From positions 1-50,458 of the IMG/VR virus record IMGVR_UViG_3300027985_001270: a stretch of 50,458 nt of DNA; one strand, written 5' to 3'. This DNA is from a virus (taxonomy: Duplodnaviria; Caudoviricetes). The position numbers were made by a program, and so were the translations under genes. The notes beneath the pieces are model-generated. The model made no database searches and was not told the DNA's origin. It saw only the letters and a program-made list of their open reading frames with translations. Below, piece after piece: positions 1-50,458 of this stretch. Position 1 is the stretch's first letter; each line of letters opens with the position of its first letter.

Positions 1-273
1 ATTCTATATATAGTATAAAAATACCGAAATACCCGTTCTAGGCAAATTGAAAGTCTTTAAAAACAAATACTTAGACCCTCCTCCAAGAACACTTTAACCT
101 GTTCTACCCCCCTTCCTAGGTCGATTATTAGTACCACTGCCAACTAAACGCCTCACATATACAAAATAAAAATTAATTATAATTGTGAAATAGGTCAAGA
201 ACTGACCCGAATAAGTCACCTAATCAGACTAAATTGAATACAGAAACTTATAGGACTAAATTGAGTACAAGTA

Positions 274-429
274 TTAAAGTGCGAAATCTAACGTGATTGG
301 AAAGGTACCATTAAGTGAACTAACAAGCAGCACCACAATGGCAAAAAGAACAAATATATTCAGAAAGAACACAGAAATCAAAAAGATATTATAGCAACTC
401 TCAGCCAACCTAATTAAGTAATTCTTCAT
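274..429 (-). CDS. small hydrophobic (single-TM) protein, 51 aa, not in ORF track
   Basis: Manual translation MKNYLIRLAESCYNIFLISVFFLNIFVLFAIVVLLVSSLNGTFPITLDFAL*; preceded by GAGGA. Confidence 0.5.
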   Translation of the reverse strand: MKNYLIRLAESCYNIFLISVFFLNIFVLFAIVVLLVSSLNGTFPITLDFAL

Positions 430-806
430 ACAAATCCTCTCTTTCTATCTCCCTAAGAAGTTTCAAGGTCTCTAGATCAAACTCCTCACTTGCAAATTCC
501 TCTCCATCTAGTACCAATCTTAAAATAGCCTCTTCAACCATAACATCCTCTCTTAATGTCACAAATCCCCCTTCTGTCTTAAAAATTCCATCCAGATCTC
601 AACTAACTCACTATAATCTTCAAGTTCCTCACTTCCCATCCCCAGCATTGCGAACTCTCTCTGCGTCATTTTGGGTATCATAATATCTAAGTCTTCCATT
701 CTTCCTATCTCCCCTTTCTAAGTGTATCGCAATTCTAGTCACAAGTAAAGCATAAATTACATATATTCCAGCACCAACCAAAAACCAAAAAAGCATACTC
801 CCCCCC

Positions 807-1181
807 TTAGGGCATAAACACCCTCTTACCTGACCTAGTCTTCCTCGTACTCAAATGGCACCAAGTCTTAGTCCTAGAAGGATCTTCCATGTACAAGTCT
901 AACTTCTCTAACACATTCAAGTTAGCCATAATCCACTTCTTAATCTTACCATTCCTATCAACAAGATCAACAGCCTCGCAAGTCAAGTGGGCACTATTAG
1001 GACTACCTCCAGCAGCAGCATTATACTTTCCAGGTCTATACCCAGAACTAACCGAAACAACCACTCCATACTCTTCCTGAAACTGCTCAATCTTCTCTAA
1101 CAATATTCGCATATTCTCTTTTTGTTTCTCAGTCAAAGGATACTCCTCATCCCTTCCCATTAAATACTCTTTCTCAGTCAT
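807..1181 (-). CDS. Peptidase M15A-type Zn peptidase (cell-wall hydrolase / endolysin candidate)
   Basis: SSGYR...N...GG..NSAH...AVD and WCH motifs typical of the M15A family. Confidence 0.85.
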   Translation of the reverse strand: MTEKEYLMGRDEEYPLTEKQKENMRILLEKIEQFQEEYGVVVSVSSGYRPGKYNAAAGGSPNSAHLTCEAVDLVDRNGKIKKWIMANLNVLEKLDLYMEDPSRTKTWCHLSTRKTRSGKRVFMP

Positions 1182-1213
1182 ATCTAACTCCTAGTTGTGA
1201 AAAAGTAACAATA

Positions 1214-1663
1214 TTAAAGTAAAACAATCCTATTTCTAGTCTCAAAACAAATAACCGGACAATCTTCTCCCTTCTCCATCCCCTTAGTGCACCGCAAAAC
1301 CTCTCTAGTCCTCTTCCTCATCTCTTTCCACTTATCTAAGTCAATCCCCTCAGCTTCAAGGCTCTCAGTAATAATAGGCTTCTCAAACTTCTTCACCCCT
1401 TTAGGCTTCACAGTCGTACACATATGCTGTGTCTTTTTTATGGCACTTCTAGTATCTAAAATTTGTTTATTAATATCATCAATCCTCTTCTCATCTTCTG
1501 TCTTCTCTATAAGCTTATTAACCTCATTCTCCCTACTATTAAGAAACTCACTACTATTCGTGAATTGTTCACAATCTAAACGTATTGCATCCCTAAGCAC
1601 CTTCAACTCATTAGCCAACCTATCTAAATACTCCAACAATCTCTTTCCATCTTCATTAATCAT
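1214..1663 (-). CDS. hypothetical protein (coiled-coil)
   Basis: ORF with GGAG RBS, colinear with neighbours. Confidence 0.6.
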   Translation of the reverse strand: MINEDGKRLLEYLDRLANELKVLRDAIRLDCEQFTNSSEFLNSRENEVNKLIEKTEDEKRIDDINKQILDTRSAIKKTQHMCTTVKPKGVKKFEKPIITESLEAEGIDLDKWKEMRKRTREVLRCTKGMEKGEDCPVICFETRNRIVLL

Positions 1664-1672
1664 TTACAACTC

Positions 1673-2251
1673 CTAACAAACCTTATCTACCATTATTGAC
1701 AATATATCTAATATATAATTAACACGTACTATATTAGAAGTCAAGACAAAATCAGCATTATGTGGCTGAGTAAGCAAAAAATTAAAAGGCAAACTACACT
1801 TATTCCCCACATTAACAACCGTACTTAACCTATCATCCGCAAACGCCAAAAAGTGATACTTATTCTTCAAGTTGTTAATAATCTGACTCTTCTCCTTAGA
1901 GAAAATCAAATCATCATAAGTAAAACCACTCTCATCTAAATTAAACTCAGTGTCCCTTCTAAACTTAGACGGTCTAGCAGTTATCAACACTATCTTAATG
2001 CCCATACTCTTTAACTTATTAACAAACGACACCGCCCCCCAACAAGCAGGTAAATTCCTATAAAATCCTATTTTTTCTAGCATATGTAGGAAAGCATTCA
2101 TTCTCTTCTGAGAAAAATCATAATCAGTCATACTACTTAACGATACTAAATCATCCTTAGCCTCATTCCAAGCATCAAGAAACGGACCAAGAAACGAAAC
2201 TAAAGTATCATCTATATCCAACGCCATAGCTAACTTCTTTCCTGCGCACAT
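1673..2251 (-). CDS. HAD-superfamily 5'(3')-deoxyribonucleotidase-like protein
   Basis: DIDDTL motif I, ITAR motif II, K, FADD motif IV, C-terminal PHN. Confidence 0.8.
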   Translation of the reverse strand: MCAGKKLAMALDIDDTLVSFLGPFLDAWNEAKDDLVSLSSMTDYDFSQKRMNAFLHMLEKIGFYRNLPACWGAVSFVNKLKSMGIKIVLITARPSKFRRDTEFNLDESGFTYDDLIFSKEKSQIINNLKNKYHFLAFADDRLSTVVNVGNKCSLPFNFLLTQPHNADFVLTSNIVRVNYILDILSIMVDKVC

Positions 2252-2254
2252 ATT

Positions 2255-2515
2255 CTACTCCTCAAGTAAATGCAATAATAAACAAACAGTCCTGACCTTC
2301 TCCACATCCAGCGCATCTTCACTCTTCAACATCCGCTCAAAAATCTTCAAAAGCATTCTCCTATCCATCGTCTCACTACACCCCCTTATCGCCACTCTAG
2401 CCTCTATAGTCATTTTATTTAGTGAGTCTTCAACTACCAACTTCTTAATGTCCTGCATAGCCTGCATAAGTCCAATCTTTTTGTTTTTAAAATCATCTTT
2501 AATTTTATTAATCAT
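2255..2515 (-). CDS. hypothetical protein
   Basis: ORF with GGGAG RBS; C-terminus resembles that of 2531..2941. Confidence 0.6.
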   Translation of the reverse strand: MINKIKDDFKNKKIGLMQAMQDIKKLVVEDSLNKMTIEARVAIRGCSETMDRRMLLKIFERMLKSEDALDVEKVRTVCLLLHLLEE

Positions 2516-2530
2516 AATAACTCTCCCACA

Positions 2531-2941
2531 CTAATTAGAATAATAAATCATAAAAGCTAAAGCCTTAACCTCCTGTAAATTTAATCTCTCACTAGAAGTA
2601 ATCAAATCCTCCAACTGCTCAACAAACACTTCTCTATTCTTATGCCCTAAACTCTGCATAAAATTCTTAACACTATCAGGAATATTTCCCTTAAAGTTCT
2701 CAACAATTAAATTAATTATAGAATGAAATACATTATCCAAACTACTTAACTTATTAGTATATAAAGACTTTAAACGATTAATCTCGATCTCCATGGGATT
2801 AAACATTCTATTCTTCCAATAAGGCTCACAATCTGGAGTTCTAGTATTCTTAGTTCTTTTGTAAATACTATTACTTGCTTTTCTAGGTAAGTATTTCTTA
2901 TTGTCATAACTCATACATACTCCTTTAATAAAGAGTACCAC
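2531..2941 (-). CDS. hypothetical protein (likely start ATG near 2914)
   Basis: AAGGAG RBS before the internal ATG; sigma70-like promoter at 2932-2960. Confidence 0.6.
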   Translation of the reverse strand: MVLFIKGVCMSYDNKKYLPRKASNSIYKRTKNTRTPDCEPYWKNRMFNPMEIEINRLKSLYTNKLSSLDNVFHSIINLIVENFKGNIPDSVKNFMQSLGHKNREVFVEQLEDLITSSERLNLQEVKALAFMIYYSN

Positions 2942-2967
2942 ATAAGTATAAAACTGTCAAGGATTTA

Positions 2968-3243
2968 TTATAAAGATAATAGTGAAAAATTCACACTTCT
3001 GATTCTATCAACCTGACTAACCACTAACCGACAGGAAGCCCTTTCTAAATCAAACCCAACCATATCACAAGCACTAGCTTTAACTCCCAATTCTTCTGCA
3101 AGCTTCCTATATTCTAACTCAACCTTATCGTAATCTAAATCTGAAAGATGATCATACTCCGGCTTCAAGTAGTAACAATACTTACATTCAAGAATAAGCC
3201 AAGAAAGTTTATTGAATCTATCGTACTTTTCTGTATACATCAT
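2968..3243 (-). CDS. stand-alone NAD-dependent DNA ligase N-terminal (domain Ia)-like protein
   Basis: YY....D.LSDLDYD.V..E...L resembles the LigA domain Ia motif YY..D.P.ISD.EYD.L..EL. Confidence 0.6.
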   Translation of the reverse strand: MMYTEKYDRFNKLSWLILECKYCYYLKPEYDHLSDLDYDKVELEYRKLAEELGVKASACDMVGFDLERASCRLVVSQVDRIRSVNFSLLSL

Positions 3244-3346
3244 CTACAGACCTCGGATCTACCCAATAACTATTATTACAGCCAGGACAAAAATAATCCC
3301 CCTTACCGTAATAGACCATCTCAGTTCCACAATCAGGACAAACCAT
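3218..3346 (-). CDS. small zinc-ribbon protein, 42 aa, not in ORF track
   Basis: MVCPDCGTEMVYYGKGDYFCPGCNNSYW...; AGGAGG RBS. Confidence 0.65.
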   Translation of the reverse strand: MVCPDCGTEMVYYGKGDYFCPGCNNSYWVDPRSVDDVYRKVR

Positions 3347-3440
3347 AAAACCTCCTAATTACCTACTAAATTAAAAAACAATATTAATGAAAAGGAAATA
3401 ATTAATATGTAAAATAAAATAAACAAACTCACACTTCTAA

Positions 3441-3809
3441 TCATATCCCACTCCTTAACTTCTTTAAAGGTTTGTAATAAGGACAATTTTTATCGTGACC
3501 AAACGTCAATAAATTATATGAAGAACACTTACAAGCACTATCATCTCTCTCGCCGCTAACTCTATCATAAAATTCCCACCTACCCCAATCATGACCGTAC
3601 TCATCAGTATAACTTTCAAACCCTCTAGCAGTCCTACAACAAATCTCTCTCCCCTTCTCATCAATACCTTCCAACGTAAAATCACTAATTCCCTTTATAA
3701 GGTCTGAAAATTCTTTAGGAATAACAAATTTATCAGGATTCCAAAGAGTCCATCTAATCTTCTTACCTTTTACCATATTAAAAAAGTCTAAAGCTTCCTC
3801 TCTAGTCAT
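3441..3809 (-). CDS. hypothetical protein with C-terminal CxC...GH...C putative Zn site
   Basis: CKCSSYNLLTFGHDKNCPY; GAGGAG RBS. Confidence 0.6.
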   Translation of the reverse strand: MTREEALDFFNMVKGKKIRWTLWNPDKFVIPKEFSDLIKGISDFTLEGIDEKGREICCRTARGFESYTDEYGHDWGRWEFYDRVSGERDDSACKCSSYNLLTFGHDKNCPYYKPLKKLRSGI

Positions 3810-4059
3810 TTTTAAGCTCCTCTATACGATTAAGCAAAAATTCCCTATCTCTCAATGACAAATCTAATTCTAACGTCCACTCATAAACAGTTATTATTGG
3901 AATATGATTACAAGCACTATATAAAGCAGCGTACATCTTCTTATCTTCAGTTCCTTCCATATACTTAAAGTATTGTGCCTTTTCAAGTTTAGTATCCATA
4001 TTAATTTTCCTGATCATCATCATTAGTATTATTAATAACCCATCCAAATAGCCCCTCAT
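3802..4059 (-). CDS. hypothetical protein (start may be the internal MDTK)
   Basis: ORF track; overlaps the next gene start. Confidence 0.5.
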   Translation of the reverse strand: MRGYLDGLLIILMMMIRKINMDTKLEKAQYFKYMEGTEDKKMYAALYSACNHIPIITVYEWTLELDLSLRDREFLLNRIEELKND

Positions 4060-4280
4060 TTACTAACATAATCTCGCTCCAGTTAAAGGTTAATATTGCT
4101 TATAAATCAGTCTTATTTAATCTCTTATAATACTCCTGAGTAGTTAACCAACTTCTCTCTTTATGAATTTCTGTTCTAGTCTCTTTCACAGTAACAGTCC
4201 TAGGCTCCTCAATCTTATGATGAATCTCACCAATAGTCACACCACCTACCACAAACATAATTAAAATTACTAATACCATA

Positions 4281-4718
4281 CTAAACCTCCTTCTTTTGCT
4301 TTCTAATATCTCTCTTATATCTTCTCTTCTCTTTATCTAGTAACTTCTTATCATAACAGGCATGAAAATACAAATCAGGATAATAATCTCGCATAATCTT
4401 AGCCGCCATCTTATCTGTAAACTTCTCCACCTTTAAGCGCATCAACCTATCATATCTATAACTACTTTTAAACGAATAAAACTTTTTAAACCAACCATTC
4501 TTTTTCTGTAAAATATGACTAAATTCATGAAAAAAAACGGTCCAAAAAAAGTCTGGTGTCCTTTCAAAAGTATCCATATCTAAACTTATATTATAACCAT
4601 CAGTAAATCCCCAAGGAGCATTTTTAGCATTAGATTTATAGAATTTTAATTTAGCTCCCACATCACCAGCTAAAATCTTCATATTTTCTAAGTGTAGTAT
4701 TAATTCTGCCTTAGTCAT
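4281..4718 (-). CDS. HExxH zinc metallopeptidase-like protein (ImmA/IrrE-like fold)
   Basis: WTVFFHEFSHIL plus a downstream E (VEKFTD); AAGGAGG RBS. Confidence 0.6.
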   Translation of the reverse strand: MTKAELILHLENMKILAGDVGAKLKFYKSNAKNAPWGFTDGYNISLDMDTFERTPDFFWTVFFHEFSHILQKKNGWFKKFYSFKSSYRYDRLMRLKVEKFTDKMAAKIMRDYYPDLYFHACYDKKLLDKEKRRYKRDIRKQKKEV

Positions 4719-4897
4719 TTAAACCTCCTTATTGTCCTAATTTATTATACTCTTTAAAAGCCCTCTTCTGATCTTTAAACTTCACTTCCGCAATAAGATC
4801 ACCATTATACTTATAAGTGGATACAATAAAAGTATTATCCTCTTTAAACAAGTAATATTTAAACTTTTTATTATTATGAAATCTGATAACCATATCA

Positions 4898-4971
4898 AAC
4901 TCCCTTTGTTATTTCTTACTATAATTAAGCATAACACGGATGTTCGAATCTGTCAAGAACTTTTTTGAATT
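4898..4971 (-). repeat. ~75-bp promoter+RBS cassette, copy 1
   Basis: Near-identical to 5331-5406 (ttgttatttcttactataattaagcataacac...gtcaagaact.ttttgaatt); TTGACA-17-TATGCT. Confidence 0.85.
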
Positions 4972-5326
4972 AAACCGCTCTTAAATATGCGGCAAAAGGT
5001 TTAGCAATAATATCTCTTTCTAAAAACTCATATAACTCTAAAGCATCAGCTACCGTCATCTTCCACTCATTCAAGAACCACCAATTACCCTGTCTCACCA
5101 CTTCAAGCAATCTGCCATCACTCTCATCCTCAAACTCAATATCAACTGCCTCTTCATGAAATAAACCCTCATCTAACTGCTCAAGCAGAGACTCTTTAGA
5201 TTCTTTACTAATCTGATAAACAATATTCGTTCTATCATTAAAGATAATTAACGAACCACTACTCTTACTTACACAGAACTCAAAATGTCTAACTCTTTTT
5301 ACGCTTGAATATAAAACATTTTCCAT
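4970..5326 (-). CDS. hypothetical protein
   Basis: ORF with GAGGAG RBS, flanked by the duplicated promoter cassette. Confidence 0.65.
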   Translation of the reverse strand: MENVLYSSVKRVRHFEFCVSKSSGSLIIFNDRTNIVYQISKESKESLLEQLDEGLFHEEAVDIEFEDESDGRLLEVVRQGNWWFLNEWKMTVADALELYEFLERDIIAKPFAAYLRAV

Positions 5327-5330
5327 TTTG

Positions 5331-5406
5331 AACTCCTCTGTTTGTTATTTCTTACTATAATTAAGCATAACACATCTAGAACGAAAGTCAAGAACTATTT
5401 TGAATT
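5331..5406 (-). repeat. ~75-bp promoter+RBS cassette, copy 2
   Basis: TTGACT-16-TATGCT; direct repeat of 4898-4971. Confidence 0.85.
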
Positions 5407-5578
5407 ATTTTTTAATAAAATATAACTAAATACCAATTATATCACTAACATCTCCTCTTTTATCACTTACATCCCCATCTATACTACTATGAACACCAAA
5501 AATTTTATCTCCATTTTCATTATAATAAAAAACATCAACGTCTTTTAATTAATTTTGCTCTCATATATACCTTCAATA

Positions 5579-5818
5579 TTATCTCTTTCTTAAAAGTGAA
5601 ATAGAATTATTTACATCATCCTCATCTTCTTCATCCTCACCTATATCTTCCTCCCCCTCTCTAAGCAGTGAAATCCCTCCACCATCTGCAGTCATAATCT
5701 CATCCTCTTCCTCTCCACCATAAAACACAGCTATTATAATCTTATTTACTACAACTACAATAATATCTTTAACCATTAAACCTAAAACAATCGCTGCCAC
5801 TAAAGTAAGAAAGTTCAT
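5579..5818 (-). CDS. membrane-anchored acidic protein
   Basis: N-terminal TM, D/E-rich tail with ISLLR repeated twice. Confidence 0.6.
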   Translation of the reverse strand: MNFLTLVAAIVLGLMVKDIIVVVVNKIIIAVFYGGEEEDEIMTADGGGISLLREGEEDIGEDEEDEDDVNNSISLLRKR

Positions 5819-5844
5819 AATCGCTCCCTAGTTAAAGTTATTTG

Positions 5845-6162
5845 CTATTTCTTAACGCTCTTTCTATAATCACAAGCAGGACAATGACCCATCACATACG
5901 TTCCTAAATCTAAAAAGTCTAAAGGATGATTACACTTAGGACACCTAACTTCACCTACAACCTCCTCCATCTCAATAGCCGCCTCAACCTGCACATTTAC
6001 CGATTCAAGCATATCCAACTCTTCAATCTCACTAGTTAAAGCCTCTTCTCTCTTTCTCATTCTAGAAACTTTTCTACGTAATAACTTTATAGTCTTTTGT
6101 AACTTTTGATTTTCTTTTTCAAGAGATTCTATTTTGGTTTTCATTATATCAATGTCTTCCAC
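5845..6162 (-). CDS. coiled-coil protein with C-terminal zinc ribbon
   Basis: Heptad pattern followed by CPKC...CPAC. Confidence 0.65.
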   Translation of the reverse strand: MEDIDIMKTKIESLEKENQKLQKTIKLLRRKVSRMRKREEALTSEIEELDMLESVNVQVEAAIEMEEVVGEVRCPKCNHPLDFLDLGTYVMGHCPACDYRKSVKK

Positions 6163-6200
6163 TTAGTGCCTCTTGGGTTAAAGGTTAATATTATGTAAAT

Positions 6201-6229
6201 AGCATATCACAAAGCTTCAAACCTGTCAA
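6201..6229 (-). promoter_or_regulatory. sigma70-type promoter
   Basis: TTGACA-17-TATGCT with TG extension. Confidence 0.75.
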
Positions 6230-6232
6230 GAA

Positions 6233-6439
6233 CTATTTTCCATTATGATCTAAAACCGTTCTCCAATATAAACTCTCCTCAATCTTAGCCTTCACCCACG
6301 AATCATAATCCTTATAAGCACTCTCCTTATCATTACTGCCGTTAAAATTAATAACTAATATAAAAGAAATAATCATACCTATAAATAATAGAAGTCTAAT
6401 CATATTAGTCCTCCAAGTTGCTCTTAACAAATAAAACAT
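6233..6439 (-). CDS. small single-TM protein (likely start MIRLL)
   Basis: Hydrophobic N-terminus; GGAGG before the internal ATG. Confidence 0.55.
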   Translation of the reverse strand: MFYLLRATWRTNMIRLLLFIGMIISFILVINFNGSNDKESAYKDYDSWVKAKIEESLYWRTVLDHNGK

Positions 6440-6698
6440 ATCCCATTAGAACATTGTAAGAGATAAATAAAACAATACTTGTAATCATATAAACCTCACT
6501 TATTGTAATATATCAAATAAAATTCTTAATAATATTATGAAAGAGAAAGTAACAATGATAAAAATGTTTTCTTTACTTATTTTCATATCCTCCTCCCCCT
6601 TATTACTTACCCATTATCTTTTAATATCACTACCAAAACTACCCAAATCACTAAACCTATTGTTCCTATTACCCCCATATCGTCCTCCCTATAACAAC

Positions 6699-6727
6699 AG
6701 CATATCACAGAGAAGCTACAAAGTCAA
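6699..6727 (-). promoter_or_regulatory. sigma70-type promoter
   Basis: TTGACT-17-TATGCT. Confidence 0.7.
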
Positions 6728-7151
6728 GAACTTTCTTTCTATATTTTTGAGCAGTCTTAGTATTAACACAATTCTTCTTTACACCACAATTATATCGAGC
6801 AACATAATTTTTAGGATACTTCTTCTTAAACCATCCTAAAATCCTAGCACCATGTTTAATGCTATACTTATAATCATGAGTCAACCTAAACTTATCTAAT
6901 TTATGGAAATCATTAATCTGAGCAATACCACTATCCTTAGTTCTCTTATTCTCAGCACTAAGAATAAATCTAGATTCCACCTTTAACACACCTAAATAAA
7001 CTTTAGTGGGAACATTATACTCAACAGAATAAACCTTAGCATAATAGGCTATTAAGAAAGCTTGAGCAGGATCTAAGTTCTTATTGGCTTCCATTATACT
7101 TACACTTCTCAAATAAAGGGTAATTAATAATGTAATCATTTGAACCTCCAT
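6705..7151 (-). CDS. lytic transglycosylase (SLT domain) with N-terminal hydrophobic segment (likely start ATG 7139)
   Basis: VLKVESRF (catalytic E-S), DSGIAQIN, ARYNCG motifs. Confidence 0.85.
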   Translation of the reverse strand: MEVQMITLLITLYLRSVSIMEANKNLDPAQAFLIAYYAKVYSVEYNVPTKVYLGVLKVESRFILSAENKRTKDSGIAQINDFHKLDKFRLTHDYKYSIKHGARILGWFKKKYPKNYVARYNCGVKKNCVNTKTAQKYRKKVLDFVASL

Positions 7152-7157
7152 TTATCC

Positions 7158-7186
7158 AGCATAATACAAACCAATCTAAAAGTCAA
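7158..7186 (-). promoter_or_regulatory. sigma70-type promoter for the SLT gene
   Basis: TTGACT-17-TATGCT. Confidence 0.7.
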
Positions 7187-7267
7187 CCCCAACCGTCAAA
7201 TATTTCTTAACGTATTGAAAAATAACAAATTTACATTATATGCCTAATTGTTTAAGAATAAAAAGCC

Positions 7268-7296
7268 TTGACAAAAAGCGCCAAAAATGGTATAAT
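7268..7296 (+). promoter_or_regulatory. consensus sigma70 promoter at the strand switch
   Basis: TTGACA-17-TATAAT with extended -10 TG. Confidence 0.85.
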
Positions 7297-7350
7297 ATAA
7301 TAATAGAACGAGGCAATTTAAGTCAATAAAAAGAAAGAAACGGAGCCTAC

Positions 7351-7746
7351 ATGAGTAATTATAGCAGCAAAGAATTTAAAGAACTTCAACAGTTTTGGTA
7401 TAATAAACTAGCCGAATCAGGTTTTAACGACATAGAAGACTTTAGAATAGAGTACGGAAATCAATCTAATGATCATCTTAAACGTTCTTGTAAAGATTTA
7501 GCACGTAAATATAACCAAGACACTTTCCAACACTTCGCCGATTGCAGAAATTTTCTCTGCCACGGCTATTTCTCGTCCAAAATAGACAAATTTATCTTCA
7601 AAATGTACACAGAAGGGCTATCTCTACGTCAAATAGCTGAATTACTACCTGAAAAACAATCATACTTCTACGTTCACACAAAACTAAAGAAAATTAAATC
7701 TGACCTTAAAGCCTATTTGATCAAGGAATCCGAAGATGACAGATAA
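7351..7746 (+). CDS. sigma-region-4-like HTH protein (candidate late-gene activator)
   Basis: C-terminal FKMYTEGLSLRQIAELL...VHTKLKKI HTH; first gene of the late strand. Confidence 0.65.
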   Translation: MSNYSSKEFKELQQFWYNKLAESGFNDIEDFRIEYGNQSNDHLKRSCKDLARKYNQDTFQHFADCRNFLCHGYFSSKIDKFIFKMYTEGLSLRQIAELLPEKQSYFYVHTKLKKIKSDLKAYLIKESEDDR

Positions 7747-8059
7747 TAATCTTAACCTACCTAAACGTAAGTTAGTGAAATTACAGGAATCTGACGTAAC
7801 AGTAGTACCTCAAGTAGATACTCTCATCACTGACGCCTTATCGATCATAGGTGCTGAGCTTGCACATTATAGATCTAAGACCAAAAAAGGCATTAACCTG
7901 GATATGAAAGAGGCTCGTATAGTTCAATCTTATGTTGAAGCACTAGTTAAACTAAATAAAGAAGCTCGTGAAACAGCTAGACAAGAGGACTTAAGTAACC
8001 TAAGTAATGAAGAACTGCTACAACTAGCAGAAACACTAGTAGCGAATAATAACAAATAA
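7736..8059 (+). CDS. probable terminase small subunit
   Basis: Helical protein ending DLSNLSNEELLQLA, upstream of terL; mainly positional. Confidence 0.45.
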   Translation: MTDNNLNLPKRKLVKLQESDVTVVPQVDTLITDALSIIGAELAHYRSKTKKGINLDMKEARIVQSYVEALVKLNKEARETARQEDLSNLSNEELLQLAETLVANNNK

Positions 8060-8108
8060 ACATTAGCATAAAGATAAAAAAACCCTTAAGATAAACTGGG
8101 ACAGCAAA

Positions 8109-8297
8109 ATGAAAACAAAAGAACTCTGCAACGAAACCTACCGAGACCTATGTGCCGAACTAGGTCAATTACAACTTCAAAAAGACGCCTTAGACAAAAG
8201 AGCTGCCGAAATACTAGCTCAGATCACCCTTCTTAATGCTTTATCGCCCAAATTACAAACAATAGAAGCTTCATTAGAAGTAAACAAAAAGGACTAA
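8109..8297 (+). CDS. small coiled-coil protein
   Basis: ORF track. Confidence 0.6.
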   Translation: MKTKELCNETYRDLCAELGQLQLQKDALDKRAAEILAQITLLNALSPKLQTIEASLEVNKKD

Positions 8298-8299
8298 CA

Positions 8300-8788
8300 A
8301 TGAGCGAAAATCCCAACATCGGATCTAAATTTGAATCAACCCCACGTCCACCAGTACGCTTAAGGGTTGCAGTAGCCGAAGATATTAGCTTTATCTTCAA
8401 CTCCTGGCTTAAAAGTTATCGAAACTCAAACCAGGCTCATCTAGTATGTAACTCAATCTACTTCTCTGAGCAACACAAACTCATTGAAAGATTAGTTAAA
8501 GACTCAAAAGTTATAGTAGCCTGTAACAATGAAGACCCTACTCAACTATACGGCTACATCTGTGCTGGCAATATTGAAGGAATCTTCTGCCTACACTACC
8601 TTTATGTTAAACATAGCTTCAGAGGTTTAGGTATAGCAACAGCATTAATTAACGCTTTCGAACACGACGTTTCTTCTGCTGGAATCTTTACCCACATGAC
8701 AAAACCAATGGAACGTTTAGCAATAAGATTTAATCTAGTATATCATCCTTACATCCTTACTAACTACGTAAACAAAAAGGAGGAATAA
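8300..8788 (+). CDS. GNAT-family acetyltransferase
   Basis: LYVKHSFRGLGIATALI acetyl-CoA binding motif A. Confidence 0.85.
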   Translation: MSENPNIGSKFESTPRPPVRLRVAVAEDISFIFNSWLKSYRNSNQAHLVCNSIYFSEQHKLIERLVKDSKVIVACNNEDPTQLYGYICAGNIEGIFCLHYLYVKHSFRGLGIATALINAFEHDVSSAGIFTHMTKPMERLAIRFNLVYHPYILTNYVNKKEE

Positions 8789-9169
8789 GTGAGTATCAAA
8801 ATGACCCTCTCAATCAAAGGAACTGATTACGAGATACAAATCGTTTCAGATGCAGCCTATAAAAAACTACTTGGAAGTGGAAGCGCTGCACTAACAGATA
8901 GAGAGAACAAAGTAATGATATTTAACGAGAAGTTCATAACCGCTGGAACAGTTAGACACGAACTCCTTCATGCTATTTATGGTGAAACTCATGTAGAATC
9001 AGCTGACCTAGCTCCTGATGAAGTAGAAGAAATCTTTGCCTCAATAGTAGATTATCAATTTAATAACATAATCTTATGGACTGAACAAATATTAAACAAA
9101 GTGCTATCTAAGAATAACAAAAGTAAAACAAAGGACATTTATGAACGAGAACGAAATAAAAGAGCTTAA
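8789..9169 (+). CDS. HExxH metallopeptidase-like protein
   Basis: TVRHELLHAI...EE. Confidence 0.65.
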   Translation: MSIKMTLSIKGTDYEIQIVSDAAYKKLLGSGSAALTDRENKVMIFNEKFITAGTVRHELLHAIYGETHVESADLAPDEVEEIFASIVDYQFNNIILWTEQILNKVLSKNNKSKTKDIYERERNKRA

Positions 9170-9305
9170 AAAGAAACTAAAGGAACTGTCAAAGAACGAC
9201 CTCGTTCGTATGGTCCTTAAGTCTGCCACAATGGTTTCAGTATTAGAAAAAGTATGCAGTGATCTTAAAGAAGAAAATGACTCTCTTAAAAAAGGAAGCA
9301 ACTAA
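9141..9305 (+). CDS. small coiled-coil protein, 54 aa, not in ORF track
   Basis: MNENEIKELKKKLKELSKNDLVRMVL...; AAGGA RBS; stop overlaps the next ATG (TAATG). Confidence 0.6.
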   Translation: MNENEIKELKKKLKELSKNDLVRMVLKSATMVSVLEKVCSDLKEENDSLKKGSN

Positions 9306-10021
9306 TGAAACATTTAACCTTAGCAATTATGATCCTACTAGCACTAGCACTATCTTCATGTGAATCAGTTAGAGTACATAAAATAAAAAACGTTGTGCCA
9401 AACAAACCAGTTGAGGTAACTCTAACTACTAAAAACACTGTAAACATCATCGGAGAAGTAAATGAAGACTCTATGAGCAAAGCAGCTAAAGAACTAGCAC
9501 TCCTTAGAGCCAATAACCCAAAAGAAACTATCTATATCGTAGTAAACAGCCCAGGTGGATCAGTAACTGCAGGTATGAAATTCATTACATTCGCTAACGG
9601 CATAGACAACGTTAAAACTATCACAATCACTGCAATCTCTATGGGTTCAGCAATCGTAGAAGCTTTACCAGGAGAGAGACTAATAGTCCCTAATGCTACC
9701 TTTATGTTTCACAGAGCAGCAGGATCAGTAAGTGGATACTTTGATGGTGAAATAGAAACACGTTTAGCCTTCTATAAATCTTTAATAGGTGCCCTTGACA
9801 AATCAAATTCTGACCGTATTGGTATCCCACTAGAAGAATATAAAGCTAATGTACTACGTGAATGGTGGGCTTACGGAGACGAAGCAATTAAATTAAATAT
9901 GGCGGATAGAGTAGCTAAAGTAAAATGTAGTGTAGACCTAATTAAAGCAGAAGAAACTGTAATAGTAGCATCATTCTTTGGAGCATTCGAAAAGAAAATA
10001 TCTAAGTGCCCACTATTATAA
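9305..10021 (+). CDS. ClpP/crotonase-fold serine protease with lipoprotein signal peptide
   Basis: VNSPGGSV, AISMGS (Ser), FMFH (His), EA....MAD; N-terminal MKH-hydrophobic-LSSC lipobox. Confidence 0.85.
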   Translation: MKHLTLAIMILLALALSSCESVRVHKIKNVVPNKPVEVTLTTKNTVNIIGEVNEDSMSKAAKELALLRANNPKETIYIVVNSPGGSVTAGMKFITFANGIDNVKTITITAISMGSAIVEALPGERLIVPNATFMFHRAAGSVSGYFDGEIETRLAFYKSLIGALDKSNSDRIGIPLEEYKANVLREWWAYGDEAIKLNMADRVAKVKCSVDLIKAEETVIVASFFGAFEKKISKCPLL

Positions 10022-10096
10022 TAACAAATTTACATACTTATAGAGCAAAAAAACTTTATCGCCAAAATAAACAACGTAAACAAAAAGGACATTTAA

Positions 10097-10384
10097 ATGA
10101 GCCCCAAAATCAAAGCAGTTAAACTGTATCAAGCCGTCATCTTTGACAAACGATCTGAAACCTATTTCACAACTCTTCCAGTATCTAATAAAATCAGCCC
10201 AGAGATTAGATTGGTTATGGAAATAATGAGTATTGAAATTAAAAGTGCTTCAGAAACTATCTTAGTACCTATTACAAACGTATCCTGCATCTACTTAATG
10301 GACAACAGTGCTGACGATTACAAAGAGAACGTTAAGAAGATTAAAGCTGAAAAAGGCACACTAAAATCACAAGACATTAAATAA
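10097..10384 (+). CDS. hypothetical protein (Sm-like beta pattern, VPITNV)
   Basis: ORF with AAGGA RBS. Confidence 0.6.
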   Translation: MSPKIKAVKLYQAVIFDKRSETYFTTLPVSNKISPEIRLVMEIMSIEIKSASETILVPITNVSCIYLMDNSADDYKENVKKIKAEKGTLKSQDIK

Positions 10385-10392
10385 GCTTAATA

Positions 10393-11865
10393 ATGACCTT
10401 ATCAAAGAAACTAGCCATTATAGCAGAATTAAATAAAAGGAGATTGGAGACTGAAAAGCCTTCTTTCTCCTTCTATAACTTCGCCTTTGATAAGCAAATA
10501 GAATTCTTTAAAGACTCCGGTCCACGATTTAGAACCGCCGTATGTAGTCGTCGTGCTGGTAAAACTGTTGGAGTCGCAGCAGATCTTATAGATACCTGTC
10601 TAACAGAATCAAACGTAACCTGTCTTTACATAACCATAACAAAAGATAACGTTCGTCGAATAATCTGGGCAGATATTCAAAAGATCATAGAAGACTATAA
10701 AATCCCGTGCCGTATGAATAACCTCTTAATGGAAATAAAATTCCCTAACGGTTCTCGTATAATCACAGGTGGTTCTAAAGACAAATCAGAAATAGAGAAA
10801 TTCCGAGGCTTAAAGCTAAAAAAAGTATACATCGATGAGGTACAAAGTATGAGAGATCATATAAGAACCCTTATCGACGATATTATCATTCCCGCACTAA
10901 GAGACTTGCGAGGATCAATATACTTAATAGGTACCCCAGGTCCAGTAAAAGCAGGAGCCTTCTTTGACTATAGCCATAACCAAGAGTGGCATAACATTAA
11001 ATGGACAGCCTTTGATAATCCTCATATGCACAATCCAGAAAAAGGTCTGGACCTAGAGGAGACATTAAGAGAAGAGCGAAAACTAAGAGGGATTGACGAA
11101 AACGACGCTTCCTACCAACGTGAAACGTACGGAGCCTGGATAGAAGACACCGACTCTCTAGTAATTAAATATAATGAAGCTATTAACGACTATGATCACC
11201 TTCCTCCTAGTGACTTATTATATATAATGGGAGTAGATATAGGTTTCAACGACTCAGACGCTCTAGCAGTTCTAGCCTACTCAATGAAAACTAATGAAGT
11301 CTACCTCGTAGAAGAAGTTGAGAAAAATAAACAGGATATAACCGAACTAGCACACGAAATAAAAAGATTACAAGCCAAATATAAACCAGTTAAAATGGTC
11401 ATGGATGCCGGTGCCCTAGGTAAAAAGATCCAAGAAGAGTTAAGACTTAGGCACCAATTAGCCATTGATGCAGCAGATAAGAACCGTAAATTTGAATACC
11501 TTGAGTTCATGAACGCTGATTTACGCAAAGGAGTCTTAAAGGCTCATAAAGACAGTCTATTTGCCCAAGACTCAAAGCTAGTAACATGGGATAGATCCGA
11601 TAAAGAGAAGCTAAAAATATCGACTATATACCACTCAGATATCATGGATGCAGTATTATACGCTTACCGTGAATGTCGTCACTACTATAAAGAAGATGTA
11701 CGCATAACTCACGGCATCAACAGTAACGAATTCATGGATGAACTAGAAAGAAAAGAAGCTGAATCCCTACAACGTAAAGAAGAAAGTCTAGATACCTGGG
11801 AATATGAACAAATGCTTGACGAAGAATCAAGAGAGTTAAACGAATTTGGAGATGATTGGATATGA
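10393..11865 (+). CDS. terL: terminase large subunit
   Basis: Walker A SRRAGKT, Walker B YIDEVQ, GTP coupling motif, nuclease GVDIG and HSDIMDA. Confidence 0.95.
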   Translation: MTLSKKLAIIAELNKRRLETEKPSFSFYNFAFDKQIEFFKDSGPRFRTAVCSRRAGKTVGVAADLIDTCLTESNVTCLYITITKDNVRRIIWADIQKIIEDYKIPCRMNNLLMEIKFPNGSRIITGGSKDKSEIEKFRGLKLKKVYIDEVQSMRDHIRTLIDDIIIPALRDLRGSIYLIGTPGPVKAGAFFDYSHNQEWHNIKWTAFDNPHMHNPEKGLDLEETLREERKLRGIDENDASYQRETYGAWIEDTDSLVIKYNEAINDYDHLPPSDLLYIMGVDIGFNDSDALAVLAYSMKTNEVYLVEEVEKNKQDITELAHEIKRLQAKYKPVKMVMDAGALGKKIQEELRLRHQLAIDAADKNRKFEYLEFMNADLRKGVLKAHKDSLFAQDSKLVTWDRSDKEKLKISTIYHSDIMDAVLYAYRECRHYYKEDVRITHGINSNEFMDELERKEAESLQRKEESLDTWEYEQMLDEESRELNEFGDDWI

Positions 11866-12107
11866 ACATAAACGAAATTAAAGAACTTATTTTGTGGATG
11901 AAAGCCAATAAAGTTAGAAAGTTTAAAAATGCAGACTTTGACGCTGAACTATCTGATCTAGCCTTCATAGATGAATTAAATCAACCACTTACCTCACCAG
12001 ACAAAGTCAAAGAGTTCATCCCAGGAGGCTCTAACTCCTTAATGGATACAATGCAACCAATGTCAAAAGAGGAAGAAGACGAATTATTATACTGGTCAGG
12101 TAAATAG
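11856..12107 (+). CDS. hypothetical protein
   Basis: ORF between terL and portal. Confidence 0.6.
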   Translation: MDMNINEIKELILWMKANKVRKFKNADFDAELSDLAFIDELNQPLTSPDKVKEFIPGGSNSLMDTMQPMSKEEEDELLYWSGK

Positions 12108-12108
12108 A

Positions 12109-12137
12109 TTGACTAAATATAAGTAATATGATAGTCT
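12109..12137 (+). promoter_or_regulatory. sigma70-type promoter of the HNH gene
   Basis: TTGACT-17-TAGTCT with TG. Confidence 0.65.
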
Positions 12138-12153
12138 ATATTTAGGAGGGTTT

Positions 12154-12693
12154 ATGAGCAAGAAAATAGACATGGTAGGCAAGAAGATTGGTGATTGGAC
12201 AATAGTTAGCCAAGCTCATTCTACTAAAAATGGAACTATCCATTGGAATTGTATATGTAAATGCGGTCATAGAGGGATTGTAGCTGGAACAGATTTAAGA
12301 AAAGGAGAATCCTCATCTTGCAGAAAGTGTGGACATAAAAGAGCTGCTAATAAGATAAGAATTTATTCTACTAAAGAAGCAAAAGAAAGAAAATTATATA
12401 CTACTTTTAAAGCATCATCTAAATATAGGGATAAAAATAATAGTTTAAAATTAGAAGATTTCCTAAAATTAATAAGCAAAGAGTGTGAGTATTGTGGAGA
12501 AAAGCCCTTAAATGTGTCCCAACAAGGTTTAGTATATCAGGGAATAGACAGAGTAGATAATAAAAAAGGATATGAGATTGATAATGTAGTCCCTTGCTGT
12601 AAAATATGTAATAATGCTAAACATACGATGACAAAAGAAGAATGGGATTCTTGGAGACTTCGCCTAGCTAAAAAAACCTTAAATATCAAATAA
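12154..12693 (+). mobile_element. free-standing HNH homing endonuclease
   Basis: WNCICKCG, CEYCG, GIDRVDNKKGYEIDNVVPCCKICNNAK; own promoter; codon usage differs from flanks. Confidence 0.9.
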
Positions 12694-12785
12694 ATTCAAT
12701 ATCTTAAGCAAATCAAACATATATAAGCAATAACAAATATACATAAACGTAGATTATTAATATAAATATAACAAAAGGCTTATAT

Positions 12786-14705
12786 ATGACCGAATATTTG
12801 GGCTACACGGGAATTACAGAAAATGCAGGTTTACACTGGTGGTTAGAGGATGATCAAAACATCCACAACGCCGTTTTCGGACACGTTCAATACCTAACAA
12901 CCTCTCAAGCCTATAGATCCGTAGACAATATCCGCAACATGCGACTCTATGCTAACTATGACGTAGTAAGCCTAAGTAGTTATAATCATTCACGTGTAGA
13001 TAGCATGAACAACACTACCCACCGTGTAACCCTTAATGTCATTCAATCCATGATTGATACCGTAGTCTCAAAAATAACAAAAAACAAACCAAAACCAACC
13101 TTTCTAACTGACGGCGCTGACTGGGAACTACAACAAAAAGCTAAAAAACTAACCAAATTCTGTGAAGGTGTATTCTACGGTGCAAAAGTCTACCAAGAAG
13201 CGACTAAAGCCTTTATAGACGCTTGTATCTTTGGAACAGGAGCCGTTAAATTCTTTGCCTGTGATGGAGAAATTAAATGTGAGAGAGTTCTAATAGACGA
13301 AATTCTAACCGATGACGTTGAATCCTACTATGGAAAACCTAGAACCTTACATCAAACAAAGTTTATACACAAAGATATTCTTAAGGAAATGTTTCCTGGA
13401 AATGATCACCTTATAGATGAGGCAACAATCTATAATCCATCTAACTCTATTGGTGGTTACAATAAAAATAAACATATGGTTTTCGTAGTAGAATCCTGGC
13501 ACCTTCCTTCAGGAAAAAAAGCCAAAGACGGTAAGCATACAATCACCATATCAAACAAAACTCTCCTATCAGAATCTTATACAAAAGAATCTTTTCCTTT
13601 CATATTCTTAAAGTGGAATGAACGCCCAACCGGCTTTTTCGGTCAAGGTATTGCAGAAATGCTTACCGGTATCCAATTAGAAATGAATAAGATTTTGAAA
13701 ACTATCCAAATCTCTATGCACCTCGTCTCTGTACCTAAACTATTTGTTGAAGCAAGTTCTAAAATTGTAACCGCCCACTTAGACAATAAAATTGGTGGTA
13801 TTATAAAATATGCAGGTGTTAAACCAGACTATAGCCCACTTGGGGGCGTACCTCCTGAACTATTCCAACACCTAGAACGTCTATACACAAAAGCCTATGA
13901 AATAATAGGAGTTTCAAGTCTATCTGCACAAAGTCAAAAACCATCCGGACTTGATGCAGCCGTAGCCCTACGTGAATTTAACAACATAGAGTCTGAGCGC
14001 TTCATGTCTGTAGGAATCCGCTATGAACAAGCCTTCATGGACGCCTCATCTTTAATATTAAGTCTTGCAAAAGATCTATACGATCAAAACGGAGAGTTTA
14101 GCATTAAGGTTAAGGGTAATTCATTTATTGAAACCATTAACTGGGAAGATGTAAACATGGAAGACGATAAATACATGATGGAAGTATTTCCTACTTCAGC
14201 TCTAAGTAGCACACCAGCTGCACGCCTTCAAGACGTAACAGAACTTATGCAAGCGGGCTTTATATCTAAAGAAGACGGTATGAAACTGCTAGACTTCCCA
14301 GACCTTAAAGCTACTACTAACTTATATAACGCAGCCCTAGAAGATATAGAAATGACAATAGACCGTATGATGAGCAAAGGTGAATATCAACCACCTGAAG
14401 CCTATCAAAATCTATCACTCGGCATGACTAAAGTTCAGCAAGCCTATCTTCTAGCTAAAACCCAAAACGCTCCAGAAGAACGTCTAGAACTTCTCCGTCG
14501 CTGGGTTGAAGATGCATCTGCACTAATACAGAAAGCAACAGAAGCCGCAGTCCCTCCTGCCCCTGTTCCAGGGATGGAGGCTGCTGCCCCCCAAATACCA
14601 GGAGTTGAATCGCCAACTGCAGCCCCAACTGCAATACCCGAAGCAGCTCCTGTTTCTCCCTTAATGCCACTACCAGGAGCAGGAGAACCAGTACCCGGAG
14701 TTTAA
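12786..14705 (+). CDS. portal protein (P22-like) with Pro/Ala-rich tail
   Basis: Size, position, N....IDTVVSKI, GTGAVK, FPFI...W......FFG.GI motifs. Confidence 0.85.
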   Translation: MTEYLGYTGITENAGLHWWLEDDQNIHNAVFGHVQYLTTSQAYRSVDNIRNMRLYANYDVVSLSSYNHSRVDSMNNTTHRVTLNVIQSMIDTVVSKITKNKPKPTFLTDGADWELQQKAKKLTKFCEGVFYGAKVYQEATKAFIDACIFGTGAVKFFACDGEIKCERVLIDEILTDDVESYYGKPRTLHQTKFIHKDILKEMFPGNDHLIDEATIYNPSNSIGGYNKNKHMVFVVESWHLPSGKKAKDGKHTITISNKTLLSESYTKESFPFIFLKWNERPTGFFGQGIAEMLTGIQLEMNKILKTIQISMHLVSVPKLFVEASSKIVTAHLDNKIGGIIKYAGVKPDYSPLGGVPPELFQHLERLYTKAYEIIGVSSLSAQSQKPSGLDAAVALREFNNIESERFMSVGIRYEQAFMDASSLILSLAKDLYDQNGEFSIKVKGNSFIETINWEDVNMEDDKYMMEVFPTSALSSTPAARLQDVTELMQAGFISKEDGMKLLDFPDLKATTNLYNAALEDIEMTIDRMMSKGEYQPPEAYQNLSLGMTKVQQAYLLAKTQNAPEERLELLRRWVEDASALIQKATEAAVPPAPVPGMEAAAPQIPGVESPTAAPTAIPEAAPVSPLMPLPGAGEPVPGV

Positions 14706-14789
14706 ATAACAAAATTACATATATGTAAATGAGAAGCCTCGCTACTTTTAGAGGCGGCAATTATGCCAACAAGTAACTAAGGAGAATTT

Positions 14790-15713
14790 ATGTCAGATTT
14801 CATGGGTGCATTTAGCACCGAAAGTTCTATGGACGCATCAAACGGAGATATCTCAACAGGTGAAGCAGTAGTAAATGAACTAGCTGATAATCCAGAATCA
14901 GTAGAAGCAGAAGCTGAAGTAGTTGAAGAAGTAAAAAAAGAAGAACCTAAAAAAGAAGAAGATGCATTCAGCCGTAAATTTGCAGCACTAAGCAAAAAAG
15001 AGCGTCAGATCCGCCAGCGTGAACAACAACTTAACGCTAAAATGGCAGAATTAGAGGCAAAGTTAAAAGGATTAGAACCAAAAGAAGAAGTTAAGGCTCC
15101 TGTAATACCTATAGAAAAGAGATTACGAAGTAATCCTCTAGAAACCCTAAAAGATTTAGGATTAAGCTACGAGAAACTAACTGAACTAGCTCTTAATGAT
15201 GGGAAAATGTCAGTAGAAGATAGAATGGAACTTATGAGAGAAGAATTAGAAAGTGCTCATAAGTCAGAAATAGAAAAAATTAGAGAAGAACTACTAGAAA
15301 AAGAAAAGAAAACAGAACAAGAAAAATATGATGAAGTAATTCAAAATTTCATGGTCGAGCTTACGAGTTTTGTCAATAATACCGAAGATTATGAACTCAT
15401 CCGAGCAAATGATGCAGTTTCTCTGGTCTACGACGTTATTGAGCAACATCATGCGGAAACCGGTCGCATCTTGAACAACAAAGAAGCCGCTGACCTTGTC
15501 GAAGCCCACTTATTAGAAGAAGCACAAAAGCTCTTCAAGTTAAAAAAATTAGGTGCCATTAGGGCTCCTGAGGTTTCTAAAAAGCCAGAATCGAAACCAT
15601 TATCGCCAACGCTTTCAAACAGTAGTGCCCAAACTATGTCAGATAAGACTAGTAAATTGATGGATGACAGTGAACTTAAAAAGGCTGCAGCATCACTACT
15701 TAAATGGGATTAA
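14790..15713 (+). CDS. capsid scaffolding protein
   Basis: Acidic N-terminus, long coiled coil, lies between portal and capsid. Confidence 0.75.
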   Translation: MSDFMGAFSTESSMDASNGDISTGEAVVNELADNPESVEAEAEVVEEVKKEEPKKEEDAFSRKFAALSKKERQIRQREQQLNAKMAELEAKLKGLEPKEEVKAPVIPIEKRLRSNPLETLKDLGLSYEKLTELALNDGKMSVEDRMELMREELESAHKSEIEKIREELLEKEKKTEQEKYDEVIQNFMVELTSFVNNTEDYELIRANDAVSLVYDVIEQHHAETGRILNNKEAADLVEAHLLEEAQKLFKLKKLGAIRAPEVSKKPESKPLSPTLSNSSAQTMSDKTSKLMDDSELKKAAASLLKWD

Positions 15714-15767
15714 TTATTAACTTTATTTATTTATTTATTTATTTTTTAAATTAACACGGAGATTTTT

Positions 15768-16973
15768 ATGGCTTTAGATATGACTTCATTTGCCCCAGCG
15801 CTAAAACAATTATACCCAGAAAAAAGAATTGAAAACATGGTATACAAAGATAATCCTTTGTTTGCCCTTTTAGCCAAAGACACTAACTTCTATGGCGAAT
15901 TAATGAAACTTCCTATTAAATATGGTGCTCCTCAAGGTTCATCTTCAACTTTCGCTACTGCTCAAGCTAACAAAACTAGCTCTTTATTGAAAGCATTCTT
16001 AATTACAAGAAATAAAGAATATGCTCTAGCTTCTATCGATAATGAAACAATCGAAGCTTCTAGAAACAACAGTGGCGCTTTCATCGAAGCTGCTAGCTTT
16101 GAAATTGATGGTGCTATTGAAACTGCCGGTCGTAACATCGCTGCCGCTCTTTTCGGTACAGGATCAGGTTCTAGAGGACAATCTTCTGCTGCTGCTACTG
16201 GTACAAGCATTACTTTAAGTGATGTTGAATCAGTTACTAACTTTGAAGTTGGTATGGAAATTGTATTTTCTACTGCTGATGGCGGTGGAACTGTAAAATC
16301 AGGTTCAGTAACTGTTACTCACGTTAATCGTGATAGCGGTGTACTAACTGTAGATGCCCTTACTGCTATTGACGGTGGTACAGGTATTGCTGCTAGTGAT
16401 TATATCTTCAGAGAAGGTGACTATGATAGTAAATTAAAAGGTATCCAAGCATGGTTACCAGCTTCTGCTCCATCTTCAACTCCATTCTTTAACGTAGATC
16501 GTTCAACTGATCCAACACGTCTTGCTGGTATCCGATATGACGGTTCAGCTCTTCCAATTGAAGAAGCTTTAATCAGTGCTGCTTCTAGAGTTGCTCGTGA
16601 AGGTGGTAAACCAGACTACTGCTTCATGAACTACAGCAAATTTGCTGATCTTGAAAAAGCTCTTGGATCAAAAGTTCAATATATTGATCTTAAAGCTAAC
16701 GCTGAAATCGGTTTCCGAGGAATGTTAATCAACGGACCTCGCGGACCAATCAAAGTTGTAGCTGACCAAAACTGTCCAGGTGACAGAGCCTTCATGCTTT
16801 CTATGGAATACTGGAAACTTATGAGTTTAGGTGCTGCTCCTCGTATTTTAGACATTGACGGTCTTAAAATGCTTCGTGAATCTTCAGCTGATGCTGTAGA
16901 AGTACGAGTTGGCGCTTACTTACAATTAGTATGTCGTGCTCCAGGCTTCAACGCTAACATTAAATTAGTTTAA
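15768..16973 (+). CDS. major capsid protein (HK97 fold)
   Basis: Position, strongly biased codon usage, ALKQLYP/NPLFALL N-arm and VVADQNCP C-terminal pattern. Confidence 0.85.
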   Translation: MALDMTSFAPALKQLYPEKRIENMVYKDNPLFALLAKDTNFYGELMKLPIKYGAPQGSSSTFATAQANKTSSLLKAFLITRNKEYALASIDNETIEASRNNSGAFIEAASFEIDGAIETAGRNIAAALFGTGSGSRGQSSAAATGTSITLSDVESVTNFEVGMEIVFSTADGGGTVKSGSVTVTHVNRDSGVLTVDALTAIDGGTGIAASDYIFREGDYDSKLKGIQAWLPASAPSSTPFFNVDRSTDPTRLAGIRYDGSALPIEEALISAASRVAREGGKPDYCFMNYSKFADLEKALGSKVQYIDLKANAEIGFRGMLINGPRGPIKVVADQNCPGDRAFMLSMEYWKLMSLGAAPRILDIDGLKMLRESSADAVEVRVGAYLQLVCRAPGFNANIKLV

Positions 16974-16985
16974 TTTTCAATAATG

Positions 16986-17012
16986 TAGGGGGGAGTCACA
17001 TCCCCTCTATTT
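16986..17012 (+). terminator. intrinsic terminator after the capsid gene
   Basis: taggg..gga / tcccctcta stem followed by ttt. Confidence 0.6.
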
Positions 17013-17123
17013 CCCCTCCACTTTAATCAAATAACAATTCTACATCATTAATAGTCTAAAAGTCTATTCTTTGAAGTTATTTATTGTACTTAGTTATAAC
17101 TATCAACCTATAGGCTCATCAAT

Positions 17124-17312
17124 ATGAAAAAAATAATCAAAAAAATAACTCTAGGTCAAGCCATTGCTCTCATAGATGGTGATAAAAAATTTGATTACCT
17201 ACTAGAAAATTACCTAACAGAAAAGAACTATTCAATAAAAACAATACCTTACATAAACTGGATCAAATTCGTAGAGAATTACTATAAAGTAGAAATAACA
17301 AATATACCCTAA
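17124..17312 (+). CDS. hypothetical protein, 62 aa
   Basis: ORF track; weak RBS; bracketed by two late motifs. Confidence 0.45.
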   Translation: MKKIIKKITLGQAIALIDGDKKFDYLLENYLTEKNYSIKTIPYINWIKFVENYYKVEITNIP

Positions 17313-17387
17313 TAGGACATTAAGTCCTAATAACAACAGTAGGCTCTTCCATTGCCGGATGAGACTAAATTAAACTAGGAGTTTACC

Positions 17388-17759
17388 ATGGCAAATCGTA
17401 ATTTCAATCGTCGTCAAGCCCTTGAAAAAGAAGTCAAAGACATTTATGCAACTATTGCAATTGGAGCCACAGGCGCCCCAACACTTACAACAGGTGTAGG
17501 TATCGCTTCTGTTTCTAGAACCTCTCAAGGTCTTTTCAGAATCACACTAGATGACAAATTCATCAGTCTTAAAAGCGTAAAAGTTATCCATGAAGTATCA
17601 ACTGCTGAAGATTTAACATTCCAAGTAAAAGCTGAAGATGTAGCTGGTTCAACTAAATCAGTAGATATTCTATCTCTTACTTCTGGCGTAGCTACTGACC
17701 CATCTGATGGTGCCATTCTTCATGTGAAAATTGAACTTAAAAACTCTTCTGCTATATAA
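17388..17759 (+). CDS. virion structural protein (decoration/cement-like), paralog A
   Basis: Follows capsid; MANRNFNR.QALEKE.KDIY and IELKN shared with the next gene. Confidence 0.65.
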   Translation: MANRNFNRRQALEKEVKDIYATIAIGATGAPTLTTGVGIASVSRTSQGLFRITLDDKFISLKSVKVIHEVSTAEDLTFQVKAEDVAGSTKSVDILSLTSGVATDPSDGAILHVKIELKNSSAI

Positions 17760-17772
17760 TTAGGAGGATCCA

Positions 17773-18552
17773 ATGGCTAATCGTAATTTTAACAGAAAAC
17801 AAGCATTAGAGAAAGAGATTAAAGATATCTACGTAGAAGGAACTTATACTGCTGCAGTACAAGCTACAGGAACTTTAACTCTTACCTCTGATATAGTACT
17901 AACAAAAGTAATTGGTGGAGATTCTAATAACGGTAGTACTCTAACTACTGAAGTTGAAGCCGCTGCTGCTAACCCAACAGACACAATACTTGTAGACGTT
18001 ACAGGAACTGCAGATGCAATAGTAATCACAGTAACTCCTAACGACGGTACAAACAATGGTGCTACACCAGTAGATCTTACAACTGCTGAACTAGTAGAAT
18101 TAATCAATACTGGATCAGTATCTGGAAAGACAGTAACTCTTACTGATACTTCAAGCTTAATAGACGATCAAACTGCAACTGGTGGAGATACAACCGTACT
18201 AGTAGACGGTGGAGAAGGTGACAGTGTAGTAGCTACTTTTGCTGGAGGATCAGACTCATCAATAGCCCTAATTACTAACCAACTTAAGTGGGGTATTGTA
18301 AGCCTTTCTGAAACTGCAGTAGGTACTTTTAGAGTAGTTCTATCAGATAAATACCCAAGTTTTAAAATGTTTGATGGTCATTTAATCTCTAGCACTGCCC
18401 AAGATATTAACTTTCAAGTTAAAGCAGAAGACGTTAACGGTTCAACACCATACATCGACTTCTTCACGCTATCAGGTGCTACAGCAACAAATCCAGCAGA
18501 CGGATCTATAATTAAATTATCAATTGAACTTAAAAACATAACAGTATTATAA
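17773..18552 (+). CDS. virion structural protein, paralog B with inserted ~135-aa domain
   Basis: Aligns with paralog A at both ends; central insert matches the repeats in 21193..25452. Confidence 0.7.
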   Translation: MANRNFNRKQALEKEIKDIYVEGTYTAAVQATGTLTLTSDIVLTKVIGGDSNNGSTLTTEVEAAAANPTDTILVDVTGTADAIVITVTPNDGTNNGATPVDLTTAELVELINTGSVSGKTVTLTDTSSLIDDQTATGGDTTVLVDGGEGDSVVATFAGGSDSSIALITNQLKWGIVSLSETAVGTFRVVLSDKYPSFKMFDGHLISSTAQDINFQVKAEDVNGSTPYIDFFTLSGATATNPADGSIIKLSIELKNITVL

Positions 18553-18566
18553 CAGGAGTATTAACT

Positions 18567-18860
18567 ATGATGATGGGTGGAGATAGAAAAGGAATAGCAG
18601 CCCTTATAATTAAAAAAATGGGAAAACCAGGAAAAGAAGAAATCGAGAAAAAAGACGTTAACGAAAATGGAGATGAAATTGACAATAACGCCGGTCTCGA
18701 TGCTGCCGTTCAAGAAATGTTTGATGCATTTCAAGTATCTAACAAAGATAAATTTAAAATAGCTCTTAAATCTTTTATCGAACTATGTGAAAACAATGAA
18801 GAAGAAGAGGAAGAAGAGCTAGAAGGTCCTGAAGAAGAATCTTCTAACGAAATGGAATAA
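18567..18860 (+). CDS. small acidic protein
   Basis: ORF with AGGAG RBS. Confidence 0.6.
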   Translation: MMMGGDRKGIAALIIKKMGKPGKEEIEKKDVNENGDEIDNNAGLDAAVQEMFDAFQVSNKDKFKIALKSFIELCENNEEEEEEELEGPEEESSNEME

Positions 18861-18870
18861 TGTACTATCA

Positions 18871-18907
18871 TAAGGCACCATATGTAAAAAGTATGGTGTC
18901 TTATTTT
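18871..18907 (+). terminator. intrinsic terminator
   Basis: taaggcaccatat / gtatggtgtctta stem then tttt. Confidence 0.7.
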
Positions 18908-18927
18908 AATCCAAAAGGATAAAAAAA

Positions 18928-19611
18928 ATGATTACTCTAGAAGAATTAATTGCTCACTCTCGTTCAAGAGCAGACATGGAAAAAAGTCAATTTATTGACA
19001 ATACTGAGCTAATCTCCTACATTAATCATTCCATATCTGAGCTTCATGACATCCTTATTCAATCATACGGCGCTGACTACAGCGTAAAAACAGTTGAATT
19101 TAACTTAGTAAATAACCAAGATACTTACGCAATTAACGACCTTATAGATGATGACGACTTCTATAAACTAATGGGTCTAGATGCAAAGATAAACAACAGT
19201 GACTGGACTACTTTAAGTCCTTTCAACTTTAATGAACGTAACCGTTTTCAACACTTTAACGTATCAACATACTTAGGAATAACTAATTTCAGATACAGAC
19301 TAAGTGGCAGTAATATTATATTTGCTCCAATTCCAGATTCTGCCATGCCATGTCGTATGTGGTACATTCCAGTAGCTCAGAAATTAACCGAGCTAACTGA
19401 CACCCTAGATGACCTTAATGACTACGATGAGTATATAATCTGTGATGTAGCTATAAAAATGATGCAGAAAGCAGAATTAGATGTTAGTGTTTTAATGGCA
19501 CAAAAAGCAGCACTAAAAAGACGCATTGAAGAAGCCTCTCAAAACAGAGATGCTGGTAAAAGTGATTCAGTATCTGATATTTACGCAGAAGATTATCGTT
19601 GGTGGTATTAA
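18928..19611 (+). CDS. head-tail adaptor (tail tubular protein A-like)
   Basis: TLEELI...R.RAD, EL..YIN.S..EL, P.PD, WYIP pattern; position. Confidence 0.7.
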   Translation: MITLEELIAHSRSRADMEKSQFIDNTELISYINHSISELHDILIQSYGADYSVKTVEFNLVNNQDTYAINDLIDDDDFYKLMGLDAKINNSDWTTLSPFNFNERNRFQHFNVSTYLGITNFRYRLSGSNIIFAPIPDSAMPCRMWYIPVAQKLTELTDTLDDLNDYDEYIICDVAIKMMQKAELDVSVLMAQKAALKRRIEEASQNRDAGKSDSVSDIYAEDYRWWY

Positions 19612-19928
19612 TGACTTTAAAATCATTTAAAAAAGTAAAACTTTCTGACTCATCAACAAGCCGCCTACAAGATAACTGTCAAACAACATTTGAATCACTA
19701 ACAAAAGTATCATTATTAGATGGTATTTTAATTAAAGATCTTGCCCTTACTGCCAGTTCTACAAATGAAATAGAACATAAACTAGATAGAAATCCAATAG
19801 GATGGATAGTAGTTAGGCAGGGAGCACAAGCTAACATATGGGACCTACAAGACGCTAACAAAAGTCCAAGCAAATCACTCTCTCTTGCATGTTCCGCAGA
19901 TGTAACAATAGATTTATGGGTTTTTTAA
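19599..19928 (+). CDS. virion-associated hypothetical protein (likely start ATG 19611)
   Basis: IEHKLDRNPIGWIVV short beta repeat. Confidence 0.55.
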   Translation: MVVLMTLKSFKKVKLSDSSTSRLQDNCQTTFESLTKVSLLDGILIKDLALTASSTNEIEHKLDRNPIGWIVVRQGAQANIWDLQDANKSPSKSLSLACSADVTIDLWVF

Positions 19929-19957
19929 TTGACTTTATTTAGTAAATGTGATAATAT
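19929..19957 (+). promoter_or_regulatory. sigma70-type promoter of the GIY-YIG gene
   Basis: TTGACT-17-TAATAT with TG. Confidence 0.65.
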
Positions 19958-19963
19958 ATAAGA

Positions 19964-20530
19964 ATGATAGTATATAAAATAGAGCATAAAATAATAAAAA
20001 AAGTTTATATTGGTAGAACCAATAGAAAATTATTAGCTAGGGTCTGGCAACATATAAGAGATCATTCTCCAATAGGAAAAGCAATAACAGATTTAGGGAT
20101 AGAGAATTTTGATTTTCAAGTAGTTTTTACTTCTGATTGTGTGGAGCAAATAAAACAAAAAGAAGCAGAATTAATTTTATCCTACAACTGTATTCACCCA
20201 AATGGATATAATCAGGAATATGGGAAAGATAATTTAACAGGAATTAATTTAAATTTTGATAAAAATACCAAAAATTGGAAGTTAAGAACTACTAGAGATA
20301 AAAAAAGAATAACCTTGGGTTCATTTCATAGTAGAGAGGAAGCATTAGAATACTATGATTATTGTTTAAAAGTGGATAAGTGGGATCTTTATAAGATACC
20401 TAGAGTATCTAAGTTTAAAAATAATAAATTTAGATTAAGAGTTTGGGATGGCAAAAAAAGAGTATATTTAGGGATATTTAAAACAAAAGAAGAGGCTTTT
20501 AACTTTTACAGGAAGAAAATATATGGCTAG
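19964..20530 (+). mobile_element. GIY-YIG homing endonuclease with two AP2-like DNA-binding repeats
   Basis: IVYKI...VYIGRT..R..QH, PNGYN; KRITLGSFHSREEA and KRVYLGIFKTKEEA. Confidence 0.85.
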
Positions 20531-21182
20531 TACTACTTATATGAATCTTAGTTTACCTACATCAACTGTGACTATAGGACCTCTATGGAGTGTTATGATT
20601 AATACTGCCATAGAATCAATTGATGAACATGATCACACATCTACAAAAGGTAAACAAATACCCACAGCAGCTTTAAACATAAATGCAGATTTAGACCTAA
20701 ATAGCTTCTCACCATTTAACGCTTTAAGCTTAAAATTCAGCTCTCAATCTGCCACCCTAACCGGTGCATCTAACGCCTCATCTCTTTACGTAGTGAGCGG
20801 AAACTTATATTTCACAAACAGCGCAGGAACAGCAGTACAAATAACCTCTTCAGGTTCCCTTTACCCAACACCAGGATCAGTACAAGCCCTTAACAGATTC
20901 TCAGTAAGTGGTGATATTACAATCGGTGCCTCAGATGATATTGTAGTTCTAGCAGTAAACACTGCAGCAGCAAGAGAAATAACACTTCCATCGGTAAGTG
21001 CAGTTTCAGACGGAAGATTCTACATAGTCATAGACGAGTACGGCTCAGCTTACGACAATAACATCACCTTAACGCCTAACGGTTCTGATACAATAAATGG
21101 TGAATCATCTCTAGTTATAGACTCTTCTTACTCAGCTACATGGGTAATAGCTGATGGAACTTCAAACTGGCTAGTAGCATAA
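20523..21182 (+). CDS. tail fibre/adaptor-type structural protein
   Basis: N-terminal MNLSLP..IDEHDH; C-terminal ITLP...D..G....NNITL...G.DTING...W domain. Confidence 0.65.
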   Translation: MASTTYMNLSLPTSTVTIGPLWSVMINTAIESIDEHDHTSTKGKQIPTAALNINADLDLNSFSPFNALSLKFSSQSATLTGASNASSLYVVSGNLYFTNSAGTAVQITSSGSLYPTPGSVQALNRFSVSGDITIGASDDIVVLAVNTAAAREITLPSVSAVSDGRFYIVIDEYGSAYDNNITLTPNGSDTINGESSLVIDSSYSATWVIADGTSNWLVA

Positions 21183-21192
21183 GGAGTTTATC

Positions 21193-24100
21193 ATGGCTCT
21201 ACAAAAACAAAAAATACCAGTACCATTCTCAACTGGTCTTGATACAAAATCAGATAGTAAACAACTTCAAATTGGTAAACTAGTAACTGCTGAAAATGTC
21301 GTATTTGATAATCCAGGTAAACTACAAAAATCCAAAGGATACGAAGAAATATCAAACTACGCTCTTACCGGAGAAAAACTAGATAATCTCCACTCTCTAT
21401 CTTCATATAAAAATGAACTTCTCGCTCTTACTGATACTGAATTATACGCACGCTCTGAAAATATAAACAAATGGATCCTTAAAGGAAAAGTAGTAGATGT
21501 AAATGCGGTATCATCAGTAGTAGTTAAAAACTCCATGACTCAAGAAGCAATAGATTGTATCTTTTTAGAAAATACAAAAGTATTTGCATATACTGACACT
21601 GAAGGAATTAAATACTCTGTAATAGACCATCTTAATGGTACCACACTTATTCACGATTCGCTAATAAGTTCTACAGGACTAAAACCACGCCTTGCTAAAA
21701 CTGGATCAATAGTAATTATATTCTATACAGAAGGCACTAACATATTATACAGAACTTTTAATGTAACTAATCCGTCAGAAATAAGTGATGCTACCACTGT
21801 AGTAGAAGATCTGGCAACCAACAATAACTACGACGTAGCTTCTACATCTAATAATTACGTAACCGTAGTATATAACAGTTCCGGAGACGTACTAAAAGTA
21901 TTTCAAATATCTCCTGCATTTGTAAAATCAACAGTAGTTACAAAAACTGGGGAATCAGGAGCGGGAACAATAGACGTTAATGTAAGTTCTACTGAAAAAA
22001 TAATAGTATCCTACTTTGATAACTCTAACGTTAAAGTATTCATGTTCAGCAGTAACTTTGGTAACGACATTATATCTCCAACTACAGTAGAAACAATAAG
22101 CGGAGTAATAAACGTCACATCCCAACTCAAAAATGACACAGTAACTGTCTACTATGAAATAGAAAACTATGAAACATCTGGCAGTATGGATCTAGTATCT
22201 GCTACAGCATCAACTGAGGGAGGATCTGGTGGAGCTCCTAGATCTTATAACAACTCAACAGTTCACTCTATCGGAGATATGTTTATCATAGATAACTCAC
22301 ACCCTAATCGCTTTTATGATAAAGTAACTTTTCATGTAGAAGAAGCTGCTGCAAATCCAACTAATACAGTACTAGTAGACATGGTGTATACTGAAGATAG
22401 TAGTAGTAATGCTATCTGGAACATTACAATCACACCAAACGACGGAACAAATAATAGCGGTGTTCCTGTTTCAATATCTACAGCTGACTTATGTCCAGTA
22501 GTTAGATTTGGACCTTACGCATCTAACATTACACGAACAGTTACCGGTTACACATATGGTGGAGGATCTACACAATCTCTACCTCTTCCATATGAAACAT
22601 ACCAAAGAAGAATAGCAGCAGATTATTATAATCAAACCCTAGCCGTTAACGGTGGCTGCCTTGATGGCTATACATTCATAATGGATGAAGGAGTTTCAAC
22701 CACTCATACAGGGGAAGCTTATGGCGCTCTATGTGCTGGTATAACTTATACATACAGAACTGCAGGTCCAGATGCCAATGGCTACACAGTAAAAACAATA
22801 GTAAATTCACCAGCTGCAAATCCGCTAGATACAGTACTAGTAGACTTCTCAGGAAGTGCATCAGACATAGTAATCACAATCACACCAAACGACGGAACAA
22901 ATAACAGTAGCATTCCAGTTTCAATATCCAGCGCTGAATTAGTTTCATTAATAAACAACGGAACAGTATCAGGAAAAACAGTAACCCTTTCAGGAACTAC
23001 AACTCTAAGAACTAAAATAAAAGCAGCAGGTGGAGATAAATCACTAGCTACTCATAGAGGCTGTCTTGATCAATGTATAGCAACCTTTTCTGGTGGATCA
23101 GAATCAGCAACTCCAATAGGTCAAACAGTAGGTCTAGTAGATGAAATAACCTACCTAAGTACAGTAGCAGGAGAAGAACGTAACAGCACTACAGTAACTA
23201 CACAAGTCAACGCTGCCGCATCTAATCCGGATAACAATGTTATAGTAACAGTAACTGGTAGTACGGATGCTATAATAATAACCATCACACCAAACAGCAG
23301 CCCAGCTAATTATATAACCACCGCAGAACTTGTAACCTTAATCAACAATAAAGCTTTTACCGGCGTAACTCTAAACGATAGTAACCTCCTCCTTAATGCC
23401 ATTACAGCAACAGGCGGTGGTAGCACTAGCATGATTAATGGTGGAGAAGGTGATAACGTTACAGTAGTCCTTGATGGTGGAGCAGTTCCCGGTGAAGATT
23501 ATAATAATCACTACATTAGACAAAATACAATAACAACAGGATCAGTTTTAGGTACAGCTTCAGATTTTCTAAGAAGTGTCTGTCTTGCAGGTAAGGCAGT
23601 AAATGTAAACGATAATACATACTTGCCAATCATGCACGTAAGTGAACTTCAGTCCACTAACTTCCTTGCTGACGAATCTGGGTCAATAATATTATCTATC
23701 AGTCCTAATAATGCTGGAACTATCATTGCAAATAATCAACTTCCTCACGTTCCAAGCATTGACGATAATACTATTCTACTACCATCTCAAATAAAAGGTA
23801 GAACAATTACAGATTATGGAGTGTTTGATTCTCTACTAGGAGTTAATAGTAGCGTAATAACCTTCGATACTCCTCTAAGTACCGGATCTAAAATACTAGT
23901 AGATAATCTTCACCTAGCTTCAGGTATACTATATGCATATGACGGATTTCAAGTAACAGAACACGGATTTTTTCTATATCCAGAAGATTTAACATTTGAA
24001 ACTGAAACAGCAAACGGCTTCATGTCTGATGGTACATATCAATATACAGCCCTTTATAACTGGACAGACGTACAAGGAAAACAACATCTATCAGCTTCAG

Positions 24101-25452
24101 CAGTTCCAATTGAAGTAGTTCTTGATGGTGGAACAGATGCACAACTAGTAACAATAAAAGTTCCAACTCTTCGTATAACAAGTAAAGAAAATGTAACAAT
24201 AGATGTATATAGAACTGAAGCATCAGGAACCATTTTCTATAAAGTTACCTCTGTAGACTCCCCAGTAATGAATGATAAAACTACAGATTATGTAAGCGTT
24301 TCTGACGGTCTAACAGACGATGACCTAATAGATAACGAAACCTTATACACAACTGGGGGAGTTCTTGATAATATTGTAGCTCCTCAAGCATCAATAATTG
24401 AAAGCTCAAAAGATCGTATCTTCTTAGCCGGTCTTGAAGATGTAAATAAGATTCAATATTCGAAAATAGTCAGTGAAGGAAAGCCAGTAGAATTTAACGA
24501 TACACTAACCACCCTAGTTAATCCATTCGGTGGAGCCATCACCTCCCTTAAAGTCATGGATGATAAATTAATAATCTTTAAAGAAAGTGCAATCTACTAC
24601 ATGTCCGGAGATGGACCAAATAATTTAGGTGAACAAGATTCATTTATAACCCCAGAACTTATCAGTTCCGATATGGGTTGTGTTAACAGAGACTCTATAG
24701 CTCTAACCGCTCAAGGTTTATTCTTCCAAAGTAAAAAAGGTATCTATCTACTAGGAAGAGATTTAAGTATTAGCTACATTGGTGCACCCGTAGAAAAATA
24801 TAACAGTTTAACCATCACCAGTGCCGATGTTATTAACGATAAAAATCAAGTACGTTTTGCAACAGAAGAAGGAACCTGCCTCGTATATAACTACTTTGTA
24901 AATCAATGGGCAACTTACACAAATCAACCCTCCCTTGATGCTGCCATAGTAAATTACAAGTATTACTATTTACGACCTGAATCAGCAATCTACCTAGAAA
25001 ATGATACCTACTCAAATAATGGTACCGATATTAAAATGAAAATAGAAACAGGCTGGATCAACTTTGCAGGAGTTCAAGGACTTCAAAGAGTTTATAGGTT
25101 ACTTCTTCTAGGTGAATTTAAATCTGATCATAAATTAAGAATAAAAGTTGCATACGACTACAAAGACGTCTATACTCAAGAAGCAACCGTAGATTCAACA
25201 GATTTTATAGATTCTACAGCCTTTGGAGGATATTCACCATATGGAAGTGAATCTACCTACGGAACAACAGGAAACCTATATCAAATAAGATTAGACATGG
25301 CACAACAACGCTGCCAAGCAATAAAACTAAGTATTGAAGACATCACAGATGATTGTACGGAAGGAATGTCCCTCTCCACTATATCCTTCTTAGTGGGAAC
25401 TCTAGCATCTCCAACAATCATAGACAAATCAAATACTTACGGCGTTTCTTAA
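21193..25452 (+). CDS. tail nozzle / stabilisation protein (tail tubular B, P22 gp10-like) with ~440-aa insertion
   Basis: GLDTK N-terminus, beta-propeller-like C-half (LIIFKE, GCV...SI, FFQSKKGIY, VYNY...QW). Confidence 0.75.
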   Translation: MALQKQKIPVPFSTGLDTKSDSKQLQIGKLVTAENVVFDNPGKLQKSKGYEEISNYALTGEKLDNLHSLSSYKNELLALTDTELYARSENINKWILKGKVVDVNAVSSVVVKNSMTQEAIDCIFLENTKVFAYTDTEGIKYSVIDHLNGTTLIHDSLISSTGLKPRLAKTGSIVIIFYTEGTNILYRTFNVTNPSEISDATTVVEDLATNNNYDVASTSNNYVTVVYNSSGDVLKVFQISPAFVKSTVVTKTGESGAGTIDVNVSSTEKIIVSYFDNSNVKVFMFSSNFGNDIISPTTVETISGVINVTSQLKNDTVTVYYEIENYETSGSMDLVSATASTEGGSGGAPRSYNNSTVHSIGDMFIIDNSHPNRFYDKVTFHVEEAAANPTNTVLVDMVYTEDSSSNAIWNITITPNDGTNNSGVPVSISTADLCPVVRFGPYASNITRTVTGYTYGGGSTQSLPLPYETYQRRIAADYYNQTLAVNGGCLDGYTFIMDEGVSTTHTGEAYGALCAGITYTYRTAGPDANGYTVKTIVNSPAANPLDTVLVDFSGSASDIVITITPNDGTNNSSIPVSISSAELVSLINNGTVSGKTVTLSGTTTLRTKIKAAGGDKSLATHRGCLDQCIATFSGGSESATPIGQTVGLVDEITYLSTVAGEERNSTTVTTQVNAAASNPDNNVIVTVTGSTDAIIITITPNSSPANYITTAELVTLINNKAFTGVTLNDSNLLLNAITATGGGSTSMINGGEGDNVTVVLDGGAVPGEDYNNHYIRQNTITTGSVLGTASDFLRSVCLAGKAVNVNDNTYLPIMHVSELQSTNFLADESGSIILSISPNNAGTIIANNQLPHVPSIDDNTILLPSQIKGRTITDYGVFDSLLGVNSSVITFDTPLSTGSKILVDNLHLASGILYAYDGFQVTEHGFFLYPEDLTFETETANGFMSDGTYQYTALYNWTDVQGKQHLSASAVPIEVVLDGGTDAQLVTIKVPTLRITSKENVTIDVYRTEASGTIFYKVTSVDSPVMNDKTTDYVSVSDGLTDDDLIDNETLYTTGGVLDNIVAPQASIIESSKDRIFLAGLEDVNKIQYSKIVSEGKPVEFNDTLTTLVNPFGGAITSLKVMDDKLIIFKESAIYYMSGDGPNNLGEQDSFITPELISSDMGCVNRDSIALTAQGLFFQSKKGIYLLGRDLSISYIGAPVEKYNSLTITSADVINDKNQVRFATEEGTCLVYNYFVNQWATYTNQPSLDAAIVNYKYYYLRPESAIYLENDTYSNNGTDIKMKIETGWINFAGVQGLQRVYRLLLLGEFKSDHKLRIKVAYDYKDVYTQEATVDSTDFIDSTAFGGYSPYGSESTYGTTGNLYQIRLDMAQQRCQAIKLSIEDITDDCTEGMSLSTISFLVGTLASPTIIDKSNTYGVS

Positions 25453-25506
25453 TTAAAATAACACTTTTACCCTTATAGGGAATAATTACAAAAAGGGGCT
25501 TTTTTC

Positions 25507-26754
25507 ATGGCATACGTATATAAAACAGTTAATGGTGTAAGAAAATTGGTAAATGTTCCAACTACATCTACTACCTCCTCCTCTTCAGGCACTTCCTCTT
25601 CTAGCTTAGGATCTGTAAGTGGAGGAGCTAATTACACAGGCATGGGAGGTTCAGCAGCAGCATCTCAACAAGACCTAATAAATCAACTACAAGCTCAAGC
25701 ATCAGGCACTTCCTCTCTAGTATCTGAACAAATGAAAGCTGCCTCAGACAAAACCCTAGCTCAACAACTAGCAGCAGCAGGAGCAGCGCGAGGTGGAAAT
25801 CAAGCAGCTCTACAACGTCAATTAGCCAAAAACCAAATGGCTCAAGGTGCTGAATTAACTCAACAAGTAGGTCAAGCTCAACTTAAAGAACAACAAGCTG
25901 CTCAACAACAACTAGCTAGCGCAATTTCAGCGCAACAACAAGCAGCTCTTTCTAATGAACAAATAGAAGCCCAAAAAGAAATGGCACAAGCTCAAATTGC
26001 ATCAGCTCAATATATGCAAGAGAAAAAAAACCAATCCAGCCTTTTGGGAGGACTTATTGGTGGAGCAGGGAATATAATAGGAAGTTTATTTGCTGAAGGT
26101 GGTATAGCTGGAGAAGAAGAAAGTAGTGAAGAAGAGTCTATCGCTAAAAAAGAAAAAGCTCAAGCATTCTTAAAACAACTTCAATCTGAAAAAGCTCTAA
26201 GATATAAAAAAGCTACTGGAAAAGAAGCTCCAGAACTATTTAAGGGTGATGAAGAACTAAGAGAGGAGCGTGAAGAGGTAAATAAAAAAGAAATAGCAGA
26301 AGCTCTAGCTAGATTTCATAATAAATTTCTTGGTGGCACAGCCAGTGCAGGAATGGACCAAGATGTTACAAAATTACAATTAACAGGGTTGCAAAATCCT
26401 AATTCTAGTATAGAAACTGAATTTGAGAATAAAATAGCAGAAAAAACATCAGAAAATAAAGATGAAAACAAAAAAAATTCTTCAGAAGCAATAAAAGATT
26501 CTTTTGATAAATTTTCTCAATCCTTTACATCTGGATCAAGCTCAGGATCAGGAATAGGAGGTGGAATTGAGTCCGCAATGACTTCTATCGCTAAAGGAAT
26601 GGCTAGTAAAAAAGCAGAAGGTGCAGCTGCTAATGGAGGTCTTGCTGGATCACTAGCTAAAAAACGTGGAGATGGCTACGGAGCAATTCTAGCTGCACGT
26701 AATGACTTCTTCAAAAAAATGGAAGATCTAGAAAAAAAGAAGTCAAAAAAGTAA
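25507..26754 (+). CDS. internal virion / DNA ejection (pilot) protein
   Basis: Q/A-rich helices, Gly-rich LLGGLIGGAG segment, follows the nozzle gene. Confidence 0.65.
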   Translation: MAYVYKTVNGVRKLVNVPTTSTTSSSSGTSSSSLGSVSGGANYTGMGGSAAASQQDLINQLQAQASGTSSLVSEQMKAASDKTLAQQLAAAGAARGGNQAALQRQLAKNQMAQGAELTQQVGQAQLKEQQAAQQQLASAISAQQQAALSNEQIEAQKEMAQAQIASAQYMQEKKNQSSLLGGLIGGAGNIIGSLFAEGGIAGEEESSEEESIAKKEKAQAFLKQLQSEKALRYKKATGKEAPELFKGDEELREEREEVNKKEIAEALARFHNKFLGGTASAGMDQDVTKLQLTGLQNPNSSIETEFENKIAEKTSENKDENKKNSSEAIKDSFDKFSQSFTSGSSSGSGIGGGIESAMTSIAKGMASKKAEGAAANGGLAGSLAKKRGDGYGAILAARNDFFKKMEDLEKKKSKK

Positions 26755-26783
26755 TTGACATTACACCCCCTTAATGCTAAACT
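26755..26783 (+). promoter_or_regulatory. sigma70-type promoter inside the late operon
   Basis: TTGACA-17-TAAACT with TG. Confidence 0.65.
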
Positions 26784-26804
26784 AAATCAAAAAAGGAACT
26801 AAAT

Positions 26805-29345
26805 ATGGCAAAAAATAATAAAGAAGTTAACGTTGATAAAGCATGGTATTTATTTAAAAATATTATTGACAACACTAAACGTAACGACGACTTAAGAGAA
26901 GCTTATAAATTAGCCACCTCTCCAGAGGAAAAAGCCAAAATTGTTAAATTTGCCAAAGATAATCTTAAACAATTAAATTACGCTAAAAAAGAAATTGAAA
27001 CCTTAAAAGAATACGGAACCGTAGGAATGGGAAAAGTATTCCGAACCTTCGGTGAAAAAATGATTGCAGAAGAAGGTAAAGACGGGGCAAAAATCCTACT
27101 AAAGAAAATAGGAAAACATCTACCAGGTGTAGGTGCCCTTGCTGGTATTATGACCGCCTTTGCGACAGATGATGCATCTGCAGCAGTTCCAGTACTAAAT
27201 GAAGCAGAAAATGTAGGACCAGAAAAAGGAACTCCAGAATATAAATATGAATCTGGAGAATCAAAAAGTGTAGAACTTCCAAAAGAAGATATACAAGCTC
27301 AAGCAGAAGCCATTAAGGCAATGCAAAAAGCCAACGAAACCATTCATGCTCCTAAAATATCCTCTCCAGAAGAGGTAGCAGCAGTTAAAGCTAATGAAGG
27401 TGCTATCATGAATGATGAAGAAGCAGATCAAATTGAAAAAGGTATAGAAGTAGAAAAAGAACATACTAATAAACCAAAAATAGCGCTAAAAATAGCCCTA
27501 GACCATTTAAAAGAAGATCCACGATATTATGATCATCTTCTATCAATGGAAATGGAAAATCCAGCTCCTAAAACTAATGAAGAAATTAAAGCTAAAGGTG
27601 GCTTTGTAGATGGAGAAGAGCATCAATATGCTGGTGATACCATAGACGCTAAACTAAATAAAGGTGAAATGGTACTTAACATTGAGCAACAACAAAAACT
27701 TCTAGATATTTTAAAAAATAAAGAGACAAAGTTGCCAAAAGATGATAGAATAGATAATAAAGTAAATAATAAAGAAATAGATGTAGATAAATCTGTACAA
27801 AAAGAATTATTTAACTATATTAAAGGTGAATCTGAAGAAAAACCTAAAGGAAATATAGTGAAAAAATTAGCTGAAGGAACGGAAAATGTAGGGCAAGCTC
27901 CTGCCACTGTAGGTCTTCCTGAATCAATGAAATATAAAGGACCAGAATCAAACGCTCAAGGAACTTTACCAGGAACAGTGCCAGAAGTACTTCCTGAAGA
28001 TGTACCAATTACTCCAGCTCCAGTAACAACTGGAACATCTACACCTGTCCCAGTACAACAAGCACCTATAGTTCAAGAAACTGCTCCAGTAGTAGAAACT
28101 ACAAAAATTAAAGAAAATTCAGCAGTTAATAAAAAAATAGCAGAAGACACCCTTAATGCTAATTCGACAATTCGTCAAGCAATTTCAGATACAAAAAATC
28201 TACAAAATGAAATAATTGCAAAAAAAGCTGAAGATATAAAAGTAGCTGACTACATATCTCAACAATTGAAAGCAGAAGATGATAAAATAAAACAAGAAAA
28301 TGCTCCAGAGCTTGGAGGAACAATAAAAGCTAATAACATCTCTACTGGAAGAAGAGTACTTGCTAGAGTAGCCATGGCACTGGGAGCTATTGGTGCAGCC
28401 ATGACTGGTGGAGAAAATACAGCAGTTAAAATTATTCAAAATGCAATGGATAGAGATTTGCAAGCTCAAAAAATGAATACTGAAACCTATCTGGCTAAAA
28501 AGAAATTTTTACTATATCAATATCAACAACAACTTGCTGCTCAAATAGCTAATACTAATTCTCTAAAAGTAAAACAAGATGGTGCACAACTTCTAGGACA
28601 ATTGGCAGTAATGGATTCAAATATAAAAACTGCACGTGAACAATTAGCTTTAGACAAAGCTAAAGCAGCCAGAGAACAACAGGAAATAGATTTAAAATTA
28701 GTATCTGATGCTCAACAAAAACAAAGATTAAAAAATATTGCAAGTGGAGCAAAAGTAGCTGATATTTCAGAACTTCCTCCAGAAATGCAAGAAAAAGCTG
28801 TACGTCTTCCAGATGGATCAGTAGGAGTAGCATTTGATAAAGAACGTGCAAGAAAAGTAACAGAATATCAAAATGAAGTTATCCCAGCTATTCAAGGAGC
28901 CAAACGTATTCTTGAAACTGCTCAAAATTTTAACCGTATTACCGACCTAACAAAACGTGCACAAATAGCTTCTGAAATGAAAGCTCTCGGTGGACAATTA
29001 AGATTACCATTCACCGGTCCTGGTATTTTAACAGATAAAGAATTTGACCGCTTAATGGATACAATCGGTGACCCAAATAAACTTCTTGCAATTCCATCTA
29101 TACAAAAAGCTAAATTAAAGACAGTAATAGGCAAACTACAAAAAGACCTACTAACTCACTACGATAACGCAGGAGTTAATATGAGCAAAGAAGCCAAAGA
29201 CGCTCTAATAGGTAAAGGCGAAACAAACAGGCAATTATTAATCAAGAGATATAAAGATAACGGCTACGATGAAAATCAAGCCAATGATCTTATAAATGAC
29301 CTAATTGCTAAAGGTACTTTAAGTAAGGAAAAATATGGAATCTAA
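26805..29345 (+). CDS. internal virion / ejection protein containing a DUF5661-like domain
   Basis: GIEVEKEH...IALDHLKEDPRYY; AKGG..D...AKL..GE.V; two Gly/Ala hydrophobic segments. Confidence 0.65.
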   Translation: MAKNNKEVNVDKAWYLFKNIIDNTKRNDDLREAYKLATSPEEKAKIVKFAKDNLKQLNYAKKEIETLKEYGTVGMGKVFRTFGEKMIAEEGKDGAKILLKKIGKHLPGVGALAGIMTAFATDDASAAVPVLNEAENVGPEKGTPEYKYESGESKSVELPKEDIQAQAEAIKAMQKANETIHAPKISSPEEVAAVKANEGAIMNDEEADQIEKGIEVEKEHTNKPKIALKIALDHLKEDPRYYDHLLSMEMENPAPKTNEEIKAKGGFVDGEEHQYAGDTIDAKLNKGEMVLNIEQQQKLLDILKNKETKLPKDDRIDNKVNNKEIDVDKSVQKELFNYIKGESEEKPKGNIVKKLAEGTENVGQAPATVGLPESMKYKGPESNAQGTLPGTVPEVLPEDVPITPAPVTTGTSTPVPVQQAPIVQETAPVVETTKIKENSAVNKKIAEDTLNANSTIRQAISDTKNLQNEIIAKKAEDIKVADYISQQLKAEDDKIKQENAPELGGTIKANNISTGRRVLARVAMALGAIGAAMTGGENTAVKIIQNAMDRDLQAQKMNTETYLAKKKFLLYQYQQQLAAQIANTNSLKVKQDGAQLLGQLAVMDSNIKTAREQLALDKAKAAREQQEIDLKLVSDAQQKQRLKNIASGAKVADISELPPEMQEKAVRLPDGSVGVAFDKERARKVTEYQNEVIPAIQGAKRILETAQNFNRITDLTKRAQIASEMKALGGQLRLPFTGPGILTDKEFDRLMDTIGDPNKLLAIPSIQKAKLKTVIGKLQKDLLTHYDNAGVNMSKEAKDALIGKGETNRQLLIKRYKDNGYDENQANDLINDLIAKGTLSKEKYGI

Positions 29346-31680
29346 TAACATTAAATCTCCTGAACAAATAGCCTTAGATTTTGAGGCAGAACAAAGTGCG
29401 CCAGCCAACGAGGCTAAGCCAGTTATAGAAACAACTGAACCCTCTGCAGAGGACATTGCAGCCGTAGAAGAAGATATTGCACGTGAAAAAAAATATGGTG
29501 GACAGCCAGTAAAAGCAGCACTAGCAGGTGCCGCTCGTGGTTTAACATTTGGTATTTCTGACCAAGCTTTAGTTAAATCAGGTTTAGTAGATCCTCAAAC
29601 TCTACGTGAACTAGAAGAAAGAAATAAAGCAGCTTCAGTAACTGGAGAGGCAGCAGGTGTTGTACTACCATCAATAGCCACTCTAGGTGCAACTGCCCCA
29701 GTATCAGCTGCAGGCGTAGCCGTTCGTGGAGCCGCAGCAGCAGGAAAAGCAGTTGAAGAATTAACAGCCAAAAGTCTAGGCAAGTTAATAACTCAAACAG
29801 GTAATAAAAAACTAGCAACCGAAATACTAAAAAAATCTCTTCCAAAAGTAGCAGGTTCTGCAGTAGAAGGTGGCTTTTATGGAGCCGGTCAACTAATCAG
29901 TGAAGACGCACTAGGAACTCAAGAATTTAACGCAGAAAATCTTCTTGCTTCAGTAGGAACTGGAGCAATAATTGGAGGTCTAGCAGGTGGAGCATTTGGA
30001 TCCCTAGAAGCTATCGTACCTACAGTAAAAAAAGGTGGAGCGCTATCAGTTGGAAAAGGTAAAGCCTATCTAGATCCAGAAACCGCAGCTCTAGAACTAT
30101 CAGGATTATCTCCAGCAAAAATAACAAAAATGAGACAGGTTAATCCTCAACTAGTTAAAGACCTACCAGAATTTTATCGTAAAGAGGCAGAACTAGGATT
30201 ATTAACTACAGATAGAAAATTAACTGAAGTAGTATCAAACATTAAAGAAAAAGCCGGACAAGAAATAGGAAATATATTAAAAAAAGTAGAAGATGTTTCT
30301 GCACGTGCTCCAGAAATTCTTCCAACTAAAAAGTCTATATATACAAAAATAATTTCTGACCTTGATGAAAACTTTTTAAATAAATATAAAAACGTACCAG
30401 AATACGCTGATAAACTAGCTCCAATTCGTAAAATACGTAACTCATACAATGAACTCGCTTCAAGTGCTGAAGGCGTATTTAAACCCATAGAATTAAATAA
30501 TTTAAGAAAAGAGTTAGATGCAGTAATTAAATACGATAAAATACCTGGAACTATATCTTTGGCAGAAAAAGCCAACAAAGGGACACGTAACATTCTTAGA
30601 AATGAGATAGATACCATCGCTGATAAAGCATCTCAAAACACAAATCTAGCAGATGAACAAAGTCTATTTAATCAATTAAAAGAACAAAATAAACGATTTA
30701 GTATTGCAACTACAATCCTCCCCCACCTTGAAGGTAAACTAGATAAACAAAAACTTTTTAACAACATGGATATGTTAAAAGGTGCTGGTCTAATAGGTGT
30801 CCTTCATGAAACTGGTGCAGCAATTGCTGCAGGAATGAAACTAGCGGAATCTGACATTGCTCGCCGTTTTAAAATTCTAACCCAAATAGAAAAAACTAAT
30901 CAAAAGGTATCAAAAGATATTAATAAATCTGTTAAAGATTATATAAAACTTCCTAAAAAAGCAGCAGTTCCAACATCAGTTAACATCTTAATGAACACTG
31001 CATACGGAAGAGAAAATATAGACGGAAAAAAACCAAACTCAAAACTTGAAGCATTTAAAAATATGCAAACTAATTTTTCTAATATAAAGAAAGATCCAGA
31101 TGCATTATTTGATAAAATGAATATCAACACATTAAGATTATCAAAACATGCTCCCAATACATTTACCGCTATAACTGGCAACATAATGAACGCCATGACA
31201 TTTCTACAAGAAAAAATGCCAAAAGACCCCCGTCAACAAGGCGCTTTTGACTTCCGTCGTGCTCCCTGGGAACCATCTTCAACTCAACTAGCAAAATTCG
31301 AACGCTACGTTGAAGCAGTTGAGCATCCATTAAATATCCTAAAAGACATAGAAAGTGGCAGTGTCAGCCCAGAACAAGTAGAAACTCTAGCAACAGTATA
31401 TCCAGACTTATATAGTAGAATTCAAAGAGAAGTAATGGATCAGATAACCACAAGTAATGAACCTGTTCCATACTCAAAAAGACTACAATTAGGATTACTA
31501 TTAAACATTCCCACTGACTCCTCTCTTAATGGTCCTGCAATCGCTCAATTACAAACTGCATTTGCACCCGTACAAGAACAAACACAATCATCCATTCCAG
31601 GATCAAATATAGGTAAATTAGACGTTGCTGACATATCAACCCAAATAGAAAAAGTACAAACTAGAAACAATAAAGCATAA
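29335..31680 (+). CDS. large internal virion / ejection protein
   Basis: GAARGLTFG.SD, Gly/Ala-rich segments, helical C-half. Confidence 0.7.
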   Translation: MESNNIKSPEQIALDFEAEQSAPANEAKPVIETTEPSAEDIAAVEEDIAREKKYGGQPVKAALAGAARGLTFGISDQALVKSGLVDPQTLRELEERNKAASVTGEAAGVVLPSIATLGATAPVSAAGVAVRGAAAAGKAVEELTAKSLGKLITQTGNKKLATEILKKSLPKVAGSAVEGGFYGAGQLISEDALGTQEFNAENLLASVGTGAIIGGLAGGAFGSLEAIVPTVKKGGALSVGKGKAYLDPETAALELSGLSPAKITKMRQVNPQLVKDLPEFYRKEAELGLLTTDRKLTEVVSNIKEKAGQEIGNILKKVEDVSARAPEILPTKKSIYTKIISDLDENFLNKYKNVPEYADKLAPIRKIRNSYNELASSAEGVFKPIELNNLRKELDAVIKYDKIPGTISLAEKANKGTRNILRNEIDTIADKASQNTNLADEQSLFNQLKEQNKRFSIATTILPHLEGKLDKQKLFNNMDMLKGAGLIGVLHETGAAIAAGMKLAESDIARRFKILTQIEKTNQKVSKDINKSVKDYIKLPKKAAVPTSVNILMNTAYGRENIDGKKPNSKLEAFKNMQTNFSNIKKDPDALFDKMNINTLRLSKHAPNTFTAITGNIMNAMTFLQEKMPKDPRQQGAFDFRRAPWEPSSTQLAKFERYVEAVEHPLNILKDIESGSVSPEQVETLATVYPDLYSRIQREVMDQITTSNEPVPYSKRLQLGLLLNIPTDSSLNGPAIAQLQTAFAPVQEQTQSSIPGSNIGKLDVADISTQIEKVQTRNNKA

Positions 31681-31692
31681 AAGGAATAAAAA

Positions 31693-32022
31693 ATGAGACT
31701 ATTTAACGATACAATCCTAAGTGAATCAGCAGCTACAGAAGATAAAACCAGTGAAGTTGTAACTCTTGGATTCGTTCAAGATATCGCAATCCAAATCATC
31801 TGGACATCAACTACCTGCGCAGGTTCTATACTAACTCAAGTAAGCAACGACGGTACAAACTGGGTATCTTTAAGTACACACACAAAAACAGTAAACGATA
31901 ATAGTGGAAATGAAATGGTAGTAATATCAGACGCAAATTACGCATACGTAAGAGTAATGTTTGACTTTACCTCCGGCTCACTAACTACTCTTAATGTAAT
32001 AATAAACGGAAAAGGTCTATAA
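31693..32022 (+). CDS. small beta-sandwich virion protein, paralog A
   Basis: DIAIQ...G....QVSNDGTNW...YVRV shared with the next gene. Confidence 0.6.
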   Translation: MRLFNDTILSESAATEDKTSEVVTLGFVQDIAIQIIWTSTTCAGSILTQVSNDGTNWVSLSTHTKTVNDNSGNEMVVISDANYAYVRVMFDFTSGSLTTLNVIINGKGL

Positions 32023-32081
32023 TAACAAAATTACATATATATACCTAATCCCAAAAGGATTTAACCTATAAGGAGGTTCCA

Positions 32082-32432
32082 ATGTCAGCTCGGAAAAATG
32101 TCATTCTTCCCCACAAACTTATTGACGCTCACGCTCTAGACGACAGTTTCGTCTCAGATCCAGTTAACGTCCAATATCTAGACAATATTGCAATCCAACT
32201 GCAAGTAACTACAACTGCAAATACAGGAGTTTTTACAGTTCAAGCATCTATTGACGGAAACGTCTACGATACTTTAACTCTAAGCCCTACCATTCCAGCT
32301 CTAGCAGATGCTGATACAGTAATTAGTATTAACCTAAACCAAGTTCCATATACCCTAATAAGAGTAGCATTTACAATCGGAACAGGAACAGATGGCTCAG
32401 TAACTGGCTTTATTACAGCTAAGGAGATCTAA
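32082..32432 (+). CDS. small beta-sandwich virion protein, paralog B
   Basis: NIAIQ...G...VQASIDG....IRV. Confidence 0.6.
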   Translation: MSARKNVILPHKLIDAHALDDSFVSDPVNVQYLDNIAIQLQVTTTANTGVFTVQASIDGNVYDTLTLSPTIPALADADTVISINLNQVPYTLIRVAFTIGTGTDGSVTGFITAKEI

Positions 32433-32433
32433 C

Positions 32434-35400
32434 ATGACTGAATATAAATATGGTGGTAGTGGAGCCGGTGGCTCAGCTTCATGGAAAGATGCAGTAAATA
32501 CATATAGTGATCTACCAGTAGGTAGCTCCGTAGGTGAAACTCGTTTAGTAATAGATACAGAAGAACTATATACCTGGGACGGATCAGCCTGGGTTTTAAT
32601 GACTTCTACAAGTTCAGTTTCAGGTCCAGCATCCTCAACAGATAACGCCATTGCACGCTACGATAGCACAACTGGTAGAATAATTCAAGATTCTCTAGTT
32701 ACTATAGATGATTCTGGTAACGTCATAATTCCAGGAAATTTAAGAGTTAACGGAACTGAAACAATAGTAAATACAGAAACTCTTGAAGTTAAAGACCCTA
32801 ATATAACAGTAAATTCTGGAGGAGATGACACTACAGCAGAAGGTGCAGGCTTAACAGTAGAAAGAACTGGTACCAACGGATCTCTAATATACGAAAACGC
32901 TCTAACTTCTAAATTTAAACTAGGTGCTCTAGGATCAGAAGTAGAAGTAGCAGATATATCCTCAACTCAAACCCTTACAAATAAAGTTATAGATGTAGAC
33001 TCTAATACCGTATCTAATATTGAAGTAGATAATTTAAAAGCTGGTGTACTTGATACTGATATAGAAACCACTTCAGCATCAGACGATACCATCCCATCTG
33101 CTCTAGCAGTAAATACACAATTTCTTAGACTTGGAGAAAGAACAAAAGAGCCAACAGGCTTCCCAAATAGAACTGATTCCACAATATCAATATCCACAGA
33201 TCAATTCACAATCGAGCCATCATCCACCTCCTTTGATTATTACATTCACGGTGTAAAATATACAAAATCATCTGCGGATACTATCACAATACCAGACACA
33301 GAAGGTTTACATTACGTATATTATAATGGCTCCACCTTAATATCTTCTACAACAATGTCTAAAACAGTTCTTACTGATTATGCAATAGTAGCAGTAATAT
33401 ACTGGAATGCAACTGACAATGTAGCCTTATACATGGGAGATGAACGCCACAGCACAGTAATGGATGGCGCAACTCACTACTACCTTCACGACACAGTAGG
33501 TACAGTATTTCATGAAGGATTAGCACTTAGCAACTTCTCCATAGACGGAACAGGATCTTCAGATCTAGATGCTCAATTTGACTCCTCTGAAGGAACAATC
33601 TTTGATGAAGACTTATCACACACCGTAGATGCAACAACTGCAGGTTCATCTGACATTCCTATATTCTATAAATCAGGTGTAAACGGATACTGGAAACTAG
33701 ACGCTCCAACAGGTTTTGTAGCAAAACGTTATGGAACTTCACGTCTTGCGTATAACCAATACACTGGCGGAACCTGGCAACAAACAGAAGTAGACGATCT
33801 AAGATACGTCCTAACTCACCTTTATGCTACTAATGATACTACCTATAAATTAATAGCTGTACAAGGTCAAAGTACATATATTAACATTATCACAGCACGT
33901 CAAGGCGCCATAGAAGAAATAAACAATATAAATCTTTCAGGAATGGCATTTGCTGAATTTACTCCCATAGCTTCCATAATTTTCCAAACTGCAGACGCTT
34001 ATACAAATACAATTAAAGCAAGAATACGCAGTACAGATACTGGTGATAATTATGTAGATTTTAGAGGAGCAAGCCTCTCTCCATCAATTAATGCAGTAGA
34101 TCACGGCAACCTTGCTGGTCTTCTAGATGATGATCATCCTCAATACGCACTTCTTACTGGTAGAACAGGAGACGCATTAAGTATTGACAATGTAACAGAA
34201 TTTACCTCTGATGCCGGAGTTACTATAGAATCCTCCCTCCTTAAAGATGGAGAAATTACAACAGGTCAAGGTTTAGAACTTGAAAAAATGACCAGCATAG
34301 GATTAAGTACCGCTTTAATATCTGGTGGTGAAGTTACAATAAACGTAGACACTACTAAATTTGACGTCAGTGCTGGTAGTGGTATAGTAATTGATGCACA
34401 CACAGATCCAGAAAATCCAGTTTATACTGAAGTTTCATGGTCTGCCTTCACAGCACAAACAGTAACAAACCTAGCAACTAGTGCAGCCACTTTCTTAGGA
34501 ATTGACAGTACTGGATCCATAGTACAAACCACTTCAGACTTTACAAATGAACAAAGAAGAGACTACATCCAAATAGGCTCTCTACAGCATCCAAATTTAA
34601 CCTCTATTTCTGGAATTGTTCAATCTTCTAATCCAGTATTAAACACTGCAGCCGCACTAAAAGACTTCTCAAGAGCAATTGGTGCCGTAATCGAAGGTGC
34701 TCAATTTAGTGCTAACGGAGCAAATGTAAAAATAGACCGGTCTGCAGCTACATCATTCTTCTACGGAAGTAATTTTAGAAATAGTGTTAAAAATCCACAT
34801 GAATTAACAACCTCAGCAGAAACTGCAGTTACATTCGTTCACGTTTACAGAAACGGATCTGGTGGCTTTACAGTAACTACTCCAACTACAGATTTAGATA
34901 TTGCTCATTATGACAATGGTACTGGAACTCTTGCAGCCGTTCCTGCATCTGATCCATATCAAATTTTCAGATTCTTCTACGTAGCCTCTTCTAATCTAGT
35001 AGTTGTGCACTATGGTCAAGCAATATACAAATCCCTCTCAGTTGCAGTAGGATCTATTCAAAGTGAAGAATTTGACAAAGCTGCTCTACTTACTAACTCT
35101 CCACTAAGAACATGGCTTGTAGTAGAAAGAACAGTAACAGACATAGCCTCTGCAGTAACAGCAGGAACAGCTAGATTCATCGCAGCCGGTAAATTTGGAG
35201 ATTCAACAACCTCTTCAGCCTCTACTTCTACTACAGATCTTCAAACTGCCTACAACAACAGTTCAGAACCTGAAATAGTTCTAACATCAACTAGAGGCGC
35301 ATTAAGTATACAAGATGCAGACACACCAATAGGAGCAAATTTATTTGAAGTATCTGATTATGGTAAAACTACTGATTACCTAGCAGTATCCTCAAGCGGT

Positions 35401-35805
35401 ATCACCCTTTCTTCAGGTGTAACAGTTAACAGCATCCTAGATGATGACACCCTATCTGCAGATTCAGCAACAGCCCTAGCAACTCAGCAATCTATAAAAG
35501 CCTACGTGGATAACCACTCTGCTGGTATTGATATAGAGTCAAAATCTGCCTCTTTTAACGCAGCTGATGGTATTACCTACCTAGTAGACACTACCTCAAC
35601 AGCCATTGCTGTACAACTACCTACTCCAGCTCTAAACATCTCAATAACAATAAAAGATTCAGGCTTTAACGCTAATGCTAATAACATAACACTAGTTAGA
35701 GCAGCATCAGAGAATATTGAGGGCGTAGCAGCTACGTACACCATCGACTCTTCAGGTGCCTCAGTCGTAATCGTATCCGACGGTACAGACTGGTTCTTAT
35801 TATAG
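32434..35805 (+). CDS. tail fibre protein
   Basis: GPASSTDNAIARYD, GNL.V.GT.T.VNT..L.V.D, DHG.L.GL.DDDHPQY, LATQQSIKAYVD fibre motifs. Confidence 0.8.
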   Translation: MTEYKYGGSGAGGSASWKDAVNTYSDLPVGSSVGETRLVIDTEELYTWDGSAWVLMTSTSSVSGPASSTDNAIARYDSTTGRIIQDSLVTIDDSGNVIIPGNLRVNGTETIVNTETLEVKDPNITVNSGGDDTTAEGAGLTVERTGTNGSLIYENALTSKFKLGALGSEVEVADISSTQTLTNKVIDVDSNTVSNIEVDNLKAGVLDTDIETTSASDDTIPSALAVNTQFLRLGERTKEPTGFPNRTDSTISISTDQFTIEPSSTSFDYYIHGVKYTKSSADTITIPDTEGLHYVYYNGSTLISSTTMSKTVLTDYAIVAVIYWNATDNVALYMGDERHSTVMDGATHYYLHDTVGTVFHEGLALSNFSIDGTGSSDLDAQFDSSEGTIFDEDLSHTVDATTAGSSDIPIFYKSGVNGYWKLDAPTGFVAKRYGTSRLAYNQYTGGTWQQTEVDDLRYVLTHLYATNDTTYKLIAVQGQSTYINIITARQGAIEEINNINLSGMAFAEFTPIASIIFQTADAYTNTIKARIRSTDTGDNYVDFRGASLSPSINAVDHGNLAGLLDDDHPQYALLTGRTGDALSIDNVTEFTSDAGVTIESSLLKDGEITTGQGLELEKMTSIGLSTALISGGEVTINVDTTKFDVSAGSGIVIDAHTDPENPVYTEVSWSAFTAQTVTNLATSAATFLGIDSTGSIVQTTSDFTNEQRRDYIQIGSLQHPNLTSISGIVQSSNPVLNTAAALKDFSRAIGAVIEGAQFSANGANVKIDRSAATSFFYGSNFRNSVKNPHELTTSAETAVTFVHVYRNGSGGFTVTTPTTDLDIAHYDNGTGTLAAVPASDPYQIFRFFYVASSNLVVVHYGQAIYKSLSVAVGSIQSEEFDKAALLTNSPLRTWLVVERTVTDIASAVTAGTARFIAAGKFGDSTTSSASTSTTDLQTAYNNSSEPEIVLTSTRGALSIQDADTPIGANLFEVSDYGKTTDYLAVSSSGITLSSGVTVNSILDDDTLSADSATALATQQSIKAYVDNHSAGIDIESKSASFNAADGITYLVDTTSTAIAVQLPTPALNISITIKDSGFNANANNITLVRAASENIEGVAATYTIDSSGASVVIVSDGTDWFLL

Positions 35806-35885
35806 TAATAAAATCAGTAACTTAGCTAAGGACGGCTATTTTACTTCCTTATTCAACTAAAAGCAAATAACAAAAGAGCATATAT

Positions 35886-35992
35886 ATGAAGAAATGTATA
35901 AAATGTAATTTGGATATGTAAGAGAGAATTTAGAAGTTTTAGATAATATGAAAAATTATATATTACATCACATGGATAAAAAGTCCACATAG
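35886..35992 (+). pseudogene. remnant of an endonuclease VII-type homing endonuclease
   Basis: MKKCIKCN fused out of frame to GYVRENLEVLDNMKNYILHH, which parallels LGSFSDNIDILNNAISYL of 39455..39925. Confidence 0.6.
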
Positions 35993-36026
35993 CAATAACG
36001 CTACATGATGTAAAAAAGGATAAAAA

Positions 36027-37877
36027 ATGGCGTATATAGGATCTAACCCCAAATCAAAAACTTATCAATTTATTCCTCAATCTACTATACCAACTAGCCC
36101 TAGAATTGGAGATGTATATAGAGATGATGGCACTAATAAAGCTGCAGGATTATATCAGTATAACGGCACTTCATGGGAAGCAGTTGGTGCTGGATCAGGA
36201 TCAGGAATTAATTATATCCTAAACGGAGACGCTAGCCAAGGCATCACTGGCTGGGCAACTTATGCAGACGCAGCAGCCTCTAGTCCCGTAGACGGTACCG
36301 GCGGATCTCCAACAGTAACCTGGACAGTTAACACATCAACACCCCTAAGAGGAGCCGCAGATTTTATCCTAACCAAAGATGCAGCAGATCGTCAAGGAGA
36401 AGGAGCCTCCTACGATTTTACAATTGCTAACGCTGACATCACAACCCCATGCCAGGTTAAATTTAGCTACAAAGCCAGTACAAATTTTAGCTTTGCAAAT
36501 GGTGATGTACAAGTATTTGTATATGACGTAACTAACGCTGCTTTAATATCCGTAATTCCACAAACCCTAGACGGCAGCGGTCACTTTAAAGGTGAATTTC
36601 AATCCACAACTTCAACATCTTATAGATTAATTCTACACGTAGCTACAACAAACGCAACTGCCTTCACCCTTCAAGTTGATGACGTGCAAGTTGGTCCTTC
36701 AACACTAGCATACGGCTTTCTACCTGATAAACAATATAATATTAGTTCTTATGTTAGTACCAATACTTCTTTTGTAAACGTAAGATCTGTAGCAATCCCA
36801 TATAAAACACGTGATGGAGCTTGGAGATTAAGATTTAATATTAAAGGAACTCAAACAAGCGCAACAACTACTACAATTACAGTAACTGGAGTTACATTTA
36901 AATCAGGAACTAGTAACTATCAACCAGTTTCAGTTATACCAAGTGATTCAGGAAGAGGTTTTACTATTCCTGGCACATCCACACTTCAAGTTAATACAAC
37001 CACCTCTTATACTGAAATAGGTGCTTCTGGAGACGTAGAACTTGACAGCATGCCAACCTGGGCAGTAGACAGCGCACCAGTCCAAATCGGCGACGGCGCA
37101 GAAACACGTGTAGTAGCTGCAAAATATACTGTTGGTGGAGGTGCTGCCGTTTCTACAAGTGCTCCATTTCAATGTACTACTAAAGAATATGATACTCATA
37201 ATGCTGTAACAACTGGAACTAATTGGCGCTTTACTGCACCAGTATCTGGTATTTATAAAATTTACGGAGTAGTAGTAACAACCTCTGGAACTCCTGTAAT
37301 AAAGTTATATAAAAATGGAGTTGCAAATACAGACATGGGTCAATTATCTAGTGCAACTTATTCACAATGCTTCACAGGATCAATAAGTCTATCAGCTGGG
37401 GACTATATAGATGTAAGACCTGATTCATCTCTAACACAGACAACATACACAACAAATTACATAGCAATTGAACGCATCTCTGGACCATCCTCCGTAGCAG
37501 CAAGTGAAAAAGTTTACGCTAAATATAATATAGCAGGAGCGGTATCTTCTGATTCCAGCACTCCTGTTAACTTTGCTACAAAAACTGTAGATTCACATGC
37601 AGCTGTAACTACGGGATCAGGATGGAAATTTACAGCTCCCGTATCTGGATTTTACCAAATATCTGCCTCCCTAGCAACTAGTAGTGCTACATCTAATATT
37701 AACATATACAAAAATGGCTCTGCTAATGACTACATAGGTTATGTGTTTACATCTAATGTAAACTGTATAACTGGAGGAATTTACTTAAACGCAGGTGATT
37801 ACATAGATATAAGAAGTGCAACATCTATAACTACAGCTACTTCTACTGCTCAATCCATAAACATAATTAAAATTTAA
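36027..37877 (+). CDS. tail fibre / receptor-binding protein with two tandem C1q-like domains
   Basis: Two copies of D.H.AVTTG..W.FTAPVSG.Y.I...YKNG...L.AGDYID.R; CBM-like middle region. Confidence 0.75.
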   Translation: MAYIGSNPKSKTYQFIPQSTIPTSPRIGDVYRDDGTNKAAGLYQYNGTSWEAVGAGSGSGINYILNGDASQGITGWATYADAAASSPVDGTGGSPTVTWTVNTSTPLRGAADFILTKDAADRQGEGASYDFTIANADITTPCQVKFSYKASTNFSFANGDVQVFVYDVTNAALISVIPQTLDGSGHFKGEFQSTTSTSYRLILHVATTNATAFTLQVDDVQVGPSTLAYGFLPDKQYNISSYVSTNTSFVNVRSVAIPYKTRDGAWRLRFNIKGTQTSATTTTITVTGVTFKSGTSNYQPVSVIPSDSGRGFTIPGTSTLQVNTTTSYTEIGASGDVELDSMPTWAVDSAPVQIGDGAETRVVAAKYTVGGGAAVSTSAPFQCTTKEYDTHNAVTTGTNWRFTAPVSGIYKIYGVVVTTSGTPVIKLYKNGVANTDMGQLSSATYSQCFTGSISLSAGDYIDVRPDSSLTQTTYTTNYIAIERISGPSSVAASEKVYAKYNIAGAVSSDSSTPVNFATKTVDSHAAVTTGSGWKFTAPVSGFYQISASLATSSATSNINIYKNGSANDYIGYVFTSNVNCITGGIYLNAGDYIDIRSATSITTATSTAQSINIIKI

Positions 37878-37984
37878 AATCGCGACCTGAACACGTCTAA
37901 AAACTACTCCTCTTCGGCTCTAGAGTAAAAGGAGCCCCCTTCCCTTAGGGAAGTAGTAAATTAAAAAACTAAAAGGAATTTAAA

Positions 37985-38125
37985 ATGGACAAGATTAAAA
38001 AAGTAATGCACGAATGGAAAAAAGGTAAACTTAAATCTTCTTCTGGGGAAAAAGTAACAGATAGAAAACAAGCTCTAGCCATTGCCATTTCTGAACAGAA
38101 AAGACAAAAAGCTAAGAAAAAATAA
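37985..38125 (+). CDS. DUF6496-like small basic protein, 46 aa, not in ORF track
   Basis: MDKIKKVMHEWKKGKLKSSSGEKVTDRKQALAIAISE...; AAGGA RBS. Confidence 0.75.
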   Translation: MDKIKKVMHEWKKGKLKSSSGEKVTDRKQALAIAISEQKRQKAKKK

Positions 38126-38128
38126 AAC

Positions 38129-38434
38129 TTGGAGTCTATCATGGCAAAAAAAACTACTGAGAAAAAAATAACAAAAACAACAACTAGTAAAAATGATCTA
38201 CTAGACCGCATTGATGAAAAACTTGACCGCATTAACGACAAACTAGAAAAAATCGTAGCCGTTCAAGCCTCTCAACAAGCAATACTAGATGAACACATAC
38301 GCAGAACTGAACAACTTGAAAACGCACTAAGTCCCATGAAAGCACAACAAAATCAAATCATGGGAGGAGTTAAACTAATCGGAATTATAGGCACTATAAC
38401 AACTATTATAGTTGCTCTATCAAGAATAATATAA
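38129..38434 (+). CDS. coiled-coil protein with C-terminal TM (XhlA/holin-like; likely start ATG 38141)
   Basis: Heptad repeats then a single hydrophobic segment. Confidence 0.55.
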   Translation: MESIMAKKTTEKKITKTTTSKNDLLDRIDEKLDRINDKLEKIVAVQASQQAILDEHIRRTEQLENALSPMKAQQNQIMGGVKLIGIIGTITTIIVALSRII

Positions 38435-38443
38435 GGACTTACA

Positions 38444-39025
38444 ATGGCTACAGTAAATAAAAACGGATCCTCAAACGTAATAAACACTGTAGTACTGCCA
38501 TCTTCCATAGAGCTCCCTATAGACGTACTTACCAGTACAGATAACACAAAACCTCTAAGTGCTAAACAGGGAAAAGTACTAAACGATAATCAAACTGCAG
38601 AAACTACTGCGAGAACAAACGCTGACAACATTCTTCAATCCAATATAAACGAGGAAGCATCAACACGCTCCATAGCAATAACAGGATTACAATCAAGCCT
38701 CGACACTGAATCCTCTTCACGTTCCAGTGCAGATTCAACTCTACAATCAAACATAGACACAGAAGCCTCAACACGCTCAGATGCAGATTCAGCACTAAGC
38801 TCTAGAATATTAGAAATACCAGTATTTGTATTTTCAGAAGTACCAACAATAGACGGAGCCACTCTAACCCTCCTTAATGAACCAATAACAGGATCAGTTA
38901 AAGTAATATTTAACGGAGACCTCTGTGATTTCTGGACAATAGATGGAGTAACAATAACCTTTCCAGAAGATCTAGATGCCGAAGATGTCGTTACAGTAGA
39001 TTACGCCTACACAAGGACGCTATAA
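38444..39025 (+). CDS. fibre-like protein with 18-aa coiled-coil repeats
   Basis: PLSAKQGKVL motif, four E...R..AD..LQS.I.. repeats, C-terminal beta domain. Confidence 0.65.
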   Translation: MATVNKNGSSNVINTVVLPSSIELPIDVLTSTDNTKPLSAKQGKVLNDNQTAETTARTNADNILQSNINEEASTRSIAITGLQSSLDTESSSRSSADSTLQSNIDTEASTRSDADSALSSRILEIPVFVFSEVPTIDGATLTLLNEPITGSVKVIFNGDLCDFWTIDGVTITFPEDLDAEDVVTVDYAYTRTL

Positions 39026-39480
39026 TGAAACACACCTTCATGCTACCAATAAAAGGCTTTTCGATTAATTCCTTTTATACTGCAAATAGGAGATTTAAAA
39101 CTTCTGCTGCACGAGAATGGACTATTACTGTACAGCATTTTTTAAAGGATTCTAAAATACAAAAAAAATTAGAAAATTTAAGAGATTATTTTAATCCTCA
39201 AAAACATGTATTTGAAATAACCTTAAAATTTTATTATCCAAAAAATAAATTATTTTCTAGTACTGGAGGGATAAGTTCCAAATCTTTTGATTGTTCTAAC
39301 GTAGAAAAGCCATTAATAGATATATTATTTTTGCCAAAATATTTTGAAGAGACTCCAAACTTAAATATAGATGATAAATATATTGTTAAATTGCTTTCAG
39401 AGAAAAAAATATCTAGAGACAATAAATCCTATTATATAGAGATAGAGATAGTAATCAAGGATTTTTCTTTAGATTCTTGA
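39025..39480 (+). CDS. rusA: RusA-like Holliday junction resolvase
   Basis: SIN..Y, DCSNVEKPLIDIL, DDKYI motifs. Confidence 0.7.
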   Translation: MKHTFMLPIKGFSINSFYTANRRFKTSAAREWTITVQHFLKDSKIQKKLENLRDYFNPQKHVFEITLKFYYPKNKLFSSTGGISSKSFDCSNVEKPLIDILFLPKYFEETPNLNIDDKYIVKLLSEKKISRDNKSYYIEIEIVIKDFSLDS

Positions 39481-39925
39481 ATTTAGTAAGATATGATATA
39501 GCATTATTTAATATATCAATATTATCAGAAAAACTACCTAAAGCTGTATTACATTTTCTACACAATAAGCCTCTAACTTGTCCAGTAACATGATCGTGAT
39601 CTACATTAGGAGTGCCATTAAGTTCTCTGCCACATATGCCACATTTACCATCTTGTAAAAGAAATAGATTATCTTGAGTTTCTAAGTCAATATTATACTT
39701 TCTTTTTATAAGTGCATTTCTTCTTTTTTTGATGTTATTTTTCACATAATTCTTTTCATATTCTTTTCTATACTCCTTATGATCAGCAACCCATTTTTTC
39801 GTCTTCTCTATATCGCATTTCTTACAACATCCACTATTTATTTTTTGTCTAGATACAGACCAATTATCATCAGTTAAAGATATACCACAGATTAAACAAT
39901 TTGTTTTTTTATCTCCTCTAGCCAT
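39455..39925 (-). mobile_element. endonuclease VII-type HNH (homing) endonuclease
   Basis: QDGKCGIC...VDHDHVTGQVRGLLCRKCNTALG. Confidence 0.9.
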
Positions 39926-40476
39926 TATAAAACCTCTAGATCTATAGAACCTAACTCATCTAAATATAAAGCTACTTTAGAATGTCTATAACTCGGAACC
40001 TTACACTCTCCCCACAACCCATTAATAACAATATCTCTAACCTTACACGTACCCATTATCTCTACTTCTTTACTATTCACTTTTACAAAAACAAAATAAT
40101 CCTTATCAGTAGGTTCTTTAACAATCCTGTCACTTCTTTGTAGTAACCAAGAAGCACCATACTTCTTAAAAGACTTTAAAGATTGAGATTTAACATGAAT
40201 AGAATAGTCAGCATTACTTAAATCGGCAGCAAAGCTTTTCCTCTTAGTTTCATAAATATTTAAATCTGGTTCACTCACCTTAATGCCTTTAGTAAGTAAA
40301 TAAGAATGCGCTCCCCACTCTCCTAGTGTACCAATAAGACAATCTTCAATCATCTTATTCCTATTTTGCTCACCACGATAAGCATATAAACCAGAGCTCC
40401 CCTCTATCCTTTTATGAGCAAATTCTAAACATTTATTATAAATCTCATCGCTTATTGTAAAAATCATTATTTCCAC
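39925..40476 (-). CDS. PD-(D/E)XK-like restriction-fold protein
   Basis: GTLGE.....ADL.....IHVKSQ pattern. Confidence 0.45.
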   Translation of the reverse strand: MEIMIFTISDEIYNKCLEFAHKRIEGSSGLYAYRGEQNRNKMIEDCLIGTLGEWGAHSYLLTKGIKVSEPDLNIYETKRKSFAADLSNADYSIHVKSQSLKSFKKYGASWLLQRSDRIVKEPTDKDYFVFVKVNSKEVEIMGTCKVRDIVINGLWGECKVPSYRHSKVALYLDELGSIDLEVL

Positions 40477-41144
40477 GCCTTTTCTGCTAGTAAATTAACA
40501 GGATGATTTAAATCTGTATAATAAGTATTAAAAACCTTCTTCCAAGATCCAAACTTAGGGTGTAAATTAATTATAACAGAACATAACATATAAAGCAATC
40601 TAAAAGGTAAAGAGTTATACTTACTCCAATATCTAACAAATAATAAAATCTTTCCTGTACTTCCACTATTAAACATACTTATAATATTCATTAAAGCAAA
40701 TAAAGGAAATAGTAACCAACAAATAATATTGTTATTTAAAATTCCATAATAAATCAAATCCCTAGGATGCCTCCAAAATCGCTCACCATTAGGCTCTAAA
40801 TTATTATACCCTAATTTCTGTCTTTTTATCTCCTTCCACACTTCTTTATGTAAAGTGCATCCATATAAATAAGAAGCTCCCATCATAGCCGTTAAAGTAT
40901 CATGACTAAGCATTTGATCATCTAACGGCAATGTAGTATCGGCAGTAGGATGATCTTTATATAAACCTTCACCAATTTTATTCTTAATCAGTAAAGCATT
41001 AAGGAAATTAACCTCAACAGAAGGATCATAATCGCCAACCATGTGAGTCAATAAAATATATTCATAAGTAAAAAGCATGCTATTCTCAGCATACTCTTCT
41101 CCATCCCTCGTATTTAATAAACCATTACTATCCCAACAAGACAT
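40467..41144 (-). CDS. hypothetical protein with a hydrophobic segment
   Basis: GAGG RBS; no family recognised. Confidence 0.6.
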   Translation of the reverse strand: MSCWDSNGLLNTRDGEEYAENSMLFTYEYILLTHMVGDYDPSVEVNFLNALLIKNKIGEGLYKDHPTADTTLPLDDQMLSHDTLTAMMGASYLYGCTLHKEVWKEIKRQKLGYNNLEPNGERFWRHPRDLIYYGILNNNIICWLLFPLFALMNIISMFNSGSTGKILLFVRYWSKYNSLPFRLLYMLCSVIINLHPKFGSWKKVFNTYYTDLNHPVNLLAEKAWK

Positions 41145-41151
41145 ATAAACC

Positions 41152-41238
41152 TCACTTTTTCATGATTACAACAAATATTGCAACAACTATTACCGCTAAA
41201 CCCAAAGCTACTAAATAATCTACACCTGTTAATTCCAT
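41152..41238 (-). CDS. 28-aa single-TM peptide, not in ORF track
   Basis: MELTGVDYLVALGLAVIVVAIFVVIMKK*; AAGGAGG RBS. Confidence 0.65.
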   Translation of the reverse strand: MELTGVDYLVALGLAVIVVAIFVVIMKK

Positions 41239-41249
41239 TTTAAACCTCC

Positions 41250-41345
41250 TTAAAATTCATTCTTAAACAAAAAATAAAGTACAGTAAAATTTATAATTCC
41301 TACTATTAAAACCACAAGTAAATCAGTACTAGAAATTGCTCCCAC
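41250..41345 (-). CDS. 31-aa single-TM peptide (GTG start), not in ORF track
   Basis: MGAISSTDLLVVLIVGIINFTVLYFLFKNEF*; GGAGG RBS; abuts the upstream stop. Confidence 0.55.
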   Translation of the reverse strand: MGAISSTDLLVVLIVGIINFTVLYFLFKNEF

Positions 41346-42242
41346 TTAAGCCTCCATCTCTGTTAAACGTTTGCTAGTCATATTTAAATCTACAACCAAA
41401 TCTCTTGATTCTACAAACACACTTAACGAACTTAAAACCTGCTCAATAGCACTTGAAGTTGAGAATAATGTACCAAGCAATATAGTATGATTTAGAAAAC
41501 TTGGCACCAACATACAATAAGGAAATATCACACTGATCTGTCCATAGAAACTAGTATACCACGACAAATACTTCTGACGCAAGGCTAATTCTTGCCAGTT
41601 TGCAATTATATATTTAAGACTCGGCAGCTCCAACCGTAACCCATTATTATAAACAATAATATCTCTTCTTAATTCAGCCTCTAAACTCTCTTGATGATAC
41701 TCTGCTACAATCAACTTATTAGCAACTCTCTTAGACAGTAAAGTACCCGCAATCGCATAAACTAACACAGCTACAAGCATCCACCACTTAGCTACCGCAG
41801 CCAGTATACACAAAAACACAGGTAATCTAACTGAAGAGTCTAAAATAGCCTTAACCAATGCAATAGAGGTCTTAGCAAAGCGTAAAGGGTCATCTTGTAC
41901 GCGCTGTTCTACCACACTCACACCCTCTTTATGCTTATCTCTGGACTTTAAAATATACTTGTTAAATAAAAACTGTCTAACACCAAACTCTAAATACCTT
42001 GTATAAAAAGAAGTTAATCCATATATAAGAACATGAATAAGAGCTAGTCCAGTAAATATAGCAAGACCTAAATAAATCTTAGGAGCATCATACTGCTGTA
42101 TAGAATTGTAAAAAAATTCTCGCCATTTCAGAAAGCAGGTAGACATGCCGATCATTATCAACACTCCCCCAAATACTATCCCTGTTAATTTCTTATTCTC
42201 TCTTAAAGCCGGAAATAGTAATTTTAAAGCTGCTAAATACAT
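41346..42242 (-). CDS. SbmA/BacA- or ABCD/YddA-type transporter membrane domain lacking an NBD
   Basis: W...FYNS.Q.YD, EQRVQDD..RF, EAELR and multiple TM helices match the ABC_membrane_2/SbmA pattern; no Walker motifs. Confidence 0.75.
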   Translation of the reverse strand: MYLAALKLLFPALRENKKLTGIVFGGVLIMIGMSTCFLKWREFFYNSIQQYDAPKIYLGLAIFTGLALIHVLIYGLTSFYTRYLEFGVRQFLFNKYILKSRDKHKEGVSVVEQRVQDDPLRFAKTSIALVKAILDSSVRLPVFLCILAAVAKWWMLVAVLVYAIAGTLLSKRVANKLIVAEYHQESLEAELRRDIIVYNNGLRLELPSLKYIIANWQELALRQKYLSWYTSFYGQISVIFPYCMLVPSFLNHTILLGTLFSTSSAIEQVLSSLSVFVESRDLVVDLNMTSKRLTEMEA

Positions 42243-42817
42243 TTGGACTCCTTGTATTTAAATATATAATTCCTATAATATTTACATATACCTTTTAAAC
42301 ATTTATAAATCATCTTTCTACCTAAACCTAAAGACCTGCAACAATCTCGCTGATTAATCCATTCTCCCACAAGTTCTCCGGTATGTCTATTAAAAACTTG
42401 AAAGAGTTTTCCTCCTTTAAGTATAGATAATTTTAATTTGCTTTCTGGTAATTTCATAGGATTATACTCGGGATGTTCTTTTCTATATTTTTTCTGAGCT
42501 ATAGAGTTATGTAATTTAGATTCTGGAGTCCCAAGTGCCCCCTCCCCTCCCATTGTATAGTTACATTCACAATATCCTAAATTTTTGTAATGTGAAATCC
42601 AATATTCTTCTCTATCTAAAGCTTCTTTATTAGTAGAAACAACTTCAATAATTTCTACTCTATAGCCTATACAATTAGCAACATTATGCCAATGTCTATT
42701 TCTAGTACGAGAACTTTCACTCCAAGCTCTATAATCAGTACCTTTCCCTACATAGAAAGGTTTTTCTGAATCGTCCCTGTCCAATCTAATATGCTTATAG
42801 GTATAGAAAACTTTCAT
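42233..42817 (-). mobile_element. GIY-YIG homing endonuclease with NUMOD-like tail
   Basis: FYTYKH...PFYVGKG...RA, E..WI, N.T.GGEG; C-terminal HTH-like CCRSLGL. Confidence 0.8.
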
Positions 42818-43209
42818 CTCTTAATGACCTTATTAATAACATCGCCAACAACTCCAGCACTTTTTTCCAATGAGCGACCTCCAACAAATCCTACTAAGAA
42901 CCACTGAGCTAGTTCATAGAATTTCTCATTAGGATGTGCTATATCAAAGGAAGCTGCCAATATAATTCCTACTATAACAACTGAACAAACAGGTCTCCAA
43001 ATTGCCGTGATTATATGCGGAGAATTAGCCTCAACTTCCTGAAGCTTAACTTTCTCCTTTTCTAAATCAATCATTTTTGATTCTACATCTGCTTTAATTT
43101 TTGCAAGAGCATTCTCTAAAGCCATCCGATCAGCATCGCTGGTATGTAAATTTTTAACAATTTCCACAGCTGGTGAAAATAGGCTTGAAATCCACTGTAA
43201 AATGGGCAT
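42814..43209 (-). CDS. 3TM-type holin
   Basis: EANS......WRP, GFVGGRSLEK. Confidence 0.8.
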   Translation of the reverse strand: MPILQWISSLFSPAVEIVKNLHTSDADRMALENALAKIKADVESKMIDLEKEKVKLQEVEANSPHIITAIWRPVCSVVIVGIILAASFDIAHPNEKFYELAQWFLVGFVGGRSLEKSAGVVGDVINKVIKR

Positions 43210-43427
43210 AAAAACCTCCTAAACTTGAAATAAAATAAAATTAATAAAAATATTATATTAGCTGCAAAGTTTATAATCAATGGTAACTGTCCACTGGTTT
43301 CAGTGATATAAATTAAGGTTAGTACTTCTCCCATCATCCACGATATCAACATTCCTAAAGATAATTTACAAGTCTTAGTTTTAAAAGCAACAATAACTTC
43401 AGGAATAGCACATACAGCATAACACAC
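43116..43427 (-). CDS. PQ-loop / SemiSWEET-like small transporter (true start probably ~45 nt upstream)
   Basis: In-frame upstream IEFIGWLGN, then CAIPEV...KTK...LS..ML..W..GE...LIY...PLIINF.AN. Confidence 0.75.
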   Translation of the reverse strand: MCYAVCAIPEVIVAFKTKTCKLSLGMLISWMMGEVLTLIYITETSGQLPLIINFAANIIFLLILFYFKFRRFLCPFYSGFQAYFHQLWKLLKIYIPAMLIGWL

Positions 43428-43492
43428 ATTTCCTAACCATCCAATAAATTCTATATAATTAGTACTTTTGATTGCCCTCCTTGTTACTATTT

Positions 43493-43521
43493 AATATAAC
43501 ATATTTTCCTACCCATGTCCA
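43493..43521 (-). promoter_or_regulatory. sigma70-type promoter of the transporter/holin operon
   Basis: TGGACA-17-TATATT with TG. Confidence 0.55.
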
Positions 43522-43599
43522 CTCCTAAAATGAATCTACTAACCAACAAAATAATAAATATAAACAAAATAATCCAATAAACGCTTCCACATACCCCTC

Positions 43600-45840
43600 T
43601 TAATGTCCATCAGCAAAATTTGTTGCAATCTGTGCTGGAGCCTTAAGCTCAATTGATAGTTTATAAGTATTTTCCATTAATTCCTGAACTTTTAATCTAA
43701 CTTCTTCCGCTCTAGAGTCCTCAACTCTAATAACTAACTGGTCATGGATCTGGGCACACACATATCCATCTATTTTATTTGCATCTAACCACTCCTGAAT
43801 AGCAATAGCTGCCCTATTAACAATTGACGCACTTAAAGATTGAATCTGAAAATTACGAGCATTATTAATTGCATTTTTAAACCTATTTCTTAACTCTTTC
43901 ATTTCTGTATATCTATCAGTGCCATGAAACTCCTTCCATAAATACAAGGTATCTAATAGTTTATCACCATAAGCATCATATAACTTCTTAGCATCTTTTA
44001 AGTGTCTAACCCTACCAGCCTGGGATTTTATATAACCATTCTTTTTTACAAACTCTGCACTGCTATCATACCATTTTTTTAATTCGGGAAATCCTTTAAA
44101 ATATCCATTAAATAAAATCTGTGCCTCTTCCTCAGATACATTAATACTTTTAGCAAGTGCATAACTACTCATTCCGTACGGGATACCTAAACTATAAGCC
44201 TTCGCTTTCTGCCTTCCTGTTTTATTAACCTTACCTAAGTAATTATCAGCCTTCTTATCAGCACTAACATCTTTTAATCCCTCTGTTAAAATAGCAATAG
44301 TAGAATAAAAATCATGTCCATGTCTAAAAATATCTTTAAGACCTTCATCCCCTGAAACATGTGCAAACACATGAGGCTCTAGGGATTCATAGTCATTGTC
44401 AATAAATTTAAATCCATCTCCAGAAAGAAAGAAATGTCTAATAATATTCGTATACTTAAAAACTCTAGAATCTACAGAATCTCTTTGACTCTCCTCAAAA
44501 GGTCTACTCAACTGTTGTAAATCTGATCCATATCGCCCACTTATAGTTCCATGCTGTTTAAACTCAGGATAGAAAATTCCATCTTCCTGCTCATTTAAAA
44601 ATCTCTCAATATAAGTACCTCTAATTTTTATTAACTTATTATAAATCTGCAAATCCTTAACCCAATCATACTTATTTGCCATTAAGGTTAGAAAATCATC
44701 ATCCACTTGTGGATTGCCTTTATCAGTAGTATTCAAAGGCTCCTCTTTCAATCCCTTCTCAAAAAATAACCGTTTTAAATGGTGTTTAGAACTCAAATTA
44801 AATGGATACTTTACACCACTTCTATTTAATAATAGACGCTGAATATCCCTAATCCCCTTAATGTCTAATAAACCATCTCCCTTCAAAAAGTTAGAAAACT
44901 TACAATTAAAAGGTGCTAAAGTCTTCTTAGTAATACTAAACTTACCAGAAGCAGTTCTAGGTAAATCCAAACCAACATACTCTACAACTCCCTGCGCAAA
45001 CTCCCCAGATCTAGAAGCAGGATAATTCTTATCTAAGTAATAAGGCTCGAATTCAGGAATAAGTGGCTTAATAGCCTCTTGAATCTTAGCTTCAATCTCA
45101 CTAATATCAATATTAATCTCTTTTAAAGTCTTTTCAAGCAGTGAAACATCAACAGGCACTCCCCTTGATTGCATCACTCTGGTCACTTTTTTATAAAGAG
45201 GCATAACCTCCTCATCAAAGAAAAAGGACTCTAAACCTTCACTATTTAAAATACGACTATAATACTTAAACACCTTAATAGTTAATTCGCAGTCCTTAGC
45301 ACAATATAATCCCATCAAATCAGTATCAGCCTTATAAAACTCAGAAACAGTTCCACCATTAGCCTTAATACTCTCCTTCATAGCCTGCTGCTCTTCAAGC
45401 TCACTTACTCCCCAAAGTATTTTTGCAATCTGCTTCAAACCAAAAGGCTGCTCTTCACTTACAGTATGTTTAAGCATAATCGTATCTGCATACAGATCAT
45501 TCCACAAATCAACACCAAAATTATTCTTAATCATTTCTAAGTCAAAGTAGCTATTATGCGCTATTAAGCACTGTCCCTGTAAAGCCTGTACAAGTTTTAA
45601 GGCATAGGAAGCCATTGGAGTCTCAACCAACTTCTCCCCATCCCAACTCAATATAGGTAGGTAAAAGGAATCTAAAAACTCATTAGACACCCCAATACCA
45701 ATTACCCTATCTTTACGTGTATTTAATCCTGTAGTTTCTGTATCGAACGCCAGTACACAACCACGCTTAATAATTGATACTGCCTTGGTCCAATCAGAGT
45801 AATCTTTAATAATCATACTACCTCTATTTACTTTTACCAA
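43600..45840 (-). CDS. polA: DNA polymerase family A with 3'-5' exonuclease (likely start ATG 45816)
   Basis: DTETTG, HNSYFD, YCAKD exo motifs; DYESLE, RQKAKAYSLGIPYG, NFQIQS, QIHD pol motifs. Confidence 0.95.
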   Translation of the reverse strand: MVKVNRGSMIIKDYSDWTKAVSIIKRGCVLAFDTETTGLNTRKDRVIGIGVSNEFLDSFYLPILSWDGEKLVETPMASYALKLVQALQGQCLIAHNSYFDLEMIKNNFGVDLWNDLYADTIMLKHTVSEEQPFGLKQIAKILWGVSELEEQQAMKESIKANGGTVSEFYKADTDLMGLYCAKDCELTIKVFKYYSRILNSEGLESFFFDEEVMPLYKKVTRVMQSRGVPVDVSLLEKTLKEINIDISEIEAKIQEAIKPLIPEFEPYYLDKNYPASRSGEFAQGVVEYVGLDLPRTASGKFSITKKTLAPFNCKFSNFLKGDGLLDIKGIRDIQRLLLNRSGVKYPFNLSSKHHLKRLFFEKGLKEEPLNTTDKGNPQVDDDFLTLMANKYDWVKDLQIYNKLIKIRGTYIERFLNEQEDGIFYPEFKQHGTISGRYGSDLQQLSRPFEESQRDSVDSRVFKYTNIIRHFFLSGDGFKFIDNDYESLEPHVFAHVSGDEGLKDIFRHGHDFYSTIAILTEGLKDVSADKKADNYLGKVNKTGRQKAKAYSLGIPYGMSSYALAKSINVSEEEAQILFNGYFKGFPELKKWYDSSAEFVKKNGYIKSQAGRVRHLKDAKKLYDAYGDKLLDTLYLWKEFHGTDRYTEMKELRNRFKNAINNARNFQIQSLSASIVNRAAIAIQEWLDANKIDGYVCAQIHDQLVIRVEDSRAEEVRLKVQELMENTYKLSIELKAPAQIATNFADGH

Positions 45841-45955
45841 TAATCATCATCATTGTAACTGCAAATACCGCACTAAAGAATAACATAGGAACCTGATCAA
45901 AAGCAAGCATAATTCCAACAAACATTAAAGTTAAAGTTAAATATCCAAAGTTCAT
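45824..45955 (-). CDS. 43-aa hydrophobic peptide, not in ORF track
   Basis: MNFGYLTLTLMFVGIMLAFDQVPMLFFSAVFAVTMMMIIGKSK*; GAGGA RBS. Confidence 0.55.
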   Translation of the reverse strand: MNFGYLTLTLMFVGIMLAFDQVPMLFFSAVFAVTMMMIIGKSK

Positions 45956-46126
45956 AAATCCTCTCCCTTTAAAAGATCATTTAAACATTCTAGCTCTTCA
46001 ATAGTTAAAAACTTGCCATTCCTCTCCCATACACCACTCAAAATAGTTCCATCCTCATCTACATCTACATCTAGTACAACTAAATTATTTATACTTACAT
46101 CTACCATATTTTACTCCTTTTAATAT

Positions 46127-46155
46127 AATATATCATAAAGAAAATATAAAGTCAA
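46127..46155 (-). promoter_or_regulatory. sigma70-type promoter upstream of the polymerase cluster
   Basis: TTGACT-17-TATATT with TG. Confidence 0.65.
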
Positions 46156-46164
46156 GCCTCAAAC

Positions 46165-46196
46165 AAAAAAAGCCCGATATTTCTACCGAGCTTTTT
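46165..46196 (-). terminator. intrinsic terminator
   Basis: agctcggta / tatcgggct stem followed by a T run on the - strand. Confidence 0.7.
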
Positions 46197-46242
46197 CTAT
46201 ATTAACTTTGTACTACCTGGGGACGAGCCAGGTTTTAGGGAA

Positions 46243-46590
46243 CTAAGCTTTTAAAATATTAAACTGATGTACAATTTTTCCTTTTAGTTTACCATCTTCA
46301 ATTTTCTTTTGACCATTATAACTCACTTGAATATAATCACCCTCTTTTACCTTCTCCATCTGTTTAGCAACAGAACCACAACTATTAAGAACTACCAGAG
46401 AACCATCATCCTTCTTGATCTTAAAGTGAGGTTTGTCCTCATTGAATTTATTTGGCATTGTACCAATAAACTCTCCCTCTACTACCACACCTGTAAAATC
46501 ATCCTCCGCCAACTTACTTGGGCGAATAAACGTAATTTGTGGCATCTCATTTCCATCAAGTGACTTAAATACTCTTTTTGCTTCTGACAT
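46243..46590 (-). CDS. probable OB-fold ssDNA-binding protein
   Basis: VVEGEF.G, V.EGDYIQVSY.GQK pattern; lies between exonuclease and polymerase. Confidence 0.5.
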   Translation of the reverse strand: MSEAKRVFKSLDGNEMPQITFIRPSKLAEDDFTGVVVEGEFIGTMPNKFNEDKPHFKIKKDDGSLVVLNSCGSVAKQMEKVKEGDYIQVSYNGQKKIEDGKLKGKIVHQFNILKA

Positions 46591-46671
46591 TTGAAACTCC
46601 TTGGTTAATCTTGAGCATTAATGCTCATTTAAGACTCAGTGTACCACCACCGAGTATACTATTAAATTATA

Positions 46672-47202
46672 TCAAACTTTTTTCTTTTTGTCAATCTTAA
46701 TATTTACTTTTTTTCTTTCTGACTTCAACCAATTAGGTAACTCTTCCATACCGCTATAATTATCTATATACTCCTGCACAGACGCCATTCTAAGCTTTTC
46801 CTCTTCTTCCATAGCATCAAAATCTTCATCATTAAAAGGACATCTTGTCTCATCTTTAATCTGCTCTTCTAAAATACTATCTAAAACGTCCATCATATTA
46901 TTTCTAGATTCCATATCTTTCTGCAATATAATCGCAGCACAAGCCATAACATGAGCCATGGGATGCAGCCCAGAATCTTTATCAGCCAGCTCTCCCTTCC
47001 TATAAGCCTGCAAGTGACGCATTAAGGCTCCAATATATCTCTGATTATCTACATACTTATAATTCTCATCTCCATACTTCTCAGCTCCACCATGTAGTGC
47101 CTTAGCTAACTGCTCAAGCATTTCAGGCTTAACAAGCTCATATCTCAACTTACCTTGATCATGCTTAATACCCACCTCACTCATCTTTAACTCCCATATC
47201 AT
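46672..47202 (-). CDS. DUF5664 dATP/dGTP diphosphohydrolase-like protein
   Basis: GIKHDQGKLRYELV, GAEKYGDENY, ALMRHL, DSGLHPMAH. Confidence 0.85.
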   Translation of the reverse strand: MIWELKMSEVGIKHDQGKLRYELVKPEMLEQLAKALHGGAEKYGDENYKYVDNQRYIGALMRHLQAYRKGELADKDSGLHPMAHVMACAAIILQKDMESRNNMMDVLDSILEEQIKDETRCPFNDEDFDAMEEEEKLRMASVQEYIDNYSGMEELPNWLKSERKKVNIKIDKKKKV

Positions 47203-47380
47203 CTAGTTCATTTAAATGTATATTTTCTTCAAGTCTCTCTATTTCGTCTTTGTGCCTCTTTATCAACCTCTTAAGTAACTCATCATCTCTAAATATTCCA
47301 GGATTATTTAATACTTTTTCATACAGCCTAATAATATCCCGCAACTCCTTAATGCGACTCATCCCATCATATAGTGTCAT
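47177..47380 (-). CDS. hypothetical protein
   Basis: GGAGG RBS, colinear. Confidence 0.55.
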   Translation of the reverse strand: MTLYDGMSRIKELRDIIRLYEKVLNNPGIFRDDELLKRLIKRHKDEIERLEENIHLNELDDMGVKDE

Positions 47381-47607
47381 TTAGACCTCCTTCCACGCCC
47401 TGATTTGTTATTAACAATATCTTTAACTTTATCTTCTAAACTTCTATCACCTTCTAAATAAGCCCTAACTACTGGATGTTCCTCTCTAATCTTCTTAATA
47501 AGTTCCTCAATCCGTTTTAAGCTTCTTCTACATAAATAATCCTGCCAAGAGTACCATAACGTAGAAAATAAATATATTACAGTTAGTATGATTAGGCAGT
47601 TTAACAT
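47377..47607 (-). CDS. membrane-anchored hypothetical protein
   Basis: N-terminal TM; GGAGG RBS. Confidence 0.55.
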   Translation of the reverse strand: MLNCLIILTVIYLFSTLWYSWQDYLCRRSLKRIEELIKKIREEHPVVRAYLEGDRSLEDKVKDIVNNKSGRGRRSK

Positions 47608-48417
47608 TTAAACCTCCAAAATTTCATAATCATCATAACTAATACTATCACACTTTTCTTCTTTTGTCCATATATTTGTCTCTTTGCATTTTTTATAAAT
47701 TCGCAACGCTTCCAATACCTCTCTATCTCCTTCAAGCCTACTATGTTCACTTAGTTTAAAAATCTCACACGCTGCATCATTCTTACCTACTACTAAGAAG
47801 TAAAAATCTAGCTTCTTACCTAATTCAGCTTCAAACGCTTTAAGATATAAAGCAGCACTTAACTTATATTTAAACTGATCAACAGTAACCTTAAAGGATT
47901 CCGCATCTGCTGGAAACGAAGTAGTTTTTACATCAAGTATATAACCATCATCTATATTTAGTGCATCCGCTCTAACTTTTATACCCACTCCATCAATCTT
48001 AGTAAATAAACTAACTTCAGGCTGTATTCCCTTAATCATATTTACAGCCGTTTCATTTTTTAAATAATTCTGAAATAACTTATCAGTCTTCACTTTCTGT
48101 GGCTTAGATAATATCGTTCTCTTATCATCTCCCAAATCATCCTTGAATTTTTTCCACTCTGCTCCAGCCTTACGCCATCCATCAAAAAATACATACTCTT
48201 TTTCAATCGTATCCGGTTCTAAAATTAAAGAATGTAAATAAGAACCCTCTGCAAAATGAGGCTTATCCACTTCAGGCTCTTTAATGCCTAATATCTTCTC
48301 TTTATAAAACTTCTCTGGATTCTTCAATAAGTCCTTCAAGTTTGAAGAGCTTAGATGTTCCTTTTCACTATGATAATCATTATTACTTAAATCTTTTACT
48401 AAGCCCTTCAAATTCAT
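47608..48417 (-). CDS. RecE/exonuclease VIII-like PD-(D/E)XK nuclease (DUF3799-like)
   Basis: YH...LSSS.LK, GS..H..ILEP, KVRAD, DVKTT, Y...AA.Y. Confidence 0.85.
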   Translation of the reverse strand: MNLKGLVKDLSNNDYHSEKEHLSSSNLKDLLKNPEKFYKEKILGIKEPEVDKPHFAEGSYLHSLILEPDTIEKEYVFFDGWRKAGAEWKKFKDDLGDDKRTILSKPQKVKTDKLFQNYLKNETAVNMIKGIQPEVSLFTKIDGVGIKVRADALNIDDGYILDVKTTSFPADAESFKVTVDQFKYKLSAALYLKAFEAELGKKLDFYFLVVGKNDAACEIFKLSEHSRLEGDREVLEALRIYKKCKETNIWTKEEKCDSISYDDYEILEV

Positions 48418-48428
48418 CTCAACCTCTC

Positions 48429-48731
48429 TTATTGTAAAGTAATTTTCTTTTTAGATTTGGAACCAGAACTTAAATCATCTTCTTCAAAGTTTAAACTATC
48501 AATAAAATCATCAACATTACCCTCCCTCATCTCCTCTTCTCGTTCCATCATCGTCTCTTCTAGCATCTCCTGTTCCTGTCTAAACATTTCCAACTCTTCT
48601 GCAGAGTTAAGAACACTTATAGCCAAGAACTTACCCGGAAAAACCTCATCATTCATTAAGGATAATGCAGCAGATCTATTGACCAATTTCACAGCTAATT
48701 TAATGAACAGTTTTGCTAATCTCTCTTTCAT
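48429..48731 (-). CDS. hypothetical acidic protein
   Basis: ORF track, colinear. Confidence 0.55.
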   Translation of the reverse strand: MKERLAKLFIKLAVKLVNRSAALSLMNDEVFPGKFLAISVLNSAEELEMFRQEQEMLEETMMEREEEMREGNVDDFIDSLNFEEDDLSSGSKSKKKITLQ

Positions 48732-48976
48732 CTTCTACCCCTTCTCATTTTACGTATTATCTTATCTAACTTCTCATTCTTGCACTTATTAAAATCAAAC
48801 CCTTCTTCAAGCTTAACACCATTATGAATATCAATATCGGTAGGCAGATCTAGAATCTTAAACATAGCCTTATCGATATTTCTATCAATAAACTCCAAAA
48901 CCTTAGCTACAAACTTCTGCATTGCAACTGCCTCTCTTTTTAAATCACGCTCTCTAGTTAAAGTATAGTCAATCAT
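48728..48976 (-). CDS. hypothetical protein
   Basis: ORF track, colinear. Confidence 0.55.
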   Translation of the reverse strand: MIDYTLTRERDLKREAVAMQKFVAKVLEFIDRNIDKAMFKILDLPTDIDIHNGVKLEEGFDFNKCKNEKLDKIIRKMRRGRR

Positions 48977-49161
48977 ACCATCCCCTTTTTTAAGTTTTTA
49001 AAGTGAAAATAAAAAGCAGCATGTGAAAGAATGATATAAGCACTAAGTAAAGCAATCATAAAACCCTCCCCATAATTAAATAAATTTCTAAAAATATCCT
49101 AATCAAACAGTAACCCAAAACACAAACCCCAACAAAATAACACCACCAAGTAAATGTATCT

Positions 49162-49344
49162 TTATTCATCTTTTGCCTCGAATACAGTAAAAATATAAAT
49201 CAATACTCCAAATTTATTATCAAACTCAGTATGCAACTTCACATCTAATATATTACCCTTAATCTTCTTAAACTCTTCTACAATCATTTCCAACTTAGGA
49301 ACCTGTATCACATGCATTCTAACTTCTACACCATTATAAAGCAT
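49162..49344 (-). CDS. hypothetical protein
   Basis: GGAGG RBS. Confidence 0.5.
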   Translation of the reverse strand: MLYNGVEVRMHVIQVPKLEMIVEEFKKIKGNILDVKLHTEFDNKFGVLIYIFTVFEAKDE

Positions 49345-49345
49345 T

Positions 49346-49570
49346 TTAATCCTCCTTATCTATCTTCCAATGTTCTGGCTCCTTTACAACCTCTTCTCCT
49401 GTCTCTCCAGTGTAACACTTCTCGCAAAGAAAGTCAACTATTTTATTATTACTTATTAAAATTTCTACTTTCTTATTGCACCTAGGGCAAACTTGTTTAT
49501 TAGTCCTTACCATTTTTAGCTCCCAATAATAATTTTTTAACTCTAATATATTCATCATGATCAATCTCAT
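49346..49570 (-). CDS. small zinc-ribbon protein (likely start MVRT)
   Basis: CPRC...CEKC. Confidence 0.55.
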   Translation of the reverse strand: MRLIMMNILELKNYYWELKMVRTNKQVCPRCNKKVEILISNNKIVDFLCEKCYTGETGEEVVKEPEHWKIDKED

Positions 49571-49691
49571 ATACCGTATCAGAATAAATCATTTTAACTC
49601 TACACCCCCTAGTATCATTAACTAAAACAACCTGTCTAGAATCAATTATCCTTTCTACAGTCCCCTCATTACTCTTAAATGAAAACATCAT
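49500..49691 (-). CDS. hypothetical protein
   Basis: AGGAGG RBS. Confidence 0.55.
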   Translation of the reverse strand: MMFSFKSNEGTVERIIDSRQVVLVNDTRGCRVKMIYSDTVYEIDHDEYIRVKKLLLGAKNGKD

Positions 49692-49704
49692 ATTTAAACC
49701 TCCT

Positions 49705-50458
49705 TTATTTTTTATCTTTATTTATTATAGAACCGCCAACATATCTAAGCTTGCCTTCTTCAATCAATTCAAAACCTCTTAAATCATTTATATTACACTT
49801 ACGTACTCTATCATCAAACTCTACCTGACTTTCATCTTCCTTAGCAAATAATATATGTGTAATAGGTCCAATTTTCTTTTTAGCCACTCTTGATGGATAT
49901 GCAGAAATCAACTTCTCTAACGCTGTCTTTCCTACAGTAATTCGCTCCACTTTTTGGATCTCCCCTTTTAATGCACTAACTCTAACTGCACAATTATAAT
50001 GCTTACAAGCAAAGTCTTCCAAAACAAAAGAGTACCATTCAGGGTCACTATTCTTAATGACTTCATAATAGTGATCTGATTTAAAATTAGAAACATAATC
50101 ATAACCGCTCAAATCTCTATTGTAAAAATAAGATGCTAATTGAGCAATTAAATCCTCACTCTCCCACAACCAATTAATACTTATTTCATTAGGCATAAAT
50201 TTTTTAAATCTAGCCACATTTAACTTCTCTTCAGTAACAACTGGTATAGAAAACTGCCTATCATCTACCGCCTTCACTCCCTTTAAAGAATCTAATCTAT
50301 TATTAGTTAAATAAATATTACCAAAGAAAGTCTTAGTTTCTGCATCAACTCCTTTACCTTCAATATTAATCCTATTATTTGTATAAGCTTTAATAGACTC
50401 TAAATGATTATCATTATCAATAGAAACCTCATCCATATGAATAAAAGTCTTTCCATAA
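49705..50458 (-). CDS. primase-helicase C-terminal part (SF3/DUF5906-like), truncated by the window edge
   Basis: Frame is open to the window end; FIHMDE Walker B, IEGKGVD, TNN, DDR motifs. Confidence 0.75.
   Translation of the reverse strand, partial: YGKTFIHMDEVSIDNDNHLESIKAYTNNRINIEGKGVDAETKTFFGNIYLTNNRLDSLKGVKAVDDRQFSIPVVTEEKLNVARFKKFMPNEISINWLWESEDLIAQLASYFYNRDLSGYDYVSNFKSDHYYEVIKNSDPEWYSFVLEDFACKHYNCAVRVSALKGEIQKVERITVGKTALEKLISAYPSRVAKKKIGPITHILFAKEDESQVEFDDRVRKCNINDLRGFELIEEGKLRYVGGSIINKDKK

Follow-up and report, generated by a model that had tools for sequence, protein, structure and literature searches.

Ten copies of a contiguous motif of about 21 bp precede the late gene blocks of this phage, all on the + strand and spread over 29 kb of the window (i.e., the whole 50,458-nt stretch of DNA analyzed here). 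On balance, we lean toward the view that these copies are late promoters at which the host RNA polymerase is redirected by a phage factor, most likely P0001, the product of gene 7351-7746 (Table 1).

A ten-copy motif on the late strand

A sequence-only reading of the same DNA had listed ten sites of the pattern ATAACA-N5-RCMY, and a pattern scan returned all of them at exactly the same coordinates and on the + strand (10/10). The pattern has 11 exact matches in the whole window, + strand only, compared with a mean of 1.14 and a maximum of 4 in dinucleotide-preserving shuffles (11 or more in 0 of 100); the reversed pattern, used as a control, has one forward and no reverse match. The 11th match (45880, within the - strand DNA polymerase gene) is probably due to chance: when the ten sites are turned into a 23-nt weight matrix, it stays below 10 bits. 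With this matrix the ten sites score 19.9 to 25.7 bits, values that are inflated because the matrix was trained on the sites themselves, and the informative part is the empty gap below them: the runner-up on the + strand (20421) scores 11.6 bits. The motif is commoner on the + strand than on the - strand, where no site in the window reaches 10 bits; an equal frequency on the - strand had been named as evidence against a promoter and was not found. The bare hexamer ATAACA is nothing special (57 occurrences on the + strand and 8 on the - strand), most occurrences being Ile-Thr codons in a strand rich in A. An unbiased search by seed and count, run over all intergenic DNA, returned the same late motif as its top family.

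The motif is longer than previously noted. It forms a single block, A-ATAACA-AAwwT-ACAT-nn-aTA, with an invariant A before ATAACA, AA after it in 8 to 9 of the ten sites, and T-A at motif positions 19-20 in 7 of the ten; according to column counts, the information is restricted to positions -1 to +20. It has no secondary structure of its own.

Only 1,765 of the 32,329 nt of the late region (7152-39480) are non-coding (5.5%), and 8 of the ten sites lie essentially within this fraction. The other two overlap the 3' ends of small ORFs: site 8049 covers the last 12 nt, including the stop codon, of ORF 7736-8059, and site 17295 covers 19 nt of a putative 62-aa ORF (17124-17312). All ten are followed, 49 to 160 nt on, by a + strand start codon, and several begin within 0 to 6 nt of the upstream stop codon. 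Copy 1 (7222) precedes gene 7351-7746 and its sigma70-type promoter. Copy 3 (10021) stands 76 nt before a conserved 95-aa ORF that directly precedes the large terminase gene, and copy 5 (14706) stands 84 nt before the scaffold-position ORF, which is followed by the major head gene. Copy 6 (17031) is downstream of a 10-bp terminator-like hairpin (-16.5 kcal/mol) located 3' of the major head gene; judged from the sequence, hairpin and motif together may constitute a terminator-then-promoter layout, which we count in favor of promoters. A conserved leader hairpin and GAGACTAAA lie downstream of copy 7 (17295). Among the labels formerly attached to the gene blocks, terminase, portal, major head protein, and tail fiber were recovered with PHROGs, while "decoration" and "ejection" found no library support.

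Table 1. Positions of the ten motif copies and of the gene and promoter at the start of the late strand
Feature	Position	Strand	Score (bits)	Context
Copy 1 (AATAACAAATTTACATTATATG)	7221..7242	+	22.0	start codon 129 nt on; divergent early/late intergenic region
Sigma70-type promoter, TTGACA-17-TATAAT with TG (predicted)	7268..7296	+		sole 12-of-12 match on the + strand; predicted to drive gene 7351-7746
P0001 gene (131 aa)	7351..7746	+		first + strand gene; candidate late-promoter specificity factor or activator
Copy 2	8048..8069	+	21.4	60 nt upstream of ORF 8109
Copy 3	10020..10041	+	25.0	directly 3' of head-maturation-protease gene
Copy 4	12729..12750	+	23.3	56 nt upstream of portal gene
Copy 5	14705..14726	+	25.7	directly 3' of portal stop codon
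Copy 6	17030..17051	+	19.9	start codon 93 nt on
Copy 7 (ACCC variant)	17294..17315	+	24.0	93 nt upstream of ORF 17388
Copy 8 (ACCC variant)	25457..25478	+	21.4	49 nt upstream of block with unassigned 415-, 846-, and 781-aa ORFs
Copy 9	32021..32042	+	25.5	60 nt upstream of ORF 32082 and 1,123-aa tail-fiber gene
Copy 10 (GCAT variant)	35866..35887	+	21.0	160 nt upstream of 616-aa ORF with C1q-like domain

The early genes carry canonical TTGACA-N17-TATAAT promoters and repeated ones (i.e., five copies of TTGAC(A/T)-16/17-TATGCT), and 12-of-12 sigma70 matches occur at 7268 (+) and 46694 (-). Since the early promoters are canonical and repeated, the host sigma is conventional and the late motif something else. 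The statement that the motif fits neither the sigma70 nor the sigma54 consensus withstood inspection. In column counts over the ten sites, no conserved hexamer is present 16 to 18 nt past ATAACA or TTTACA, and a sigma70 scan of the sites reached 9 of 12 only at 25458. Promoters of the sigma54 type are defined by GG at -24 and GC at -12 (TGGCAC-N5-TTGC) together with an enhancer-binding ATPase; the hexamer-N5-tetramer layout is alike, but GG and GC occur in neither block (0/10 sites), and the ORF scans yielded no AAA+ activator. In layout, the motif instead resembles the single-element phage-sigma type (one block near -10 and no -35, as for T4 gp55 and phiEco32 gp36).

P0001 and the motif in related phages

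The structure model of P0001 (pLDDT, 90.5) predicts a C-terminal helix-turn-helix of the sigma-region-4/LuxR type (Z, 8 to 9). P0001 had been called a helix-turn-helix protein, which holds for the fold, while the sequence falls under every curated family threshold (for Sigma70_r4_2, 11.6 to 12.6 bits versus a Pfam cutoff of 25.7). The model has the four-helix bundle and helix-turn-helix of region 4.2. Its residues 55-131 align with the EsrB DNA-binding domain (Z, 8.9; rmsd, 1.2; 58 aa), Fusobacterium nucleatum sigma-H (3mzy; Z, 8.2 to 9.0; 73 to 75 aa), SigR region 4 (Z, 7.4 to 7.9), and sigma-E region 4 on -35 DNA (Z, 7.3 to 7.5), and also with sigma-28 and sigma-L; for a small helical domain, a Z of 8 to 9 is middling, in a range that the tool itself flags as possibly generic. 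Foldseek returned no match to P0001 with an E value of <0.2, and the atlas neighbors of P0001 bear Sigma70_r4 or GerE. The only Sigma70_r4_2-like stretch in five records (i.e., the window and four relatives) is that of P0001, and this model matches 1 of 150 members of the P0001 family (E, 0.00046). P0001 cannot be called a sigma, because no sigma region 2 is detectable in it and the first 54 residues are without any match; the N terminus does carry a conserved motif, FxxLQxxWYxKLxxxGFxDIE. No RinA or ArpU model of NCBIfam matched P0001 at E values up to 10, the sole listing being HTH_Cbp1 (E, 0.056). The family comprises 3,276 clusters at 50% identity, and is named by neither Pfam nor PHROGs. 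A strand switch adjoins it at just 8 of the 60 loci compared.

No sigma family and no gp55 or gp33 family was found among the 64 ORFs scanned with PHROGs. Sigma70_r2 matched 0 of the five records at E values up to 10, with a control that matched in 11 of 14 genomes; a very divergent sigma region 2 may nevertheless be present somewhere in the phage.

Comparison of the capsid, portal, and P0001 sequences with 50,697 phage records gave nothing meaningful, and on this comparison the phage appears to belong to a lineage without a cultured relative. Across its relatives, 527 unique intergenic regions contain 23 instances of ATAAYA-N5-ACA, versus 3.3 in shuffles. Of 60 relatives, 14 have a related element before the scaffold gene (1.1 expected), and enrichment is clear for this gene only (portal, 3/50; 95-aa ORF, 2/19; ORF 17388, 3/57); copy 5 is the best-conserved copy. 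In one relative (L015), four copies occupy gene junctions that also carry the motif in the window; most relatives lack a multicopy motif. In some, TATAATA replaces the AATAACA of the window and aligns with the first seven bases of the motif, which supports the reading of AATAAC as a -10 element. The motif is only 28 to 29 nt from the start codon in four relatives, with GGAG in between; with so little room, a transcription start near ACA is more plausible than one some 22 nt inside the motif.

No covariation of P0001 with the motif was found among the relatives compared. The most similar recognition helix (L037 and L068) goes with another motif, AATATAGAGTAATA, and the nearest P0001 homologue (L216; 49% identity) is accompanied by just two half-matching ATAACAAT elements. 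In the 80 loci encoding P0001 relatives, the matrix of the window finds no + strand site of at least 12.3 bits (the best site, 15.1 bits, is on the - strand).

A proposed late switch

The copies are promoter-like in placement and orientation, in line with the earlier inference; no RNA run turned up that contains the phage sequence. We propose that the host RNA polymerase, carrying its primary sigma, would begin with the early genes on the - strand; the first gene on the + strand would also be read at this stage, by way of TTGACA-17-TATAAT (7268-7296). A phage-made factor would then steer the host enzyme to ten single-block promoters that have no -35 and no consensus -10, thereby switching on the terminase, portal, scaffold/capsid, tail, and fiber blocks; through copy 1, gene 7351-7746 would itself also be switched on late. 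The likeliest factor is P0001, which would act via its sigma-region-4-like helix-turn-helix. In the register that we prefer, AATAAC would be a deviant -10 hexamer (consensus, TATAAT) and transcription would start at the A of ACAT, 7 nt downstream. To our knowledge, the C at -7 of such a -10 is not favored by known sigma70-family factors, which counts against this register. By analogy, its geometry would be that of the single-element promoters of T4 (gp55) and phiEco32 (gp36).

The T4 late promoter consists of a -10 element only and is read by the host core polymerase with small phage proteins, of which gp33 stands in for sigma region 4 at the beta flap and does not bind DNA. The proposed switch is similar in its -10-only promoter and in its use of host core polymerase with small phage proteins, but the block is longer here (about 21 bp, with a conserved ACAT), gp55 and gp33 have no match, and no sliding-clamp gene was identified in the window. 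The late promoters of T4 (TATAAATA) are served by gp55, gp33, and the gp45 clamp (PMC2988020).

Phage phiEco32 is reported to have six gp36-dependent middle/late promoters with a single element (tAATGTAtA) and starts 6 to 8 bp downstream; its late genes are opposite to its early genes, and its relative 7-11 has a different motif with a diverged sigma (PMC8948821). The window shares with phiEco32, as portrayed there, a single block without a -35, multiple copies before late operons (six there and ten here), late genes opposite early genes, early transcription via host sigma70, and variation of the motif among relatives (PMC8948821). It differs from that account in the unrelated sequence of the element, in starts that are predicted from sequence here and mapped in phiEco32, and in the factor: the sigma-family protein of phiEco32 has region 2 and no region 4, whereas the candidate here is region-4-like without region 2. 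RinA, ArpU, and Ltr are described as late transcriptional activators of Gram-positive temperate phages (PMC3753634, PMC3152322). They resemble P0001 in being small (about 130 to 140 aa) and encoded just before the packaging genes, and they are required for the late operon; they differ in that one regulated promoter precedes terS there, compared with ten motif copies here.

Competing explanations and implications

That an alternative host sigma reads the motif with no phage factor, P0001 doing something else (e.g., small-terminase or pac-site binding), seems unlikely to us. No phage sigma was found, P0001 and the motif do not covary, the P0001 gene stands at the head of the packaging/structural module, and the helix-turn-helix resembles the DNA-binding domain of the G20C small terminase (Z, 6.6 to 7.7; 50 aa), all of which would suit this explanation. 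However, the motif lacks a two-block architecture, matches no alternative-sigma consensus that we know of (sigma28, sigma54, ECF, or sporulation sigmas), and is not the same in L037, L015, and the window even where the junctions of these close relatives correspond; such change is easier to reconcile with a phage factor that coevolves than with a host sigma that stays fixed. Small terminases have an N-terminal helix-turn-helix, unlike the C-terminal one of P0001, and the 95-aa ORF already occupies the position directly before the large terminase gene. A contiguous block before each late operon is also what T7-type class III promoters typically look like. In the T7 group these have a contiguous consensus of about 20 bp before each late block, often right past the preceding stop codon as in the window, and need a phage single-subunit RNA polymerase; T7 and SP6 promoters start at TATAG(G), and several copies here end in a similar way (TTATAGGG, TAATAGGA, or TTATAGAG). 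Such a polymerase could be encoded in the missing approximately 7% of the genome (the record is 93% complete, its 5' end cutting a primase/helicase-like ORF) or be unrecognized among three large late proteins without a family (846, 781, and 1,419 aa), but we hold this to be quite improbable. The earlier remark that no phage RNA polymerase was recognizable proved right for the 64 ORFs searched against PHROGs, with no DxDxD in the long ORFs, and the T7-type family PF00940 matched 0 of the five records, including the four relatives of the same gene order that are 99 to 100% complete (the control genomes had no match either, which makes the sensitivity of this search uncertain). The largest early-strand ORF encodes a DNA polymerase (746 aa), the large proteins without a family are encoded among the late genes, past the very promoters that they would have to read, and TATAAT occurs at the same place in relatives.

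Two further explanations dispense with promoters. In T7, inter-cistronic processing sites lie close to upstream stop codons, as do several of the copies; late genes are consecutive without a recognizable promoter in many relatives, and conserved leader hairpins lie just 3' of copies 5 and 7. It is nonetheless very unlikely, in our judgment, that the motif acts in RNA, either as a ribonuclease processing site (host or phage) or as an antitermination or pause signal in long late transcripts. Copy 1 is upstream of every known + strand promoter, at a divergent junction, so no + strand RNA is expected there and an RNA-acting element would be without a transcript. The motif is also unstructured, the window has no Rfam match, and neither a NusG/RfaH-like nor a Q-like protein turned up in the ORF scans. 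Copies that are long, asymmetric, well conserved, and confined to one strand could likewise mark a DNA site unrelated to transcription (i.e., a strand-specific nick of the T5 or phiKMV kind, or a replication or packaging site). This seems to us the remotest reading: such a site has no reason to avoid coding DNA, yet the copies concentrate in the non-coding DNA, always before a co-oriented gene, and their spread is unlike the clustered iterons of the relative G005.

Phage-specific late promoters with a reprogrammed host polymerase are textbook knowledge, and the few mechanisms known all come from cultured phages. What the window offers is a clean ten-copy regulon, no recognizable polymerase or sigma, and one well-placed candidate regulator of a very large family. 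A broader and rather doubtful proposal has P0001 as the founding member of a widespread class, so far without a name, of minimal factors for promoter specificity, in which a region-4-like domain would be joined to an N-terminal module (marked by the conserved motif given above) that docks on host core polymerase or sigma and reprograms it to single-block promoters, such as AATAACA-N5-ACAT, without sigma region 2. With its 3,276 clusters, this class would then rank among the most frequent late-switch devices in uncultured tailed phages. If P0001 is the switch, thousands of "hypothetical" phage genes would gain a function and a new way to capture host RNA polymerase would be added; if it is not, the motif would still serve as an operon map for this phage group.

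Gene layout and the late-region motif

The window (an entire IMG/VR virus record of 50,458 bp; 35% G+C; linear ends; estimated completeness, 93%) carries minus-strand genes for DNA polymerase A (the largest ORF of the early arm), a RecB-type exonuclease, a MazG-like pyrophosphatase, endonuclease VII, and numerous small unknowns, while its plus-strand genes encode a ClpP-like head protease, large terminase, portal, major head protein, tail fibre, holin, and a 1,419-aa protein with an amidase-like part at the C terminus. On the basis of orientation and content, we distinguish an early/replication arm and a late/virion arm, diverging at 7151/7351. Gene models were greedy ORF calls. A tRNA scan of the window yielded nothing. 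In sequence comparisons, the phage has no close relative among cultured phages: a megablast search with 20 kb of the window and a search with the capsid found nothing among them, the portal gave a single match (22.5%), and the DNA polymerase shares 44% identity with its counterpart in Flavobacterium jumbo phages. Capsid relatives are encoded on 172 IMG/VR stretches (49 to 73% identity among the 80 kept), and several of these contigs are 49 to 57 kb. The sole host lead is a 74%-identical capsid gene on a 3.7-kb contig binned in a Bacteriovoracaceae MAG.

Other features of the window are collected in the table. GC skew is close to zero in the late arm, and AT skew is positive nearly throughout the window. 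The SbmA/BacA-like transporter is unusual cargo for a lytic-looking phage. Two of the four nuclease genes (HNH, GIY-YIG, and endonuclease VII types) are inserted within the late arm.

Positions of features in the window and in the complete relative G005
Position	Strand	Feature	Remarks
1-7151; 39455-50458	-	Early-arm genes	
7351-39480	+	Late-arm genes	
1-7000; 40000-50458		Very strong GC skew	-0.3 to -0.5, coinciding with minus-strand genes
4928-7186	-	Five near-identical promoters	TTGAC(A/T)-16/17-TATGCT; extended TG in most
46694-46666	-	Perfect promoter	12/12
7268-7296	+	Sole perfect plus-strand promoter	TTGACA-17-TATAAT with TG; motif copy 7222 lies 46 nt upstream, gene 7351-7746 55 nt downstream
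7351-7746	+	Gene for P0001	131 aa; first late-arm gene
7736-8059	+	ORF for P0002	107 aa
12154-12693	+	Nuclease gene	Strongest hit, endonuclease VII (E = 1.9e-18); weaker PHROG hits, "decoy of host sigma70" (E = 3e-9) and "Srd anti-sigma factor" (E = 2.7e-7)
14736-14789		Scaffold-gene leader	Small hairpin (GGCA-AUUA-UGCC type), then AAcAAGyAA just before Shine-Dalgarno
17340-17387	+	Leader before gene with product starting MANRNFH	Short hairpin beginning GCTC/GCTG, then (G)AGACTAAA, then Shine-Dalgarno
19964-20530	+	Nuclease gene	
20421	+	Next-best matrix site	11.6 bits; within homing-endonuclease gene
25458	+	Motif copy	Only site flagged by sigma70 consensus scan, 9/12
37985-38125	+	Lysine-rich small ORF, ~46 aa (MDKIKKVMHEWKKGKLKSSSGEKV...)	In 251-nt gap after 616-aa gene; under the 60-aa ORF cut-off
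39455-39925	-	Nuclease gene	
41346-42242	-	SbmA/BacA-like inner-membrane transporter family, 298-aa ORF	Early arm; Pfam E = 2.5e-24
42233-42817	-	Nuclease gene	
45880	+	Eleventh pattern match	<10 bits with 23-nt matrix
G005 (L092) 4518-4746		Eight iteron-like copies of TAAAATCTGTTTAC	Within 230 bp
G005 (L094) 47573-47712		Separate 23-bp tandem array	

The sequence-only reading had described a ten-copy motif, ATAACA-N5-RCMY, at the gene boundaries of the late region, and the motif proved to be real. The whole window contains 11 exact matches, all on the plus strand, against 1.14 ± 1.15 in shuffled sequences (maximum, 4) and a single match for the reversed pattern. Alignment of the ten sites (named by their starts, from 7222 to 35867) revealed a block longer than first proposed (i.e., A-ATAACA-AAwwT-ACAT-nn-aTA), in which the A before ATAACA is invariant, the AA after it is kept in 9/10 and 8/10 sites, T-A-C at positions 11 to 13 in 8/10, 9/10, and 10/10, A-T at 14 and 15 in 8/10 each, and T-A at 19 and 20 in 7/10 each; among these sites, no conservation was found upstream of the motif or past position 21. 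A 23-nt matrix, for which the training and test sets are the same ten sites, scored them at 19.9 to 25.7 bits, and no minus-strand site in the window reached 10 bits. An unbiased search of intergenic DNA that made no use of the earlier pattern ranked the same motif first. This search tallied, for each intergenic 15-mer, the other intergenic 15-mers at ≤3 mismatches; it replaced EM motif finding, which was dropped after converging on base composition and then on Shine-Dalgarno sequences. Only 5.5% of the late arm is noncoding, yet this share holds eight of the sites, and the remaining two overlap the 3' ends of small ORFs by 12 and 19 nt. The placement at gene boundaries likewise stands, with a plus-strand start codon 49 to 160 nt downstream of every copy. 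The listed public sequencing runs that hold the window sequence are DNA only, with no RNA among them.

Promoter register and competing readings

From their promoter sequences, the early genes appear to use the host polymerase conventionally. The five-promoter set resembles a repeated promoter cassette ahead of small early genes. Since the perfect plus-strand promoter precedes gene 7351-7746, this first late-arm gene is wired for the unmodified host enzyme. It also appears to be read from a motif-type promoter (copy 7222), a wiring as expected of a positive late-class regulator.

The motif itself is of another kind. As previously claimed, it matches neither sigma70, with no conserved hexamer 16 to 18 nt from either motif half, nor sigma54, whose GG and GC are absent, though the hexamer-N5-tetramer layout is reminiscent. 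Candidates judged by eye, namely, a sigma70-type -10 placed 17 nt from ATAACA, TTTACA as a -35-like element, and the ECF, sigma28, sigmaE/K, and Bacteroidota consensus sequences, were rejected, as no conserved partner element was found.

Other readings of the motif were weighed. Function in RNA is unlikely: copy 7222, located at the divergent junction, precedes the sole strong plus-strand promoter, so that no plus-strand transcript is expected there, and an Rfam scan of the window found no family. A register in which the TATAG-like sequence at positions 17 to 22 stands just before the start, as in T7, may apply. Motif starts in L072, L029, L015, and L047 (loci of relatives) lie 28 to 29 nt before the start codon, with GGAG at motif positions 17 to 22; transcripts begun ~22 nt into the motif would lack this ribosome-binding site, whereas those begun at the A of ACA would retain it, and this favors reading the first half as a -10-like element. 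That reading is also favored by some relatives (L029, L081, L016, and L027, the last with TGTTATAAT) in which T-ATAAT-A, the sigma70 -10 consensus, is aligned where the window has A-ATAAC-A. The motif is probably not a T7-type promoter, and, in agreement with the earlier reading, no phage RNA polymerase was seen: PF00940 was found in 0/5 records (the window and four relatives 99 to 100% complete), in a scan of unverified sensitivity that was also silent in the control genomes, a PHROGs scan of 64 ORFs detected no polymerase, and searching all six frames for the two-barrel polymerase metal site, DxDxD, gave only four chance hits in short contexts. It is also possible that the two ACA-containing halves are direct half-sites for a DNA-binding protein, but we know of no LuxR-type arrangement that their 8-bp spacing would fit.

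In the -10-like register, AATAAC would occupy -12 to -7, AAAwwT would form the discriminator, and A-C-A-T would span +1 to +4. In each of the ten copies, AATAAC differs from the -10 consensus at both -12 and -7, so that these promoters would stay silent for the unmodified host enzyme, the property required of a late promoter. Overall, the motif copies probably function as promoters.

The product of gene 7351-7746

P0001 matched no model in Pfam, PHROG, or NCBIfam. Its description as an HTH protein is upheld by the modeled fold, while family models gave sub-threshold matches only (HTH_38, E = 0.019; Sigma70_r4_2, E = 0.22). An AlphaFold model built from 150 sequences (pLDDT, 90.5; pTM, 0.71) predicts four helices in residues 55 to 131, which align with LuxR-type DNA-binding domains and sigma region 4. 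The matches include the EsrB DNA-binding domain (Z = 8.9; rmsd, 1.2 over 58 aa), DesR (8.4), F. nucleatum sigma-H (8.2 to 9.0), sigma-28 (7.9), sigma-L (7.4 to 8.0), SigR region 4 (7.4 to 7.9), and sigma-E region 4 on -35 DNA (7.3 to 7.5), values that the tool's own caution places as middling for small helical domains. Sigma factors make up about half of the 50 listed structural matches, and the ESM Atlas neighbors agree (i.e., Sigma70_r4, GerE, or HTH_38). Foldseek found no match at an E value of ≤0.001 in PDB and BFVD (all E > 0.2); its lists were rich in sigma factors, which we did not count alone as evidence. A PDB profile search returned a designed repeat protein (E = 0.00087), an inclusion-membrane protein (E = 0.39), EsrB (E = 1), and nothing else, and residues 1 to 54 had no matches. 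We regard the fold class as established; the label "sigma" is not established, and it is withheld because of the middling Z values and the Foldseek E values. Sigma70_r2 was detected in 0/5 records (control, 11/14 genomes), and P0001 alone among the proteins of these records contains a Sigma70_r4_2-like stretch.

Homologues of P0001, obtained by phmmer against the ORFs of relatives and by profile search, occupy the same place in the relatives and are followed by the strongly conserved P0002. Peptide patterns found no homologues, a word search returned only P0001 itself, and tblastn searches of cultured phages with P0001 and the family member P0004 gave nothing. In a ten-sequence alignment, W16, Y17, L20, F25, D27, and E29 are invariant within FxxLQxxWYxKLxxxGFxDIE, and the C-terminal segment reads G-x-S-x-R-x-I...YSxFWVxxxLKKLK. 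Against 1.84 billion cluster representatives, the profile recruited 3,276 at an E value of ≤0.001 and 1,631 at ≤1e-10. Among the best 150 members, no Pfam or PHROG family occurred in numbers, the top one being "Recombinase" (6/150, via the HTH part).

P0002 is far better conserved across the relatives than P0001 (E down to 4e-34) and ends in DLSNLSxEELLxLA. Possible roles are those of a P0001 partner and of a packaging protein; a role as a sigma-region-2 analogue was considered and set aside, as its sequence looks coiled-coil.

Motif turnover among relatives and the late switch

Across the 80 capsid loci (934 kb), matches to the exact pattern are rare, with 16 on the plus strand and 3 on the minus strand, and the window matrix gave two matches at ≥14 bits. 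Scanning IMG/VR for the exact motif (AATAACAAANNTACAT) was rejected as a route to kin phages; it matched at least 115 stretches, with a single match per contig among the 80 loci listed, which marks these as chance matches. The relaxed core ATAAYA-N5-ACA is nonetheless overrepresented: 527 unique intergenic regions, which are mutually related so that the matches are not independent events, contain 23 copies, versus 3.3 ± 2.2 in dinucleotide shuffles (maximum, 11); AYAATA-N5-ACA overlaps the test pattern and is invalid as a control. In the intergenic DNA of relatives, the relaxed motif lies 36 times on the plus strand and once on the minus strand, an asymmetry that partly reflects base composition because A-rich hexamers dominate the plus strand; we therefore put weight on the shuffle controls. 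Bare ATAACA in L037, L068, L040, and L018 falls largely in coding DNA, and whole-sequence 9-mer counts in the relatives were uninformative. At orthologous positions, enrichment is clear only upstream of the scaffold/capsid operon (14 of 60 unique regions; shuffle mean, 1.1; maximum, 4); the other counts were 3/50 upstream of the portal (shuffle mean, 1.3), 2/19 upstream of a 95-aa ORF (1.0), 3/57 upstream of ORF 17388 (0.6), and 3/14 upstream of P0002 (0.5).

Individual relatives carry their own versions. In L015, whose capsid is 70% identical, TATAACA-N5-AAC-AATATAA occurs four times; one copy each precedes the 95-aa ORF, the portal block, and the scaffold gene, and the fourth (2580) comes after P0002. 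L037 has three copies of a different motif, AATATAGAGTAATA, at junctions of this kind. The cited text describes a promoter motif that changed along with the phage sigma between phiEco32 and its relative 7-11 (PMC8948821); here too, the motif turns over at fixed positions between relatives. Covariation with P0001 was not demonstrated among the relatives compared: L037 and L068 have the recognition helices closest to that of the window, yet they carry another motif. The window core matrix found no plus-strand site at ≥12.3 bits in 80 loci encoding P0001-family proteins (retrieved with the ten-sequence alignment), and no multi-copy version was found in the four complete relatives. L216, which encodes the nearest P0001 homologue (49% identity), shares the divergent layout, and a TGnTATACT promoter precedes its gene, but only two half-matching ATAACAAT elements occur in the 5 kb covered. 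The immediate upstream neighbor is divergent in 8/60 loci, and location beside a strand switch is not a general property of the P0001 family.

Other repeated or conserved elements were observed alongside. The MANRNFH leader also occurs downstream of the capsid gene in L030, L041, L047, L050, L072, L080, and others, and in several relatives it directly follows the capsid terminator, with no space for a promoter. Both elements of the scaffold leader, a possible translational operator or processing site, are kept in most relatives, even where the promoter-like motif differs. The G005 arrays may be origin or packaging sites, and no counterpart was seen in the window. On the minus strand of the complete relative G001 (L089-L091), 13 early genes share a near-identical translation-initiation region, (A/G)GGATTAACATGA, far more uniform than ordinary Shine-Dalgarno contexts.

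In the proposed switch, host polymerase with its primary sigma would read the minus-strand promoters and P(7268) early in infection. P0001 would then accumulate and, alone or with a partner, let the host polymerase open the ten AATAACA-N5-ACAT promoters, with copy 7222 providing positive feedback. T4 gp33 and AsiA/MotA replace or re-position sigma region 4, and P0001 might do likewise, or it might bind the motif directly and recruit host polymerase. A hairpin (-16.5 kcal/mol) follows the capsid gene, which would be highly expressed, and a fresh motif-type putative promoter comes after it. We lean somewhat toward this account as a whole (i.e., late promoters read by host polymerase with a phage factor, for which P0001 is the leading candidate); that P0001 is the actual specificity determinant is a more tentative proposal, which we hold to be slightly less than an even prospect. 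A narrow full-text literature search found no phage late promoter with ATAACA. Multi-copy phage-specific late promoters and sigma appropriation are already known kinds; what is new here is the motif sequence, the lineage, which has no cultured relative, the lack of a recognizable polymerase or sigma region 2, and, as the candidate regulator, a very large protein family that has no name.
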